Part shown: piece after piece, positions 1 through 64,000 of the stretch | Numbering within the stretch: the stretch's first letter is position 1 | How the letters are laid out: each line of letters begins with the position of its first letter | From: Macrostomum lignano | Taxonomy: Eukaryota | Direction of reading: 5' to 3' | Length of the DNA stretch: 64,000 bases | Assembly: GCA_002269645.1 (NCBI GenBank) | Contig: NIVC01000473.1 | Coordinates: 1-64,000 of the forward strand | The notes under the pieces: generated by a model | Told to the model about the DNA's origin: nothing | The model's input: the letters and a program-made list of their open reading frames with translations, nothing else | Databases searched by the model: none | Translations under genes and position numbers: made by a program

Positions 1-121
1 AGTCGGAATGGATTGTGGCTTCCTACGCGATTGAGAGGCTGATGGTGGCTCTGGGAGTTTTCGCCACAGCTGCAATCATCGAGTGTTTGTTTTGAAACCC
101 ATGATTCAAAATCAAGACTAA
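1..121 (+). CDS. 3' end (M4 helix) of nAChR-like Cys-loop receptor subunit (cluster gene 1), truncated by window edge
   Basis: Frame from base 3 reads SEWIVASYAIERLMVALGVFATAAII, matching the M4 of the paralogues (DWVVAAHAVERLMVAMGVAATAAII). An apparent 1-bp deletion near 81 shifts the tail; the restored frame gives GVFVLKPMIQNQD* with the stop at 119-121. Confidence 0.8.
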
Positions 122-1130
122 GCTGTTTACGAGCGTAAGAGGAATCTACGAGCTATCAACGCGCAGTGAATTTAAGACTGTTTGTTTAAATAATCTTGCT
201 CGAAATTTAACCCACTGATAACTCAGAGTGAGCCTTATTTTTGAAAATTATTGTTTTAATTTTTTCACACATTTGAGGAGGTGAAAATCAGTCGATAATT
301 GGAGTTTACTGGTCTTCAACTTGTACCTCGCTGTGATCTTTGTTCGTATTCACGCCCAAGAAATGTTTATAATCTCAGCTGCACACAATTATGCTCTATC
401 TAAATAAACTCTATTGGACATTATCCTTTCGCTTAAATATAAATTTTTTCTCAACGCTATCTTCATAAAATTTTCTGTCCTAGCTAAATCTTTGAAATAA
501 TACATTCGATATTTTACGAATATATCAGATTTATGTGACGCTTCTAATTGTGACCTTGTGACGCTGCCATCTAAGAACTCTGACAGCGCATTTTGTTTTT
601 GTTTTAACTTCTTAGGGGGACAGTGGGGGTACACATAATTCGTCAATTATTTTACCTTAGTTGTCCAGGACAAAGACATTCGAGTCCTTGCTCGCTAGAT
701 TACAAAATATTGTAAATGGGAAGTATTATACTAGCTCCACTCCTATTGCTTTATGTAAAGGATATACGAGGGTAATGGTGTGTGTTGTGTTAATGTGTGT
801 TAAATCTTGAAGAAATATCTAATTTAGATGAAGAAAAAAAACTGAGTCTGTATTTTACCCTACAGAACCAAAAAACCCTGGGAACAGCACCACTTCAGTC
901 CAATTACAAGCTTATAACTATAGACATAGAACTAAAGCTCCATATAAAACATAGATATAACGATTTACATTACTTCCATTCCGGGATTTCCGGGATTCAA
1001 TACGCTCGTATTATCCTGGAAAATCGTTATGTCTATGCTCTCTTTAGAGGATTAAACATGCATTTTGAGGGAGCTGCAATATTGTAAAAAGCCTGACGGC
1101 CAAATGATAAATCAAATTTAGTATAGAAGT

Positions 1131-3062
1131 TTCCAAGCCAATTGAGCCTAGGAGCAAGCAGTTTAATCCTTATTGGGAGAATCAAGCTATTGAACACTTG
1201 CTTTTCATTGTCTATGGCCCAAAAAATGGGGACTATGGAGCAACCAATTTGAGAATTAATCCTTTTCACAGTGCTCGTATATCCTTCACGAATAACTTTA
1301 CTGAAATAACGTCTGCAAATAGATGGCATATCAAGAAACGATTGACATTAACACTTTGATTTCAGAGAAACCAATCAAACAGGCAAAGGAAAAACCATGG
1401 CATACAGTATAAGCCGAGAACAATCGTGTCTCTCAAAACAGTGTTGGACAGATTGAAACCAAACCCGATCAATGTTCAGAGAATTTCTTCCTCGTTTAAG
1501 CAGTGCGGATGAAGCGAAGCATCTGCCGAAACCAGCCACCGCATTTGGCCTCTGTGATCTCAGCCGTTGTCTCCTCCGCAATCCGATGAAGAACGAGTAC
1601 GCACCACTCGAGCAGTGTTGTCTCTGGCGGTGGATTGTCCAATTCGATTTGCACCTGTGGCTGTGCAAGCTGCCGCTTGATGGCCGCCTTCAAACAGGAA
1701 TGCGCACACTCGGTCGGGTTCAGAATGGAGAATATGGAGGCAGTACTACAACCTGCCAGTTCAGCTCAAACTGCTGGGGGATCCTCAGCCGGCTATGGAA
1801 GCGAGCGCCATCAATGGTTACTAAGAAGTTCTCGGTTGTCTACATCATCTCGATTGTTGACAGCATGGAGCAGCTCTTTCGACAAATGCTTGAAACACGT
1901 TTGAAGTCAGTGTGTGACCGACAATCTTGTGGTGTACCAAGCCGAAATTTGGTGCCAGCTGCTGCTGCAGGAAATTGACCTGAACCCCACGTTGCGTGTG
2001 CAAAACACGTCGGACTCGCTGGCCACGTCTGCTGCGTCCTTGGGACCGGCGAGTTCAAATGTTGAAACCGGTCTCATCAACATAGATGAGGTGATGTTCA
2101 AGTGGAACACCAGTGAACCAGTGAGAAAATTCTCGTCGGCGTGCCCGATATTCAGGACTATTCCTGACCACTGGCACATCGGCGTCTCGACCAAGGCACT
2201 TCAATGTAATCAGCTGTTTGTCCAAGGTCTGGCTTACAGCTGTAGTACTCACTTCGAAGCCTGGATAGGTGTCAGTCAACTTGCGTCGCAACTCTTTCAA
2301 CGTCATTAGAGGATGGATATCCAGTGATGAAAGAAGTAGTTGGATGTGTTTCTCTTCCAGTTTCGATGCTCGATCTCCACCCCGTCGTGCGCGGTCCCGG
2401 CGTCCCGTGATTTCATAGCGACGCCTGATAGAATAAACTGTTTTTCTCTTTACGTCCAGCTATCGCGAAATGTGCTCAGCACTATCACCTCTATCGATGG
2501 CAGCGATAATCAGGTCGTACTTTTCGTTGCTTATCTTGCGATAGGGTTCTCGCCCTGCAGGATTCTGCTCATCTACTCCATCTTGGGCTGTAGCAAAACT
2601 TTCGTCACTGCTCTGCTCGCTAAATTCTTCGTCTGCCATGTCTATGTTTGTCTAATGAAATCTGTTATTTTCTATGGTCTAAGGCTTGCGCAACTGTGGA
2701 AAGGATTAATAGCGCGCCCAAATTCTCAAATTGGTTGTTCCATGGACCCCCTTTCGGGCCATAGACAATGGATAAATAATCAGCGGTCCCAGTGCGTGAC
2801 AACGATTGTCTGGCGAGCGCCGGTAGGCGCGAGCCATAGACAAATCGTTGCCACGTGCTGCGACCGCTGATTCTTTGCATTGTTTTTCTATTTGACGATC
2901 CTAAAGAAAATGCATTGCTTGTAGTAATGGATTGTTCTGCATTAAAAATGTGAATAATGATCGTCAAATTGCTAGACAATGAAAAGCAATTGTCTTCAAT
3001 AGCTTGATCTTCCCACTAAGGATTAAATTTCTTGCTCCTAGCTCAATTGGCTTGAAAAAAAG
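1131..3062 (-). mobile_element. IS630/Tc1/mariner-superfamily DNA transposon, decayed, with long asymmetric terminal inverted repeats
   Basis: 1131-1272 is the reverse complement of 2692-2770 plus 2973-3062 (e.g. caagccaattgagc..ggagcaag..tttaatcctta..gggag..atcaagctattgaa). The repeats enclose a DDE transposase pseudogene. Exact termini and TA TSD not resolved. Confidence 0.8.
1496..2639 (-). pseudogene. IS630/Tc1-like DDE transposase pseudogene
   Basis: ATG at 2639 (MADEEFSEQ...). HTH-like N-terminus (LDVKRKTVYSIRRRY), then YVDETGFN (first D), TIDGARFH (second D) and LPPYSPF[L]NPTE (E). In-frame stops at 2460-2462 and 2055-2057, plus at least two frameshifts. Confidence 0.85.
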
Positions 3063-3308
3063 CAAGTCTATTTTTTTCAAGCCAATATTTATCAAATATC
3101 TCGCTAGAAATGTGATAACACTGGCGCTGCTTTATGCTTTCATATTGATGAAAGCTATCTGTCCAATCGAATTTCAGTAGCAAACGGATTTTCAGGCGAT
3201 CTTTGAGCCCAACCTGTAGTTGGTCGGGGTGAAACGGCATTAAAACTATTTTATCAGACGTACCAGTTGTCAATGCGATCAGCAATGCACTGGAAAATGA
3301 GACATAAA

Positions 3309-4581
3309 ATGCTATTCTCATTCATACTGCTGGTTTCGCTTTTAGCCTCGACACTAGCTACTGATTTCGATGTCCTGCTAATGCAGCACCTAAACAACAA
3401 AATTGCAAACTACAGCCAATGATTCTGCCAATATTAAACAAGACAAAGAAAGTCAACGTGTCGTTTCACATCATGGTCAGCCCATTTGTCTCAGTGGACA
3501 CTGCCAAGCAGAACATCAAAATCGCTGCCTACGTTTAAGCCAGCTGGGAGGAGGAGCGACTCGTGTGGAATCCTGCCGACTTTGGTGGCGTCGGTTCTAC
3601 TAGCTGGGACCCAGCGAAAATTTGGTACCCAATCATCATGACATACAACGGTAACGGCGATGAACAGATTCTGATTCCTCGGATTCCTACTTACACTGGC
3701 TTCTAAAAATTCAAGCGTGACGACGGTTGCTTCATCCTGGCGCCGGGAGTTCGAATTTTTTTGCCAATTCAACATGTCCGACTTTCCGTACGACCAGCAC
3801 ACTTGCGAGCTGCTGTTCTTCCTTGCAACTCAGGCCAATCCTGATGCAATGCGGCCTGTTCGCAGCGCAATGCCCATGCGGGTGACAGGAATTTACAAGC
3901 CTAGCAACGAGTGGATATTGAAAATTGCAACAGCAGATTTGGAAACCAAAAAATATTTTATAATCGAAGGACATAACGAGACCGAACCTTCGAACTTTGT
4001 TCTGCGATTGCACTTGTAGCGAGTGTCAACGTACTATTTCATCAACATCATCACGCCTTTGCTGCTGTTGACTTTGCTCCAGGTGTTGGTGTACTTTGTA
4101 CCCCTGGAGTCCGGTGAGAAGCTGGGATTCGGCATCACAATCATGCTCAGCTACACTGTGTTCTTGCTGCTCCTGGACGGAATCCTGCCGAAGTCGCAGA
4201 AGATGCCCGCCATTGCCCTGTTCATCACGGCCGCCATGGTGCTGTCCACCGTGTCGCTGCTGCTGACATCGCTGACCATGCTGTTCCACTACAGGCCGGA
4301 GGGCAGCCGCATGCCGGAATGCGCTCGGGCGGCCTTTGTTCGATGCCTGGGCCGCCTGCTCTGCGTCAGCGGCGCCACAGGTGGGCCAGCAGAGTCCGGC
4401 TGAAGCTGAGGGCGATGGCAACTGCGTGCGGAAACCGCCTACGGCGGAAGAGAAATCGGTCGATTCAGACTGGGTGGTGGCCACCCGCGCTATCGAGAGA
4501 TTCTTGTCGCTGTTAGGAGTGGTTGCTACCGCCATCATAATTGTAGTCTTTCTGATGGGGCCGTATCTTCAGTTCTCTTAA
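3309..4581 (+). pseudogene. nAChR-like Cys-loop receptor subunit pseudogene (cluster gene 2)
   Basis: ATG at 3309 with a signal-peptide-like start (MLFSFILLVSLLASTLA). Cys-loop CQFNMSDFPYDQHTC, M1-M3 with ESGEKLGFGITIML, and M4. In-frame stops at 3536-3538 (taa) and 4017-4019 (tag), frameshifts near 3418, 3695 and 4390. No introns. Confidence 0.9.
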
Positions 4582-4870
4582 TGAAACTTGAATAACTGAG
4601 ATTTGAATGCTTATGAAAGGCATTGGCATTCTATTGACTACCATATTCATTGATACTCTTTGCAATGGTTTTGTTTTATTTTCTGAATAATCTTCTGAAT
4701 TGAATTTTCGGAATTTTTTAGCTCTGAATTTAGGAAACAGGCATTGATCCCCGGGCCTTCTTGGGCAGTGACTAGATAGATCTGTAGTGAAACATGCGTG
4801 ATCAATTTTTTCATGCATAGGCTAATGCCAATCGCGGAAGGGCTTGAATAAACGAAAGTAACTAGTCACC

Positions 4871-4885
4871 GTTGCCATTGGATAC
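4871..4885. promoter_or_regulatory. X-box-like (RFX) motif GTTGCCATTGGATAC downstream of gene 2
   Basis: GTTGCC half-site, 3-nt spacer, GGATAC half-site, about 290 bp after the gene 2 stop. Confidence 0.35.
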
Positions 4886-5228
4886 GCACTAGTCAAGCGC
4901 GAAATGCAGGCAATGGAAATAGGCTAGGCGTTTTGCTAATGCAATTAACGTTTGGGCAAATATTTGAATAGCTAGCAATGCGGCCCGTTCGTCCAGTTGC
5001 CATTGCTGGGCGCTAAATCTGCTTCAGTTGCAGAGTAAACAGTCTGTATTTCAGCGAGAGCAGAAACCGTGTATAATTAATTAAGTTCTTCCTAGCTAGT
5101 TAATTGATGGTAGCTAGGAGAGGAAAGATTAAGTGCTCTCCCTATAACAAGATTATTATTAATAATAATTACAAAGGGTTGTGGCTTCATCCACTATACT
5201 GCTCTTCTGCAATTCTGAGGCAATTCTG

Positions 5229-5575
5229 GCCATTCCGCCGAGTCCTGAGCACACACAAGCGCGCTAATACTGTAAGCAGGCACGCATTCGTGCACACGCT
5301 CACACAGGGCCTTTTTGACTTTCTAATCGTCAGGGGATGTACACCCTCTGCGCCTTGGGGTTTGGCCCGCATGTGGGCGAGAATCGCAGGACAACCCCCT
5401 GGGCCAACTTTCGTGCACAGGCCCGATATGCATGTGGCCGCGTACTGAACCGATCCCGGGGGTCGCGGGGCGAGTCAGACGGCTCTGCCTACATCGAATA
5501 CCGAAGTCCTCAGAACTTCCGAACTTGGCAACAGAAATCGGCCACAATTCAAAATCAAATCAGAATTCAAGCTTC
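5229..5575. repeat. Dispersed repeat (SINE-like or non-autonomous element), longest copy in window
   Basis: 5229-5352 aligns by eye to 52866-52980 (same orientation) and 33003-33085 (inverted). Ends in an aaatc-rich tail (caaaatcaaatcagaattc). Confidence 0.55.
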
Positions 5576-6139
5576 CATTTAAACACGTACTGTTAAAAAT
5601 TATCCCTTAAAAAGCTTTTTTGAGGCAGAGAGGCAGGAATTACAGATGCAAATTACATATGTAACATGTAAATATTAGACAGGTGAGTTATAATTACATC
5701 AAATTTTTCCTGATCAAACATGAATAGGTACAAAAAATCGAAAAAATACAAATCGAGCTACAAGTTGCGAAGTTTGAATGCAGGTACCAGGTAGGGAGGC
5801 TTGGGTCCATGTGATTTTGCAGCAGTGCATTTAGCTCCGTGGCAGATTTTGTCTGAATCGCATTGAGTCCTAGAGAGTCTTACTAAAGAGCTAGGGATTC
5901 TCCCAATAGAAAATTTCCGGTAGTAACCACATATTAAACTCATGCTTTTCTGGTATGAGAGGTCTTCATTTCTATGTACTCTAACGTGGGGGTACAGTTA
6001 CATCGGTCAGTCATCAATACATGTGTATACCATGTCGCTATGTCCCCTATAGCCTCTTTTCTAAGAATCGGTGGCAGTTCTTGCGCTCGTACATGCAGAT
6101 CTTACCACCTCATCAACACTGACGTTTCCTTATTGCCTA

Positions 6140-6557
6140 TGTTAATTCCACGTTCGGAGCACGAAGCAGCCTGACGCAAACACCAACGTGGGGGAGCGAG
6201 GCACGCAAGCCCCATAAAACCCTATAGACTTGGGACATAATATTTCGACGAAAAGAGTAAAATAAGCTATCAGCAACGATTAAGGAAAAAGCGATCGCCA
6301 TTATGAATAAGGATAAAAGACACCACAGAGGATAAAACTTGACTCTGCGCAAACAGACAAGACGAGCCGACACAACGCTAGAAGACCTTAAAACCATATC
6401 GGGGGAGGTGGGTGCGCGCATGGCAGAGGGACGAAGAGGGAGCGGGGCGACGGAAATAAAGAATACATGACGCAAAAAGTGTTCAGAGCAAGGGAGAGAG
6501 AACCATCGAGACCGGTGCCCGACCAGCTATTGACCACCGTAAACGTCACCCCCTAAA
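6140..6557 (-). mobile_element. Possible isolated 3' LTR with polypurine tract
   Basis: On the minus strand, a purine run (tttaggggg) directly precedes TG... and a ~409-bp segment ends in ...ttaaCA. No second copy or coding region seen. Confidence 0.3.
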
Positions 6558-7435
6558 GGGGCACGCTTACGGGTAATTAAGAGCAAACGTTTGATTACTT
6601 TCTACGTGTCTGTCAGTTGAATTACATGAAGTAGAATATATTTTTAAAATATAAACTAAAAAATACAGATGGAGCCAGACAGACTTAACGTCAGATACCC
6701 CAGAAAGATAATACAAGATTGAACAGAGTTGATGTAGCTAATAGCCACATGTTTGTACTGTAGATATGACGATATCCTGGAAATTTCGTCTAAAACCTAA
6801 GAATTGAGGCTGTGAACTGAGCATTAGGATTAAAATGTTAATTACATATCCTACTGACATGTCCCATTCCGAAAAGTTATAAAAATAGCACCGCTCAACT
6901 CATCCTGTTAAAATTTTTGTTACATAGTCAGAAGCTGAGAATGGTAAAAAAGATATTCATAAAACTAATAAGTCGAGCTAGGCCATTTTTATAATTCTTA
7001 GCACAGGAAATGTACGAAGAACATCAATTTAACATACATGTAGAATCCTAATTTTCTAAGCATATTAGGATCTTGTAACATGTATACGAAAGGCAAGATA
7101 TCAAAAGATGAACCAGGGACTACTTAAACTAGTTTAAGAAGTCCCTGAAGATGAACATTAGGTCTGCCTCCAGTCAAATGCAATAACAATGTTTGCGCTA
7201 TGCTATGCTATGCCACTCAGCTGCGGAACATACTACTATCAGTACAGCGTGTTTTTGGTACTCAAATTTATTCGTCATCGTATCGATTGGATCTTGACTA
7301 TAAAATATTTGAACCAACATTGGTGAGTACTAAGCAAAGCAAGCACAAAAATACTTTTTCGTTGATACATTATAGGAAAGATTCTCGTTTAACCAATAGA
7401 CCTCAGTCAAAACACTTTCTAGGACTGCAACAAGG

Positions 7436-8688
7436 ATGTTTTCTCAAGTAATCCTAATCGGTTCTCTCTTCACGTATTCAGCAGCAACCGATTTCGATGT
7501 CCTGCTGATGCAACATCTTAAGCAAACCATAAAAAACTACAGTCCTTTCATACTGCCGCGAATTAATAAGACCAAAACTATTAAAGTAGCTACGGACATC
7601 ATGGTCAGCCATCTGGTCTCAGTGGACACCGCCAAGCAGAACTTGAGGATATCTGCCTACTTTCAAGCCAGCTGGGAGGAGGAGCGACTCGTGTGGAATC
7701 CTGCCGACTTTGGTGCACCCAGCTCACTCGCTGGGACCCAGCGCATATCTGGTATCCGACAATCATGATATACAATGGCAACGGCGAGGACCAAGTTCTC
7801 GTGCCTCAGATCCCTGTTGCATTGTTATCGTTAAGGCCAACGCTGACCATAGTCACAGCATACTGGCGCCGGGAGTTCGAGTTTTATTGCGAGTTTAGCA
7901 TGGTTGACTTTCCATACGATCATCATGTTTGCGAGCTGTTATTTATTTACCATAATCAAGGCTATCTCGATTCAATCATTCCTGTTCCGAGCACGGCCCC
8001 TCTGCGTGTGCAGGGAATCTACAATCCGAGCAACGAATGGATTCTGACCAATGCCACCACACACTTTGAAAAGAAACTTTACCACGTATTGGATGCACAC
8101 GAGACTGCATTCCCAGCGTTCGTACTGAGATTGCAATTAAAGCGAGTGTCAACGTACTATTTCATCAACATCATCACGCCTTTGCTGCTGTTGACTTTGC
8201 TTCAGGTGTTGGTGTACTTTGTACCCCTGGAGTCCGGTGAGAAGCTGGGATTCGGCATCACAATCATGCTCAGCTACACCGTGTTCTTGCTGCTTCTGGA
8301 CGGAATCCTGCCGAAGTCGCACAAGATGCCCGCCATCGCCCTGTTCATCACGGCCGCCATGGTGCTGTCCACCGTGTCGCTGCTGCTGACATCGCTGGTC
8401 ATGCTGTTCCACTTCAGGCCGGAGGGCAGCCGCATGCCGGGATGCGCTCGGGCGGTCTTTGTTCGATGCCTGGGCCGACTGCTCCGCGTCAGTACTGCAA
8501 CGTCGCCACGGGTCGGCCAGAAACCGTTGGAGGGTTTCGGCATAGCCGATAGAAGTGCCTTGGAGGTTGCCGGAGAAGCCAGGGAATTCGATTCAGACTG
8601 GGTGGTAGCGGCACGCGCAATCGAAAGGCTCATCTTGCTGTTCGGAGTGGTTGCTACTGCTGCCATCATCGGCTTGTTTTTACTATAG
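7436..8688 (+). CDS. nAChR-like Cys-loop receptor subunit (cluster gene 3), intronless, one 1-bp frameshift
   Basis: ORFs 7436-7768 and 7693-8688 join by a single 1-nt shift near 7712-7726. Signal peptide, Cys-loop CEFSMVDFPYDHHVC and M1-M4 present. Could be a sequencing error or a young pseudogene. Confidence 0.85.
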
Positions 8689-10619
8689 AATAATGGACAT
8701 AAAATAAAGCATTAGATCAAGGAACTGCCGTACGGTAAAAAGGTACAAAATCTTTTCACAATTCGTGCTATCGCAATTTCGTCTCCTTTCGTGGTATCGC
8801 GAATGAGCTTTAAAAGCTCTTCCTTATTAAGTCAAAGTTTGAAGGGATCAGACTTGGACAGTGCCGCAAATTAGGCAGCCAGCGATCGAGGAGGCAAAGC
8901 AGTCATATGCCTATTCCACTGACCCATCTGCACTGACACTAATGAACACGTACGCAGGCACACTCTCACACATTGTGTAAAATGGCCTCTGGCTTTGTCA
9001 CCGTGAGACACACTCGCTGAAGCACACTTCGATTACACACTCTGTGCCCTCATGTACTTTGAGTAAAAAGTCTCGTAAAATAGAAATGTTATTTTATAGT
9101 TTATAGTTTGGGACAACTATAAAACGTCTTAAAGACTAGTTGAGCACTGTCCTTTCTATAATCTATTATTTAAATGCACTAATATATAGTTGTTCTTGTC
9201 CTGAATAAAAAATTAAATACTCAGCTGATTGAAGCATATAAGATACGCCCAGACCAGTAGAAAATATTTCTATTGAATTAAAGGTTCCCCTCAATCATGA
9301 TATTCTTTTGGCCCTGCACATGTATTGGGACCAGTCGGTATTTACATACCGTCTATCTAAAAAGTGCTGAAAAGATTTACGATATATTTGAAGCGATTAA
9401 TTATTTTCACAATTCAAGTTTTCATTGCAAATATAGCATTGAGCCTATCTACACAGTGGCAGATTTCTCTAGGTTATAAATGCTGTATATATCGATATGC
9501 ATATTGGCAGGTACATGTAAATATGCTTTAGGCAAACAATGGAGACTGCTTTCGATAGAGTGTTGGATCCCTATAATCGATTCAATGGCTCCGGCTGCAA
9601 TCGATTTGTTTGTTAAAGCTCAGTTGCGTAGCGGTTGAAGTGCTCTCGCTTCTGGACTCTCCAGCTCGGTAGGCAATTAGCTAGCTCAACAGAGTCGATA
9701 TCTGGAATTTATGGACGGTATTACAAACCCTCAGTTGACAAAGGCAGCTGCACTCGTTACAGAAGAAAGAAGTCCACTACAGCCGTAAGAGCTTAAACTA
9801 TGTAGACTGTGTAGGACTTTTCAGTGAGGTGCTTACAAATCCCTTGAGACAGCAAAGCATTTCTGTACTCTTGTGAAAACTCTGCACTAGCTCTCATATT
9901 CGCATACAGATATAGTCCTAAATATTTCAAGTTATGTATTAATTTAAAAAAGTATAAACCGCAGAATTTTTTACTTGCTATAATTATTTTAAATGAAGTT
10001 TCCTATCGTTATTTCTATTTAGTAAGTCACAAGGTTGGCAAAGTTAATTTTGGTAGAACTTTCAGAGTGGTCGGTTCGTAAATTTAACGGTGGATTTTAT
10101 GAATGAAAGGCTGGGCCAAAATATTCAAAGGAAGTTGGTCATTCCTTGCGCCAAACGCGTCTTGCACGTTATTCACAATCTACGGATAAGATGGATCAGC
10201 ATCGCTGTCACAACGGAACTCGATTTTGGACACACCCCTAATTGTCTGCGAGAAGTAGAGCAAAGCATATGGTCTGTGACGTCGGATGTTTCAATGGTGT
10301 CAGTGTATGGAATGCTGTACATCTTGCGTTGTCTGTGTCTTTGAGAGATCAGTAGGCAACATAAAAACTATGCTAAAACACTATAGGACCTGCTGCACGC
10401 AGCCTTAAGGATCTGCGATATGCGAGTTATCAACGCGGCCTTCTATTGCAGCTCCGGCCTGGTTCTTCAAAGCGACTTGTTGCGTCTGTTGCAACTGCAG
10501 CTGGCAGGCAAATTCACACTCCCCGAGTTGTGTAGCTTGGAGTAGTTGGAGAGAACATGCGGTGAGTGGGTGCAGCATTTGCAGCGGGATGACCCACAGG
10601 GATGGAACCCTTTGGGAAG

Positions 10620-10800
10620 CAGACCCAGAGAGAATGAGAGAGAGAGAGAGAGAGAGAGAGCTAGAGAGAGATCATTGCGATTTGTTTAAAATGAAAATTC
10701 TCGCCAACTAGCTTATTCGATTAAGGTAGTCGGAATTTGTTTATCACATAATTTTATACTCGCAAAGAATACACAGAGAGAGAGAGAGAGACAGAGATCA
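10620..10800. repeat. (GA)n microsatellites inside a short imperfect direct duplication
   Basis: Two (ga)n runs, each followed by gatcatt(g/a)cgatt(t/c)gtttaaaat. Confidence 0.6.
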
Positions 10801-11568
10801 TTACGATTCGTTTAAAATTGAACTTCTTGCTAATTTCGTCGAAATGGTTGTCGCCGAGATGGTCTGTTGCCAAATTGGACTGTTACTCGGGCGAGGACAG
10901 ACGCGAACTCGGCGCTCTGTAGACTGCCTGCTGGCCGACACCCGCGCCGCAGATTTAGCTTTGAGGCACGGCCTGCGTGCCGGGCTGCTCTTGATTTATA
11001 AGACCCAACGGACAGGTTAGTTTGATTTTGTCACCTGCTGTATAGACTAAAATTCAACTTCAAAACGACATGGCTTTGAAAGGGAGCGAAGAATGCTTGT
11101 AGGATTTATCCAATTTATTAATTAAACAGATAGTAGCTATACACATAATATTCACGTAAATTTCATTAGCATCCTTTTGCAACATGCTAGCATACATGGA
11201 ATACATATCCGAGAATGCTATATAAAGGTGCGCCGCGCGTATCCGTGCTAAAGATAGTTCGCTACTGCAGGCCGCACCCAGACCAGAAAATGCAGCGATG
11301 AAAAGTTTCTATGCAAATAACGACGTCAAACGAGGTCAGGGATCTGCTAATTGGAATATCAGACCAATATAAGCAGCTAACTTTACGATATTTGATCTAT
11401 TGAATTACCTAAATGAAATTCAAATAAGAATCAATCTAGAATTTACACTAGCACGCCAGGGTGATGAGTTGCGAGATCTCTGGTGCTGTATATATATGGC
11501 TGCAGTGGAAAACCGAGCAACTTACAATTAACCGATCAATTCAAAGCAAAGCCCTGTCTCGTGGCAAA

Positions 11569-12846
11569 ATGCTCGCTAGAACAGCGATCCTTTTATGTCT
11601 TCTAAAAGCTGTTACGCCAACGACTGTCGACTTTGACGCCAAGCTGCTAAAATATCTAAAAAACAATACCGATCACAGTCCGTTGCATTTTCCAAGAATC
11701 GACAAAACCAAGATGCTAAACATATCGCTGAACTTCTTGCTGAGCCACATTGTCTCCGTGGACACAGCTAAGCAAAGCATGAAGGTGTCAGCATACGTTG
11801 AAGCCAGTTGGGAGGAAGAGCGACTCGTTTGGAACCCGGAAGACTTCGGCAATACCGTGTACACCCGATGGGAAGCTGAACAGATTTGGCACCCGATCAT
11901 CATTGTCTACAATGGCAACGGCGATGATCAGACATTGGTGCCGAAAGTGTTTGTCGGATTGCAGTCGAAAACGCCTAATTTGTCCGAGGTGAAGGCCACT
12001 TGGCGACGCGAGATCGAAGTATTTTGCGCATACAACATGGCCGAGTTTCCGTTTGATCGACACACTTGCGATATAAAAATATTTGCCACTGATGCATACT
12101 ATGAACTCTTGATGCAACCAGCGGTTTCACCTAACAAGTATAACCTTCTGGGTATTTACCAGGATAGTAAAGAATGGAATCTTGATGCTGCTACAGTCAG
12201 AATATTGGCCCAAAAATATGACATTTATCAAGAGTTTGAAGCCGTTCAACTATCCACTTACAACATCGAAATAAAAATTAAAAGGATATCAACCTATTAT
12301 GTAATCAACATTATAATTCCTCTGTTGCTGCTCGCCCTGCTCCAAGTGCTGGTGTACTTTGTGCCCCTGGAGTCCGGTGAGAAGCTGGGATTCGGCATCA
12401 CAATCATGCTCAGCTACACCGTGTTCCTGCTACTCCTGGACGGAATCCTGCCGAAGTCGCACAAGATGCCCGCCATTGCCCTGTTCATCACGGCCGCCAT
12501 GATGCTGTCCACCGTGTCGCTGCTGCTGACATCGCTGGTCATGCTGTTCCACTACAGGCCGGAGGGCAGCCGCATGCCGGAATGCGCTCGGACGGTCTTT
12601 GTTCGATACCTGGGCCGCCTGCTCTGCGTCAGCGGCGCCACTAGGGCATCACAGAAGACCAATCAAATTGCTGTCGAAGGCTATACAGAGAACAAAAATG
12701 CCCGGAGGCCAAGTGAAAAAGAAGCGTCAGAATCGGACTGGGAAGTAGCAGGTCGAGCAATCGAGAGGCTCATGTCGCTAATGGGCGTTGTTGCTACTGC
12801 CGCCATTATTGGGGCATTCCTGCTGAGGCCACTGTTAGCTAACTAA
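11569..12846 (+). CDS. nAChR-like Cys-loop ligand-gated cation channel subunit (cluster gene 4), intact, single exon, 425 aa
   Basis: Uninterrupted ORF. Signal peptide MLARTAILLCLLKAV, WEEERLVWNP, WHPIIIVYN, Cys-loop CAYNMAEFPFDRHTC (C-x13-C), M1-M3 with GEK, short M3-M4 loop, M4. No loop-C CC. Confidence 0.95.
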   Translation: MLARTAILLCLLKAVTPTTVDFDAKLLKYLKNNTDHSPLHFPRIDKTKMLNISLNFLLSHIVSVDTAKQSMKVSAYVEASWEEERLVWNPEDFGNTVYTRWEAEQIWHPIIIVYNGNGDDQTLVPKVFVGLQSKTPNLSEVKATWRREIEVFCAYNMAEFPFDRHTCDIKIFATDAYYELLMQPAVSPNKYNLLGIYQDSKEWNLDAATVRILAQKYDIYQEFEAVQLSTYNIEIKIKRISTYYVINIIIPLLLLALLQVLVYFVPLESGEKLGFGITIMLSYTVFLLLLDGILPKSHKMPAIALFITAAMMLSTVSLLLTSLVMLFHYRPEGSRMPECARTVFVRYLGRLLCVSGATRASQKTNQIAVEGYTENKNARRPSEKEASESDWEVAGRAIERLMSLMGVVATAAIIGAFLLRPLLAN

Positions 12847-12999
12847 CTAATTAAACAACATAATGCTATTAACAACTGTGAGAACTAATTTTATGTTTGT
12901 TTTTATTAGTGTTGCTAAATTATTAACTGGTTTTGCAACTCATATTGATATTCTTGCTTTAAAATTGTCATGACATACATAAATAATTAATTTTGATTT

Positions 13000-13085
13000 T
13001 ATTAACGGTAATTACCCGCACGAAATCGAACCCGGGACTCAGGACAAGACTCAGATGCGGTCGCAGGAACCGCTACTAAAAAGAA
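13000..13085 (-). repeat. Possible tRNA-derived SINE head
   Basis: Minus strand carries gtcccgGGTTCGATttc (pol III B-box-like) with a weak A-box-like tagtagcggtt upstream. No full cloverleaf. Confidence 0.3.
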
Positions 13086-13819
13086 ATAATTTTTCCGGCT
13101 TGGGCGCTGTCAACTAAAATAAATATTTATTTACGGCGTCCCCATTATGCTTATTATAGGACGGAATACACACACGCTGCTATCTGCTTACGTATAATAT
13201 ACTCAATATATTATCTACGCTACTAATATGTAGTAGTTTAGCTATTTTTTGTACAATTTGATGTTGGAAAATGTTGGAAGATGTTGGTCTTTTTACATAC
13301 CCGTTGGAATTCCCGTTAAAAGGTTGGGAGTATATTTTCGATATCGCATTTGCATTGTAAAGCGAAATATTATATTAAAAGTGATACCAACTTAACGCTC
13401 TAGAATGGAGCCCGAAGTAAGGCTCCGGATAAAATATATACATAGACGGACAAGTCGGAGATATTCTCTAAGAGAGTTCCAGAAACGAACTTGCAGTGAT
13501 AGGATTTTTCGTTATTTATTTCAGCCAGTCGGTTTGTCAGTTTTTTCGGGAATCTACTTCGAGCTTACTTACTTCTATGTACTTACAGTGCTTAATTTGA
13601 CAGCCCCTTTCGAACATTTTGAAGAGTTTCTCTTTACTACTACCATGCAGTAGTTGATAATGTATATTTTACCAGCTTTCTCGTTTACTAACACACGGAG
13701 GATTCGTGCGCTCAGGGGGTAAGGGATATTTAGTCAAACACGGAAGCAACGTCACGAGTTATATTGCACACAAGAGTACCTCCACAAATGAAATTAATTC
13801 AATTACAGCAGTCCCACTC

Positions 13820-13833
13820 GTTGCCATGGCGAT
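13820..13833. promoter_or_regulatory. X-box (RFX/DAF-19-type) motif GTTGCCATGGCGAT upstream of gene 5
   Basis: Matches RTHNYY-WT-RRNRAC at all but the last base, about 146 bp upstream of the ATG. Conserved in the paralogous promoter of gene 6. Confidence 0.55.
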
Positions 13834-13978
13834 TGATTCAGCACTGGTAGACCAGACGCGTTATTGGCTAAACAGCTATCCTATAGGGTCTTTTCTTCAA
13901 CTCTGCTTTCTATGATGATATAGAGTAGAAAGCAGTAACCAACATTTGCCTCTTACACCGTATCGACACATCGACACA

Positions 13979-15268
13979 ATGTCCGTACGCGAAATTCTAC
14001 TAGTCGCCACAGCGATTATAGCTGCCACTTGTGGCGGCTCAGCTCAGCATAGAGACCTGGAGCAGGAGCTGCTGCAGTACTTGAAGAACAATATCACCAA
14101 CTATAGTCCGCTGCTGCGACCCACAATTAACGCCTACAAGCCTACTTACATCACTATGGACACATCCTTGACCCAGCTGGTATCGGTAGACAGTGCCAAG
14201 CAAAGCGTCAAGATTGGGGCTTTCGTAATGGCCGGCTGGACTGAGGAGCGTCTGGTCTGGGATCCGGCCAAGTTTGGGAACCTAACCGTGATTAACTGGG
14301 ACAATTCGAATGTCTGGTTTCCTGTCATCCTCATCTATAATGGCATCGGAGACAACCAGATGCTCACTCCACAGATGCCAGTGTATTTAATGTCGATCCG
14401 ACCCAACCTCACCAAAGTCGTCGCCGGGTGGCGTCGAGAGTTCGAATTCTCGTGTGAGTTCGACGTGAGCAAATTCCCCATAGACAAGCACGTCTGCGAG
14501 CTCGAGTTCTTCTTTAGCGACCAGGGCCATGACAACCAAATGCTGATTCCTTTCAAGAACAATATGAAGCCATTCCAAATAGATGGACTTTATCGAACTA
14601 ACAGCGAATGGAAGTTGGTGAATGCGTCGACGTCGTCCGAACGGAAGCCGTACAAACTCGTTCAAGGTGCACCGGATGTGCTTCTACCAACTTATGTAAT
14701 CCGTCTGGAGATCGAGAGAGTCTCTGCTTACTACTTTATGAACATCATCACACCACTGCTACTGCTGACTTTGCTACAAGTGTTGGTATACTTTGTGCCC
14801 CTGGAGTCTGGCGAGAAGCTGGGATTCGGCATCACAATCATGCTCAGCTACACTGTGTTCCTCCTTCTGCTGGACAGCATCGTGCCCAAGTCGCAGACAA
14901 CACCAGCGATCGCTTCGTTCATCACAGCCGCTATGATCTTGTCGACGATATCTCTGCTACTAACGTCGCTAATTATGCGTCTGCACTTTGCTCCGGAGGG
15001 CAATCGGATGCCGGCCTGCATGCGTGCCGTTTTGATTGGCTTCTTGGCTCGAGTGTTCTGCGTTGGCGGCGCTGCCAAAATCAACAAGGTCGAGATCAAG
15101 AATGGGACTAGCATCGAAAAAAAGAACACTACTGATGAAGAGGACACTCCGGTTGTTCGATCCGATTGGGTGGTTGCTGCGCACGCTGTCGAACGACTCA
15201 TGGTTGCTATGGGAGTGGCCGCCACCGCTGCTATTATTGGAGTTTTCGTCATCCAACCGTACACTTAA
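13979..15268 (+). CDS. nAChR-like Cys-loop receptor subunit (cluster gene 5), intact, single exon, 429 aa
   Basis: Uninterrupted ORF. Signal peptide, Cys-loop CEFDVSKFPIDKHVC, ESGEKLGFGITIMLSYTVF, M4. Confidence 0.95.
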   Translation: MSVREILLVATAIIAATCGGSAQHRDLEQELLQYLKNNITNYSPLLRPTINAYKPTYITMDTSLTQLVSVDSAKQSVKIGAFVMAGWTEERLVWDPAKFGNLTVINWDNSNVWFPVILIYNGIGDNQMLTPQMPVYLMSIRPNLTKVVAGWRREFEFSCEFDVSKFPIDKHVCELEFFFSDQGHDNQMLIPFKNNMKPFQIDGLYRTNSEWKLVNASTSSERKPYKLVQGAPDVLLPTYVIRLEIERVSAYYFMNIITPLLLLTLLQVLVYFVPLESGEKLGFGITIMLSYTVFLLLLDSIVPKSQTTPAIASFITAAMILSTISLLLTSLIMRLHFAPEGNRMPACMRAVLIGFLARVFCVGGAAKINKVEIKNGTSIEKKNTTDEEDTPVVRSDWVVAAHAVERLMVAMGVAATAAIIGVFVIQPYT

Positions 15269-15662
15269 AGACCGCAAGAGATTATACTGAGTCGGCTTAT
15301 GAAACTTTCTGAAAAAAGATTCTTTAATAATAATAAATTCTCTATGCTTCTATCTTCTAATTAAATGAATTAATTCACATCAAAAGTGCATGGGTGCTTC
15401 TAGTCTTTTCATTTAATCGAGCGAATTTCAGCATTATTCTGTTCTACGAGCTATGCTAATTGTATGCCACTCTGTGCCACTAGAGACAACTAAAATCAGA
15501 TTATGCAAACATATAAAAAACAGCTCTGGTTCTCTACTCACAGCAATTGCTGCCGCAGTAGGCTTGCACCCCAATCCTTCATAAAACGATAGGTTCATCA
15601 AGAGGATAGCTACTCAATCATGCAGTAAACTAAGAGGCACTTTTCATGATTGCAAATGGTGA

Positions 15663-15676
15663 GTTGCTATGGTAAC
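15663..15676. promoter_or_regulatory. X-box motif GTTGCTATGGTAAC downstream of gene 5
   Basis: Full match to the RFX palindrome consensus. Conserved at the equivalent position after gene 6. Confidence 0.55.
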
Positions 15677-17649
15677 AGTTAACCAATTCTCAGCAAAGGC
15701 TTGGTAAGCACTCGATAAAACTAACTGTGGGCAGAGCCTTCAGCGAACAGGCAGGACTATTGTTAATTTAACGAAATCACCAGCTTTTTGGGGAGAAAGT
15801 TTTAGAGAGCGTGTGCTTGCTGCCACCAGAAAAAGTTATTTGCAAAGACGATTTTTTTCAACAGGTGGAATAAAGGCCCGTTTGAGCTACTGAAACTTGA
15901 AAGCGGAACCGGGCATTTTTATTCAGCTCGAGAGGGAGAATCCAAACACGAATGGAATAAAATATGACGGAAACAACTACAAGTATGTGCATATGGCATA
16001 TTTCTATATATCGATATATAATAGACACAACCACAGATCCTAAATCTTAGTCAATTAATCAGGCTTCGCAAAAGAACATAACTAAACACAGGATTGCTTT
16101 GGTTTAAATTTTTACATGTAAAAAAACTATCAATTGATGCGACTATTTATAAAATTTTACGAAAACCAACGCAAGTGTCAATGACCTTTCATTTTGCAAT
16201 ACTTGGAGGGATGGATGGATGGAAACAGGCACGTCAAGTTAAAAGATAACTATTTGGACTGCTCTGAAACAAATAAATAGGACCAGAATATTTTTATGTT
16301 GGCAGAAAATTAAAGCTGTTTTCCGGGTAAGCAATTCTCTAAAAAGGTTTCGAGAAACAAGGCATCTAGGCCTTTTCTATTCTTTTTCACGATCCCTGGT
16401 TCTGGTTTGGTTCCTGTTAGGAGACGTGGGAAAGCCGGAAGGGCCTCCTTGCGAGTTGTGCGGGTGGTGCTGCACTCAGAGGTCTTGTGAGATGGCGCCA
16501 GGTTGCAGCTCTCCAGCCGGTTGTGGAGACCGCCTTGCTGTAATTGTACTGAGCTATTATTGTCACTTTTGGATGCACTCTGTCAAAATGGATGCAAATA
16601 TGCAAGTTTTGTTCAATAGACAGCGAGACAAAGGCACTGTATTGTAACCCAGTGTCAAAACTGAATGCACACTGTCAAATGTACTAGCAAATTGTGAATA
16701 AAGGTTGGAGTTTGTCTTTTTCGCGGTTGAAAATCGGCATTATTTTGCATTTGTGTTTGTCAAAGTAGATTGAAAATTTCAACAAGCGATACAACAGACT
16801 GTCAAAATTGAATGCAAAGATGTCAATATTGAGTGCAGATTTTCCAAAAATAGAAAGTAAAAAGGTGTAGCTAAAACTCAGTCTTGTTGTTTCTGTGAAA
16901 CACTCTATTCGTGAGCTACTTCCTAAGTTGAATCTTAGGTTCAAATTTTGCTGTGTGAAGCGCCCCCAGCTGGGAGTTGGAAGTCTTTCCCTACTGGGAG
17001 AAAATATTAAGCGGCAAATCACATGACTATAGGTGTTGTGGCTCTGGCTTGTGACCCTCAGATAAAAATCCGGCTTATGCCACTGACATCTGGCTGCTGT
17101 GGGCTAGACCAAGGTAGCTAATATGCAAATTTTTGTAAGAATAATAAAAATTTTTCTACCTTCCGTCTATATCTATATGAAACATTCTGTTGGGGCGCTA
17201 AGTTGACAATATTTACTCATCTCATGCTCGACATGCCAATTGAAAATAGAGCTAGTATTTGTTTGGTCTGAAGTTAAATTATTTGGTTGGATTATTGCCG
17301 ACTAGACCAAGTTAATTGACTTTTTTCTTCTTCAGAAGTGCTCCTCGGAGGGTAAGAAAACAGATTGAGGCCTCTAAAAAGTTGAGATGTTTGACGCGAC
17401 GCAGGTGTTAGGGTTTCAAATCTCTGGCCTCTTACGATCTCCGGTGCCTTACGTTCTCCTGTAGGCATAATTAAAAGCCTAGGGATTTTTTATAAAGGCA
17501 TTAAAGTTGATAAGAAATTAGTAGCCTTTGAGATCGTCACACGTGTGCTATGTACGCAGTGCTTACTTGTCAAATGAGTATACGAATAAATAATACTAAT
17601 AGCTCAGTACTATACAGTTCACCACATGCCTTGGCTGCTTCATTATGGC

Positions 17650-18950
17650 CAGTATTTTATACCTGTTCACTGTTCAGCATGATCTTCCGTCCAAAGAAAA
17701 TGACAAATTGAAGCGTCGAATTAGAGAAAAAGGCACGAGTTTTGCTCTTCACAATGTAGCGGAATGTACCAGCAAGTTAAAAATATTGCAAGCAGCAAGC
17801 GACGGCGATCGAAAGAGTTGAAAAAAGTTGTCTGCACCGAGGATAAGGCCGAGAAGCTTGTCGAAGGGGTTCACATGGAGTCCTGTGTCAATTCGATCTA
17901 AAGGCCTCGTCACAATCAGATGTTACAGTAATGTAGCCGTCACTCCGATTGCCAGGTCTTTTACCCTAACTGCTATGTACGCAGACCCGCCAGAAAAAAG
18001 TGAGTAGGAATGTTTTACTAGAAATAGGAGGAACTACATCCAATCAATATCCTCAAATCGGCTGAGAGGCTGTTAGAAATTTTCGGAGCGGACTGCATTA
18101 CCATGCCTACCTTGACTGAATTTGGCTGTCACTGTATATTTTCACTAAGTGATACAAATTTACAAAACTGGCCTTCTTCCGAGCCGTGCCAAATATCCAG
18201 GCAACTTTCGACGCAATCAAATCGCATGGTTGACATTTTTTTCACTATTCGACCGGCGCAACTCGTTTTTAGCGGCCAGGGACGCGAATTTTGTAACAAC
18301 GTTGTCGACGCTTTGCTATCTGGCGGCAACTCAGAGGTGGTGACTGGTGCGTATCACCACAGGTAAAAGTCTTACTTACATTTTGTAAGCTTGCTGTTTA
18401 ATACCCAGTGCATACTTGCGGCTGTGCACACCGGATGTACACTGCAGGTGACGGACTATCGATGACGGACTAAGTGTGTGATTTAAATAGTCGTGACTGC
18501 ATGGGATTTAAAGCTAAATTTCATCCAACTCGTCTACGACACTCCACCAGGGCACTTCACCCTTTCGGTATGCCGTATCTCTCTGTCTTCTCTTGCAACT
18601 TGTTCGAAGTTCAGACATTATTGCCGACAGAATTTGTATATTTGCATATAAGAAGCGCCGTACCAAATCAATTTTAAGGTGGCCTTTGGATTCAATCAAT
18701 CGGGAGATGAAGCTGCCAATTTCTTAACTAGCCCGACTGCCATGCAAACTGCTATGAACCTGGACGCCGGTTGGCTAAGAAAGCAACGCATCGAGCAGAG
18801 ACAAGAAAGTTGATCGCCATAAGAATATTTGGACTTCGCAAGAGAAGGAAACCGAGTCAGATTTAAAAAGTCTCGACGCGATGACCGCAAAGGCGGAAAA
18901 TTCCAAATGGCTTGGAATGCGCGCAGATAAAAATGTAACACGAGCGTAAA
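17650..18950 (+). mobile_element. Highly decayed Gypsy-type integrase remnant (Ginger-like)
   Basis: Fragments LVFSGQGREFCNNVV (SDQGREF-like core), VTGAYHH, HSTRALHPF...LLPTE and DRKGGKFQMAW (start of GPY/F-like motif). No RT or gag nearby. Possible GT-AG intron at 18363-18448. Confidence 0.5.
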
Positions 18951-19535
18951 AGATGTTTCAGTCTGAATGTACTAGCTGACTGCTCTTAAAGGGTGCGTCA
19001 ATGGACAGCAATCGAAACGCTGCTTCAACTTTGTTAGCCGAAGTGGACCGATTAATTAATTACCAATGTTTGATCTTAGTATAAGCTATCTGTTTTACTA
19101 AGTAACGAATAGATATTTGTCAGCAAGTAAGACGGTTTCAGTAACTATTCCATTTTCTTTAGATGAGTAAAATGTACACTACTTTTTCTAATATAGTGGT
19201 CTGATTGAGTGAACAGCCTTGGAACTATTGTGAAAGAGAAATAATTTTGATGCCTGCACTTTCGGTCTTTAAAGGACATGTGATCACAGCGGGACCGCAG
19301 ACAAGAAGATGGAAATCCTAAAGCAAACCTTTTGTGAGGTTGCGTTTGATTTGTGCAGTTGGGGTGGTGGCTGCTCTATTATTATTTGCATCTCGCTTTA
19401 CTCTGTGCATGCCGCCACCCCAGTTGGGTGACTCATTTTATAACCCTTCTATCGCTGACTATATAATCGCTCCCCATTTATTGTGCATGTCAAATATACT
19501 TCGTGATTTTGACTCTAATTTCTCGGCTCTTACAT

Positions 19536-19546
19536 TGGTGGCAGCG
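19536..19546 (+). promoter_or_regulatory. Primer-binding site TGGTGGCAGCG (tRNA-Leu-type)
   Basis: One nt after the LTR-terminal ...ttaca; complementary to a tRNA 3' end ...CGCUGCCACCA. Confidence 0.7.
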
Positions 19547-19568
19547 AGAACCCAGTGCAAGTGCACTT

Positions 19569-20350
19569 ATGGCCCAGAACACCCTGCTACCGCCAAAGTT
19601 CAGTGGAACAGACTGCTCTGACGTGAGAAAATGCCTACGCATCTTCGAGGAGTTTGCCAACGATGCGAAATGGGACGATGAGACCTCAGCATCGAAAGTG
19701 AAACTGCTGCTTACGGGAGAAGCCCAACTGGTCGTCTGGGACCTCGCCGAGACGAGGCAGAAGAGCTTCAAGAGCATCAAAGAGGACCTCACAAAGTTTT
19801 ACGGAGGTGAATCCGACAGCTTTAAGGCTATGAGTGATTTCTACTCGAGGAAGCGTGGAGACACCGAGACGCTCCGTGAGCTCTGCTTCAACCTGAAGCT
19901 GCTGTACCAGAAGGCCAGGCCGAGTGACTCAGTTGCTCAGTGGGACCGAGATGTGCGTTTCAAACTTCTGCAGCTGCTCAAGGCCGACATTCGCGACAAC
20001 CTGCTCAAGACAGAGGACGCAGAGAGCTGCTGCCTGGAGACTCTGCTGCGGCGTGCGGCTCGGCTGGAGAAGCTGGCTTGGCGACAGGACCGCCTGGACC
20101 GACTGGAGAAACGCATGAAGGAGCTCATCGCGAGGGTCAGCGTGCAGTCCGGTATCGACACTCGGCGTCGCCGTCAGCAGCGAGGAGGCGGCTGCTTCAA
20201 CTGCGGCCAGCTCGGACACCGTGCAGCGCAATGTCAGCAGCGTCAGAAACAGCCGGACCAGATCATCTGCCACAAGTGCTCGGGGCGAAGGCACAAGGCC
20301 TCCGTCTGGCCATCCAAGGCTCCGGGAAACTTCAAAGGGTTGGTGCAACG
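19569..20350 (+). CDS. Retrotransposon Gag with zinc knuckles
   Basis: MAQNTLLPPKFSG..., CFNCGQLGHRAAQC (CCHC) and a degenerate second knuckle CHKCSGRRHKASVW. Confidence 0.85.
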
Positions 20351-23300
20351 GGTGCGGGACTCACACCAACCCGAAGGAGCAATCCCGTGCTTCATGCGAT
20401 TTTTGTTCCTGGAGAGGCAAACAGCAAGCCGTGCCGCTGGCTGCTGGACACCGGAGCGCAGACCTCACTGATCAGCGACGTTGCCTTGAGAGCTGGACGG
20501 TCGCGGCGAGCTGAAGCCGGCAGGCGTCAGGCCTGTGTCCGTGGACGGCTCCGCCCTCGAGCTGCTGGGAAGTGTGAGCATTACCGTGCGACTCGGTCAT
20601 CAGCTGCGCAGACAAATGGACGTGCTGGTGGTCAGAGTTATTCGCTTAGACTTCATCATCGGGATGGATTTCGTGAGAAAGGCGGCCAGATCGCAGTTCA
20701 GCATCGACCGGGGTGCCAAGACAGTCGCATTCGATGGTGAGGCGGTTCCGTTCAGTAACTGCGATTCCAAGCAAGATGACCCGCTGTCCTGGTGCTTGGT
20801 ACCCACAGTGATCATCGCCAGAGTTCAGGGCGCCGTCGTGGTGCCGCCAAGGTCAGTTAAAGTCGTGGACGTGACGACAGAGACCAAGCAGGCACAGGGC
20901 ATCTTCGAGCCGTCACAGGAGTTCATCGACAGAATCGGAGTGCTGCCCGGCCGCGTGTTCGCGGTGTCTTCAGCGAGCGGCAAGATCCCGGTTCAGGTGT
21001 GCAACCTTAGCTGCAGCCCGGTCACGCCGTTCTCCAACCAGAGCATCGGCACTTTCGAGAGCGCGGAGGTAATCGATGAGGACGAGGACGTGCACGAGTG
21101 GCGAGGCCCCGCGGACCAGTTCAACATTAATCCGGAGCTGCCAGAGGAGGACAGAGACCGACTGGCGAGGCTGCTGAGGGCATTTTCCAATGTGGTCTCA
21201 GTCCATGAATTTTTAGTATATGGAATTTGACGTTTGGACGAGCAGCGCAGCGCAGCACAAGATTGAGCTTGACGACGGCGCACGCCCGATTCGCCAACGG
21301 CCTCGGCGGGTGCCTCACGCCTTTAGGAGGCAGGTGGACGAGAAGCTGGGGCAGATGCGATAACATGGCGTCATCGAGCCTTCCACCAGCCCGTGGGCGA
21401 GCAACCTGATAATCGTCAGGAAGAAGAATAATGACATCCGAGTCTGTGTCGACTGACGGGCGCTAAACAACCTTACGGTGAAGGACGCCCACCCGCTGCC
21501 GCATTTGCACCAGGTGCTCGACTCTTTGGCTGGCTGCTCATAGTTCTCTACGATTGATATGCGCCAAGGCTTCCTTCAGGTGGAGGTCAGAAAGGAGGAT
21601 CGGCCGTTGACAGCGTTCTACACTCCGAGCGGCCTGATGCAATTCTGCAAAATGGGATTCGGCATGTGCAACGCGCCTGCAACGTACCAGCGAATGATGG
21701 AGCTCATCATGACTGGTCTGAGCTGGGAGGAGGTCGTCGCGCACATTGATGACCTGATCATCTTCAACAGGGACTTTGAGAGCCACGTTCAGTCGCTGTC
21801 CAAGGTGTTGCATCGACTGCGGTCTGCCAAGCTGAAGCTGAACCCCGGCAAGAGCTTCTTCCCCAACCGGAGCGTCACGTACCTGGGCCACCAAGTCTCT
21901 GAGAGCGGCATCGCACCTGCCGCGGAGAAGGTTGAGGCGATCAGGCGGATGCCAGAGCCACAGTCCGAGAAGGATGTCCGGCGCATCATCGGCATGCTCA
22001 GCTTCTACCGCAGGTTCGTGCCCAACTTCTCTGACATTGCCAAGCCGCTGCATCACTTGGCGCAAAAAAGCGGGCTGCGACTTCGTGTGGATGCCAGAGC
22101 ATGCTGCGGCGCTGATCAAGTTGAAGGACGCGCTGACCAAGGCCGCGGTGCTCCAGCTGCCCGACTTCAGCCGGTCTATCGTCATCAGCTGTGACAGCAG
22201 CGCTGTGGCCTTGGGTGCGGTGCTCAGCCAGGAGCTGCCAGTGGCCTACGCATCCCGGACGCTGAGCAAGGCAGAGCGCAACTACAGTACAACGGACCGG
22301 GAGCTGCTCGCGATTGTATGGAGCCTCAAGCAGTTCCGCATGTACCTGAGCAACAGCCGCAAGATCCAAGTGTTCACCGACCACAAGCCAATCACCGGGC
22401 TGCTCAACGCGAAGGAGCCAATCGGTCGGCTCGCACGTTGGCTGCAACTCATTCAGGAGTTCCCCCTGGAGATCCTGTACCGGCAAGGCAAGGAGAACAT
22501 CGTGCCAGACGCCCTCAGCCGAGCACGCGGTTCTACACGCGGTTCGGCACGCGATGCTCCAGCCCGACTTTCAAGTTCCGGCGGCGGCGAGTGAGTCGGT
22601 CCAAAAGCTCACCGGACGGCGCACTGCTCCGCAACGGGCTGCCAGTGATCCCACAGCACATGCGAGCGGAGCTGCTGCAACAGGCGCCGACCGGCCGAGC
22701 GCGGGTTACCTCGGACAGCGGCGGGTGCTGCGAGCCTTGCGCGAGCGTTCCTCGTGGCCGGACATGCGCGAGGACGTGCAGGACTGGGTGCGGAGCTGCC
22801 TGGTCTGCCAACGCCGCAAAGGAGCGCCAAAGCGAGCGCGCGCTGAGCTGGTGCGGCAACCGCTACCGGCCAAGCCACGGGGTGTCATGCAGATCGACAT
22901 CAAGGGCCCGCTGCCAGCCACCGATTCAGGCAAGCGCTACATCCTCTGCTTTGTTGACACATTTTTTAAATTGGGTGGAGGCTGCCGCCCTCAGCCAGAT
23001 CGACGCCAAGACGGTAGCCGAGGCTCTGGTGACTTGCGTGGTGCTGCGGCACGGAGTTCTGGAGGTCGTGCACTCGGACTCGGATCGAGGCCGAAGTTTT
23101 CAAGCAGACCTGCGCGCTGCTCGGAGCAGAAAAATCGAGGACCTCACCGTTTCACCCCAGCGGCAACGGGAACGTCGAGAGGTTCAATAGAGGTCCAGCA
23201 AATTTCGTTGGACGCTGGGCAACATGCTCTCGGCATTCTGCTCGGAGAACCAAGCCGGCTGGGATGCCCTGCTGCCCTACGTCGTGTGGGCCTACAACAG

Positions 23301-23913
23301 CTCTGAGCATAGCTCCACGGGCAAGTCGCCGTTCAAAGTTCTACGCGGCATGGAGCCCAGACTGCCAGTCGACTTGGCGCCCGGTGGGCAGCGCGACCAG
23401 CCGCAGGACTGCGCGGACCTGCAGGCGAGAATCAGGCGCGGCTTCCAGGTGGTGCGAGCGCACCTGCACACGGCCCAGAGATCGCAGCACGAGTTCTACA
23501 ATCTAGGGGCAGAGACTACCGACTTCAACACCGGTGACCGAGTGATGCTTGACGCACCATGCGATGAAGCGCGGCCAGTGCAAGACGCTGTCGAACCGGT
23601 GGTCCGTCCCGTTCATCGTCCTTAAGAAGGTTCAGTGAACTACCGGCTGCGGGCTGTGAACGGCAGGCCCTGGTTGCTGGTCCACCACGACCGCTTGAAG
23701 CACTTTATCGACCGACCGAATCTGAGCGACAGGCCGCCAGCCAAGCCGGCCACCGAGGACGACTGTCCGAGCGTCGAGGGCTCCGCGGGCCAGCTGGTCG
23801 GCCCGGACGCCTGGGAGCAGCTGCGCGACCCGAATGCGGCTGAACCCGGCAACGCGCTACGTCGGTCGGGCAGGCAGCGACGGCGGCCGGATTTTTACAC
23901 GGCGACCAGTTGA
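20350..23913 (+). pseudogene. Gypsy pol (protease, RT, RNase H, integrase), frameshifted
   Basis: Protease LLDTGAQTS. RT GFGMCNAPATYQR, AHIDDLII (Y of YxDD replaced by H) and YLGH. RNase H CDSSAVALGAVLSQ and ERNYSTTDRELLA, TDHKP. Integrase QIDIKGP, FVDTF and WDALLPYVVWAYN. In-frame stops at ~21455 and 21541. Confidence 0.9.
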
Positions 23914-24417
23914 CGAGCTTTCTGTCTGCTACTTGATTGGGACTTTTTCGTGTTGCATGAACCCTTTTTGTTGTTTTACTTTTGTTTTATTCCGTTTCTT
24001 ATCAAGCTCGCAGATCCTAAGCTGATTTGCGATCCCCTGGTCGAATGGTGGCTGCCTCGCAACTCCGAGGTAGACTAATCAGAGAGTTCCCCGGAAACTG
24101 CGAAGCAGCCACCGTTCACCGAACCGGAGATTGCAAAGAACTTGTAGTCTCCAGAAGAAACCCCTAAGGCCAGCCAGGAGACCGTACAGTCACTTTACAT
24201 CATCTTGACGAGTTACAAATTCTTACTAACAGTAGTTAGATAGATCATGCGTGTTTTACAAGCTTTATTTTACAAGTATTTTATTAACGCGAGGACTAGT
24301 GCACCCCGGGGGAAATGGTATAGTTAGCCAAACACGGAAGCAATATTGGCATTTGTGACGAGCGTATACTTCCTAACTTCTACAAACGAGATTCATCCAA
24401 TTACAGCAGTTCCACTC

Positions 24418-24431
24418 GTTGCCATAGCGAC
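24418..24431. promoter_or_regulatory. X-box motif GTTGCCATAGCGAC upstream of gene 6
   Basis: Full match to RTHNYY-WT-RRNRAC, about 152 bp upstream of the ATG. Confidence 0.6.
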
Positions 24432-24582
24432 GGCTTCAACAATGGTAGGTGAGACGCATTCTGTTTAACAGATTTGCTTATGGTGCTTTGCTTCAGCTCT
24501 GCTTTCTATTTAATTCTGCCGTAAAGTAGAAAGCCGTAACTAACACAGTAACCAAAATTTGCTTCTTACACATATCGACACA

Positions 24583-25890
24583 ATGTCCGTACGCGGAATT
24601 CTACTAGCTGCCACAGCAATTTTAGTTGCAACTTGTGGCGGCTCAGCTCAAGATAGAGATCTGCAACACGAGCTGCTGCAGTACTTGAAGAACAATATCA
24701 CCAACTATAGTCCGCTGCTGCGACCCACAATTAACGCCTACAAGCCTACGTACATCACTATGGATACATCCTTGACACAGCTGGTATCGGTAGACAGTGC
24801 CAAGCAAAGCGTCAAGATTGGCGCCGTTTTAATGGCCGGCTGGACTGAGGAGCGTCTGGTCTGGGATCCGGCCAAGTTTGGGAACCTAACCGTGATTAAC
24901 TGGGACAATTTGAATGTCTGGTTTCCTGTCATCCTCATCTATAATGGCATCGGAGACAACCAGATGCTCACTCCGCAGATGCCAGTGTATTTGATGTCGA
25001 TCCGACCCAACCTCACCAAAGTCGTCGCCGGGTGGCGTCGAGAGTTCGAATTCTCGTGTGAGTTCGACGTGAGCAAATTCCCCATAGACAGGCACGTCTG
25101 CGAGCTCGAGTTCTTCTTTAGCGACCAGGGCCATAACAACCAAATGCTGATTCCTTTCAAGAACAATATGAAGCCATTCCAAATAGACGGACTTTATCGA
25201 ACTAACAGCGAATGGAAGTTGTTGAATGCGTCGACGTCGTCCGAACGGAAGCCGTACAAACTCGTTCAAGGTGCACCGGATGTGCTTCTACCAACTTATG
25301 TGATCCGCCTGGAGATCGAGAGAGTCTCCGCCTACTACTTTATGAACATCATCACACCACTGCTACTGCTGACTCTGCTACAAGTGCTGGTATACTTTGT
25401 GCCCCTGGAGTCTGGCGAGAAGCTGGGATTCGGCATCACAATCATGCTCAGCTACACTGTGTTCCTTCTTCTGCTGGACAGCATCGTGCCCAAGTCGCAG
25501 ACAACACCAGCGATCGCTTCGTTCATCACGGCCGCTATGACCTTGTCGACGATATCTCTGCTACTAACGTCGCTAATTATGCGTCTGCACTTCGCTCCGG
25601 AGGGCAATCGGATGTCGGCCTGCATGCGTGCCGTTTTGATTGGCTTCTTGGCTCGAGTGTTCTGCGTTGGCGGCGCTGCCAAAATCCATAAGGTCGACGG
25701 AGCAGAGGACGTCGAGATCAAGAATGAGACTAGCATCGACAAAAAGAATGCTACTGACGAAGAGGACACTCCGGTTGTTCGATCCGATTGGGTGGTTGCT
25801 GCGCACGCTGTCGAACGACTCATGGTTGCTATGGGAGTGGCCGCGACCGCTGCTATTATTGGAGTTTTCGTTATCCAACCGTACACTTAA
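24583..25890 (+). CDS. nAChR-like Cys-loop receptor subunit (cluster gene 6), intact, single exon, 435 aa; recent duplicate of gene 5
   Basis: Uninterrupted ORF nearly identical to gene 5. The flanks 24185-24580 and 25890-26420 are homologous to 13600-13978 and 15270-15850. Confidence 0.95.
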   Translation: MSVRGILLAATAILVATCGGSAQDRDLQHELLQYLKNNITNYSPLLRPTINAYKPTYITMDTSLTQLVSVDSAKQSVKIGAVLMAGWTEERLVWDPAKFGNLTVINWDNLNVWFPVILIYNGIGDNQMLTPQMPVYLMSIRPNLTKVVAGWRREFEFSCEFDVSKFPIDRHVCELEFFFSDQGHNNQMLIPFKNNMKPFQIDGLYRTNSEWKLLNASTSSERKPYKLVQGAPDVLLPTYVIRLEIERVSAYYFMNIITPLLLLTLLQVLVYFVPLESGEKLGFGITIMLSYTVFLLLLDSIVPKSQTTPAIASFITAAMTLSTISLLLTSLIMRLHFAPEGNRMSACMRAVLIGFLARVFCVGGAAKIHKVDGAEDVEIKNETSIDKKNATDEEDTPVVRSDWVVAAHAVERLMVAMGVAATAAIIGVFVIQPYT

Positions 25891-26247
25891 TGACAGCTCG
25901 AGATTAGCCTGATGGGGCTTATGAAACTTACTGAAAATTGATTCTTAAATATTTATCAACCCTCTATCATTTTCTCTTTTAACTAAATCCGATAAAGTGT
26001 TTTGCATCATAAAGTGCACGGGTGCCTCTAGTTGTCTCTAGTGGCAATTACGAGCTTAGAACAAGAACAATGCAAAATGTCGGCTAAACTAATTATCAAG
26101 CTGAATAAGTGCGAGCATCTATAAAGAATGGCTCTTGCTCTCTTGTTGCACTGCCAATTCCTAACGAAATGAGTTTCAGAGGAAATTACCGGATTCGTCC
26201 CTCAATCATTCAATCAACTAAGCTTCAGTTTGCACCATTGCAAATGA

Positions 26248-26261
26248 GTTGCCATGGTAAC
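26248..26261. promoter_or_regulatory. X-box motif GTTGCCATGGTAAC downstream of gene 6
   Basis: Full match to the RFX palindrome, paralogous to 15663-15676. Confidence 0.55.
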
Positions 26262-27013
26262 CAACTTTTGGCAAAGACTCGGTAAACACTCAATAGAACT
26301 GTGGGCAGAGCTTTCAGCTAACCATGCATGCAGCAGGGCTATTGTTAATTAAATAAAATCACGAGCGAGCCTTTTGGGGACAGAGCTGCAGAGGGCGTGT
26401 GTTTGCAATGAAAACAGAACTTGGCTGGAATATGGACACGGCAGCCTGGGAACCTGCTGGGCACCTGCCAGTATATGCTATATATGAATTGTTAAATATT
26501 TACCTCAACACTCGGTGTTATATTTTTCTCTTCTAAGCCTTACTAGCATAGGAAATTGTTAGCATAGAAAACATTTTCTACAGTTAAAACAAAGGCCTGT
26601 TTTTAGACATGTCAAAAACAGCTATTGCATATCAGCATATTCGGCCATAAATCGATAGACACAATCGAGTTTATTAATCAAGCAAGCACTGTCAAAACAC
26701 AACACAAAAATGCCTGCGCACACATGATTGTGTTGTTAAAATCAGGTATAATTGCCGAGCTAAGAGTAGAGAAAGCGAAAACTGTATGATTGGAAGGAAT
26801 GTTCGATTTAAGATGTTTTATAGTTAGATCGAGCTAGAATACTTTAGAATTTGATCTGCATTTCAATCAAATACACACTTGCAATCGCTATATTCTTATA
26901 GTGTTCCAGTGCGCCAACCAATGTCATACGGTTAGTGTCGCAGCGTCCTTGGTATTGAAACTAGAATCGAACTGAACTGAAAGTTTTACTCTATATCGGG
27001 AAAAGCTCCCAGA

Positions 27014-29653
27014 TCACAGATTCGGGGTTGCTACGCCGACAGCTTTCAAAGAATCCTCCAGCGCTGCCAGAACCCGTTCGGCCACGGCCTCCGTGGCGTT
27101 GAGGCCCATCAGGCCGATGCGCCACACCTGGCCTGCGGTGGGGCCGAGACCGCCAGCGATCTCTACGGAGTGTCTGGCGGTTGGCAGGTGCGGGATAATC
27201 GTAGTGATTTATTACTTTAATAATGAGACACCCAGAGTGATAGAGGCTCAGGTCATCAAAATATATCAATCAAATATAGCAACTGAGGATCTGGGAGGCT
27301 GGCCCAGCAACTGAGGATCTGGGAGGCTGGCCCAGCAACTGAGGATCTGTGAGGTAGGCCCAGCAACTGACACTCTGGGAGGCTTGCCCAGCAACTGAGG
27401 ATCTGGGAGGCTGGCCCAGCAACTGAGGATCTGGGAGGCTGGCCTAGCAACTGAGAATCTGGGAGGCTGGTGCAGCAACTGGGGATCTGAGAGCCTGGCC
27501 TAGCAACTGGGGATCTGGGAGGCTGGCAACAACAACTGGGGATGTAAAAAGGCGGCGCTACTATACACAAACTAAAGAAAGCGCTCACTTGGCCATCGCG
27601 TGCTGAACAACAGCCTTCCAATCAACGCCCTCCGGCACAGCTATTGTGGTAACGGTTGGCGCCCGGTCCTGCGGTTTCGACACGAACAGCCGCTGCCCGA
27701 GGCGACCTTGGAGTCCGGCGCGTAGCTTGTCAGCGGCGCGCTCGTGTCGCTCCCACGCGGCTGGCAGGCCTTCGACGGCCACTAAGCGTAGCGCTTCGCG
27801 GGCGGCGTACACCAGACTGATCGGCGCCGTGTGGTGGTAGCGCCTGGCCGACACGGGCTGGTCAGGCGGCTCGGTGGTGCGGCAGCCCCAGTAGTTTGCC
27901 AGCTGGCTCGCGTCCAGGTAGAACGAAGGCGGCGGCACCTTGCGGCTGAGGATCTGCGGTTGAAGCCATTTAAGTTATACGGATGGTTGCTTAACTGATA
28001 ACAAGTCTCAGAGTCTTAATCACATCGTTGTGTCCCAACGCCTTCCTAATGTCTTAGTGTCCTAATGCTTGAGAGTCCTAATGCCTTTGTGTCCCAGTGC
28101 CTGAGTGTCCTAATGTCTGAGTTTCCTAGTCTTAGTGTCCTAATGTCTTTGTGTCCCAATGCCTTACGAGTAGTATCCCAATGCCTGAGTGTCCTAATGT
28201 CTGAGTTTCCTAGTCTTAGTGTCCTAATGTCTGAGTTTCCTAGTCTTAGTGTCCTAATGTCTGAGTTTCCTAGTCTTAGTGTCCTAATGTCTGAGTTTCC
28301 TAGTCTTAGTGTCCTAATGTCTGTGTGTCCCAATGCCTTAGTATCCCAATGCCTGAGTCCTAATCCTAATGAGTCCTAATGCCTGAGTCCTAATGTCTGA
28401 GTTTCCTAGTCTTAGTGTCCTAATGTATTTGTGTCCCAATGCCTGAGTGTCCTAATGTCTTAACTGCCTTTAATCATGTCTTAGTGTCCCAATGCCATAG
28501 CATATCTTAGTGTCTTAGCGCCTTAGGTTGCCATTATCTTAACGTATTAACTTATTAGTGACTTAATGTTCTAATGTTCTAGTGACTACTTAGTTACTAC
28601 TTACTGCTTACCGTTAGGGCCAAAAAACCACAAATCGCCTCAAAGTCAATATCGAAAACCCAAATCAAAGTAACTTGCACTGTCATTAGTGTCTTATGCT
28701 GTTCTGTTTTAGCACTTTACTTTATATTAACGTATGGCTCCGTAATGCTATATTGTGTAAATAGCATAGTGTGCGAATCGAATAGAGTTTCAATTCCGTC
28801 ATGTCGTAATGTCCAAATGTATCGATGCTTTAGTGCTCTCTTGTCATATAGTATCAATTTCACAACTATATTGATTGGGCTAATATCCAATAGTGTCTTA
28901 TGGCATCATGGCTTAGTTATAGTGTCTACTGAGAATAGTCAATATTCCTGTTGCTTAATGTCTAAGTGTCTGAATTCCTAACCTTCCTCCTAGCAGCCTC
29001 CGAGAAGGAGATTAGCCCCAGGCCGGGCGTGCAGCCCAAGCACTTCTGACTGCCGGTGTACACGCAGTCGATCAGCCAATCGTCAGTGAGCAGCGGAGCT
29101 CCTCCGGCAGCGGCAACGGAGTCTACAAGCAGCAGGGCGCCATGCTTGCGGCAGACGCCGCCCAGGTGTTCGAGCGGCTGCAGCGTGCCGGTGCTGCTTT
29201 CGCCGTGAACAACGAAGACAACGCTGGGCCTGTGCTGCTGAAGGGCCGACTCCAGCTGCTCGGGGGTGAACACGCTGCCAGGAGGCTGCGACAGCAGGAC
29301 AGGTTTCAGCGACAGGCGGCGGGACAGTTCAGCGAACCTGTCGCCCCAGATGCCGTTGCGACAGACTAAGACGGTTTCACCTGGCTCCAGGAGGTTCATG
29401 CAGGCCGCCTCCATGGCGCAGTGGCCTGGGTAGAAACCGGGTGTCTGTCTGTCTGTCTGTCTGCCCTGTGTGTCCGTCTGTCTGTGTGTCTGTCTGTCTG
29501 CCCTGTGTGTCCGTCTGTCTGTGTGTCTGTCTGTGTGTCTGTCTGTCTGCCCTGTGTGTCCGTCTGTCTGTCTGTGTGTCTGTCTGTCTGCCCTGTGTGG
29601 CCGTCTGTGCCTGTCTGTTTGTCTGTTTTTGTCTGTCTGTCTGTCTGCCTGTG

Positions 29654-29712
<59 letters not shown>

Positions 29713-30310
29713 GTGTGTGTGTCTGTCTGCCTGCGTGTGTGTGTGTCTGTCTGCCTGTCTGAGTATCTATCCAGAAAGCAGTCTCACCAGTTCCAGAGAT
29801 AGCAAAACTCCAATCGTTGTTGGTTTGAAAGAAATATCGAATTCCATCTTTCACGTCGTCCATTATCTGTGGCGTGGCAGATGCATGGCGGAAATAGCAT
29901 AATTAACGCTCCTGATATGCTTCTAATAAAAAATACTAAAAAACTCACTGTCCTTGCACCTGCTCAACATCTCCCTCAGTTCCTGTCTACTTTACTTCCC
30001 AGTTCCTGGTCACTCTCTCATTTACATGTAGTTCTTAGTCAGTTTCTCCTTCAGTCTGAAGTCACTCTTCTTCAGTCCCTACTCACTCTCTCATTTAGTT
30101 ATCAGTCACTATAAAAAACTGCCTAAAACGCAAAGGTACCTTGGTGAACTCAGGATGCAGATGTCCAAGCAGCGGTGCGGACAGGGCGGCAGACACTTCC
30201 GGGTGTTGATTAGACGGACCGGGACCCGTGAGCAATTTGTTAGGAATGCTCAAAGGGTTGAGCAGGCCTGCTGCCGCTCGAACCGTAAGATTTGGTAGTC
30301 GACAAGTCAT
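27014..30310 (-). CDS. AGXT: Alanine-glyoxylate / serine-pyruvate aminotransferase (class V PLP enzyme), 5 exons, ~405 aa
   Basis: Exons 30310-30140, 29866-29788, 29425-28983, 27953-27589 and 27173-27014, all GT-AG and in phase. Motifs [29 protein letters not shown] (PLP lysine), [20 protein letters not shown]. Confidence 0.93.
27278..27543. repeat. 28-bp minisatellite (caactgaggatctgggaggctggcccag) in AGXT intron 4
   Basis: Unit starts at 27280, 27308, 27336 and onward. Confidence 0.9.
28050..28480. repeat. 30-bp minisatellite (gtgtcctaatgtctgagtttcctagtctta) in AGXT intron 3
   Basis: Direct tandem copies visible. Confidence 0.9.
29440..29760. repeat. Compound (TCTG)n/(TG)n microsatellite filling AGXT intron 2
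   Basis: Direct inspection. Confidence 0.95.
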
Positions 30311-30729
30311 ACTGATTCAATAGAGCAGCATGCAAGATATATAATAATTACTTATTGTATTTATTGCTTTTTTAGCCCGATTTGTTTATATATAGACAAT
30401 TAAATAAACAACAAGGGATACACAAATTAGATCTTCCTAACGCTATCTGAGTCATAGTAGCTTGTATTCGTATATCACACTCATTGTTATCACCGTCATT
30501 GTTATAATGCATATGCATAACAGTGGATAGTAAATCTTAGGCAGTACTACGTTTGCTAACCCAAATGGGATCATTAGGGATATTTTGTGAGCCACAAACT
30601 CCAATGTAACCCTGAGACTTATGGGGACAAAACATACAGAATTTTTTAGAGAAGACGAGACTAACTAAATTTATGAAGTGTTATGAAAGCGTAGCATCAA
30701 AACGTAGCATGAGCTGGGCAGAATGAGAA

Positions 30730-31385
30730 ACAGAGTAAATTGGGCAGAGGGGGTGGAGCGCGCGACTGAGGAGAGGCCAGATCTAAGAACCAATCAGAAG
30801 GCAGTGAGGGAGAGAGATAAGAATAACCAGACTGAACTGGACAGAGAGAGAGAGAAAACAGAGTAAAAAGTGCCGAGGGAGGCTAGCGCGCGACTGGGGG
30901 AATGAGGCAAGATTGAAGAGCCAATCAGAAGGCAGTGAGGGAGAGATAAGAATAACCAGACTGAACTGGACAGAGAGAGAGAGAGAAAACAGAGTAAAGT
31001 GTGCCGAGGGAGGCTAGCGCGCGACTGGGGGAATGAGGCAAGATTGAAGAGCCAATCAGAAGGCAGTGAGGGAGAGATAAGAATAACCAGACTGAACTGG
31101 ACAGAGAGAGAGAGAGAAAACAGAGTAAAGTGTGCCGAGGGAGGCTAGCGCGCGACTGGGGGAATGAGGCAAGATTGAAGAGCCAATCAGAAGGCAGTGA
31201 GGGAGAGATAAGAATAACCAGACTGAACTGGACAGAGAGAGAGAAAACAGAGTAAACAGAGCCAAGGGGGTGGAGCGCGCGACCGAGGGAATGAGGCGAT
31301 TGAAGAGCCAATCAGAAGGCAGTGAGGGAGAGAGATAAAAAGACCGAACTGTACAGAGGGGGAGAAAATAGAGTAAACAGAGACG
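30730..31385. repeat. ~130-bp tandem repeat, ~5 copies, each with a CCAAT box and (GA)n, upstream of AGXT
   Basis: aatgagg marker at 30901, 31032, 31163 and 31290; gccaatcagaaggcagtgagggagag in each unit. Confidence 0.9.
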
Positions 31386-32388
31386 AGGGCAAATGAACTA
31401 TGACTAACATAGTTCGAGAAACTCGACCTAGCTCGTATTAAAGCTACGAGAAAAATTGAAAAAAAGAACTGCAAAATTTTCCTGACTTTGAAACTGAAGT
31501 AAATTCAAGGCATTTATTGTAATTAACAGCGATTAATTCATTTTAATATGACAAAATATACTTATAGCTTGAGTTAAGTGTTGATAAAGAAAATAATTAA
31601 TAATTACAACTACTTTACTACAAGTAGTATAGTTTTAATTTGAAAAGGTACAAAAAATGTGCATTTGAAAACATGACTCGGGAGCTGGATAACGAATGGT
31701 TAATTAACTTTATAAACGCGAGATAAAATGCAATATGTATTAGAAATAAAAATAATACCATTCATTACTATTGGTTGCTCCAATGACATAAGAAATGGTT
31801 AAGTTTACAGTGTTTTAGGTGTATGAATTTTAGGTGTATTCGGTTAGATTCTTATAAAAAGCTTCAATAAGACCACAGATACTAAAAAATCTAGATGGGC
31901 CACTCAACACATTTGCGTGTAAGCTACTGTCAGTTCAGTAGTAAATTAAACAAAAACATTTTAATGTAATTTTAAAGCCAAAGCTTATTTATTGGCTTCT
32001 CACCTCCAGCCTAAACCGCCTTTCCTCACTCCCCCCGCCCCGCCCCAATTTTTATTGCCTTTCTCGGAATTCCAGCGTAAAGCTACCATGTACATTTCAG
32101 TGGACTGGCTAATGTACATTATTGCTGAACCAATTAGCACTTTGTTTACGCCTGCTAGCTTGGGGTTTCTTAACTTATCAAAGTCATTTTAGCTGTCTTA
32201 TTTATAAAATAGCTTATGTATTCTTTTTTGCTACTGAACTGAAAGTAGAAAGCTATTTTTCTAAGTATATATGCCTGTGTGGCTCATCTAGTTATTTTAG
32301 AATCTGTGAATAAGACTATTGGGGGTTTAAGAAATATGCTGAAGTTAGAAGTACAATATTGAAATATGTCACAGTTCTTGAGAAATAG

Positions 32389-35300
32389 TTAGCCTGGCAC
32401 ACTCACCCTATAGTCCAGTCGAACTTTCATATGCCGCCTGACAATATCGGCGTACAGAGACCGACCAACAAGCCCGTATCCAGTCGCTAACAAGCCTTCA
32501 ATCAGGTCGTCATAGCAACCAATCTTAGTTGGCACGCTAAGCAGATCTAAGCCGAGCTCCAATCCCATGCCGGGATCGCCTTCGTCGTTAGCAAATTGAA
32601 CCAGAGTGACCAGCTCGTCCACTGGTTCCAGCAGAGTCAGGCGAGTCTGCTTATCATACTCCGAGTCGCATTTCGCGGCTATTTGAGTGAGCAGTTTACG
32701 CAAGCTGGCATCAGTCTCGGGCAGTTCTCTGTAGCCTACACCGTCGCTAGATAAGCGAACGCACAGGCCAAGTCCGTTCAAAGTGGGAGCTACAACAGTG
32801 TATGACCCGCTGGTCTTCTTGGCTCGAGAACGGCACTTGACAACCTTTGACATTTCGGCGGCCGACGGTACGGGCTGATGACAGAATTTGGCCAGCTTAC
32901 TGATCAGCTGGTTCTGCTGTTGGATTGCTTGAGCACTGAGGGACTTCTTGCAGCGGCGTTGGGCGTGGAGACTGAAAGAGTTTTGATGAGGCGAGGATCA
33001 ACTCCAAGGCATAGGGTGCACATGCCTGACGATTAGAATGTACACCCTGAGTGTGTGCGTGTATGAGTGCGTGCCAGTATTGGCATTCCTCATCCCTGAC
33101 TGTAGGGAATCCCCATCCCTGATTGTAGGGAATCATTGTTCCTGATTGTAGGGAATCCCCATCCCTGATTGTAGGGAATCCCCATCCCTGATTGTAGGGA
33201 ATCCCCATCCCTGATTGTAGGGAATCCCCATCCCTGATTGTAGGGAATCATTGTTCCTGATTGTAGGGAATCCCCATCCCTGATTGTAGGGAATCCCCAT
33301 CCCTGATTGTAGGGAATCCCCATCCCTGATTGTAGGGAATCCCCATCCCTGATTGTAGGGAATCATTGTTCCTGATTGTAGGGAATCCCCATCCCTGATT
33401 GTAGGGAATCCCTATCCCTGATTGTAGGGAAACATTGTTCCTGATTGTAGGGAATCCCCATCCCTGATTGTAGGGAATCCCCATCCCTGATTGTAGGGAA
33501 TCCCAATCCCTGATTGTAGGGAATCCCAATCCCTGATTGTAGGGAATCATTGTCCCTGATTGTAGGGAATCCCCATCCCTGATTGTAGGGAATCATTGTT
33601 CCTGATTGTAGGGAATCCCCATCCCTGATTGTAGGGAATCCCAATCCCTGATTGTAGGGAATCCCAATCCCTGATTGTAGGGAATCATTGTCCCTGATTG
33701 TAGGGAATCCCCATCCCTGATTGTAGGGAATCATTGTCCCTGATTGTAGGGAATCCCCATCCCTGATTGTGGGGAATCCTCATACCTGATTGTAGGGAAT
33801 CATTGTTCCTGATTGTAGGGAATCCCCATCCCTGATTGTAGAGAATCCTTGTTCCTGACTGTAGGGAATCCCCATCCCTGATTGTGGGGAATCCCCATCC
33901 CTGATTGTAGGGAATCCCAATCCCTGATTGTAGGGAATCCCAATCCCTGATTGTAGGGAATCATTGTCCCTGATTGTAGGGAATCCCCATCCCTGATTGT
34001 AGGGAATCATTGTCCCTGATTGTAGGGAATCCCCATCCCTGATTGTGGGGAATCCTCATACCTGATTGTAGGGAATCATTGTTCCTGATTGTAGGGAATC
34101 CCCATCCCTGATTGTAGAGAATCCTTGTTCCTGACTGTAGGGAATCCCCATCCCTGATTGTGGGGAATCCCCATCCCTGATTGTAGGGAATCCCCATCCC
34201 TGATTGTGGGGAATCCCCATCCCTAATTGTAGGGAATCTCCATCCCTGATTGTAGGGAATCCCCATCCCTGATTGTAGGGAATCCCCGTCCCCGAATATA
34301 AATCGCCACAAAGAAATCACTCACGCCAGACAGTACAAAATAGACTCGCCCATCAAGTCAAAGTGGCCATCAACTCTAGCACTATTTGAGGCCAAACAAG
34401 CCGGCTCCAATTCTGGCGAATCCCTCACGTAGCCGATGTGATACTCTTTCTGATCTCCTTCATTGGCGTCGTCAATAGCAACGAATAGAGTGAGAAACTC
34501 AGGTGGATCATGAGCATAGCGACAGTGAGTTAGCCAATCGTATTCCAGCACAGTTGGTTTATCATTGCTGCTGCTAGCGGCTCCGTAGCAGAGAAGAAAG
34601 TCGAACGGGCCGCACGGTTCAATGCCCAGAGGACGAAGAGTGGACTTGAACCGGTCGGCTGCGTTTTTGCGGGCACCTGTGCTGCAGACATGTGCAGTGC
34701 GATTTTATATCAATATTTATGAACTGTTATGCGACTCTGTGTACTTTATGTGACTGAGGTTGATCTAGAGTGAAAGATATTGATCTAGAGTGACTGAGAT
34801 TGATCTAGAGTGACTAAGATTGATCTAGAGTAACTGAGATTGATCTAGAGTAACTGAGATTGATCTAGAGTAACTGAGATTGATCTAGAGTGACTGAGAT
34901 TGATCTAGAGTAACCGAGATTGATCTAGAGTAACTGAGATTGATCTAGAGTAACTGAGATTGATCTAGAGTGACCGAGATTGATCTAGAGTAACTGAGAT
35001 TGATCTAGAGTAACTGAGATTGATCTAGAGTGACCGAGATTGATCTAGAGTAACTGAGATTGATCTAGAGTAACTGAGATTGATCTAGAGTAACTGAGAT
35101 TGATCTAGAGTAGCTGAGATTGATCTAGAGTAACTGAGATTGATCTAAAGTAACTGAGATTGATCTAGAGTAACTGAGATTGATCTAGAGTAACTGAGAT
35201 TGATCTAGAGTAACTGAGATTGATCTAGAGTGACTGAGATTGATCTAGAGTAACTGAGATTGATCTAGAGTGACCGAGATGAATCTAGAGAGACTAAGAT

Positions 35301-36126
35301 TGATCTAGAGTGACCGAGATTGATCTAGAGTAACTGAGATTGATCTAGAGTAACTGGGATTGATCTAGAGTGACTGAGATTGATCTAGAGTAACTGAAAT
35401 TGATCTAGAGTGACCGAGATGAATCTAGAGTGACTAAGATTGATCTAGAGTGACCGAGATTGATCTAGAGTGACTAAGATTGATCTAGAGTAACTGAGAT
35501 TGATCTAGAGTGACTGAGATTGATCTAGAGTAACTGAGATTGATCTAGAGTGAATGAGATTGATATAGTGAGAGCTTGATATAGACTGACTGAGATAGAT
35601 ATAGGGTGACTGAGATGGATCTAGGGTGACTAAATGGTGACTGGATGATTCAGAGGTGACTAAGCTTGATCTAGAGTGACTAGATGGCTCAGGAAAGTAA
35701 CTGAGTTCAATCTATAGTGACTGAGGTGACTAAGGAAGAGCTGACCTGAATCATGAGTGACTAACAATCGTGAAGTTAATAAGCGTTAATGTTTCAAAAC
35801 CAGTCGGCCAGCCCTCACCCTCCATTAAGCTTATTGGCAGAGCAATCAACATTAATATCGCATTCAGCCAGGCAGAACTCGAACAGTTTGAGCAGCTCCT
35901 GCGGGAAACGGACTCCACCGTATGCGGCCTCAAGTGCTACAACAGCGGCAGAATCAATTGTTGGCAAATTGGTCACAGCTATTGGCAGTGGAAACGGCAG
36001 AGTACGTGCCCTAATCCTACCACTAGCCCCATCCACATCTCGAGCTGCTCGTTTCGTCGAACCATTCTGAGCTTCCACCAAAGAAGCGTCACCGGCAGTT
36101 GAAGGTCTTTTTCGACCGCGCGGCAT
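32389..36126 (-). CDS. HPF1: Histone PARylation factor 1, 3 exons, ~415 aa
   Basis: Exons 36126-35819, 34681-34325 and 32971-32389, in phase with GT-AG. Motifs HDPPEF, YHIGYVRDSP, VGYRELPETDA and VQFANDEGDPGMGLELG (catalytic Glu of NDE retained). Confidence 0.92.
33086..34290. repeat. 23-bp minisatellite (gattgtagggaatccccatccct) in HPF1 intron 2
   Basis: Direct tandem copies. Confidence 0.95.
34760..35575. repeat. 20-bp minisatellite (tgatctagagtaactgagat) in HPF1 intron 1
   Basis: Period 20 visible as column alignment across lines. Confidence 0.95.
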
Positions 36127-36294
36127 TTTTTACTTTATAAACAAAAAAATTATAACAGAAAAGTATGGCAGTTATAAATCGTTTGAGTAATGAAGCTTTG
36201 GTGTTGTTTTTAAATTACCTAACCACAATAGCCTAGAGTATCCCACAGCTTTTGCGGATGCCACGGCCAATTCCTCAGGCAAGCTAATCGGATG

Positions 36295-37275
36295 TTACAC
36301 CCTCCCTGAGGTCACTCAGGGGCACCACAACCCTTCCTAAGGTCACTTTCAGGGGCGCCACAACCCTCACTCAGGACACTTTCAGGGGCGTCAAAACCCT
36401 TCCTCAGGTCACTTTCAGGTGCCACAACCCTTCCTAAGGTCACTTTCAGGGGCGCCACAACCCTCACTCAGGACACTTTCAGGGGCGTCAAAACCCTTCC
36501 TCAGGTCACTTTCAGGTGCCACAACCCTTCCTGAGGTCACTTTCAGGTGCCACAACCCTTCCTGTGGTCACTTTCAGGGGCGCCACAACCCTCACTCAGG
36601 ACACTTTCAGGGGCGTCAAAACCCTTCCTCAGGTCACTTTCAGGTGCCACAACCCTTCCTGTGGTCACTTTCAGGTGCCACAACCCTTCCTCAAGTCACT
36701 TCAAGTGCCACAATCCTTCCTCAGGTCACTTTCAGGTGCCACAACCCTTCTTCAGGTCACCTTTGGGGGCGCTACAACCCTTCCTGAGGTCACTTTCGGG
36801 GGCGCCACAACCCTTACTCAGGTCACTTTCAGGGGCGCCACACCCTTACTCAGGTCACTTTCGGGGGCGCCACAACCCTTCCTGAAGTTACTTTCAGGGG
36901 CCTTAACCCTTCCTCATGTCACTTTCAGGTGCCACAAACCTTCTTCAGGTCCCCTTTAGGGGCGCCACAACCCTTCCTGAGGTCACTTTCAGGGGCGCCA
37001 CAACCCTTCCTCAGGTCACTTTCAGGTGCCACAAACCTTCTTCAGGTCACCTTTAGGGGCGCCACAACCCTTCCTGAGGTCACTTTCAGGGGCGCCACAA
37101 CCCTTCCTCAGGTCACTTTCAGGGGCGCCACAACCCTTCCTCAGGTCACTTTCAGGAGCGTCACAACCCTTCCTCAGGTCACTTTCGGGGGCGCCACAAC
37201 CCTTCCTCAGGTCATTTTCGGGGGCGCCACAACCCTTCTTAAGGTCACTTTCAGGGGCGCCACAACCCTTACTCG
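36295..37275. repeat. 31-33-bp minisatellite (ttcaggggcgccacaacccttcctcaggtcact) upstream of HPF1
   Basis: Direct tandem copies. Confidence 0.92.
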
Positions 37276-37946
37276 CACCACCCTCCCTCAAAGCTCAAAG
37301 CTCACAAAGTTCAAAGGTCACTTGGGCAAGTCACCTTCGGCAAAGGTTACTTTTTACTTTAACTTTTGATGTTTTTTAAATTAAAAAAATACATTGAGTA
37401 CCTAGTAAAAAGGCCAATTAGCAATAAATCTTTCAAAGTCAATTTGTAATTTTTTATTAGCAGATAATTACAGATAAGCAATATGAATAATATTTAAATG
37501 ATCAATAAAAGTACACTGTATTTTATAGAAAAAATAATAATAAGATTTTAAGAGTGCGGCTCGATACGCACATAGCAGTCATATATAAAAAGCGACAGAA
37601 ATTACACTAAAATATTGAGCTTTTTTGTACACAAAAGCTGGCTAAACGACACTGATGATATATTTGATATCGTGACAAGAAGTTTATTTCACACGAGAAA
37701 AACCTGCAAGAGATTAAGCCGTACAGGTAAGAGAAAGAGACTGCCTGGAAGGTGGGGTAGGTTAGCTGTCCGCATAGTATGTGCGGAACACAAAATTTGT
37801 GATGTAAGTTAACAAATAGGGCGTGGTACACGATTTCTCAAAAAGGTTGATATACAAATTAATTTAAATATTATTTACAAACAACGGGTGAACTACAGTT
37901 AAGAAGTATTTCTAGTCACAAATATTTGCAAAGGTAGTAGATGTAG

Positions 37947-40162
37947 ACATTGGCTAGAGTAGCAATCCGTTCTTTTACATTCATCCATGATGTTGGCTAG
38001 ATTAGCAATCCATTCTATTCCTTCATCAATGATGTTGGCTAGATTAGCAATCCATTCTATTACTTCATCAATGATGTTGGCTAGATTATCAATCCATTCT
38101 TTTACATTCATCCATGATGTTGGCTAGATTAGCAATCCATTCTATTACTTCATCTATGATGCTGGCTAGATTAGCAATCCATTCTATTCCTTCATCAATG
38201 ATGCTGGCTAGATTAGCAATCCATTCTATTCCTTCATCTATGATGCTGGCTAGATTAGCAATCCATTCTATTCCTTCATTAATGATGCTGGCTAGATTAT
38301 CAATCCATTCTATTCCTTCATCAATGATGTTGGCTAGATTAGCAATCCATTCTATTCCTTCATCCATGATGTTGGCTAGATTAGCAATCCATTCTTTTAC
38401 ATTCATCGATGATGCTGGCTAGATTAGCAATCCATTCTATTCCTTCATCCATTGTGTTGGCTAGATTAGCAATCCATTCTATTCCTTCATCCATTGCGTT
38501 GGCTAGATTAGCAATCCATTCTATTCCTTCATCAATGATGCTGGCTAGATTAGCAATCCATTCTATTCCTTCATCAATGATGTTGGCTAGATTAGCAATC
38601 CATTCTATTCCTTCATCAATGATGTTGGCTAGATTAGCAATCCATTCTTTTACATTCATCCATGATGTTGGCTAGATTAGCAATCCATTCTATTACTTCA
38701 TCAATGATGTTGGCTAGATTATCAATCCATTCTTTTACATTCATCCATGATGTTGGCTAGATTAGCAATCCATTCTATTCCTTCATCTATGATGCTAGCT
38801 AGATTAGCAATTCATTCTATTACTTCATCAATGATGTTGGCTAGATTAGCAATCCATTCTTTTACATTCATCTATGATGTTGGCTAGATTAGCAATCCAT
38901 TCTATTCCTTCATATATGATGCTAGCTAGATTAGCAATCCATTCTATTCCTTCATCTATGATGCTAGCTAGATTAGCAATTCATTCTATTACTTCATCAA
39001 TGATGTTGGCTAGATTAGCAATCCGTTCTTTTACATTCATCCATGATGTTGGCTAGATTAGCAATCCATTCTATTCCTTCATATATGATGCTAGCTAGAT
39101 TAGCAATTCATTCTATTCCTTCATCTATGATGCTAGCTAGATTAGCAATTCATTCTATTACTTCATCAATGATGTTGGCTAGATTAGCAATCCGTTCTTT
39201 TACATTCATCCATGATGTTGGCTAGATTAGCAATCCATTCTATTCCTTCATATATGATGCTAGCTAGATTAGCAATTCATTCTATTACTTCATCAATGAT
39301 GTTGGCTAGATTAGCAATCCATTCTTTTACATTCATGCATGATGTTGGCTAGATTAGCAATCCATTCTTTTACATTCATCCATGATGTTGGCTAGATTAG
39401 CAATCCATTCTATTACTTCATCAATGATGTTGGCTAGATTATCAATCCATTCTTTTACATTCATCCATGATGTTGGCTAGATTAGCAATCCATTCTATTC
39501 CTTCATCTATGATGCTAGCTAGATTAGCAATTCATTCTATTACTTCATCAATGATGTTGGCTAGATTAGCAATCCATTCTTTTACATTCATCTATGATGT
39601 TGGCTAGATTAGCAATCCATTCTATTCCTTCATATATGATGCTAGCTAGATTAGCAATCCATTCTATTCCTTCATCTATGATGCTAGCTAGATTAGCAAT
39701 TCATTCTATTACTTCATCAATGATGTTGGCTAGATTAGCAATCCGTTCTTTTACATTCATCCATGATGTTGGCTAGATTAGCAATCCATTCTATTCCTTC
39801 ATATATGATGCTAGCTAGATTAGCAATTCATTCTATTCCTTCATCTATGATGCTAGCTAGATTAGCAATTCATTCTATTACTTCATCAATGATGTTGGCT
39901 AGATTAGCAATCCGTTCTTTTACATTCATCCATGATGTTGGCTAGATTAGCAATCCATTCTATTCCTTCATATATGATGCTAGCTAGATTAGCAATTCAT
40001 TCTATTACTTCATCAATGATGTTGGCTAGATTAGCAATCCATTCTTTTACATTCATGCATGATGCTGGCTAGATTAGCAATCCATTCTATTACTTCATCA
40101 ATGATGCTGGCTAGATTAGCAATCCATTCTATTCCTTCATCAATGATGCTGGCTAGATTAGC
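37947..40162. repeat. 42-bp minisatellite (atccattctattccttcatcaatgatgttggctagattagca) 3' of the CUL5 stop codon
   Basis: 14-aa pseudo-periodicity in the ORF track; identical blocks 720 bp apart (38874 vs 39594; 39043 vs 39763). Confidence 0.95.
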
Positions 40163-40576
40163 TATTAGCAATTTTACTTTCCATCAATAATCACGTGCAT
40201 TTTAGATTATTCTACCTAGACAAAACAGTAAATAGACACTGTTGCAAAGTAACTTACACATTTTGTCAGTGATTAGCTGCAACCACAGTATGCCTATGAA
40301 GGCCATCAAAAATAGAAAGCAGGTGTCAGTCAGTTAAAAAAAGCATGGTCATTCTGTAAAACAAGGGACACAAGTTAGAAAGTTGAACTGATTACACTGA
40401 TTCAGGGCCAACTGGTTTCCACTTTAAAACAATTACGTACTATCATTAGAAAATAGACCGATTTTCATTGAAAAGTGCATAAATTATATCACTCGAAGCG
40501 AAGAAAACGAAAAAAACCTGTTAATTGCAATCGGATTTGTCTATTAAAAAATCTTAACGAAGTGAACGAAATTCCG

Positions 40577-43500
40577 TCAGGCTCGATAAATGTAAACGCT
40601 CATGTCGACCTCGTCGCGTCTTAAATAGTCGTTCTGTATCATCCAGTCTATTTGTTCTTTGATCATCTTGCGGCTTGGCACAAACTGGCGAGCTAGTAGG
40701 CGGATTAACTCGCTGCAGAGTTCGGCGTTGTGCATCCGCTTGCGAGACTTCATTATGGTCACTATGGCCTCCTGGGGGATAGGGCGAAAGTTATTGTGAA
40801 TACATGTGTGATTTGTGAAGCTGTAGTGAATGCCAGTGTGATTTGTGAAGCTGTAGTGAATGCCTGTGTGATTTGTAAAGCTGTAGTGAATGCCTGTGTG
40901 ATTTGTGAAGCTGTAGTGAATGCCAGTGTGATTTGTGAAGCTGTAGTGAATGCCTGTGTGATTTGTAAAGCTGTAGTGAATGCCTGTGTGATTTGTGAAG
41001 CTGTAGTGAATGCATGTGTGATTTTTGAAGCTGTAGTGAATGTCTGTGTGATTTGTGAAGCTGTAGTGAATGCATGTGTGATTTTTGAAGCTGTAGTGAA
41101 TACATGTGTGATTTGTGAAGCTGTAGTGAGTGTCTGTGTGATTTGTGAAGAAGTAGTGAATTCATGTGTGATTTGTGAAGCTGTAGTGAATGCCTGTGTG
41201 ATTTGTGAAGCTGTAGTGAATACTTGTGTGATTTGTGAAGCTGTAGTGAATGCCTGTGGGATTTGTGAAGCTGTAGTGAATACTTGTGTGATTTGTGAAG
41301 CTGTAGTGAATGCATGTCTGATTTGTGAAGCTGTAGTGAATACATGTGTGATTTGTGAAGCTGTAGTGAGTGTCTGTGTAATTTGTGAAGCTGTAGTGTC
41401 TGTGTGATTTGTAAAGCTGTAGTGAATACTTGTGTGATTTGTAAAGCTGTAGTGAATGCGTGTGTGATTTGTGAAGCTGTAGTGAATTCATGTGTGATTT
41501 GTGAAGCTGTAGTGAATGTCTGTGTGATTTGTGAAGCAGTAGTGAATGTCTGTGTGATTTGTGAAGCTGTAGTGAATGCCAGTGTGATTTGTGAAGCTGT
41601 AGTGAATGCCTGTGTGATTTGTGAAGCTGTAGTGAATGTCTGTGATTTGTGAAGCTGTAGTGAATGCATGTGTGATTTTTGAAGCTGTAGTGAATGTCTG
41701 TGTGATTTGTGAAGCAGTAGTGAATGTCTGTGTGATTTGTGAAGCTGTAGTGAATACTTGTGTGATTTGTAAAGCTGTAGTGAATGCATGTGTGATTTGT
41801 GAAGCTGTAGTGAATACATGTGTGATTTGTGAAGCTGTAGTGAGTGTCTGTGTAATTTGTGAAGCTGTAGTGTCTGTGTGATTTGTAAAGCTGTAGTGAA
41901 TACTTGTGTGATTTGTGAAGCTGTAGTGAATGCGTGTGTGATTTGTGAAGCTGTAGTGAATTCATGTGTGATTTGTGAAGCTGTAGTGAATGCCTGTGTG
42001 ATTTGTGAAGCTGTAGTGAATGCCTGTGTGATTTGTGAAGCTGTAGTGAATGCATGTGTGATTTTTGAAGCTGTAGTGAATGTCTGTGATTTGTGAAGCT
42101 GTAGTGAATGTCTTTGTGATTTGTGAAGCTGTAGTGAATGTCTGTGTGATTTGTGAAGCTGTAGTGAATGTCTGTGTGATTTGTGAAGCTGTAGTGAATG
42201 CCTGTGTGATTTGTAAAGCTGTAGTGAATACTTGTGTGATTTGTGAAGCTGTAGTGAATGCGTGTGTGATTTGTGAAGCTGTAGTGAATTCATGTGTGAT
42301 TTGTGAAGCTGTAGTGAATGTCTGTGTGATTTGTAAAGCAGTAGTGAATGTCTGTGTGATTTGTGAAGCTGTAGTGAATACATGTGTGATTTGTGAAGCT
42401 GTAGTGAATGCCTGTGTGATTTGTGAAGCTGTAGTGAATGCATGTCTGATTTGTGAAGCTGTAGTGAATACATGTGTGATTTGTGAAGCTGTAGTGAGTG
42501 TCTGTGTGATTTGTGAAGCTGTAGTGAATGCCAGTGTGATTTGTGAAGCTGTAGTGAGTGTCTGTGTGATTTGTGAAGCTGTAGTGAATGTCTGTGTGAT
42601 TTGTGAAGCTGTAGTGAATGTCTTTGTGATTTGTGAAGCTGTAGTGAATGTCTGTGTGATTTGTGAAGCTGTAGTGAATGTCTGTGTGATTTGTGAAGCT
42701 GTAGTGAATGCCTGTGTGATTTGTAAAGCTGTAGTGAATACTTGTGTGATTTGTGAAGCTGTAGTGAATGCGTGTGTGATTTGTGAAGCTGTAGTGAATT
42801 CATGTGTGATTTGTGAAGCTGTAGTGAATGTCTGTGTGATTTGTGAAGCAGTAGTGAATGTCTGTGTGATTTGTAAAGCTGTAGTGAATGCCAGTGTGAT
42901 TTGTGAAGCTGTAGTGAATGTCTGTGTGATTTGTGAAGCTGTAGTGAATACTTGTGTGATTTGTGAAGCTGTAGTGAATGCCTGTGGGATTTGTGAAGCT
43001 GTAGTGAATACTTGTGTGATTTGTGAAGCTGTAGTGAATGCATGTCTGATTTGTGAAGCTGTAGTGAATACATGTGTGATTTGTGAAGCTGTAGTGAGTG
43101 TCTGTGTAATTTGTGAAGCTGTAGTGTCTGTGTGATTTGTAAAGCTGTAGTGAATACTTGTGTGATTTGTGAAGCTGTAGTGAATGCGTGTGTGATTTGT
43201 GAAGCTGTAGTGAATTCATGTGTGATTTGTGAAGCTGTAGTGAATGTCTGTGTGATTTGTGAAGCAGTAGTGAATGTCTGTGCGATTTGTAAAGCTGTAG
43301 TGAATGCCAGTGTGATTTGTGAAGCTGTAGTGAATGCCTGTGTGATTTGTGAAGCTGTAGTGAATGTCTGTGATTTGTGAAGCTGTAGTGAATGCATGTG
43401 TGATTTTTGAAGCTGTAGTGAATGTCTGTGTGATTTGTGAAGCAGTAGTGAATGTCTGTGTGATTTGTGAAGCTGTAGTGAATACTTGTGTGATTTGTGA

Positions 43501-46500
43501 AGCTGTAGTGAATGCATGTCTGATTTGTGAAGCTGTAGTGAATACATGTGTGATTTGTGAAGCTGTAGTGAGTGTCTGTGTAATTTGTGAAGCTGTAGTG
43601 TCTGTGTGATTTGTAAAGCTGTAGTGAATACTTGTGTGATTTGTGAAGCTGTAGTGAATGCGTGTGTGATTTGTGAAGCTGTAGTGAATTCATGTGTGAT
43701 TTGTGAAGCTGTAGTGAATGTCTGTGTGATTTGTGAAGCAGTAGTGAATGTCTGTGTGATTTGTGAAGCTGTAGTGAATGCCAGTGTGATTTGTGAAGCT
43801 GTAGTGAATGCCTGTGTGATTTGTTAAGCTGTAGTGAATGCCTGTGTGATTTGTGAAGCTGTAGTGAATGCATGTGTGATTTTTGAAGCTGTAGTGAATG
43901 TCTGTGATTTGTGAAGCTGTAGTGAATGCATGTGTGATTTTTGAAGCTGTAGTGAATACATGTGTGATTTGTGAAGCTGTAGTGAGTGTCTGTGTGATTT
44001 GTGAAGCTAAAGTAATAGCATGTGTGATTTGTGAAGAAGTAGTGAATTCATGTGTGATTTGTGAAGCTGTAGTGAATGCCTGTGTGATTTGTGAAGCTGT
44101 AGTGAATACATGTGTGATTTGTGAAGCTGTAGTGAATACATGTGTGATTTGTGAAGCTGTAGTGAATGTCTGTGATTTGTGAAGCTGTAGTGAATGCCTG
44201 TGTGATTTGTGAAGCTGTAGTGAATGCATGTCTGATTTGTGAAGCTGTAGTGAATACATGTGTGATTTGTGAAGCTGTAGTGAGTGTCTGTGTAATTTGT
44301 GAAGCTGTAGTGTCTGTGTGATTTGTGAAGCTGTAGTGAGTGTCTGTGTGATTTGTGAAGCTGTAGTGAATGTCTGTGTGATTTGTGAAGCTGTAGTGAA
44401 TGTCTTTGTGATTTGTGAAGCTGTAGTGAATGTCTGTGTGATTTGTGAAGCTGTAGTGAATGTCTGTGTGATTTGTGAAGCTGTAGTGAATGCCTGTGTG
44501 ATTTGTAAAGCTGTAGTGAATACTTGTGTGATTTGTGAAGCTGTAGTGAATGCGTGTGTGATTTGTGAAGCTGTAGTGAATTCATGTGTGATTTGTGAAG
44601 CTGTAGTGAATGTCTGTGTGATTTGTGAAGCAGTAGTGAATGTCTGTGTGATTTGTGAAGCTGTAGTGAATGCCAGTGTGATTTGTGAAGCTGTAGTGAA
44701 TGCATGTGTGATTTTTGAAGCTGTAGTGAATGTCTGTGTGATTTGTGAAGCAGTAGTGAATGTCTGTGTGATTTGTGAAGCTGTAGTGAATACTTGTGTG
44801 ATTTGTGAAGCTGTAGTGAATGCATGTCTGATTTGTGAAGCTGTAGTGAATACATGTGTGATTTGTGAAGCTGTAGTGAGTGTCTGTGTAATTTGTGAAG
44901 CTGTAGTGTCTGTGTGATTTGTAAAGCTGTAGTGAATACTTGTGTGATTTGTGAAGCTGTAGTGAATGCGTGTGTGATTTGTGAAGCTGTAGTGAATTCA
45001 TGTGTGATTTGTGAAGCTGTAGTGAATGTCTGTGTGATTTGTGAAGCAGTAGTGAATGTCTGTGTGATTTGTGAAGCTGTAGTGAATGCCAGTGTGATTT
45101 GTGAAGCTGTAGTGAATGCCTGTGTGATTTGTTAAGCTGTAGTGAATGCCTGTGTGATTTGTGAAGCTGTAGTGAATGCATGTGTGATTTTTGAAGCTGT
45201 AGTGAATGTCTGTGATTTGTGAAGCTGTAGTGAATGCATGTGTGATTTTGAAGCTGTAGTGAATACATGTGTGATTTGTGAAGCTGTAGTGAGTGTCTGT
45301 GTGATTTGTGAAGCTAAAGTAATAGCATGTGTGATTTGTGAAGAAGTAGTGAATTCATGTGTGATTTGTGAAGCTGTAGTGAATGCCTGTGTGATTTGTG
45401 AAACTGTAGTGAATGCCTGTGTGATTTGTGAAGCTGTAGTGAATACATGTGTGATTTGTGAAGCTGTAGTGAATACATGTGTGATTTGTGAAGCTGTAGT
45501 GAATGTCTGTGATTTGTGAAGCTGTAGTGAATGCCTGTGTGATTTGTGAAGCTGTAGTGAATGCATGTCTGATTTGTGAAGCTGTAGTGAATACATGTGT
45601 GATTTGTGAAGCTGTAGTGAGTGTCTGTGTAATTTGTGAAGCTGTAGTGTCTGTGTGATTTGTGAAGCTGTAGTGAGTGTCTGTGTGATTTGTGAAGCTG
45701 TAGTGAATGTCTGTGTGATTTGTGAAGCTGTAGTGAATGTCTTTGTGATTTGTGAAGCTGTAGTGAATGTCTGTGTGATTTGTGAAGCTGTAGTGAATGT
45801 CTGTGTGATTTGTGAAGCTGTAGTGAATGCCTGTGTGATTTGTAAAGCTGTAGTGAATACTTGTGTGATTTGTGAAGCTGTAGTGAATGCGTGTGTGATT
45901 TGTGAAGCTGTAGTGAATGTCTGTGTGATTTGTGAAGCTGTAGTGAATGTCTGTGTGATTTGTGAAGCAGTAGTGAATGTCTGTGTGATTTGTGAAGCTG
46001 TAGTGAATGCCAGTGTGATTTGTGAAGCTGTAGTGAATGTCTGTGTGATTTGTGAAGCTGTAGTGAATGCCTGTGTGATTTGTGAAGCTGTAGTGAATGC
46101 ATGTGTGATTTTTGAAGCTGTAGTGAATGTCTGTGATTTGTGAAGCTGTAGTGAATTCATGTGTGATTTTTGAAGCTGTAGTGAATACATGTGTGATTTG
46201 TGAAGCTGTAGTGAGTGTCTGTGTGATTTGTGAAGCTAAAGTAATAGCATGTGTGATTTGTGAAGAAGTAGTGAATTCATGTGTGATTTGTGAAGCTGTA
46301 GTGAATGCCTGTGTGATTTGTGAAACTGTAGTGAATGCCTGTGTGATTTGTGAAGCTGTAGTGAATACATGTGTGATTTGTGAAGCTGTAGTGAATTCAT
46401 GTGTGATTTGTGAAGCTGTAGTGAATGTCTGTGATTTGTGAAGCTGTAGTGAATGCCTGTGTGATTTGTGAAGCTGTAGTGAATGCATGTCTGATTTGTG

Positions 46501-49500
46501 AAGCTGTAGTGAATACATGTGTGATTTGTGAAGCTGTAGTGAGTGTCTGTGTAATTTGTGAAGCTGTAGTGTCTGTGTGATTTGTGAAGCTGTAGTGAGT
46601 GTCTGTGTGATTTGTGAAGCTTTAGTGAACACCTGTGTGATTTGTGAAGCTGTAGTGAATGCCTGTGTGATTTGTGAAGCTGTAGTGAATGTCTGTGTGA
46701 TTTGTGAAGCTGTAGTGAATACTTGTGTGATTTGTGAAGCTGTAGTGAATGCATGTCTGATTTGTGAAGCTGTAGTGAATACATGTGTGATTTGTGAAGC
46801 TGTAGTGAGTGTCTGTGTAATTTGTGAAGCTGTAGTGTCTGTGTGATTTGTGAAGCTGTAGTGAGTGTCTGTGTGATTTGTGAAGCTTTAGTGAACACCT
46901 GTGTGATTTGTGAAGCTGTAGTGAATGCCTGTGTGATTTGTGAAGCTGTAGTGAATGTCTGTGTGATTTGTGAAGCTGTAGTGAATGTCTTTGTGATTTG
47001 TGAAGCTGTAGTGAATGTCTGTGTGATTTGTGAAGCTGTAGTGAATGTCTGTGTGATTTGTGAAGCTGTAGTGAATGCCTGTGTGATTTGTAAAGCTGTA
47101 GTGAATACTTGTGTGATTTGTGAAGCTGTAGTGAATGCGTGTGTGATTTGTGAAGCTGTAGTGAATTCATGTGTGATTTGTGAAGCTGTAGTGAATGTCT
47201 GTGTGATTTGTGAAGCAGTAGTGAATGTCTGTGTGATTTGTGAAGCTGTAGTGAATGCCAGTGTGATTTGTGAAGCTGTAGTGAATGCCTGTGTGATTTG
47301 TGAAGCTGTAGTGAATGCCTGTGTGATTTGTGAAGCTGTAGTGAATGCATGTGTGATTTTTGAAGCTGTAGTGAATGTCTGTGATTTGTGAAGCTGTAGT
47401 GAATGCATGTGTGATTTTTGAAGCTAAAGTAATAGCATGTGTGATTTGTGAAGAAGTAGTGAATTCATGTGTGATTTGTGAAGCTGTAGTGAATGCCTGT
47501 GTGATTTGTGAAACTGTAGTGAATGCCTGTGTGATTTGTGAAGCTGTAGTGAATACATGTGTGATTTGTGAAGCTGTAGTGAATACATGTGTGATTTGTG
47601 AAGCTGTAGTGAATGTCTGTGATTTGTGAAGCTGTAGTGAATGCCTGTGTGATTTGTGAAGCTGTAGTGAATGCATGTCTGATTTGTGAAGCTGTAGTGA
47701 ATACATGTGTGATTTGTGAAGCTGTAGTGAGTGTCTGTGTAATTTGTGAAGCTGTAGTGTCTGTGTGATTTGTGAAGCTGTAGTGAGTGTCTGTGTGATT
47801 TGTGAAGCTTTAGTGAACACCTGTGTGATTTGTGAAGCTGTAGTGAATGCCTGTGTGATTTGTGAAGCTGTAGTGAATGTCTGTGTGATTTGTGAAGCTG
47901 TAGTGAATGTCTTTGTGATTTGTGAAGCTGTAGTGAATGTCTGTGTGATTTGTGAAGCTGTAGTGAATGTCTGTGTGATTTGTGAAGCTGTAGTGAATGC
48001 CTGTGTGATTTGTAAAGCTGTAGTGAATACTTGTGTGATTTGTGAAGCTGTAGTGAATGCGTGTGTGATTTGTGAAGCTGTAGTGAATTCATGTGTGATT
48101 TGTGAAGCTGTAGTGAATGTCTGTGTGATTTGTGAAGCAGTAGTGAATGTCTGTGTGATTTGTGAAGCTGTAGTGAATGTCTGTGTGATTTGTGAAGCTG
48201 TAGTGAATGTCTGTGTGATTTGTGAAGCTGTAGTGAATGCCTGTGTGATTTGTGAAGCTGTAGTGAATGTCTGTGTGATTTGTGAAGCTGTAGTGAATGT
48301 CTTTGTGATTTGTGAAGCTGTAGTGAATGCATGTGTGATTTGTGAAGCTGTAGTGAATGTCTGTGTGATTTGTGAAGCAGTAGTGAATGTCTGTGTGATT
48401 TGTGAAGCTGTAGTGAATGCATGTGTGATTTGTGAAGCTGTAGTGAATGTCTGTGTGATTTGTGAAGCTGTAGTGAATGCGTGTGTGATTTGTGACTGCA
48501 GAGTGACAATGAAGAGTGAAAACGGCAGAGTGACAAACTGCAGGGACAGTAAAGAATGACAAACTGCAGTGACAGTGAAGAGTGACAAACTGCAATGATA
48601 GTGAAGAGTGACAAACTGCAGTGACAGTGAAGAGTGACAAACTGCAGTGACAGTGAAGAGTGACAAACTGCAGTGATAGTGAAGAGTGACAAACTGCAGT
48701 GACAGTGAAGAGTGACAAACTGCAGTGACAGTGAATAGTGACAAACTGCAGAGACAGTTAAGAGTGACAAACTGCAGTGTGGCAGTAAAGAAGAGAAGAG
48801 TGAAAATGTGACAGTGAAAAATCATGTTTGTGAACAGCCAATAACAGAGCACAGTCTTATTGTTACCTGCACCCGAAGCACGCGCAGGTGAACAATCTCT
48901 TCATTCTCTTCTTCGCGCACTTTCTCAGTCTGCAGCTGTAGCCGGCCAATCAAATTGAGCTTGCCGCGCTTCTGTACTTTTTTGTTTTTGCTGAAAATAA
49001 TTTATAATGCATAATATTGTGTGTATTGTAGATCTGACTTTGCACAATGGCATTCGTTGAATATATTAGTCCATCTAGTCATGATCCTCTAAGCCACTGA
49101 AGTACAGGTAGCATTGGTAGAGGTACTTTAACCACATCTACAGTTCATTCACCATTTTACAAGTCTATCTACCGGTCCTGCTAATAATTTAGTTTCCCTA
49201 CCTTTAAATACGTACTAAATTTTACCCTAACCTTCTCACCCCACCCTAACTGTGCCCTACTTTATCTCTGAACCAAAGGTACCTTTATCTTACCCCAACC
49301 CTACCTAACCTAGCCTACCCGGCCTTACCCTTATCTCTCTTATCCTACGTCCTCCATTCCCACTACCGTACCTTCCCTAATCTAACCTTACCCTACCCCC
49401 TACCCTACCCTACTCCAAACATACTCTACTCCAACCTATCATTTTCCAACCTACACTACTTCCCTTACCCTACCCTGTCTTTCATTTTTCAACAGAAACT

Positions 49501-52500
49501 ACCTCCCCTACCTCAACCAACCCTACCTCCCCTAGCCCAACCAACCCTACCTCCCCTAGCCCAACCAACCCTACCTCCCCTACCCCAACCTACCCTAACT
49601 TCTCTAAGCCAACCTACACTACCTACCCAAGCTCCCCAACCCCAACCAATTCCCCCCTTAGCAACTCACACAAGGCAGAAGCCATTATTAAGCCAGAACA
49701 CGGTGGCCGGATTAAAATCCCTAGCCGAAGACACCTCGGGAGAGTAGCACAGCAGCTGATGGGCCAGTTTAGGATAGGCCACCAGCGACCAAAGCGTCCG
49801 ACGCAGCTCTCCGTCTGGCAGCTCCGTGGCCAGCCGCAGACTTTCAAAGCTAATCCGATCGTGCCGCCGAGAATTCCAAGCGTACAACACCGCCATCTGG
49901 AAGGTGGTCACGTCGATGTCATATTTACCAATGTCGCTATCAAAGGTCAGAGTGCCATTAGACATTAGATGATTCCAGTGCAGCCTCCGGCCAAGATGCT
50001 TCTGCTTGTAGAAATCTTCAACGCGAGGCACAAAATCCTCCAGTTCCCGAGGCAGAGTAACGGCAATACGCTCCGACGGTCGAAGCCACGAGCCCATGTT
50101 GAGTATCTTGATGCCAACAGTCTCGGCCATGGCTTCCTGACTATTATTACGCAACTGCTCCTTGAATTCTTGATTAAGATCGCCGGACACTTTCACGTCT
50201 TGGAACATCCTAGCCAGCTTGTTGACGTACTCGGCTGGCATGCCGCCCTCTCGAAGCCAGTCGACCATGGCTTCTTCTTTCTCCGTGTCAGCCGAACTGT
50301 CTAGTATCAGGCGCCTTGTCAGGTGGGCCTTGTGATACTTCATAAATACGTCCTTGTTTTGCACGTATTTTAGCACTAATAGCACGTCTTTTAGGCGCTT
50401 CTCCACCTGTGCGGGTAGGTGCGGGGTGTCATTGAGGTGTCAGACGGCGCTTAAGTTTCATGTGGAGCTAAAATGTCAGACGGAGCTAACGAGAGTATCA
50501 GACGGAGCTAGAATGTCAGACGGATCTAATAAATTTTCAGACAGAGCTAATGAAAGTGTCAGACGGAGCTAATGAAAGTGTCAGACGAAACTAATGAAAT
50601 TGTCAGACAGAGCTAATGAAAGTGTCAGACAGAGCTAATGAAAGTGTCAGACGGAGCTAATGAAAGTGTCAGACAGAGCTAATGAAAGTGTCAGACGGAG
50701 CTAACGAGAGTATCAGACGGAGCTAGAGTGTCAGACAGAGCTAATGAAAGTGTCAGACAGAGCTAATGAAAGTGTCAGACGGAGCTAATGAAAGTGTCAG
50801 ACAGAGCTGAAGTGTCAGGTGGAGCTTAAGTGTCAGATGAAGCTAACTGAAATGCCAGACGGAGCTTAATGAAGTGTCAGACGAAACTAATTAAAGTGTC
50901 AGACGGAGCTTAATGAAAGTGTCAGACAGAGCTAATGAAAGTTCAGACAGAGCTAATGAAGTGTCAGACGGAGCTAATGAAAGTTCAGACAGAGCTGATG
51001 AAAGTGTCAGACGGAGCTAATGAAAGTTCAGACAGAGCTGAAGTGTCAGGTGAAGCTAACTGAAATGTCAGACGGAGCTTAATGAAGTGTCAGACGAAAC
51101 TAATTAAAGTGTCAGACGGAGCTTTAAAAAGTGTTAATCCACTAAGTTCAATAACGCTTTAATTTAAACACCTAACGAAGACGTGAATCAAAACAAACCA
51201 AACGTTTTACTTACCTCGTCAGACGTAAGCCGCTTACTCAGTGGAGTCTTCCTCAACAGCATGTCGCAATAGTTAGCCAGCTGCTCCGGACACCTGGACT
51301 CCGGCAGGGTTTTACCTCCGGCAGCTTTCTTAGTTGGCAATTCTAATCGAAACACTGACGTATCGTTAACGATAGCCTCGTAGGCGATATCGCGAGACGT
51401 AAGAAACCTCGGATCGTTGCTAAACGCCCGATCTACCAAGCTGCTGAACTGCTCGAATAAGTCTAGCAGTTTCTCTACGTACTGCTCAGAGTCTGACAGG
51501 ATCAGCTGAGCGCTAGCAACCATGTTCTCGAGGCCTTTCTGACGGATGTGCCGTTCCAGTGCCTCTCGCATCGGTTGGACACCGTCTGGCACGCGGTCCA
51601 GAAGGCTGAACATCAGGCGGAGCCGCTCCGTTTGACCTTCGTTTATCATCGGCTCGCACTCTTGCAGGATGGCCTCTTTAAAGGCGCTTACCTGCGGGGG
51701 AAATTTTTGGAGAAATTGGTTTGGAGGTGACACTGGAGATACGGAATCTGCCTCAATGCTAATCGAATCTGCCTCAGTGCTAATTGAATCTGCCTCAATA
51801 CTAATTGAATCTGCCTCAATGCTAATTGAATCTGCCTCACCACTACTTGAATCTGCCTCACAAGTACTTGAGTCTGCCTCACCACTACTTGAGTCTGCTT
51901 CGCTTCCCTCTATATATTCAGGATTCTAAGAAAGCAGACTCACCAGAACATCCACGCATCTAGCAACCAGCTTAGACACAGAATTGCAGCCCGGCTTGGT
52001 CTCCAAATACCGCTTCGCTCTGTCCTCCTCTTCTTTAAGCTTCTTATCAGCGTACTCCATGTACTCTTGCACGCCTCGCATGTTCAGATGCTGATTGGCT
52101 TGAGTCCGGTAGAAAGTTTCCGTGCTGTCTAAATACGAGCGCTCGAAATTGTCCTCGTAGATACGCAGGCGTTCGTCCGAGCTCGGACTGAGATTAACGT
52201 AGCTCTCGCGAACTCCAATCACAAGGCCAGCGTCAATGGGCTCGCCGCGGCGTTCCTGCTCCACCAGCTTCATAGCGGAGGCCTGGGGAAGGGGGAGAAG
52301 TCGATTTGAATGAAATTTTTAAAAGAAAATGGATCAAGAAATACAGAATGGATTGCTAATCTAGCCAACGTCATGGATGAAGGCATAGAATGGATTGCTA
52401 ATCTAGCCAACGTCATGGATGAAGGAACAGAATGGATTGCTAATCTAGCCAGCATCATGGATAAAGGCATAGAATGGATTGCTAATCTGGCCAACGTCAT

Positions 52501-53447
52501 GGATGAAGGAATAGAATGGATTGCTAATCTAGCCAGCATCATGGATAAAGGCATAGAATGGATTGCTAATCTAGCCAACGTCATGGATGAAGGCATATAA
52601 TGGATTGCTAATCTAGCCAACACCATAGATGAAGGCATAGAATGGATTGCTAATCTAGCCAACACAGTGGATGAAGGAACAGAATGGATTGCTAATCTAG
52701 CCAACATCATGGATAAAGGCATAGAATGGATTGCTAATCTAGCCAACGTCATGGATAAAGACATAGAATGGATTGCTAATCTAGCCAACACAGTGGATGA
52801 AGGAACAGAATGAATTGCTAATATTGCAGGAAAGCTCGTTCTACAGCCAGCGCTGAGGCGATTCCGCCATTCTGCTGACTCCTGACCACACACAAGCGCG
52901 CCAACACTGTACGCAGGCACAAACTCGTACACCCGCTCACACAGGGTGTACAGCGGCCTGAGTTTATAATTCGTCAGGGTTGTCAATGACTCACCTGCAA
53001 TCTGTGCTTAATATCCATGAAGATATTCTGATTCCAAGCCTTCAACATGATTTTAGTGACATAGCGACTCTCTTTAGCCGACTTTTTAGACGGTCCAGTG
53101 TGCATCTTGACACCTAAAGTGCTTTCCACTTGGCTAAACGGCTTGGGCAGGTACTCGCATAGAGTGAAGAACTTCTTCCATTCAACTATGTAGGCCTTCA
53201 AAAGGGCGCTATCTTCTTGGTGCTGCATAACTCGCCTCTCAGCATCTTTAACATAGCCAGTGATAACCTCATCTAAAGCAGTGATAAGCTTCTGTGGGCC
53301 GCTCTCGTCCCAGACGCTGATATTGTGCACAGCAGCAAACAGGTCGTGCCATTCTGCTTTGCTAACATTCTGCTGATAAAGCAACTTCTGAAGTGTGCCA
53401 TGAACTGCTGGCCACTTGCTTTCAAACGATGTGTCAGCTTTTTGCAT
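40577..53447 (-). CDS. CUL5: Cullin-5, 6 coding exons, ~774 aa
   Basis: Exons 53447-52995, 52282-51944, 51691-51215, 50406-49670, 48990-48867 and 40771-40577, in phase with GT-AG. Motifs ALLKAYIVEWKKFF, LANYCDMLLRKTPLSK, VLKYVQNKDVFMKYHKAHLTRRLIL, and the neddylation-site region IVTIMKSRK. Confidence 0.96.
40795..48495. repeat. 7.7-kb 30-bp minisatellite (tgtgtgatttgtgaagctgtagtgaatgcc) filling the last coding intron of CUL5
   Basis: Continuous tandem array with variant units and higher-order periodicity. Confidence 0.98.
48495..48800. repeat. 26-bp minisatellite (cagtgacagtgaagagtgacaaactg) adjoining the 30-bp array
   Basis: Direct tandem copies. Confidence 0.85.
49225..49665. repeat. C-rich degenerate (cctaccc/cctaac) low-complexity tract in CUL5 intron 4
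   Basis: Direct inspection; G-rich on the CUL5 sense strand. Confidence 0.8.
50445..51125. repeat. ~22-bp minisatellite (gtcagacggagctaatgaaagt) in CUL5 intron 3
   Basis: Direct tandem copies. Confidence 0.9.
51742..51905. repeat. 21-bp minisatellite (gaatctgcctcaatgctaatt) in CUL5 intron 2
   Basis: 7-aa pseudo-period ESASMLI. Confidence 0.85.
52340..52822. repeat. 42-bp minisatellite in CUL5 intron 1, inverted copy of the 37947-40162 family
   Basis: tagaatggattgctaatctagccaacgtcatggatgaaggca is the reverse complement of the 38-40 kb unit. Confidence 0.92.
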
Positions 53448-55168
53448 GTTTCACTTGGTCTACTGTTGAGAGTCGGGCACTGTTTTCTTTATTATAGTTC
53501 TATTGTTAACAATATGCAAGCATGAATTTTATTAACAATTTTATTGTTCGAATCTATGATGCCAAAGTGAAAATCAACATCTCTACCTCTCTGGCCAATA
53601 GAAGTTGTTTGCTGTCTGCAGGCTCCATGTTTTATAGATTTAGACATATTTAAATTCTAAAAATCCTAATATTTCTAAACTTATTCATACTTCAAAAATG
53701 AATTGTAAAAGATGAATTGTAAAATATATTAGAACTTAAATAAAAATGGTATCCAAAAAAAGAAAAAATAGGGTGCTAGTTTGGCATTAGGCATTCAAAT
53801 CCAAGATGCCTTAATTAAAATTGATTTGTTATGACTAGAAGTAATTAGCATCGAAATCATGATTTTTAACTGCTAATTGGAAAAAAATTGGAATCCCTAT
53901 TGTACCTTATCTCTAAAAATTATATTGCCAACCTTTTCACATAAGCTATAGTCATAGTCATGACATTTTTAATGATACAAAATCTAGCTAATGATAATTA
54001 ATTCACTTGTGATCTTTTTTGACATGAAGTATTGGTTAGAAATGCACCTGGTTAACACACTATTGCTATTTATAAATTTTTTTGTCTAATTAAAACAAAT
54101 ATTAGAATAGTATTTGACTGCATTGTTTTGCATTGCAAATAGGTGAAAATGCTTGTAATTTTGGGAAAATTAGTCAATGGCATTAAATAAGTATTATCAA
54201 GATAAGTTATAAACAAAAATTAACTGATTTCTTATTTTAATTGCTTGCTTCCTATTGAGAGACGAACGCTTGGCTAGAGGGGGCAATGACCGTAGGCTGC
54301 CTATGACCGGGCAATGACCTGACGGACCTCCAGCACCAGACTGTCCCGCCCACATGATTAGGAGCTTTGGTAGCGCTTCGTGACCAGAGGGCCAAGGACC
54401 CACATGGACCCCACCTGTAGCCAAGGTGCAATAGTTGGTCACTCGGTCATGGTATGACCGAGTGGCTGCCACCACTCTATGTGACCTGGCGCACCTGGAT
54501 CTTTCTACCAGACATCTCGAGGCTAGAGCCCCGCCTGGATTGGTTACCAGGGGATTTAGGCTAACAGGGGAGACGCATGCAGCCGAGTACAGGGACTCTG
54601 CTTGGGGCATGATCGGGAACTCTGGGCTCAATCCTGGAGGATTTCTCAGCAGGGGATCCTTTGTGGCTGTGAGCGAGGCTGGCTCGCGACTTTGATTACT
54701 AAGAGTAGTATGAGGCGAACATGTACTGTCTCTAGTTTTGATTGCTCAGGGCGAAGGGACGCGTTAGCATGGGGTTGCAACCTTCCTACTGCCATTCTGT
54801 GCCAAGACTCGCTAATCCCTCTACTGCACGCACACGCGGCCCCGCAGCACGCACTCACAGGCGGGCTTTGCACGGGGAGAGGCCATTAGCTTACCCAAAC
54901 TTCCTTATGCTTTGCCACCCCGGGAGAAAGGCTTAGCAAGCCATGAGTTAAATGATGGTGAAAGATTGAATAATGATGAAGTTAGTTAATAGTTAATAAT
55001 TAGGCCCTTAGGCGAATAATCAGGCGATTAGGCGACTTCACTATTGAGTCAAATACAGCAAAAGATACGGTATCACAATTGGCTCAGCTCTCTAATCAGA
55101 CAATGGAAAATAGGCAAACCCCGGATAAGCAAAGGCAATTAGAGCACAAATTAGTAACAGGAACTTAC

Positions 55169-55580
55169 CGGCAGCTGCACAGAGAGAGAGAGAGGCGGAG
55201 TGACCGCGGGCGGCTGTAGGCTGCAGTCAGGCAGATGGTGAAGCGGCGATGCGCTGAGGCGACGAGGCGCTGGTGTAGATCAGGCGGAGCTGATGATGCT
55301 GGGCGGTGTCAGACCGCGGGCCGATAGGCGAGCTCACTTGGGGAGCTGAAGATAACTTAGCGGTAACAGACCGCGGACCGGCAGGGATTCGTCTTATAGA
55401 CGAATGGGTCAGAACTCAATCTGACAGCAAGTCCAAAGAAGGACGAGGAGAGGAAAAGTCTGAGGATTCTCATGCCGAAATCGCTTCCTTTTATAGACCT
55501 CACAGCCGCCTCCTCAAGGTCGTTACCATGGCTCCCTCTCTCTGATTGGCTGCCGGCAGAATGACGTCAGAATGAGTCAT
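55169..55580 (-). promoter_or_regulatory. Probable CUL5 promoter and non-coding first exon
   Basis: GC-rich segment ending in a consensus donor G|GTAAGT at 55168 on the minus strand. Clustered ATTGG (55545-55549), TGACGTCA (55562-55569) and TGAGTCA (55573-55579) upstream. Confidence 0.45.
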
Positions 55581-58500
55581 GATGAGAAGCATGAGACCGG
55601 CATAGCAACATGAGAAATAGGGAAATTGCGCAATCCGGAGGTGGGGTGGGGGGATAATTGGCGCAGCGGGTGGTTGCGAAAGTGTTGCGCAAGCAAACAT
55701 TGAGAACAATAGGGCTGGGGTCGAGAACAAAGGAATTGGAAATCGGGGATAATTGGGGAAAACTGAGAACAATGGAAAAGTAAACATTGGAGAAAAGGTG
55801 ATAATTAGGTGCGAAAACGAGAACAAAAGAAAGAGAAAATCGGAGGAAATGTGATAATTGGTGGGGGTCGAGAGAACAAAAGAATCAAAAAACTAGAACA
55901 ATAGAAGCGGAGGTGGGGTGGGTGTCGCATGAGAAATTTGGGGAGGAGAACAATGGCATGAGAAAAGGTTACGCAAGAGAGGGGGATGAGTCATCGATGA
56001 GTCATCGGGGGGAAGAAGGGGTCACACGACTTGCGTCACCGTTTGGGAGTTTGGGAGGGGATGGGGAGACGGTGAGCACACCAAATACTGTAAGTAGACA
56101 CAGAGAAGGAGGGGACAGCGCAGGAAAAGAGTGCAGAGAGAGACAAAAAGAGGGGGAAAGGGAAAGTACAAGAAGAATAGGGTGGAGTGCAGGGGAGATA
56201 AGGTAGAGGGGAGAGTACAGAGAGGGACAGGGAGCTCCGGAAAGGCAGGTGTGGCGGCAGGGGAGACGGAACCAAGGCAGTAGGAGGGGTGCAGCAGAGC
56301 GGGAGTCTCCAGGCCTGGGCGGAGACCTGGCCGAGTCTCGACAGCTCTGTGCAGAGGGTGCACGGGATAGGAGGCACTTTCGAAAAAGTTCCCATGCCCT
56401 ATCCCGCGACCAGAGCGTGGTTACATCATAATTGATTTATATTGTACTTTCTTTGCAAACCAAAGTATATAAAAACACAAAATATTAATATAAAGAGGCT
56501 ATAGAGATTTGTAAAGATAAAGTTGCAATAAAACCAATTATAGTGTAAGAGCTGTGAATTAAGAGTCAAATTACAAAGTGTATACTATGACATGCATGTG
56601 CAGCATATAAAATAACTAAGGAGCAATTACATAGCTAGCAAAAGGTTAGAATGACTTACCCAACTGAGGCGGCAGCATGTACAAAGTAAAGTGTGATGAA
56701 AATAATAAGACAGCAACCCCCATCCCTGATAGCACAAATCAAATCAAATCACAAATCAGCACTGGGTTCTTTATAAGCAGAAGGTAAATTTCAGTATATA
56801 TGTTAAAAGGAACTATTGTATATTTATTCTTAAAAGAATTAATTTTGCAAATGCAAACTGTTATAACTTTTATTATATTTGTTTTTTTATTTCTAGAAAG
56901 GTTGTATATAGAGACTTTTACTCTATTAGGTATACACTCTCACACTGCATGCCTATCCTAATACAAAGCCTAATATGTTTTCATTTTCAACAAGACATCA
57001 AACAAGACATTCTGCAGTTTGTAGCAGCTTTATTCTATAGTTTTTGTCTCTAAGATCTAGAATGCAATGCTGTTTGCACCTAAGTTTATAAAACTGCAAA
57101 GTCATAAACACTGCAAATGCAATTAAAATCATGGTTTCCACTAACTCTGAGGCCTAGATAAAATAGGTCACCATGGTTTATAAGCAGTTTAGTTTGCTTA
57201 GCTATATAACCTGGACATCCAACTGTAGCAATAGGTACATCTTATCATACATTCCTACTGTCTACCATGAAAGAAAATAATAATGATAATTACTATTAAA
57301 CTTATAATAAATTTCTTATCAACAAAGTATAAAGCCTTAAATGGTATTTTTAGCATTATTTATTGATTTTTTCATACTAAAAATCACTGTACCCTATACA
57401 TATCTTCATTTCTTATTGTTATACTTGTAGATATTCTTATTGATTTATTTTTTATTCATATCTACTTACTTAGCTTTGATGCAATTGTATTTGTGTGCCT
57501 TGGTTATATTTCAATATTTTGCCCTGCTAAGAACATGGATCATCATAGCATCAGTTTTTATGTTTAATATACTTATAGTGTTCCACCATAGCTATACCTG
57601 CAGCTATAGGATCTTATGGAAAGATGGTAAAATAGGTGCATATGGCAACTACAGATATGCCTATAGTAGATAGCTACTCTTATGGCTATGACTATGAAAA
57701 TATAGTAGCTGTTGTTGCATTTTGTAGATTCCTATAGCCATAGGCCTAGAGTAATTAATTAAAAAAATAACAAAATATTAGAAATAGGTAGAGACAATAG
57801 AGTAAACCAAAGATACTTTGGTAGATTGTATTATAGACTAGATTTTTTTAAGTTGGAAATCCAATTACCAGCTAGCCCTTAGGGCTCAAAATCTAATTGC
57901 CAATGTTTATTTTTGGTTGCACATTGGCAATTAGCTAAATTATCAAAGATAGATATTTCTAAAGCTGCACTTGAAAAGCAGAAATTTGTTCCCTCAACTC
58001 TTGTCTAAGATTGCTATCTATGCTACAAACAATAACAAACCAATAATTCTATCATATTGATTCATATAGCACTTTTATTATACTTTTAGACTTACAAACT
58101 TATAAATTATGCCTATACCTAATAAAGTACTTACAATAAAACACTAGCAAAATCAAACTTTAAATAATGTGAAAAAGTTTAGCATTAGTACTTTCAGTAG
58201 GCCCCTAGCCCACACTCCGGATCATGTAGTATATACCCAAAAATTTGGGCATGCACTGGCCTTGCATGCCAAAATTAGGGGTGTACAATTGATGTGTATC
58301 ACTCCTGAGAAAATAGTATATGTGCATACCTGGTGTGCACTTTATAGAATCATGCGTAAGAGTTATTGTAAAGCTGAAAAAAATGAAAAAAGTTCATTTT
58401 TAAATGCAAATTTCAACCTTTCTGGTTTTTTCAAGCTCATAAAAGAACATTTAAACAAATCTTTGTGTGTAGGCCTATAAATTTTCCACTGTTAATAGGC

Positions 58501-58784
58501 CTAGTATCACCAAAAAAGCATGAAAAGCAACCAAATTATCTGGTAATAAAGGTCTATTACACAATTTAAAAAAGGTATTTTATTGTCACAACGTAAAAAA
58601 GGTTATTTATTATCACAACACTGGCATATTTTTGAGAATAGGCATGCACTACATTTTTTTGGCGTGCATTTGTTATTATTCAATTTTTGTTTGGGCGTGC
58701 ACCCAGCATGATCCAGACTATGGCCCCTAGCAATTAAGTATTGTTACTCTTTATAAAAAGGTTATAATATAGGCCTAATTTTAC

Positions 58785-59350
58785 GGCAACTGATCAAAAG
58801 GGCGACAGATGAAAAGGGCGACAGTTAAAAGGGCGACAGTCAAAAGGGCGACAGGGTATTAGACCAAGAACTACTTAAATGGAAGGACGGGAAACCTCGT
58901 TTCTTAGAAAATCTTAGAATCTTAGCAATAACAATTTTTGTGCTGACAATTTGTACTTGTATGTTAGAATGGGGTTCTAATATTTAATGTATGCTCATAC
59001 ATTGTACATTGAAACATAGATCAGTGGGGTTTATTTATTTCATTCACTGAAATAAATGGACCTCACTGAACCACATTTTAACATTTAATAGTGTCTCCAA
59101 TACGTGTCCAGCTTTTATACAATTAAAATACAACCCCATTTTAACTGACTCGTACAATTTTAACAACGCATTTTAACAAATACAAGTATGATACATGTTT
59201 AACTGCTTTTAACAAATACTTTTAATGTGCGTGGAACTTGTATTTTCAATATAAATACACTGTAATTGTCGCCCTTTTGACTGTCGCCCTTTTGACTATC
59301 GCCCTTTTAACTGTCGCCCTTTTGATCTGTCGCCCTTTTGACCTGTAGCC
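58785..59350. mobile_element. Foldback-type MITE with 15-16-bp subterminal repeats and 8-bp TSD (Merlin/MULE-like)
   Basis: aaaagggcgacag repeats at the left end and inverted tgtcgcccttt repeats at the right. Termini GGC...GCC; TSD aattttac at 58777-58784 and 59351-59358. Confidence 0.85.
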
Positions 59351-59734
59351 AATTTTACAAAGGCAATCAAGTGTTTTTTAATTTTAGCCTTAATTTACAG
59401 ATGTTTAACTTTAAGCACCAGTTTATCTTTTGGATTCAAAATATTTTGTTTCCTAGACTTTTTGCTAAAACTATAGTAGGCCTATGGCTACAGCTACAAA
59501 TAGGAACTAGGCCTATAAGAATATGGTAATATTAGAGTCCTCTGGTCCTATAGTTTTATGACAAAATATGGAGCATTATAATAAGCTAGGGTCTATAGTT
59601 TTGCTTAAAGCTATAGCTATGGCAGATGGACCCCCTTATGGTAGAATACTACCTAAATATACATTTGCACATTTGCAAACCAAAAGATAATTTGACATTT
59701 ATACATATGCTTCATATCGGTAAAGGGCATAAAG

Positions 59735-60032
59735 GGCAATGGCTAGAGTTCCGACACCGGAACCCATTTTCTAATGGCTACGGATCCGGCAATGCCATTA
59801 TAATATAGATAGAACATTATATTTTTCTTTCTACAGGTGGCTGATATTGAGATTTTGTTCTAGATTAAAATTTAAGACGATATGATAAGATTCAGGATGA
59901 GATGTTTCTAATATTCAGACTTCTTAAGATATGTTCTTAGCAGTCTTTATATGCTTCTATACGGCACTGCCAGATCCCTAGCTGTTAGAAAACGGGTTCC
60001 GGTGCCAGAACTCTAGGAGTCTAGCCATTACC
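59735..60032. mobile_element. MITE with ~45-bp TIRs and 9-bp TSD (Merlin/MULE-like)
   Basis: Termini ggcaatggctag...ctagccattacc; internal TIR ctagagtt..caccggaaccc.ttttctaa. TSD ggcataaag at 59726-59734 and 60033-60041. Confidence 0.85.
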
Positions 60033-60879
60033 GGCATAAAGACTGGCTTATTCTGCTGATCAAAAAGGCCAGAATCCAGATTATGTCAAAATGCCAGTCA
60101 AGCTACATGCAGGACCTATGGCTGCATTTGTCTTTAAATACTATACACATGGATATTGATTTTAAAGCCGTGATAAACAAGGCCATTGCCTACCATTTTT
60201 TGTGCAGACTTTTAAGACTTATATATTTATAGCCATATTATATAGGAGGTTTATATAGTAGAGCCTAATAGACATTAGATTTTGTATTTTGAATAACAAG
60301 GTGGCATTAATAGGCCTAAGGAAGACTCAAACTCGTAAGTTTTTTATTATCTACTTAACATCAAAGTTGGTACTTGGCCCCAATCTTATGTCAGTCGAAT
60401 TACATTTAGACTCACTAGCTATTTTTCCAAGGACGCTTACTTGTATTTTTCAAAGAATATTTTTAAATCCCGTGCCCTAGTACTGTTTAAAACAAAATAG
60501 CGATACTTAAAAGTCATTCTGGTGTTTTGTCCTGCAGCGGTTGAGCGCAACGCCTGAGTCTGCTCCGTTTCACTAATAATATATTTGCTATTGCTAAATA
60601 GCAATGTTTCAGTTTCGTCGATAAAGAATCAGAGCGCGCAATTTGGTCTCATTGTACGGATCGATCGATCGGCCTACATTATCATTTCGTGTTATGATAT
60701 GAGACATTAACGAACTTCTAAAAGCGGAAAGCTTTTACTCTAGCTTTCCTAGAGTAAAATCTATATCTATACACCCAAGAGACTGCCAGATCAGACCTTT
60801 TCAGTGAGTTAAACATCTGATAGCTTCATGATATCCTTCCCAGATATTCAGAGACTTTTTTCTGTGGTTAAGGCCTTAA

Positions 60880-61360
60880 TTCAGCTGCCGCCTGCCAGAG
60901 ACGACCTGAAGGTGCGCCTGTTCCGCGCGGCCGTCGAGCCGATCCTGCTGTACGGCATGGAGGCTGTGCCGCTGACCGAAACGCGAGAGCGAGCCTTGGA
61001 CGCGCTTTACCGATCGCTGCTGCGCTACGCGCTGGGCGTGCACTACCCGGATCGCCTGCCGACCAACGCTCTGATGGCCCGCGCTGGAACTCCGCCCCTG
61101 AGCGCTACCCTGCGCCGGCGCCGCCAGATGCTGCTGGGCCATCTGCTTACGGACCCTGGGTCGCGGCGCGCCCGTCCCTGGCCATGCTGCACCGGCCGAC
61201 CGAGCAATTGCGCCGCGGCCAGGCCCGCACTGCCACTCTAACGGACTGCCTCATCGCTGACTTGCAGGCGCTTGAGCTGACCTCTCAGTCTGCTGCTGCC
61301 TGCCCCTCCCGCCTGTTCTGCGAGCGCGTGCGCGCAAGGGGGCCTGATCGCCTCTGGGTC
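60880..61360 (+). mobile_element. 5'-truncated non-LTR retrotransposon (RTE-like) 3' fragment
   Basis: LFRAAVEPILLYGMEA...LLRYALGVHYPD...LRRRRQMLLGH resembles the region C-terminal to the RT core in RTE/L2-type ORF2. GC-rich island with an AT-rich tail. Confidence 0.75.
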
Positions 61361-63094
61361 TTATAATATTATTATGACATATATGTAAATATATAGTTGA
61401 GGCCTTGATATAGCGGTGTAAAAATGATATCTCTGATATTAGCCTGTAGCAGGTGCTATACTAACTGGGCACACTGCTCGATCAAAGACACCAGATTTCG
61501 GTTTGGAAAACTGAGGTGTTTTGACTGCCGAGGTGCAGAATTTCTTGAAAGTGCTTCGCTCTACCCCAAGTTACACCGCCGGCTGTTGCAGTTATTCAAA
61601 TACATTTAGCTTCATTGCCTGATTTCATCTAGAAAGTACCTGAATCAGGTGCAATGCTATAGTCTTGCTAATATATGACGAATGTATAAGTTAGTCATTG
61701 TATTTGAAGTCATTTGTTTTCTAAAAATAAAATAAATATATTAAGTGTACCTGTTGAGTATTGCAGTTGCAGTTTCAGTTGAAGTGAGAAACTAATGAGC
61801 TAAAGCCTGCTCCAGTATATTTATATATGCGCTTGGCTCAAAATGCCGTATATAATATGTATCAAACTAACAAATCGATCAATTTTCAAATACAACACGT
61901 CCGCGTCCATTCAAACTAATGACCTATCTCCAATTTGTCCAATTTTGGGGGGTTAGGATCACTTAGACAGGATTGGGCGCACTGTTTCATTAGGGGGCCA
62001 GCACTGCATGGGCGCCAAAACCTGCATTGGAAGGGCTGGCACCTATACTACAGAATACACCAGAATGCCTTTTTCGAAACTAGTCCATCGACGTCGGGGT
62101 ACGTCGGCGAAGTTCAGAAAGTTGCACGGGAATGGTGTGTGCCGCCCTGGCTTCGCTATTGCTTATTACGTAAGTTTTATTTTCACGTTTTATTTTTTAT
62201 ATACTGTATTTGATGCAAGTGTACATGAATGGGCGAATGTACACGCGCACTATAATATCCACGTGCTTCGATGTATTTAAGAATCGTTTTTCGGATTTTT
62301 TTGTACTCAATGGATACCAAGTGAAATTCGGACAGTGTGGGAAGGCATACGAGTTTTTGCCTTTAGGGGTCTGAAGCTCAGCCAATCGCAAAAGAATCGA
62401 AGCTCGTTTATAACAAATCAACCGCTGAGGATCTTTAGAACTTTGCAAATTCGATCCTCACCGTTTTTAAATCATTTTTTGGCTTGATAACTTCAATGAG
62501 GCCAAGTACCTCGGTGTGAGGCTCACGCATGACCCGGGCTGGACTAAGCACCTTGACAAAATTAAGAATGAAAACAACTTGCAAGTTTGAAGCCAGAAAG
62601 GTACAGCAGAGTTTTTTAGAAAACATCACATGAATAAATGTCACTCCCCTGGCTCGATTCGAGACAGACTGACTACAGGTACTCCCAGCAACAGTACCGT
62701 TGGGAGGCAGATCGGCCACACATGTGACATCTTCCTCTTTGGCTTGCTGCAACTAGGATACAGTGTAGTTTCGACGTGCTCAGCTCTCTGGACAGGCTAG
62801 CTATTGCTCCAGCAGTGCCATTCCAAGTGAGCTCAGAAAAATGGAGCACATGCCATTGTAGTGGAAAAGTGGAAAAACTTTGCAAAAACACCCCTCGGTT
62901 TTCCAAACCCGACCATATTGAGCAGTGTGCCCAGCACCTGCTCTACAGGCTGATATCAGAGATTTCAATATTCATTCATTTTTACGCGGATAGCCAAAGC
63001 CGCTATATCAAGGCCTTAACCACCAAAAAAATTACGCTGGAACTCTTTTTTAAATTCTACCGCAGTGTGCAGTCTCTCTCAGGCCTTAACAGTA

Positions 63095-63780
63095 TTAGAA
63101 TCACTCGGTGACAGCGATATCCTGGGCAACGAGCTCGCGGATTCCCTTGCCAAGGAGGGAAGCAACCCAGACGACAACCACCGTCTGCAGATGAGGCTAC
63201 CCATTCCTAGGTCGCAAATATCCCGCCGTATGAACAGGTGGCTCCGCCAGCAACACCAGCTCCACTGGAGCAGTTGCACCGACTACAGGCGGACCCGCTC
63301 TGCAATGCCTGATGTGACCAGAAAAGTATCTGGTTATCTGACCTCGCTTAACAGAACCAGCTTCAAAGAGATGTGCATGGTCCTAACCGGCCATGGATTC
63401 TTCCAGAGACATCTTGTTGCAAACCGGTTGCCCTCCCACCTGTTCTTTCTGTGGCATAGGAGAGGAGACTGCGAAGCATCACGTCACTTTCTTCCCTTAC
63501 ATGTACTTCAATAAGGCGCGGCACAAATACCTCGGCTACCCCCAGCGGATGGACGAGCTGACAACCCCGGACAACATCCGTGACATTCGCGCCTTCGTCC
63601 GAGATACCGACCGGATGAGGGTCGCCGATGTCTATTCAGCTAGTGAACCTGCCGGGGGGCTGGGCGCACCCCCAGGGTTAAACCTTGATTTATTCTACCT
63701 TGAGGTTGCGATAAGGGCCTCGCGGCCTATTCGCGGTGCCTGCGCCGCCCCCTCCCACGTCAGTAGTAAGTAAGTAACAA
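63095..63780 (+). mobile_element. Non-LTR retrotransposon 3' fragment (RNase H end plus Cys motif; R1/LOA/I-group-like)
   Basis: [14 protein letters not shown] (RNase H terminal motif), VLTGHG and [13 protein letters not shown]; (gtaa)n-type tail. Confidence 0.75.
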
Positions 63781-63833
63781 AGAAAGAAAAAAATCGTCAT
63801 GTCCACTATAAAGACGCTATATAGCGCCTTTAC

Positions 63834-64000
63834 GGTGCTGGCGCCCCTTGGTGCTGGCGCCCCTTGGTGCTGGCGCCCCTTGGTGCTGGCGCCCCTTGGT
63901 GCTGGCGCCCCTTGGTGCTGGCGCCCCTTGGTGCTAAAGCCCCTTGGTGCTAAAGCCCCTTGGTGCTAAAGCCCCTTGGTGCTAAAGCCCCTTGGTGCTA
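63834..64000. repeat. 16-bp tandem repeat (ggtgctggcgcccctt / ggtgctaaagcccctt), runs off window
   Basis: Direct tandem copies. Confidence 0.9.

Follow-up and report, generated by a model that had tools for sequence, protein, structure and literature searches.

A tandem array of intronless genes in Macrostomum probably encodes a lineage-restricted clade of orphan cation channels descended from nicotinic receptors

The window analysed here, a 64,000-nt stretch of Macrostomum DNA, carries six single-exon Cys-loop receptor genes within positions 1–25,890, all on the plus strand (Table 1). The copies were identified by tblastn with the ORF at 13,946–15,268 as the query against the window, and the same query revealed no further array copy past 25,887 in the 64,000 nt. 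The array contains three intact genes (425, 429 and 435 aa), one gene with a single 1-nt frameshift, one pseudogene and one C-terminal tail truncated at the edge of the window. In c3, c4 and c5, as in three M. lignano copies, the sequence from start Met to stop is uninterrupted, which defines a single-exon coding region. The adjoining genes, encoding a class-V aminotransferase, HPF1 and cullin-5, lie on the minus strand and have several exons each. This layout agrees with an earlier sequence-only reading of the locus, which had described at least six co-oriented paralogues of 425–435 aa in 26 kb beside housekeeping genes with introns, with intact genes, a pseudogene and a recent duplicate coexisting.

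Table 1. Features of the receptor array in the window.
Feature	Position	Strand	Description
c0	1..121	+	Last ~39 codons (M4 and stop), cut by window edge (tblastn)
c1	3309..4581	+	Pseudogene (tblastn; lesions relative to intact M. lignano orthologue)
c2	7436..8688	+	Full-length with one 1-nt deletion near 7,717 (tblastn, frames 2 then 1)
c3	11569..12846	+	Intact single-exon ORF without stops, 425 aa; Pfam LBD 4.5e-27, TM 2.9e-23
Gene-conversion tract	12289..12641	+	Pre-M1 to just past M3; common to c1–c3 and the intact M. lignano orthologue of c1
c4	13979..15268	+	Intact single-exon ORF, 429 aa; Pfam; α7 E 3e-43; copy modelled by AlphaFold
Retroelement fragment	19503..23306	+	Degenerate, Ty3/gypsy-like; zf-CCHC, RVT_1 and RT_RNaseH in different frames
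c5	24583..25890	+	Intact single-exon ORF, 435 aa; recent duplicate of c4

One M. lignano contig, NIVC01000059.1 (L001), is syntenic with the array, and the window is 82–95% identical to it; the window may belong to M. lignano itself, as a homeologue or haplotype, or to a congener. The edge-cut copy c0 is syntenic with 11,184–11,626 of L001 and orthologous to M. lignano PAA92206.1, from which it differs by one frameshift; in three-frame translation, frame 3 reads SEWIVASYAIERLMVALGVFATAAII and is followed in frame 2 by VFVLKPMIQNQD and a stop. The M. lignano orthologue of c1 (L001 12,825–14,105) is intact and 94.8% identical to c1 in nucleotide sequence. Relative to this orthologue, c1 has lost 1 nt at 3,419 and 8 nt at 4,375 and gained 1 nt at 3,684, and two nonsense substitutions have created TAA at 3,536–3,538 and TAG at 4,017–4,019. 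c2 is open over 417 codons apart from its 1-nt deletion, which was placed by comparison with the c1 orthologue. The deletion may mark a pseudogene of recent origin or be an indel of the assembly. Introns behind the frame changes in c1 and c2 were ruled out, as the lesions are indels of 1–8 nt and nonsense substitutions. With two to three of the six array copies carrying lesions, the state of the array itself counts against a functional interpretation. c4 and c5 lie in a duplicated block (13,600–15,820 and 24,186–26,406); their products are 96% identical (dS 0.10, dN 0.02, dN/dS 0.19) and differ by 19 substitutions and a 6-residue insertion in the ICD. Copies c3–c5 are absent from L001, and gene presence and absence differ between the window and this contig.

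All four copies tested with Pfam contain Neur_chan_LBD and Neur_chan_memb domains above the gathering score. The best solved relative in a PDB sequence search is the human α7 nAChR (E 3e-43), and the best matches comprise α7, α4, α3 and muscle nAChRs, then 5-HT3A. An AlphaFold (AF2) model of c4, computed from a 51-sequence alignment, has a pLDDT of 86.7 and TM-scores of 0.78/0.88 to α4β2; a model from a 6-sequence alignment reached a pLDDT of 55 and was discarded. The c4 model contains, in order, an N-terminal hydrophobic helix, a β-sandwich, M1–M3, a post-M3 helix and M4. The proposed derivation from nAChR subunits is borne out by the Pfam domains and by α7 and α4β2 as best sequence and fold matches, and the four predicted transmembrane helices correspond to M1–M4 of the model. 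Each intact gene thus encodes a putative signal peptide, judged by eye, a Cys-loop extracellular domain, four transmembrane helices and a short intracellular loop. Every copy has the C-x13-C loop noted earlier, and the loop carries F-P-x-D; C159, C173, P167 and D169 of c4 are invariant across the 51-sequence alignment. The M3–M4 segment is indeed short for an nAChR, but calling it 'very short' overstates a length of ∼60 residues. Pore-ring residues E-1', K0', T6', L9', V13' and L16' are kept in all six family members, and every copy has SGEK before M2 with no Pro-Ala-Arg anion motif. The pore lining, as judged from these residues, is of the cation-selective nAChR type and almost invariant among paralogues.

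The acetylcholine pocket differs markedly from that of the outgroup sequences in the alignment columns. The loop-B Trp and the Asp of the WxPD motif, each found in 43 of 45 outgroup sequences, are absent from all six family members, and the loop-D Trp occurs in 37 of 45 outgroup sequences but in none of five family members. The vicinal cysteines of loop C (28 of 45 outgroup sequences) are also missing in the family (0/6), where the two positions are occupied by L/I/V and V/Y/L/I/F. The second loop-C Tyr is replaced by L or F in all six, and the loop-C and Y195-equivalent positions are aliphatic (L/I/V/F). Where orthosteric residues were lost, the side chains are now small, polar or aliphatic. 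These substitutions substantiate the claimed loss of canonical ACh-binding residues and indicate that the ACh pocket is dismantled, so that these are orphan, probably non-cholinergic, subunits of cationic pentameric channels that evolve by birth and death. The loss of the site rests on alignment, and all six members keep the Tyr of loop A and the first Tyr of loop C; both points count against the orphan-channel reading.

Sequence conservation is distributed very unevenly along the protein. Among seven paralogues, identity is 0.96 in M2, 0.85 in the TMD and 0.45 in the ECD, and the most variable segments are ligand loops B (0.26), C (0.29) and F (0.34). dN/dS is 0.16–0.30 overall and 0.05–0.12 in TM1–3, a range (0.05–0.3) that indicates purifying selection on the family. 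Nucleotide identity in the shared pore tract is 90–92% versus ∼72% in the ECD, and synonymous divergence is 0.18–0.33 in TM1–3 versus >1.2 or saturated in the ECD. These patterns indicate that gene conversion has homogenised the pore module among copies. The locus evolves by duplicating genes in tandem, as in c4/c5, by losing them to pseudogenisation, as in c1 and perhaps also in c2 and c0, and by gene conversion, which maintains a uniform pore module. The variability of loops B, C and F around a near-invariant pore fits diversification of ligand specificity, and the family offers a clean example of mosaic evolution, in which gene conversion homogenises the pore module and the binding loops are free to diverge.

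In an exhaustive HMMER search of 1.84 billion representatives, close matches were M. lignano proteins only; this search was needed, as a word-indexed search returned two or three family members and missed canonical nAChRs. The family is at most ∼33% identical to any other nAChR-like protein. It is monophyletic in 100/100 bootstraps and forms a separate long-branch clade, whose nearest outgroups come from mixed phyla at tree distances of at least 1.5. Neither the HMMER search nor the tree contained one-to-one orthologues in other phyla; no neodermatan orthologue was found, and no schistosome protein was among the close matches. The guess of 'probably a flatworm' proved right, the closest relatives of these Macrostomum genes being M. 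lignano proteins and the syntenic M. lignano contig, and the description of an intronless, tandem, divergent and lineage-restricted clade stands. At least eight paralogue lineages are visible when the window is taken together with one M. lignano contig and the annotated proteins. Public sets contain four annotated family proteins, and the transcript-based M. lignano annotation has a single orthologue of the array copies, PAA92206.1. Exact-product look-ups and protein-set searches returned no matching protein on record for c3, c4 or c5, and the intact window genes may therefore be weakly expressed or silent. A literature search on Macrostomum with nicotinic, chemosensory or M. lignano gene identifiers retrieved no description of the family.

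Tandem expansion of intronless nAChR genes, accompanied by degradation of the ACh site, is documented in molluscs and annelids (Jiao et al., 2019, BMC Genomics, PMC6896357), in a survey of molluscs, annelids and cnidarians with 52–217 genes per genome; a text search of that paper found no flatworm. The Macrostomum array shares with those expansions the nAChR-type LBD/TM architecture, the co-oriented tandem arrangement of single-exon genes, lineage-specific clades and pseudogenes among the copies, and many members there also lack α-type cysteines or complete ACh-binding residues. It differs in visible size, with about eight lineages of this clade seen in the window, one contig and annotated proteins, and in the partial gene conversion of the pore module, which is not described there. 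Given this precedent, the array is a new, small flatworm example (at least eight lineages) of a pattern known from molluscs and annelids, and the label 'novel family' was too strong. It is also weakened by Alpo4 of the annelid Alvinella pompejana (PDB 8BX5 family), a phylogenetically isolated orphan nAChR-like channel without vicinal cysteines that is not gated by ACh or serotonin (PMC10338036). The Macrostomum family resembles Alpo4 as an isolated lophotrochozoan/spiralian nAChR-like homopentamer candidate without vicinal cysteines, but it has lost the loop-B Trp and key aromatic residues that Alpo4 keeps (PMC10338036). Orphans of the Alpo4 kind can resist deorphanisation and may not gate at all in heterologous systems (PMC10338036), a consideration that counts against the orphan-channel reading of the array. 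Flatworms themselves have divergent Cys-loop channels related to nAChRs, the schistosome ACCs and the 'Cys-less' LGICs (PMC4055736, PMC9874803). An ACC-type anion channel was rejected, as the Macrostomum family has GEK and not the PAR/PAK anion-selectivity motif before M2 (PMC9874803); a 'Cys-less' LGIC was rejected as well, given the C-x13-C cysteines.

The functional precedent is set by the cephalopod chemotactile receptors (CRs), which are likewise nAChR-derived, intronless and tandem, with a non-selective cation pore and an unused ACh aromatic box (van Giesen 2020; Allard 2023; Kang 2023; reviewed in PMC11526382). Homo- and heteropentamers have been proposed for them, and sensory expression and hydrophobic ligands have been demonstrated (PMC11526382). 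The Macrostomum family matches the CRs in its nAChR derivation, intronless tandem organisation, degraded ACh aromatic box, cation-type pore and proposed homo- or heteropentameric assembly, but it comes from another phylum and, in a tree built without CR sequences, forms its own long-branch clade. The best 60 PDB sequence matches and the best 50 fold matches include no CR chain, which implies no specific affinity to CRs. An octopus match (P0037) was considered as a chemotactile receptor and rejected; it is a canonical nAChR (α4/α7 at 1e-92), so the tree is without any CR sequence.

The array probably encodes orphan subunits of pentameric ligand-gated cation channels, which form a clade descended from nicotinic receptors and restricted to Macrostomum. 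Such subunits would assemble as homo- or heteropentamers, in which a non-ACh ligand would bind the remodelled subunit interface, open the cation pore and depolarise the cell. Since loops B, C and F are the fastest to diverge, ligand specificity may vary from one paralogue to another.

What these channels would sense can be weighed from the same evidence. They may receive an internal transmitter or modulator, a reading to which we give clearly less than even weight: as receptors for an endogenous non-ACh ligand (for example choline, betaine, an amine or a peptide) in neurons or muscle, they would parallel the deorphanised divergent Cys-loop channels of nematodes. Strong purifying selection with an invariant pore fits a physiological channel, the loop-A and first loop-C tyrosines persist, and many invertebrate nAChR-like orphans have proved to be gated by small endogenous molecules. 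Restriction to Macrostomum would be atypical if the ligand were a conserved internal transmitter, however, and so would the fast-evolving binding loops and the rapid turnover seen in pseudogenes, a recent duplicate and copies present in the window or the M. lignano contig but not both. Detection of an external chemical we consider, by analogy, possible but doubtful. The channels would then be ionotropic chemoreceptors for environmental or prey-derived molecules in ciliated or peripheral sensory neurons, an independent analogue of the cephalopod CRs, and we hold this unlikely. Variation is concentrated in the binding loops. The CR pocket is hydrophobic, and the aliphatic loop-C and Y195-equivalent positions of the family resemble it. 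The hallmarks of CRs and other chemoreceptors are shared, namely intronless tandem genes under birth-and-death evolution, nAChR derivation, loss of the ACh pocket and a retained cation pore (PMC11526382). The visible family is small next to the 26 CRs of octopus or the 99–217 nAChR genes of bivalves, though, CR chains are missing from the best matches, and the comparable intronless nAChR genes of molluscs show expression in gill, gonad and embryos, with responses to stress and infection and no specificity to chemosensory organs (PMC6896357). It is rather unlikely, on balance, that the whole scenario holds, in which flatworm nicotinic receptors independently gave rise to an ionotropic chemoreceptor family that is small, evolves fast and is convergent with the CRs, gene conversion holding the common pore constant as the binding loops diversify.

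An ordinary cholinergic role is improbable to a far greater degree. Absent vicinal cysteines are typical of non-α subunits, and together with the nAChR-like pore they would suit structural subunits co-assembling with conventional α subunits into ACh-gated receptors; the lost loop-B Trp and WxPD Asp, however, are present in nearly all outgroup sequences, non-α types included, the complementary loop-D Trp is absent as well, leaving both faces of the site degraded, and the very long branch places the family away from canonical subunits. Least probable of all is a decaying cluster of retrogene copies without present function. The five lesions in c1 and the single frameshifts in c2 and c0 would be expected of such a cluster, as would the lack of c3–c5 from the syntenic contig and annotated protein sets, and intron-poor mollusc nAChRs are more often unexpressed (PMC6896357). 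Against decay stand three intact ORFs of 425–435 codons, the constrained dN/dS, which extends to the young c4/c5 pair, and an M2 with 96% identity among paralogues that have reached saturation at synonymous sites.

With this array, the tandem expansion of intronless nAChR genes documented in lophotrochozoans reaches Platyhelminthes, and at least three intact genes are flagged that have no matching protein in public sets. If the channels are sensory, they would represent a second independent recruitment of nicotinic receptors as chemoreceptors, after the cephalopod CRs. M. lignano is genetically tractable, with transgenesis, RNAi and in situ tools, and in that case would provide a system in which the transition from transmitter receptor to chemoreceptor can be compared experimentally across phyla. 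Practical value for parasitology is small because neodermatan orthologues were not found.

Outside the gene family, a search with the cullin-5 exons matched various animals at 71% identity or less and retrieved no Macrostomum sequence, and the window contains no Rfam match. LTR direct repeats were looked for around the retroelement fragment and none were found. The fragment sits between the c4 and c5 duplicates and has a GC content of 0.60–0.62, versus ∼0.45 nearby.

A tblastn search of the whole window with the 13,946-15,268 ORF as query returned six plus-strand matches within 1-25,887, numbered c0 to c5 from left to right; the rest of the window contained no further family match. The starts of c3, c4, and c5 were placed at the first methionine followed by a hydrophobic N-terminus. 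Near position 7,717, c2 has 17 nt against 18 in its paralogue. The c1 copy is a real pseudogene. Compared with the intact orthologue, it lacks 1 nt at 3,419 and 8 nt at 4,375, has 1 nt inserted at 3,684, and shows two nonsense substitutions (TAA at 3,536 and TAG at 4,017), for which an indel-type assembly error is excluded. The array continues past the left edge of the window. The recent duplicates c4 and c5 differ by 19 amino-acid substitutions, including the adjacent F82V and V83L in loop D and D185N in loop B, and an insertion of 6 residues lengthens the intracellular loop of c5 relative to c4.

Positions of the channel gene copies, pore cassettes and retroelement fragment (window coordinates, except for the cassette on contig NIVC01000059.1)
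Feature	Position	Strand	Description
c0	1-121	+	final ~39 codons of a further copy, truncated by the window edge; frameshift
c1	3,309-4,581	+	pseudogene, compared with intact orthologue
c2	7,436-8,688	+	open save one base missing near 7,717
c3	11,569-12,846	+	uninterrupted ORF, 425 aa
c4	13,979-15,268	+	uninterrupted ORF, 429 aa
c5	24,583-25,890	+	uninterrupted ORF, 435 aa
Pore cassette M1-M3, c1	4026-4378		90-92% nt identity among paralogues
Pore cassette M1-M3, c2	8135-8492		as for c1
Pore cassette M1-M3, c3	12289-12641		as for c1
Pore cassette M1-M3, NIVC01000059.1	13542-13894		as for c1
Ty3/gypsy-like retroelement fragment	19503-23306		degenerate; ORFs in shifting frames; separates c4 and c5

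Every family copy tested matched the Pfam domains Neur_chan_LBD and Neur_chan_memb, and a C-x13-C loop enclosing F-P-x-D is present in all copies. The closest solved relatives are the human α7 (E 3e-43), α4, α3, and muscle nAChR subunits, followed by 5-HT3A. An AlphaFold model of c4, obtained with a 51-sequence alignment (pLDDT 86.7, pTM 0.76), is arranged as a β-sandwich, M1, M2, M3, a post-M3 helix, ∼35 disordered residues, and M4; it aligns to α4β2 and α7 with TM-scores of 0.72-0.88. The M3-M4 segment is ∼60 residues long. The minus-strand neighbours, encoding a class-V aminotransferase, HPF1, and cullin-5, contain several exons each. These copy, domain, fold, and neighbour-gene checks confirm, in every checkable detail, the tandem array of intronless nAChR-like genes described in the sequence-only reading, from the six co-oriented copies and the length of the intact ORFs to the multi-exon neighbours.

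Ligand-binding site and pore were compared in the same 51-sequence alignment, with columns indexed by an α7-like reference (P0084) and up to 6 family members set against 45 outgroup sequences. The loop-B Trp, the cation-π partner of ACh, occurs in 0/6 family members and 43/45 outgroup sequences, as does the Asp of the WxPD motif. The loop-D Trp (0/5 against 37/45) and the vicinal cysteines (0/6 against 28/45) are likewise missing from the family, and the second loop-C Tyr, present in 27/45 outgroup sequences, is replaced by Leu or Phe. The Tyr of loop A and the first Tyr of loop C are kept. In the pore, E-1', K0', T6', L9', V13', and L16' are found in all six members; the only change is a one-residue shift of the outer 20' acidic ring (D19'). 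The alignment thus shows a pore predicted to be of the cation type and strongly constrained, and an orthosteric site that should be unable to bind ACh canonically on either of its faces.

When 1.84 billion representative proteins were scanned exhaustively with HMMER, only three close relatives emerged, P0002 (48% identity), P0003 (67%, a fragment), and P0014 (42%, a fragment); beyond these, identity was at most 33%. Cluster look-ups (PAA92206.1, A0A1I8GG98, and others) assigned all three to Macrostomum lignano, together with P0001/P0152, which is 62% identical to c4. The next-best proteins came from clam, hemichordate, hookworms, corals, amphioxus, octopus, mite, chiton, Nematostella, nemertean, and gastropods, and thus from no single lineage, and these look-ups included no other flatworm. 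The clade comprises eight or more paralogue lineages (Ml_a, c0/Ml_b, c1/Ml_c, c2, c3, c4, c5, and P0002, the Ml copies lying on NIVC01000059.1). Public protein sets hold only four annotated clade proteins, none of which matches an intact window gene.

In a neighbour-joining tree built from 126 nAChR-like proteins (394 columns), the family was monophyletic in 100/100 bootstraps and sat on a long branch, with distances of 0.04-0.84 inside the family and at least 1.5 to the nearest outgroup. Two subclades were resolved, {c4, c5, Ml_b, Ml_a} and {c1/Ml_c, c2, c3, P0002}, the second with 95% support. The family genes are under purifying selection: by the Nei-Gojobori method dN/dS is 0.16-0.30 over the whole gene and 0.05-0.12 in TM1-3, and the c4/c5 pair has a dS of 0.10, a dN of 0.02, and a ratio of 0.19. 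Identity among seven paralogues is 96% in M2, 85% in M1-M3, and 45% in the extracellular domain, and the least conserved mature segments are loops B (26%), C (29%), and F (34%).

In the M1-M3 module, synonymous divergence among c1, c2, and c3 is only 0.18-0.33; for the extracellular domain it exceeds 1.2 or is saturated. When c3 is compared with c4, the M1-M3 module is almost identical in protein sequence with a pS of 0.63, and its synonymous sites are therefore unconstrained. Together with the low c1-c3 divergence, this indicates that a pore cassette of ∼350 nt has been gene-converted among c1-c3, a partial conversion in which the channel module alone is homogenised.

Contig NIVC01000059.1 of M. 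lignano shares synteny with the window. Its three copies, Ml_a, Ml_b (orthologous to c0), and Ml_c (orthologous to c1, with 94.8% nucleotide identity across the CDS), are intact and intronless. Ml_c is followed by a c2 remnant and GIPC1, where the window has c2, c3, c4, c5, and then three unrelated genes ahead of GIPC1-like sequence (57.5-59.5 kb). The two are 82-95% identical in nucleotide sequence, and the window is therefore either a homeologous or haplotypic M. lignano copy or derived from a close congener. The structural difference lies at 8.8-57.5 kb of the window and 16.4-20.7 kb of the contig, which passes from the c2 remnant to GIPC1 in ∼3 kb; the window interval holds c3, c4, c5, a retroelement, the aminotransferase gene, HPF1, minisatellites, and cullin-5. 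Either the difference arose between homeologues or haplotypes, or the two sequences belong to different species. P0014 represents a third M. lignano version of the c1 gene whose frame changes after residue ∼213 (compared with window 3309-4581 and contig 12825-14105), so that of the c1 lineage one copy is intact, the window copy is disrupted, and another may be. Duplicated genome copies that decayed independently could account for this, as could indel errors in an early assembly.

Comparable expansions are known elsewhere. In molluscs and annelids nAChR genes number 52-217. Among the expanded molluscan genes, many (11-120 per species) have no introns and form tandem arrays with as many as 12 members, having arisen through retroposition and subsequent tandem duplication. 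Complete ACh-binding residues are retained by only a minority, and expression is diverse, covering gill, gonad, embryo, and responses to stress and infection (Jiao et al., PMC6896357). A text search of that paper found no mention of flatworms. The annelid nAChR-like orphan Alpo4 is gated by neither ACh nor serotonin and is likened by its authors to the cephalopod chemotactile receptors (CRs) (PMC10338036). Of the CRs, which are nAChR-derived and intronless, Octopus bimaculoides has 26 and squid have 6; they assemble into non-selective cation channels, homo- or heteropentameric, whose ligands are hydrophobic, and their pocket is under diversifying selection (PMC11526382). Surveys of schistosome LGICs list ∼21 channels, among them acetylcholine-gated chloride channels that bear PAR/PAK motifs and a clade termed 'Cys-less' (PMC9874803), and the Macrostomum family belongs to neither group. 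In its sequence features it resembles a CR or Alpo-type orphan. No description of the Macrostomum clade was found in the literature searched, and the clade is best classed as a new case, from a flatworm, of the known lineage-specific, intronless, tandem, non-cholinergic nAChR-like expansions.

We consider it likely that these genes encode orphan cationic pLGIC subunits that have lost the ACh site and evolve by birth and death with gene conversion. The earlier interpretation is supported in part. Its proposal of a chemosensory role, which draws on analogy with the CRs, appears rather doubtful. A receptor for an internal transmitter other than ACh is at least as likely, and may be entertained tentatively. 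Service as accessory subunits of cholinergic receptors is unlikely, both faces of the site being altered; dead retrogenes, against which the uninterrupted ORFs and purifying selection speak, are very improbable. As orphan cationic subunits, the products would assemble as pentamers gated at the remodelled interface by a ligand other than ACh, and ligand spectra may differ between paralogues. The pattern will not surprise specialists after the work of 2019-2023; what gives it value is that the model animal is tractable, that the genes are unannotated, and that the mosaic pattern of gene conversion is a useful detail.

The retroelement fragment between c4 and c5 contains ORFs for a zinc knuckle, a protease motif, RT, RNase H, and an integrase-like domain, and has a GC content of 60-62% against 45% in the surrounding region; LTRs were looked for in the fragment and none was detected. 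A 7.7-kb minisatellite at 40796-48495 (30-bp unit, ∼259 copies, 90% match) has an extreme GC skew of +0.6 and produces long spurious ORFs on both strands. A 42-bp minisatellite at 37950-40162 (∼52 copies) recurs inverted at 52345-52822 (∼11 copies) inside a cullin-5 intron, and several further minisatellites with periods of 16-131 bp occupy introns and intergenic DNA at 27-51 kb. On visual inspection of their translations, ORFs at 60828-63773 look like the C-terminal portion, with reverse transcriptase and RNase H, of a non-LTR retrotransposon.

Follow-up and report, generated by a model that had tools for sequence, protein, structure and literature searches.

Gene conversion as the probable origin of a shared M1-M3 tract in three tandem Cys-loop receptor genes of a Macrostomum flatworm

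Three neighbouring receptor genes of a Macrostomum flatworm, g2, g3 and g4, have in all probability (we estimate about 0.88) swapped a stretch of ~290-350 nt via non-crossover interlocus gene conversion, in what looks like a passive process. The stretch runs from the end of M1 through M2 and M3 into the intracellular loop, of which it encodes the first ~20 residues, and its flanks are 40-60% different among the three genes. Judged from site patterns at a second, syntenic locus (L001), the exchange occurred more than once: before the split from L001, and again afterwards in the 5' segment of M1. We regard the case as clean yet ordinary gene conversion between tandem paralogues, with no special design.

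Intronless nAChR-like genes in a tandem array

In the window, that is the whole stretch of 64,000 nt that was analysed, old Cys-loop (nAChR-like) genes that lack introns, g1 to g6, form a tandem array with a spacing of about 4.1 kb. All lie on the forward strand. The DNA belongs to M. lignano, as a further subgenome, or else to a closely related Macrostomum. Gene g1 (1-101), located by tblastn, is the 3' end (M4 tail) of another array member that the window edge truncates. Its orthologue is M. lignano PAA92206.1 (L_g1), and positions 11184-11626 of L001 match window positions 1-457 at 82%. Gene g4 (11569-12846) is intact. Gene g5 (13979-15268), an intact paralogue without the shared tract, serves as an internal control, and g6 (24583-25890), which also does not have the tract, is a young duplicate of the whole g5 gene. 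Between g5 and g6, dS is uniform (0.04-0.09) and homology runs on into the flanks; this pair presents the picture of a plain recent duplicate.

Genes g2 and g3 are damaged. Gene g2 (3309-4580) is a pseudogene copy with two stop codons (TAA at 3536-3538 and TAG at 4017-4019) and three net frameshifts (-1 near 3420, +1 near 3681, and an 8-nt deletion near 4376). It differs from its intact M. lignano counterpart L_g2 by 63 substitutions in 1284 nt. An alternative genetic code for the g2 stops can be dismissed, as TAA and TAG do not occur in frame in g4 to g6 and g2 is also frameshifted. Gene g3 (7436-8688) has one 1-nt deletion near 7724 that shifts the frame, and its ORF is otherwise open.

Sequence features place the genes among the Cys-loop pentameric ligand-gated ion channels, in the cationic nAChR-like branch. 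Gene g4 encodes both Neur_chan_LBD (PF02931, E = 4e-27) and Neur_chan_memb (PF02932, E = 2.5e-23), and both domains are also present in g5. The Cys-x13-Cys loop with FP(F/Y)D is present (for example CEFSMVDFPYDHHVC in g3), as are M1-M4 with a GEK motif ahead of M2 (for example SGEKLGFGITIMLSYTVFLLLL), which align to alpha3. The solved structures nearest to g4 are those of nAChR alpha3, alpha4 and alpha7. In a phmmer alignment to human alpha3 (6pv7_A), g4 has QEFE at loop C where alpha3 has NCCE, and D/A at loop B in place of the Trp of the alpha3 GSW. Thus, both the vicinal Cys-Cys of loop C and the aromatic-box Trp of loop B, typical of ACh-binding alpha-type subunits, are absent, and the genes are therefore treated as orphan subunits of nAChR-like type and not as receptors for ACh. 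The best named matches to these flatworm genes reach only 27% identity. A metagenome scan with the family alignment found no related loci, and exact-sequence look-ups of g4 and P0003 returned no match.

A near-identical M1-M3 tract between diverged flanks

The homogenised tract lies on the forward strand at 4018-4378 in g2, 8141-8492 in g3 and 12350-12641 in g4. The g2 copy, which covers M1-M2-M3 and post-M3 sequence, holds no disabling lesion, while the remainder of that gene is broken. An earlier note on this DNA had described g2 and g3 as nearly identical here over ~350 nt, and indeed only 12 of 345 positions differ (4018-4362 vs 8141-8485), synonymous sites included. In the 100 nt upstream of the tract the two genes differ at 40 of 97 positions, and between the Cys-loop and M1 they share 36 of 72 amino acids (50%), about half, as had also been reported. 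Against g2 and g3, g4 shows 11-13 differences in 292 positions within the tract and 42-43 in the 100 positions immediately upstream. It enters the shared sequence between 12337 and 12363, a later 5' boundary than in g2 and g3, and exits at 12641/12642, with GC moving from 0.36 (12250-12349) to 0.55-0.67 (12350-12641) and then to 0.47. The abrupt switch into and out of the tract that the earlier note saw is therefore real, and its coordinates and numbers were correct to within about 15 nt. It did not register the pseudogene state of g2, the frameshift of g3 or the additional copies g5 and g6.

Divergence is correspondingly non-uniform along the genes. Among g2, g3 and g4, dS (NG86) is 0.055-0.098 in the tract, 1.05 to saturated in the ectodomain and 0.9-2.0 in M4, so that the tract lies ~15-fold below its flanks. 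A GENECONV-like permutation returns p = 0.0002-0.0006 for the pairs g2-g3, g2-g4 and g3-g4, which rules out chance as the source of the main tract, and no signal against g5 or g6. These results, of the kind that the earlier note had named as checks, agree with its reading of gene conversion in M1-M3.

Could the similarity have arisen with no conversion, through purifying selection on the pore together with a codon or GC3 preference? The amino acids of M1-M3 are strongly conserved family-wide, and a 41-nt core of M2 is identical even between deep paralogues, as selection of this kind would allow. Between g2-g4 and g5/g6, however, dS across the tract is 0.88-1.0 overall and 1.2-1.7 in M3, at a dN of 0.15-0.17 and with amino acids conserved; L_g0 and L_g1 likewise stand at dS ~1 from g2-g4 in M1-M3. 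Since synonymous sites have diverged this far under the same protein constraint, selection on the protein fails to explain the identity of g2, g3 and g4, and the pseudogene g2 cannot be under such selection at all. The M2 core also uses codons that GC3 preference does not favour. An Rfam search of the tract found no family and its folding energy shows no excess (z = +1.3), and RNA-level explanations for the tract are thereby set aside. We consider selection without conversion extremely unlikely.

Unequal crossing-over producing chimeric genes, instead of conversion patches, would suit a tandem array with this spacing. A crossover homogenises all sequence to one side of the exchange. Here similarity stops at both ends of the tract: beyond it, the intracellular loop of g2-g4 is diverged, M4, 3' UTR and intergenic DNA are as far apart as the ectodomain, and no non-coding similarity was seen among the three units. 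With both flanks diverged, the tract has the form of a patch, unlike what a crossover would leave, and the chance that crossing-over made it is close to nil.

An assembly or polishing artefact, in which the shared tract comes from paralogue collapse or consensus chimerism, deserves attention as Macrostomum genomes are repeat-rich, neopolyploid and difficult to assemble (PMC10733133). Against it, each tract copy has 5-6 private differences and unique flanks, the 5' boundaries differ from pair to pair, and in an independent public assembly (GCA_002269645.1, locus L001) both L_g2 and a remnant of g3 show the same GC-rich tract. An artefact is thus a highly improbable source of the pattern, and gene conversion remains the preferred reading.

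Conversion may have touched the ectodomain as well. The earlier note had pointed to a smaller shared tract there, and we find a perfect 51-nt match between g2 (3537-3587, forward strand) and g3 (7665-7715), with a permutation p = 0.0005 within the ectodomain. L_g2 carries the same tract with 2 of 51 differences, so it is older than the split of the two loci.

Tree conflict with the syntenic locus L001

As comparator we used L001, a syntenic M. lignano locus (GCA_002269645.1) whose g2 is 92% identical to that of the window. It carries the GC-rich tract in L_g2 and, for M3, in L_g3r, a stump that is all that is left of g3 there. Segment trees of the five window genes alone gave topologies without clear discordance, with branch lengths alone differing; discordance emerged once L001 was added to the comparison. 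The conflict between ectodomain and transmembrane trees that the earlier note had named as support for its reading is hence visible with the second locus and not within the window by itself. Four-taxon informative sites back orthology at 56 of 59 positions in the ectodomain and 8 of 8 in M4, but at only 2 of 12 in the tract, where 7 sites favour (g2,g3|L_g2,g4) and 3 favour (g2,g4|L_g2,g3). The contrast between ectodomain and tract (Fisher p = 3.7e-8) amounts to gene-tree discordance and supports conversion confined to M1-M3.

A later exchange lies in the 5' segment of M1. Between g2 (4026-4088) and g3 (8149-8211) 1 of 63 positions differs, and between g2 and its orthologue 7 of 63 differ, all of them synonymous (Poisson p = 5e-4 against the ectodomain rate). 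From these counts, the overwriting of this segment postdates the split of the two loci. Within M3, 4 of 10 pairs of informative sites fail the four-gamete test. It should be kept in mind that the window and L001 may represent not two species but homeologous subgenomes within a single neopolyploid one (PMC10733133), which blurs the terms 'orthologue' and 'post-split'.

These data also bear on how often exchange took place. One or two one-off conversions from an already GC-rich donor, with no ongoing process and no GC bias, would account for a main-tract phylogeny that is star-like, for a tract dS between paralogues close to that between orthologues (0.070), and for private changes that show no bias from weak to strong bases. 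The similarity of the two dS values indicates that most of the homogenisation could have been one burst near the split and not steady turnover. A strictly one-off history nevertheless sits poorly with the post-split overwriting of the M1 5' segment, with three mutually incompatible site partitions interleaved over 300 nt and with the nested tract boundaries. Moreover, a single late event between ~25% diverged paralogues would presumably lack the needed homology, to extrapolate from 10.1101/135152. We judge it unlikely, and the word 'recurrent' in the earlier note seems well chosen for conversion among g2, g3 and g4.

Process, precedents and the M2 core

How the island came to sit on M1-M3 can be sketched by way of a homology threshold, as an inference only. 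Protein-level selection on M1-M3 would keep similarity high enough for heteroduplex formation, allowing the tract to persist, and branch migration would be halted by the fast-diverging ectodomain and the indel-rich loop. The outcome would be a self-sustaining island of concerted evolution, and the high GC3 of the tract would most simply be a by-product of GC-biased mismatch repair.

The base composition is in part as this predicts. GC3 is 0.85-0.86 in the tract, 0.53-0.58 in the ectodomain and 0.69-0.71 in the same region of g5/g6; at codons that encode the same amino acid as in g5 it is 0.88 in the tract vs 0.71 (sign tests, p = 0.008-0.03). Of the 17 private tract differences, 7 are W>S and 8 S>W, a small number polarised by majority rule only; g5 was dropped as outgroup here due to its saturation at synonymous sites. 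So of the claim that conversion was GC-biased, the raised GC3 restricted to the tract stands, and an excess of W>S among private substitutions does not appear. GC-biased conversion is consistent with the raised GC3 as a candidate cause, in what is effectively one lineage.

The earlier note went further and proposed that conversion maintains a constant pore, which would let subunits that differ in their sensors assemble together. The constant transmembrane and variable ectodomain pattern is real, and similar arguments exist for clustered protocadherins (PMC4978886). That conversion was favoured for this reason is nonetheless very unlikely, and this part of the note is not supported. Just 3 members (g2-g4) of an array of at least 7 have the tract in common; of these, g2 is dead and g3 frameshifted, and in L001 g3 is the stump described above. 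In the unconverted members g5, g6, L_g0, L_g1, P0001 and P0002, selection suffices to keep the pore, with M1-M3 amino-acid identity at 72-82%. The dN/dS within the tract since homogenisation is 0.3-0.65 vs ~0.16 long-term, giving no hint of tighter constraint. As conversion overwrites the dead g2 as well as live copies, it looks passive and not adaptive.

Interlocus gene conversion is a textbook mechanism, and clustered protocadherins are one of the precedents for its restriction to a domain (Noonan et al. 2004, cited in PMC4978886). As these are presented there, the array resembles them in having tandem receptor paralogues with low dS in one coding part and high dS in the specificity-determining part, and in that conversion is inferred from the dS contrast. 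It differs in that its members encode a pentameric ligand-gated channel, that homogenisation falls on the transmembrane pore rather than on ectodomain repeats, and that the exchange involves just three genes, of which one or two are pseudogenes. Non-allelic gene conversion has a published mean tract of ~250 bp, in line with the length seen here, and is GC-biased (Harpak et al., 10.1101/135152). As in such duplicated genes (10.1101/135152; Dumont 2015, PMC4467073), the tract here is a few hundred bp long, converted sequence has higher GC than unconverted sequence and diverged flanks 'escape'. Unlike in those cases, the flanks are saturated at synonymous sites, so the island has lasted longer than the remainder of the duplication.

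Intronless tandem nAChR-like expansions are known from lophotrochozoans (Jiao et al. 2019, PMC6896357), and the chemotactile receptors of cephalopods are intronless and nAChR-derived (reviewed in PMC11526382). So far as those accounts describe them, the flatworm genes are alike in being intronless, nAChR-derived and tandem, in combining a conserved channel with ligand-binding domains that diverge, and in missing the Cys pair of loop C and the Trp of loop B. They differ in the low identity of their best named matches and in being known here from sequence alone. The term gene conversion has 0 occurrences in Jiao et al. 2019 (PMC6896357), and the literature searched held no report of it in Cys-loop receptor arrays. 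For tandem receptor families, our results imply that a channel module can stay in concerted evolution after the ligand-binding domain, M4 and non-coding DNA have escaped. In lophotrochozoan and flatworm Cys-loop expansions, trees based on transmembrane regions and dN/dS estimates will then mislead, pseudogene pores can look 'conserved', and conversion tracts can show as GC3 peaks.

Within the tract lies the M2 core, GAGAAGCTGGGATTCGGCATCACAATCATGCTCAGCTACAC (41 nt, forward strand, 12379-12419 in g4), which recurs at 4116-4156, 8239-8279, 14813-14853 and 25417-25457. Among the 8 genes compared across the two loci, 7 share the 41 nt unchanged and every one shares an unchanged 29-nt stretch; these genes span four deep paralogue lineages. 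GC3 preference offers no explanation, given that the invariant core includes non-GC3 codons (GGA, ACA). For a candidate hairpin around the core, z ranges from -0.7 to -2.5 and compensatory pairs are absent. It is doubtful that the core is a functional element at the nucleotide level, such as a recombination-initiating homology anchor, an RNA hairpin or an editing substrate. If it were, the core could initiate the conversion island and set its place, with the pore module then a shared cassette under genuine selection throughout the array.

The nAChR-like array and its sister locus

An intronless gene array, all on one strand, fills the first 26 kb of the window and comprises g1 (1-101, M4 tail only), g2 (3309-4580), g3 (7436-8688), g4 (11569-12846), g5 (13979-15268) and g6 (24583-25890). 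Every array gene has Neur_chan_LBD and Neur_chan_memb domains, and in the proteins the Cys loop is of the Cys-x13-Cys form, M2 is GEK-type and the M3-M4 loop is short. Their nearest solved structures are vertebrate nAChR alpha3, alpha4 and alpha7 (E about 1e-39 to 1e-35), and the best named database match reaches only 27% identity. As the loop-C Cys pair and the loop-B Trp are absent, we classify the genes, from sequence, as putative nAChR-like orphan subunits.

The 51%-identical database match P0002 has the Macrostomum lignano protein PAA92206.1 among its cluster members; the genomic locus of PAA92206.1, L001 (GCA_002269645.1, NIVC01000059.1), and the window are syntenic. L001 includes counterparts of g1 (L_g1, near-identical to P0002) and g2 (L_g2, 92% identity, flanks included), and g3 is represented by a remnant (L_g3r, M3-M4 stump only; L001 16369-16671). 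Intergenic DNA is 82-85% identical, and the window therefore represents either another homeologous subgenome of M. lignano (PMC10733133) or a close relative. The match of L001 to the window runs to ~10.0 kb and resumes from ~57.6 kb; in the comparison of window ~10000-57500 with L001 17536-20727 there are no L001 counterparts of g4, g5, g6, the retroelement between g5 and g6, the aminotransferase and HPF1 fragments, the satellites or cullin-5. The window has ~1.7 kb of additional GC-rich DNA between g1 and g2 (612-3092 vs L001 11832-12596), probably an inserted mobile element, and the one ORF tested in it has no Pfam domain. Unlike the g2 counterpart ORF in GCA_002269645.1 (L001 12825-14105), which is intact, an older 255-aa model of it (P0003; UniParc UPI0007A18BAA) loses the reading frame at about residue 205 and stops in M1; either the older model is wrong or it derives from another allele or subgenome copy.

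Gene conversion among g2, g3 and g4

With the five full copies aligned in MAFFT, a sliding-window identity profile confirmed the pattern described in the earlier note. Genes g2 (4018-4362) and g3 (8141-8485) differ at 12 of 345 positions in the M1-M3 tract, compared with 40/97 in the 100 nt upstream; their amino-acid identity is 94% in M1-M3 and, as had been estimated, about half (36/72) between the Cys-loop and M1. The g4 tract (12350-12641) has 11/292 differences from g2 and 13/292 from g3, compared with 42-43/100 just upstream and 43-49/77 downstream, and GC along g4 switches abruptly from 0.36 to 0.55-0.67 in the tract and then to 0.47. The smaller ectodomain tract common to g2 (3537-3587) and g3 (7665-7715) is perfect over 51 nt.

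Conversion predicts low dS confined to the tract rather than uniform dS, and this is what Nei-Gojobori estimates gave: 0.055-0.098 among the three genes in the tract versus at least 0.9 outside it (0.9-2.0 in M4; 1.05 or saturated in the ectodomain). The key control comes from g5 and g6, which differ from g2-g4 in the tract by dN 0.15-0.17 and dS 0.88-1.0 (M3 dS 1.2-1.7). With dS this high despite a near-identical M1-M3 protein, synonymous sites are free to change, and selection on the protein does not explain the tract identity. A GENECONV-style test (longest or highest-scoring agreement run over polymorphic sites, 5000 permutations) was significant for g2-g3, g2-g4 and g3-g4 (p = 0.0002-0.0006), and found no signal of g2-g4 against g5/g6. 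Non-coding DNA of the three units is unalignable, so the duplications are old and the tract, limited at either end, is a patch, a signature of non-crossover conversion rather than unequal crossing-over. With L_g0, L_g1, L_g2 and L_g3r from the sister locus added to the alignment, the GC-rich tract is also present in L_g2 and L_g3r, which speaks against an assembly artefact as the source of the window tract. Gene conversion among g2, g3 and g4 is confirmed with high confidence. The g5/g6 pair shows a plain young whole-gene duplicate pattern (94% amino-acid identity, uniform dS 0.04-0.09), with homology extending into the flanks (13600-15404 vs 24186-26032; 87% alignable identity), and is about as old as the tract homogenisation and the window/L001 split.

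Called against the intact L_g2 ORF, g2 is a pseudogene, with nonsense codons at 3536-3538 (TAA; CTA in L_g2) and 4017-4019 (TAG; AAG in L_g2), and indels near 3420 (loss of 1 nt), 3681 (gain of 1 nt) and 4376 (loss of 8 nt). None of these lesions falls within the 360-nt tract. A dead gene is without selection on its product, so the clean, paralogue-like tract in g2 is further evidence of copying from its neighbours. Gene g3 has a single apparent 1-nt deletion near 7724, real or an assembly error. Both g2 stops lie directly 5' of two g2-g3 identical tracts, the stop-creating T being the last mismatch before each; this placement may be due to chance, or to filtering of tracts carrying a stop into g3.

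Timing, recurrence and GC content

Discordance between the ectodomain and the transmembrane region, expected under conversion, was found at four-taxon informative sites (g2, L_g2, g3, g4). Orthology is supported at 56 of 59 sites in the ectodomain and 8/8 in M4 versus 2/12 in M1-M3, where seven sites favour a g2-g3 grouping and three a g2-g4 grouping (ectodomain vs tract, Fisher p = 3.7e-8). The three partitions conflict with one another and interleave along the tract, and 4/10 informative-site pairs in the M3 part fail the four-gamete test. In the M1 5' segment (g2 4026-4088), g2 differs from g3 at 1/63 positions and from its orthologue L_g2 at 7/63, all synonymous; dS between g2 and L_g2 is 0.65 there and 0.089 in the ectodomain (Poisson p = 5e-4), indicating at least one overwrite after the two loci separated. 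Main-tract paralogue dS (0.055-0.098) approximates orthologue dS (0.070), so most homogenisation dates to around the split, with patchy exchanges later. Conversion was thus recurrent, as the earlier note had it, with a small number of events.

The proposed GC bias is plausible. Tract GC3 is 0.85-0.86 in g2-g4 vs 0.53-0.58 in the ectodomain (Fisher p = 3e-6 to 9e-9). The corresponding region of g5/g6 has 0.69-0.71, with no difference there between tract and ectodomain (p = 0.4-0.6). Restricting the comparison to codons whose amino acid matches that of g5 gives 0.88-0.89 vs 0.70-0.73 (sign tests p = 0.008-0.03), and a stretch converted only in g2 and g3 (alignment columns 745-831) has 0.76 and 0.66 vs 0.48 in g4. 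This pattern is as expected under GC-biased conversion and matches that reported for human non-allelic conversion (10.1101/135152). On the other side, the three genes share one tract ancestor, so the rise is effectively a single observation, and among the 17 private differences that postdate homogenisation there is an even balance of 7 W>S and 8 S>W.

A possible reason for the position on M1-M3, and the M2 core

Gene conversion requires local homology. M1-M3 is 72-82% identical in amino acids among the synonymously unhomogenised members g5, g6, P0001 and P0002 (the latter two database proteins of the family), and L_g0 is equally unconverted by nucleotide distance; identity is 40-59% in the family ectodomain, and indels abound in the intracellular loop. 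Similarity held by selection would keep M1-M3 converting after its surroundings had escaped, and each event would restart the divergence clock. The 3' tract boundary, common to the copies, lies where the indel-rich loop begins, which fits this homology-limited picture.

The constant-pore, variable-sensor architecture is real at the protein level, where purifying selection produces it across the whole family. Conversion increases pore likeness only in three neighbours (g2/g3 94% vs the 72-82% baseline), of which one is dead and one frameshifted, and g3 is a stump in L001. Tract dN/dS since homogenisation is 0.3-0.65, no tighter than the long-term value. Adaptive conversion selected to keep subunits co-assembly-compatible, as had been suggested, is therefore not supported.

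Domain-restricted conversion in tandem receptor genes is well documented in clustered protocadherins, where the same dS contrast led to the inference (PMC4978886), and is also reported for TLR1/6, CEACAMs and opsins. Intronless tandem nAChR-like expansions occur in molluscs and other lophotrochozoans (PMC6896357, which makes no mention of gene conversion) and underlie cephalopod chemotactile receptors (PMC11526382). The literature searched yielded no report of conversion in Cys-loop arrays; the g2-g4 case is therefore a new instance of a known phenomenon.

A 41-nt M2 core (4116-4156, 8239-8279, 12379-12419, 14813-14853 and 25417-25457) is the same, synonymous sites included, in seven of eight genes (g2-g6, L_g0, L_g2), and a 29-nt stretch is invariant in 8/8. 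These lineages are deep paralogues whose synonymous sites are saturated elsewhere, and the codons of the core are non-GC3. Between g2-g4 and g5 there are runs of 12-15 identical degenerate codons (p = 0.0004-0.009). The identity reflects either very short conversion patches reaching all members or nucleotide-level constraint; a weakly supported hairpin is predicted around the core.

Between g5 and g6 lies a Ty3/gypsy-like retroelement (19503-23306; gag zinc knuckle, RVT_1, RT_RNaseH), probably degenerate given its ORFs broken across several frames. Minisatellites are densely packed at 27278-48779 and 50470-52822; a 30-nt unit is present in ~259 copies at 40796-48495, and a 42-nt unit at 37950-40162 is found again, inverted, at 52345-52822 within the cullin-5 gene region.

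What the first reader, a model, noticed from the sequence alone, without database searches (positions are those of the whole stretch)
11569..12300. Canonical acetylcholine-binding residues are systematically missing
Aligned by eye to alpha7 (mature numbering). Loop B W149 (CKLKFGSW) is T in gene 4 (CDIKIFAT), H in gene 3, S in genes 5/6 and A in gene 2. Loop C has no vicinal CC and is longer (KYDIYQEFEAVQLSTY; PYKLVQGAPDVLLPTY). Loop D W55 is Y, F or V. The Asp of the WxPD motif is replaced (WHPI, WYPT, WFPV). Only the Y93- and Y188-equivalents are retained. The cation-pi box is therefore broken in every member, and the loops differ between members, which suggests different, possibly hydrophobic, ligands.
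Basis: partly seen in the sequence, partly recalled or inferred. Interest (0 to 1): 0.72.

Follow-up and report, generated by a model that had tools for sequence, protein, structure and literature searches.

The report
Flatworm orphan nicotinic-like receptor array
The window holds a tandem array of intronless nicotinic-receptor-like channel genes from a Macrostomum-type flatworm that keep a normal cation pore but have lost most residues that bind acetylcholine. This pattern is already well documented in molluscs, annelids and octopus "taste-by-touch" receptors, so it is a new example, not a new kind of thing.

Summary
Window 11569-12300 encodes the signal peptide and extracellular domain of an intact, intronless 425-codon Cys-loop receptor gene (g4, 11569-12846). 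It is one of six tandem paralogues: g1 is cut by the window start, g2 is a pseudogene, g3 has one frameshift, and g4, g5 and g6 are intact.

Three independent alignments never place an aromatic residue opposite loop-B W149 (they give A173, T174 or D175). The loop-C Cys-Cys pair is absent and loop C is 4 residues longer. The Asp of WxPD is I/T/V. Loop-D W55 is Y/F/V. Only the Y93 and Y188/190 equivalents survive.

The pore (GEK, 9' Leu), the Cys-loop (C-x13-C, FPFD) and the four TM segments are canonical nAChR-type. The best sequence and fold matches are alpha4beta2, alpha3beta4, muscle and alpha7 nAChRs.

The only close relatives among billions of proteins are three or four Macrostomum lignano entries, and they share the same losses. 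The loss was therefore inherited once, not repeated.

Similar degenerate nAChR-like genes are common in lophotrochozoans: 21 of 98 nearest cluster representatives keep two or fewer of the six canonical features.

Most likely these are non-cholinergic orphan cation-channel subunits with diversified pockets. The "hydrophobic ligand" idea is untested. This is a new member of a known kind, of moderate-to-low interest.

The parts
3..95 (+). g1: C-terminal (M4) fragment of a further paralogue, cut by the window start
   Evidence: tblastn shows 100% identity over 26 aa to M. lignano P0006 and 96% to P0002. The translation ends ...ATAAIIECLF* and departs from P0002 after AAII.
3309..4581 (+). g2: pseudogene copy (loop B CELLFFLA)
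   Evidence: In-frame stops lie inside AAYV*ASW (3524-3547) and RLHL*RVSTYY (stop at 4017-4019). There are at least three frame changes, near 3420, 3688-3711 and 4403. It is 85-92% identical at protein level to M. lignano P0011.
7436..8688 (+). g3: otherwise intact copy with a single frameshift at about 7715-7716 (WYPT, CELLFIYH)
   Evidence: Two ORFs, 7436-7768 and 7693-8688, overlap in different frames. The homology switches frame after NPADFG.
11569..12846 (+). g4: intact intronless 425-aa Cys-loop receptor gene (the finding)
   Evidence: It is a single ORF, colinear with P0001 residues 1-415 in one tblastn HSP. Pfam finds LBD plus TM domains. PDB best hits are nAChR alpha3/alpha4/alpha7, E 3e-39 to 2e-35. 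Foldseek TM-scores to nAChRs are 0.65-0.72.
11782..11811 (+). g4 loop D (KVSAYVEASW); Y76 at 11794-11796 replaces W55
11887..11922 (+). g4 loop A (WHPIIIVYNGNG); I110 replaces the WxPD Asp; Y114 is the Y93 equivalent and is kept
11992..12021 (+). g4 loop-E strand carrying the family-invariant W145-R146-R147-E148 motif
   Evidence: The motif is invariant in all 7 family sequences. It replaces the canonical W-x-P-P-A-I-F/Y-K.
12025..12069 (+). g4 Cys-loop, C153-x13-C167, with FPFD
12079..12102 (+). g4 loop B (IFATDAYY); A173, T174 or D175 occupies the W149 position
   Evidence: MAFFT gives T174, HMMER gives D175 and hhalign gives A173.
12211..12261 (+). g4 loop C (QKYDIYQEFEAVQLSTY); Y217 is the Y188/190 equivalent; no Cys-Cys; 4 residues longer; L228 or Q227 at Y195/198
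   Evidence: In the AF2 model the beta9 strand ends at 217 and beta10 starts at 226.
12295..12555 (+). g4 M1-M3 pore module; M2 carries GEK (-1' Glu), 9' Leu and 19' Asp; near-identical DNA in g2 and g3 (gene-conversion tract)
   Evidence: It is 90-92% nucleotide-identical to g2 and g3 over about 357 bp, while the LBD is not alignable at DNA level. Sliding windows reach 94-98%. dS is 0.31 here against saturated dS in the LBD.
12733..12825 (+). g4 M4
13979..15268 (+). g5: intact intronless paralogue, 429 aa (WFPV, CELEFFFS, loop D Phe)
24583..25890 (+). g6: intact intronless paralogue, 435 aa; a recent duplicate of g5 (loop D Val)
   Evidence: A 1.66-kb duplication is 90.4% identical. dS is 0.09 and dN/dS is 0.16 in the LBD and 0.06 in M1-M3.

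Best explanation
These are subunits of pentameric ligand-gated cation channels. They belong to a small, lineage-specific (Macrostomum flatworm) clade that descends from nicotinic acetylcholine receptors.

Origin (inferred). The clade most likely arose by retroposition, because all copies are intronless. It then grew by tandem duplication with birth-and-death turnover.

Anatomy (shown).
- The channel half is kept almost unchanged: M1-M3, the GEK selectivity motif, 9' Leu, the Cys-loop FPFD motif and the pre-M1 Arg. Between g2, g3 and g4 it is even homogenised by gene conversion.
- The orthosteric pocket has lost the loop-B Trp, the loop-C Cys-Cys and second Tyr, the WxPD Asp and the loop-D Trp.
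- Loops B, F and C have diverged almost to randomness between paralogues.
- The intact copies are under purifying selection.

Function (inferred). The channels are no longer gated by acetylcholine through a cation-pi box. They respond to other, still unknown ligands that differ between paralogues, either as homomers or as heteromers of array members.
For: Fold and family.
- Pfam finds LBD plus TM domains.
- nAChR alpha/beta chains are the best PDB sequence hits, at 1e-39 to 1e-31, against 1e-26 for 5-HT3A.
- Foldseek's top 50 are all nAChRs, with TM-scores 0.65-0.72.

Pore. The M2 sequence is GEKLGFGITIMLSYTVFLLLLD. GE- is the motif in 90 of 98 background nAChR-like sequences, and PMC9874803 describes it as the cation-selectivity motif.

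Loss of canonical residues. Three independent alignments agree. The family keeps 2 of 6 canonical features.

The genes are alive.
- g4, g5 and g6 are intact ORFs of 425-435 codons.
- Between g5 and g6, dN/dS is 0.16 in the LBD and 0.06 in M1-M3, at dS 0.09.
- Family-specific invariant motifs are shared with M. lignano proteins.

Modular evolution.
- Protein identity is 20-33% in loops B to F and C, against 82-95% in M1-M3.
- The pore module is 90-98% identical at nucleotide level between g2, g3 and g4.

Clade restriction.
- An exhaustive phmmer search of 1.84 billion cluster representatives found only P0001, P0006 and P0011 above about 30% identity.
- A search of 5.8 billion proteins with the LBD profile found only P0001, P0002 and P0011.
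- The named cluster members are from M. lignano.

Precedent.
- Intronless tandem nAChR-like expansions with degenerate binding sites occur in molluscs (PMC6896357).
- Alpo4 is an orphan nAChR-like receptor from an annelid (PMC10338036).
- Cephalopod chemotactile receptors derive from nAChRs and do not bind ACh (PMC11526382; bioRxiv 10.1101/2025.03.03.641191).
Against: - There are no functional or expression data of any kind.
- Of the six copies, one is dead (g2), one is frameshifted (g3) and one is cut by the window start and departs from its closest homologue in its last residues (g1). Part of the array is therefore decaying.
- Three aromatic box positions keep an aromatic in g4 (Y76, Y114, Y217). 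Extra aromatics sit in the loop-C tip (Y220, F223) and after loop B (Y177, Y178), so a partly rebuilt cage cannot be excluded.
- The AF2 model is a monomer of modest confidence (pLDDT 61, pTM 0.50). No coordinates were available, so pocket geometry was not examined.
- dS is saturated for every pair except g5/g6. Selection on g4 itself is inferred only from its intact ORF.
Confidence: 0.55

Rival explanations
1. They are accessory (structural, non-ligand-binding) subunits of ordinary heteromeric acetylcholine receptors, comparable to vertebrate beta3, alpha5 or beta1. They co-assemble with canonical alpha subunits encoded elsewhere, so they need no ACh site of their own.
For: They lack the loop-C Cys-Cys pair and are therefore non-alpha by definition. 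The pore and gating elements are fully nAChR-like. The beta3 and beta2/beta4 extracellular domains are among the good PDB hits.
Against: Both faces of the subunit are degenerate, whereas 39 of 52 non-alpha background sequences keep the loop-B Trp and 33 of 52 keep the WxPD Asp. The binding loops are the fastest-diverging part of the protein, yet the LBD is still under purifying selection in g5/g6. That is not expected for a surface with no function. A lineage-specific tandem array with rapid turnover is more typical of receptor diversification than of a fixed structural subunit.
Confidence: 0.2
2. They are still gated by acetylcholine or choline through a non-canonical binding mode. The remaining Tyr residues (Y76, Y114, Y217) plus loop-C aromatics would replace the loop-B Trp, in the way that some invertebrate ACh-gated channels reportedly move the key aromatic to another loop.
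For: Y93 and Y188/190 equivalents are invariant in the family. Loop D is aromatic in g3, g4 and g5. g4 has Y220 and F223 in the loop-C tip.
Against: The extra aromatics are not conserved: the g5/g6 loop-C tip is KLVQGAPD, and loop D is Val in g6 and Ile in P0002. No Trp is available in loops B or C of any member. The WxPD Asp, which in nAChRs is held to position loop B (established knowledge, not tested here), is also gone.
Confidence: 0.12
3. The array is a decaying set of retrogene copies with no function. The missing residues simply reflect relaxed constraint.
For: g2 has stops and frameshifts and g3 has a frameshift. g1 departs from its closest homologue P0002 in its last residues, after AAII. 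The M. lignano counterpart of g2 (P0011) is itself a truncated model with an out-of-frame tail. Jiao et al. report more unexpressed genes among intron-poor nAChR genes (PMC6896357).
Against: Three ORFs of 425-435 codons are intact. dN/dS between g5 and g6 is 0.06-0.16. M1-M3 is 82-95% identical at protein level across paralogues that are about 50% identical overall. Invariant family motifs are shared with M. lignano proteins.
Confidence: 0.08

Closest known systems
Expanded intronless, tandemly arrayed nAChR-like genes of lophotrochozoans (Jiao et al. 2019, PMC6896357)
   Same: Both are intronless and lie in head-to-tail tandem arrays that include pseudogenised copies. Both are lineage-specific expansions with a highly divergent ligand-binding domain in which the principal ACh site is often not conserved (only 13 of 33 C. 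gigas alpha subunits keep it). The host is a lophotrochozoan (Platyhelminthes).
   Different: That work described molluscs, with some annelids. This clade is a flatworm (Macrostomum) one whose nearest non-flatworm relatives are only about 25-31% identical. The array here is small (six copies). Gene conversion of the pore module was seen here; I did not find it among the passages of that paper retrieved.
Cephalopod chemotactile receptors (CRT1 and relatives; van Giesen 2020, Allard/Kang 2023, as summarised in PMC11526382 and bioRxiv 10.1101/2025.03.03.641191)
   Same: Both are nAChR-derived, intronless cation channels that have lost the ACh-binding signature, and both vary most in the binding pocket.
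   Different: There is no evidence of common origin. No CR appears among the top 60 sequence matches or top 50 fold matches in the PDB, and the taxon is a flatworm. CR function (hydrophobic or microbial ligands, sucker sensory cells) has been demonstrated; nothing is known here. The pocket positions here include conserved charged residues (a loop-B Asp and the WRRE motif) and are not an obviously greasy pocket.
Alpo4, orphan nAChR-like receptor of Alvinella pompejana (PDB 8BX5; PMC10338036)
   Same: Both are lophotrochozoan nAChR-like subunits without the loop-C vicinal disulfide and with no known ligand. Alpo4 is recovered as a PDB homologue (1.1e-28; 1.5e-14).
   Different: Alpo4 keeps the whole aromatic cage (F103, W159, Y199, Y205, W65). 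The window family lacks the loop-B Trp, the second loop-C Tyr and the loop-D Trp.
Canonical neuronal nAChR subunits (alpha7, alpha3, alpha4, beta2)
   Same: They are the best sequence and fold matches. They share the C-x13-C Cys-loop with FPFD, four TM segments, the GEK motif and 9' Leu in M2, and the Y93 and Y188/190 equivalents.
   Different: Identity is 20-27%. There is no loop-B Trp, no Cys-Cys, no Y195/198, no WxPD Asp and no loop-D Trp. Loop C is 4 residues longer. The M3-M4 loop is short (about 60 aa). The CDS has no introns.
Flatworm acetylcholine-gated chloride channels (schistosome ACCs; as described in PMC9874803)
   Same: Both are flatworm members of the nAChR-related branch of Cys-loop receptors.
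   Different: ACCs carry an anion-selectivity motif (PAR or PAK) before M2. This family has GEK, the motif of cation-selective channels.

Membership tests
Cys-loop (pentameric) ligand-gated ion channel superfamily | Extracellular beta-sandwich domain plus a four-helix transmembrane domain | tested here: met
   Pfam PF02931 at 4.1e-27 and PF02932 at 2.5e-23. The AF2 secondary structure shows 10 strands followed by M1-M4 helices. Foldseek TM-scores to nAChR chains are 0.65-0.72.
Cys-loop (pentameric) ligand-gated ion channel superfamily | Cys-loop: two Cys separated by 13 residues, with an F/YPxD motif | tested here: met
   In g4 this is C153-AYNMAEFPFDRHT-C167. Both Cys residues are invariant in all family members.
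Nicotinic acetylcholine receptor branch (cation-selective) | Closest homology to nAChR subunits and not to 5-HT3, GABA, Gly or GluCl receptors | tested here: met
   nAChR alpha3/alpha4/alpha7 score 3e-39 to 2e-35, against 2.7e-26 for 5-HT3A. The LBD profile search also returns nAChR chains first.
Nicotinic acetylcholine receptor branch (cation-selective) | Cation-selectivity signature at the cytoplasmic end of M2 (G-E-K, -1' Glu) and no PAR motif | tested here: met
   SGEKLGFG is present in every member. GE- occurs in 90 of 98 background nAChR-like sequences. Selectivity itself was not measured.
Nicotinic acetylcholine receptor branch (cation-selective) | Aromatic box for ACh: loop A Tyr, loop B Trp, two loop C Tyr, loop D Trp | tested here: not met
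   Only the loop A Tyr (Y114) and the first loop C Tyr (Y217) are kept. Loop B has A/T/D, the second loop C position is L/Q, and loop D is Y/F/V/I.
nAChR alpha-type subunit | Vicinal Cys-Cys at the tip of loop C | tested here: not met
   There is no CC in loop C of any family member.
Cephalopod chemotactile receptors | nAChR-derived, intronless, ACh-binding signature lost | tested here: met
   The CDS is a single exon, colinear with homologues. The canonical residues are lost.
Cephalopod chemotactile receptors | Common descent with cephalopod CRs (specific sequence or fold affinity) | tested here: inconclusive
   No CR chain is among the 60 best PDB sequence hits or the 50 best Foldseek hits. 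All close relatives are from Macrostomum. No CR sequence was available for a direct tree. Independent origin is the likelier reading.
Cephalopod chemotactile receptors | Activation by poorly soluble or hydrophobic ligands; expression in peripheral sensory cells | not testable with these tools
   This needs electrophysiology and in situ or single-cell expression data.
Lophotrochozoan intronless tandem nAChR-like expansion (Jiao et al. 2019) | Intronless or intron-poor genes in tandem arrays in a lophotrochozoan genome, with a divergent LBD | tested here: met
   Six same-strand copies lie within 26 kb, all without introns. The nearest named relatives are from Macrostomum lignano, Platyhelminthes, Lophotrochozoa. 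The family keeps 2 of 6 canonical LBD features.
Flatworm ACh-gated chloride channels (ACCs) | Anion-selectivity motif (PAR or PAK) preceding M2 | tested here: not met
   The motif is GEK in all members.

The most novel reading that the evidence does not exclude
Macrostomum flatworms may have evolved, independently of cephalopods, their own family of nAChR-derived chemoreceptor-like channels with a modular design. In this reading the pore module is kept uniform by gene conversion between neighbours, while loops B, F and C diversify to recognise different non-cholinergic cues. The loop-B Asp present in most members, together with the invariant W-R-R-E motif on the loop-E strand, could form an amine-plus-acid recognition site like that of amino-acid-gated Cys-loop receptors. 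The ligands would then be zwitterionic or charged metabolites and not greasy ones.
Probability: 0.2. Interest if true: 0.6.

Novelty: new member of a known kind. Interest (0 to 1): 0.33.

Why it matters
If these channels are functional, they add a flatworm lineage to the growing list of animals that have repurposed the nicotinic receptor scaffold for other ligands (cephalopod chemotactile receptors, mollusc and annelid orphans, nematode betaine and amine channels). Macrostomum lignano is a tractable laboratory model with RNAi, transgenesis and single-cell atlases, so de-orphanising the family there would be practical. The mosaic pattern, with a pore module homogenised by gene conversion and binding loops diverging, is a tidy natural example of modular receptor evolution. 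It does not change current understanding: degenerate ACh sites in expanded lophotrochozoan nAChR-like genes are already documented.

Tried and rejected
1. Exact-sequence look-ups of g4, P0001 and P0002 in the assembly index found nothing. No orthologous locus or synteny could be examined, and the species could not be fixed beyond 'Macrostomum lignano or a close relative'.

2. The first word-indexed homologue search returned only 3 hits and missed P0006 and P0011. The exhaustive representative search and an LBD-profile search were needed to show that the family really is that narrow.

3. The AF2 model built from a 6-sequence alignment reached only pLDDT 61 and pTM 0.50. The tool returns no coordinates, so it served only for strand boundaries and Foldseek.

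4. I looked for octopus CRT1 among PDB sequence and fold hits in order to align the pockets directly. It was not in the listed top 50-60, so the CR comparison rests on the literature only.

5. Site-wise dN/dS on the loops was not feasible. dS is saturated for all pairs except g5/g6, there are few sequences, and a gene-conversion tract confounds any tree.

6. I considered and rejected an anion-channel (ACC-like) identity, because the M2 motif is GEK. I also rejected the Cys-less flatworm LGIC clade of PMC9874803, because both Cys-loop cysteines are present.

7. Literature searches for Macrostomum or Platyhelminthes nAChR-like orphan clades found no description of this family.
Full report
**What is at the coordinates.**
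Window 11569-12300 is the 5' two-thirds of a single uninterrupted ORF, ATG 11569 to stop 12844-12846, 425 aa. This stretch encodes a signal peptide and the whole extracellular domain up to pre-M1. The rest of the ORF encodes M1-M3, a short (about 60 aa) cytoplasmic loop and M4. Pfam finds Neur_chan_LBD (4.1e-27) and Neur_chan_memb (2.5e-23).

tblastn of this protein against the window shows six same-strand copies:
- g1: an M4 fragment at 3-95, cut by the window start.
- g2 (3309-4581): a pseudogene with two in-frame stops and at least three frame changes.
- g3 (7436-8688): one frameshift at about 7715.
- g4: the finding, intact.
- g5 (13979-15268): intact.
- g6 (24583-25890): intact.

All copies are colinear with full-length homologues in single HSPs, so they are intronless.

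**Organism.**
The window is eukaryotic. It also carries an LTR retroelement, a cullin gene, an HPF1 gene, a class-V aminotransferase gene and many minisatellites.
- The only close relatives of the receptors in 1.84 billion cluster representatives are P0001 (56% identity) and the fragments P0006 and P0011. Everything else is at or below about 30% identity.
- An LBD-profile search of 5.8 billion proteins again found only P0001, P0002 and P0011.
- Where the sources give names, these proteins are from Macrostomum lignano, for example PAA92206.1. That species belongs to Platyhelminthes within Lophotrochozoa.
- P0011 is 85-92% identical to g2. Its C-terminal tail even matches g2 read in another frame. 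The g1 fragment is 100% identical to P0006 over 26 aa.
- Exact look-ups of g4, P0001 and P0002 failed.

I therefore call the source 'Macrostomum lignano or a close relative'. g3, g4, g5 and g6 have no near-identical counterpart among annotated M. lignano proteins, which points to rapid gene turnover or annotation gaps.

**Checking the observation.**
I re-derived the residue mapping in three independent ways: MAFFT L-INS-i of 110 nAChR-like sequences, hhalign of the family profile against 31 sequences with all canonical features, led by an alpha7-like sequence, and HMMER against PDB alpha2/alpha3/alpha4 chains.

| Canonical residue | Loop | In this family |
|---|---|---|
| W55 | D | Y76 in g4; Y in g3, F in g5, V in g6, F in P0001, I in P0002 |
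| WxPD Asp | A | I110 in g4; T or V in paralogues |
| Y93 | A | Y114, kept in all members |
| W149 | B | T174 (MAFFT), D175 (HMMER) or A173 (hhalign); never aromatic in any member under any alignment |
| Y188/190 | C | Y217, invariant in the family; last residue of beta9 in the AF2 model |
| C192-C193 | C | absent |
| Y195/198 | C | L228 or Q227 |

Loop C also carries a 4-residue insertion relative to alpha7-like sequences. The exact residue under W149 depends on the alignment, but the conclusion does not.

**How unusual it is.**
I used the 98 usable background sequences, which are the best single-domain hits.
- The loop-B Trp is kept in all 46 alpha-type and 39 of 52 non-alpha sequences.
- The WxPD Asp is kept in 42 of 46 and 33 of 52.
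- W55 is kept in 37 of 46 and 26 of 52.
- This family keeps 2 of 6 canonical features, and so do 21 of the 98 background sequences.
- The fully degenerate examples I looked up are gastropod (Candidula, Bulinus, Elysia) and annelid (Dimorphilus) proteins.

The pattern is real and non-random but not rare among lophotrochozoan nAChR-like genes. Because the M. lignano homologues share the same losses, 'every member' reflects one ancestral loss. After that loss the positions drifted or diversified: T/H/S/A/N under W149, I/T/V/E under D89, and Y/F/V/I under W55.

**What is conserved.**
- The Cys-loop is canonical (C153-x13-C167, FPFD).
- M2 reads GEKLGFGITIMLSYTVFLLLLD, with -1' Glu and 9' Leu. This is the cation-type motif (PMC9874803).
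- The pre-M1 Arg and the M2-M3 Pro are present.
- PDB sequence hits are led by nAChR alpha3 (2.9e-39), alpha4 and alpha7. Alpo4 scores 1.1e-28 and 5-HT3A scores 2.7e-26.
- The AF2 model has modest confidence (pLDDT 61, pTM 0.50). Its 50 best Foldseek matches are all nAChR chains, with TM-scores 0.65-0.72.
- No octopus chemotactile receptor appears in any of the listed hits.

**Evolutionary pattern.**
- Protein identity between paralogues is 82-95% in M1-M3 and 47-69% in most of the LBD. It drops to 20-33% from loop B through loop F and across beta9-loop C-beta10.
- At DNA level the M1-M3 segment of g4 is 90-92% identical to g2 and g3 over about 357 bp, and 94-98% in sliding windows. The LBDs are not alignable at DNA level.
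- dS is 0.31 in that tract against saturated dS elsewhere. GC3 is 0.80-0.85 there against 0.52-0.57 in the LBD.
- I read this as gene conversion of the pore module between neighbouring genes.
- g5 and g6 lie in a 1.66-kb duplication that is 90% identical, with a retroelement between the copies. Their dS is 0.09 and dN/dS is 0.16 in the LBD and 0.06 in M1-M3, so both copies are under purifying selection.
- Two of their nine mature-LBD differences sit at and next to the W55 position.

**Family-specific features.**
The invariant LBD residues include Y114-N-G-x-G, W145-R146-R147-E148 on the loop-E strand, Y197, W203 and Y217. The WRRE block replaces the canonical W-x-P-P-A-I-F/Y-K. An Asp follows the W149 position in most members: D175 in g4, also D in g5, g6, P0001 and P0002, but N in g3 and T in g2-type. 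I could not determine whether these side chains face the pocket. They do argue against assuming a purely hydrophobic site.

**Most likely mechanism.**
- Shown: the fold, the pore signature, the loss of canonical residues, the intact ORFs, purifying selection on g5/g6, loop hypervariability, and the restriction of the clade to Macrostomum.
- Inferred: the proteins assemble as pentameric cation channels whose orthosteric site no longer recognises ACh by cation-pi binding. They would be gated by other ligands that differ between paralogues.
- Confidence: 0.55.
- Rivals: accessory subunits of ordinary nAChRs (0.20), non-canonical ACh or choline binding (0.12), and a non-functional decaying array (0.08).

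**Comparison with what is known.**
- The annelid orphan Alpo4 lacks the Cys-Cys pair but keeps the aromatic cage (PMC10338036).
- Cephalopod chemotactile receptors are intronless nAChR derivatives gated by hydrophobic or microbial ligands (PMC11526382; bioRxiv 10.1101/2025.03.03.641191).

The present family works like these on paper but shows no specific affinity to any of them. Literature searches found no description of a Macrostomum or flatworm clade of this type.

**Verdict.**
- Observation: confirmed.
- Interpretation: partly supported. The box is broken and the loops differ, but the ligand class is unknown.
- Novelty: new member of a known kind.
- Interest: 0.33.

Noticed in passing
window 12276-12645 versus 4026-4381 and 8135-8492: The M1-M3 (pore) coding segment of g4 is 90-92% identical at DNA level to g2 and g3, and up to 98% in 90-nt windows. 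The ligand-binding halves are not alignable as DNA. GC3 jumps to 0.80-0.85 in this tract against 0.52-0.57 in the LBD. This looks like (GC-biased) gene conversion of the pore module only.
   Followed up: partly
window 3309-4581 (g2): g2 is a pseudogene with stops and frameshifts. The M. lignano protein P0011 is 85-92% identical to it. The last 40 or so residues of P0011 match g2 read in a different frame, so the M. lignano counterpart is itself frameshifted or mis-modelled.
   Followed up: partly
window 7697-7740 (g3): A single one-base frame change falls between NPADFG and TQLTRWDP in an otherwise intact gene. I cannot tell a sequencing error from a young pseudogene.
   Followed up: no
window 11992-12021 and homologous positions in g3, g5 and g6: The motif W-R-R-E-(F/I)-E is invariant in the family on the loop-E strand just before the Cys-loop. 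It replaces the canonical W-x-P-P-A-I-F/Y-K. With the Asp found in loop B of most members, it could indicate a charged recognition site. Side-chain orientation is unknown.
   Followed up: partly
window 13778-15404 versus 24376-26032; 19503-23306: g5 and g6 lie in a 1.66-kb direct duplication that is 90.4% identical. Between them sits a GC-rich (about 60%) LTR-type retroelement with gag zinc-knuckle, RT, RNase H and integrase ORFs in shifted frames.
   Followed up: partly
window 14222-14227 versus 24826-24831 (g5 residues 82-83 and the same residues in g6): The two youngest paralogues differ by adjacent substitutions (F82V, V83L) exactly at the loop-D W55 position. These are 2 of only 9 differences in the mature extracellular domain.
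   Followed up: no
window 3-95 (g1): The M4 of g1 departs from its M. lignano homologue P0002 after ...ATAAII and stops four codons later (ECLF*). The copy is either disrupted at its 3' end or has a variant C-terminus.
   Followed up: no
window 40796-48495: A 7.7-kb satellite has a 30-bp unit (259 copies, 90% matches) and extreme GC skew (+0.6). It produces long spurious ORFs on both strands.
   Followed up: no
window 37950-40162 and 52345-52822: The same 42-bp minisatellite family (TTGGCTAGATTAGCAATCCATTC...) occurs twice in opposite orientation. One copy lies inside the cullin gene region. Other minisatellites (16, 20, 22, 23, 33 and 131 bp units and a (TGTC)n tract) fill 28-52 kb.
   Followed up: no
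window 28962-29414 (-), 32389-32853 (-), 49666-53447 (-): The neighbouring genes have large exons. They are a class-V aminotransferase (AGXT-like), histone PARylation factor 1 (HPF1) and a cullin in at least three exons.
   Followed up: partly
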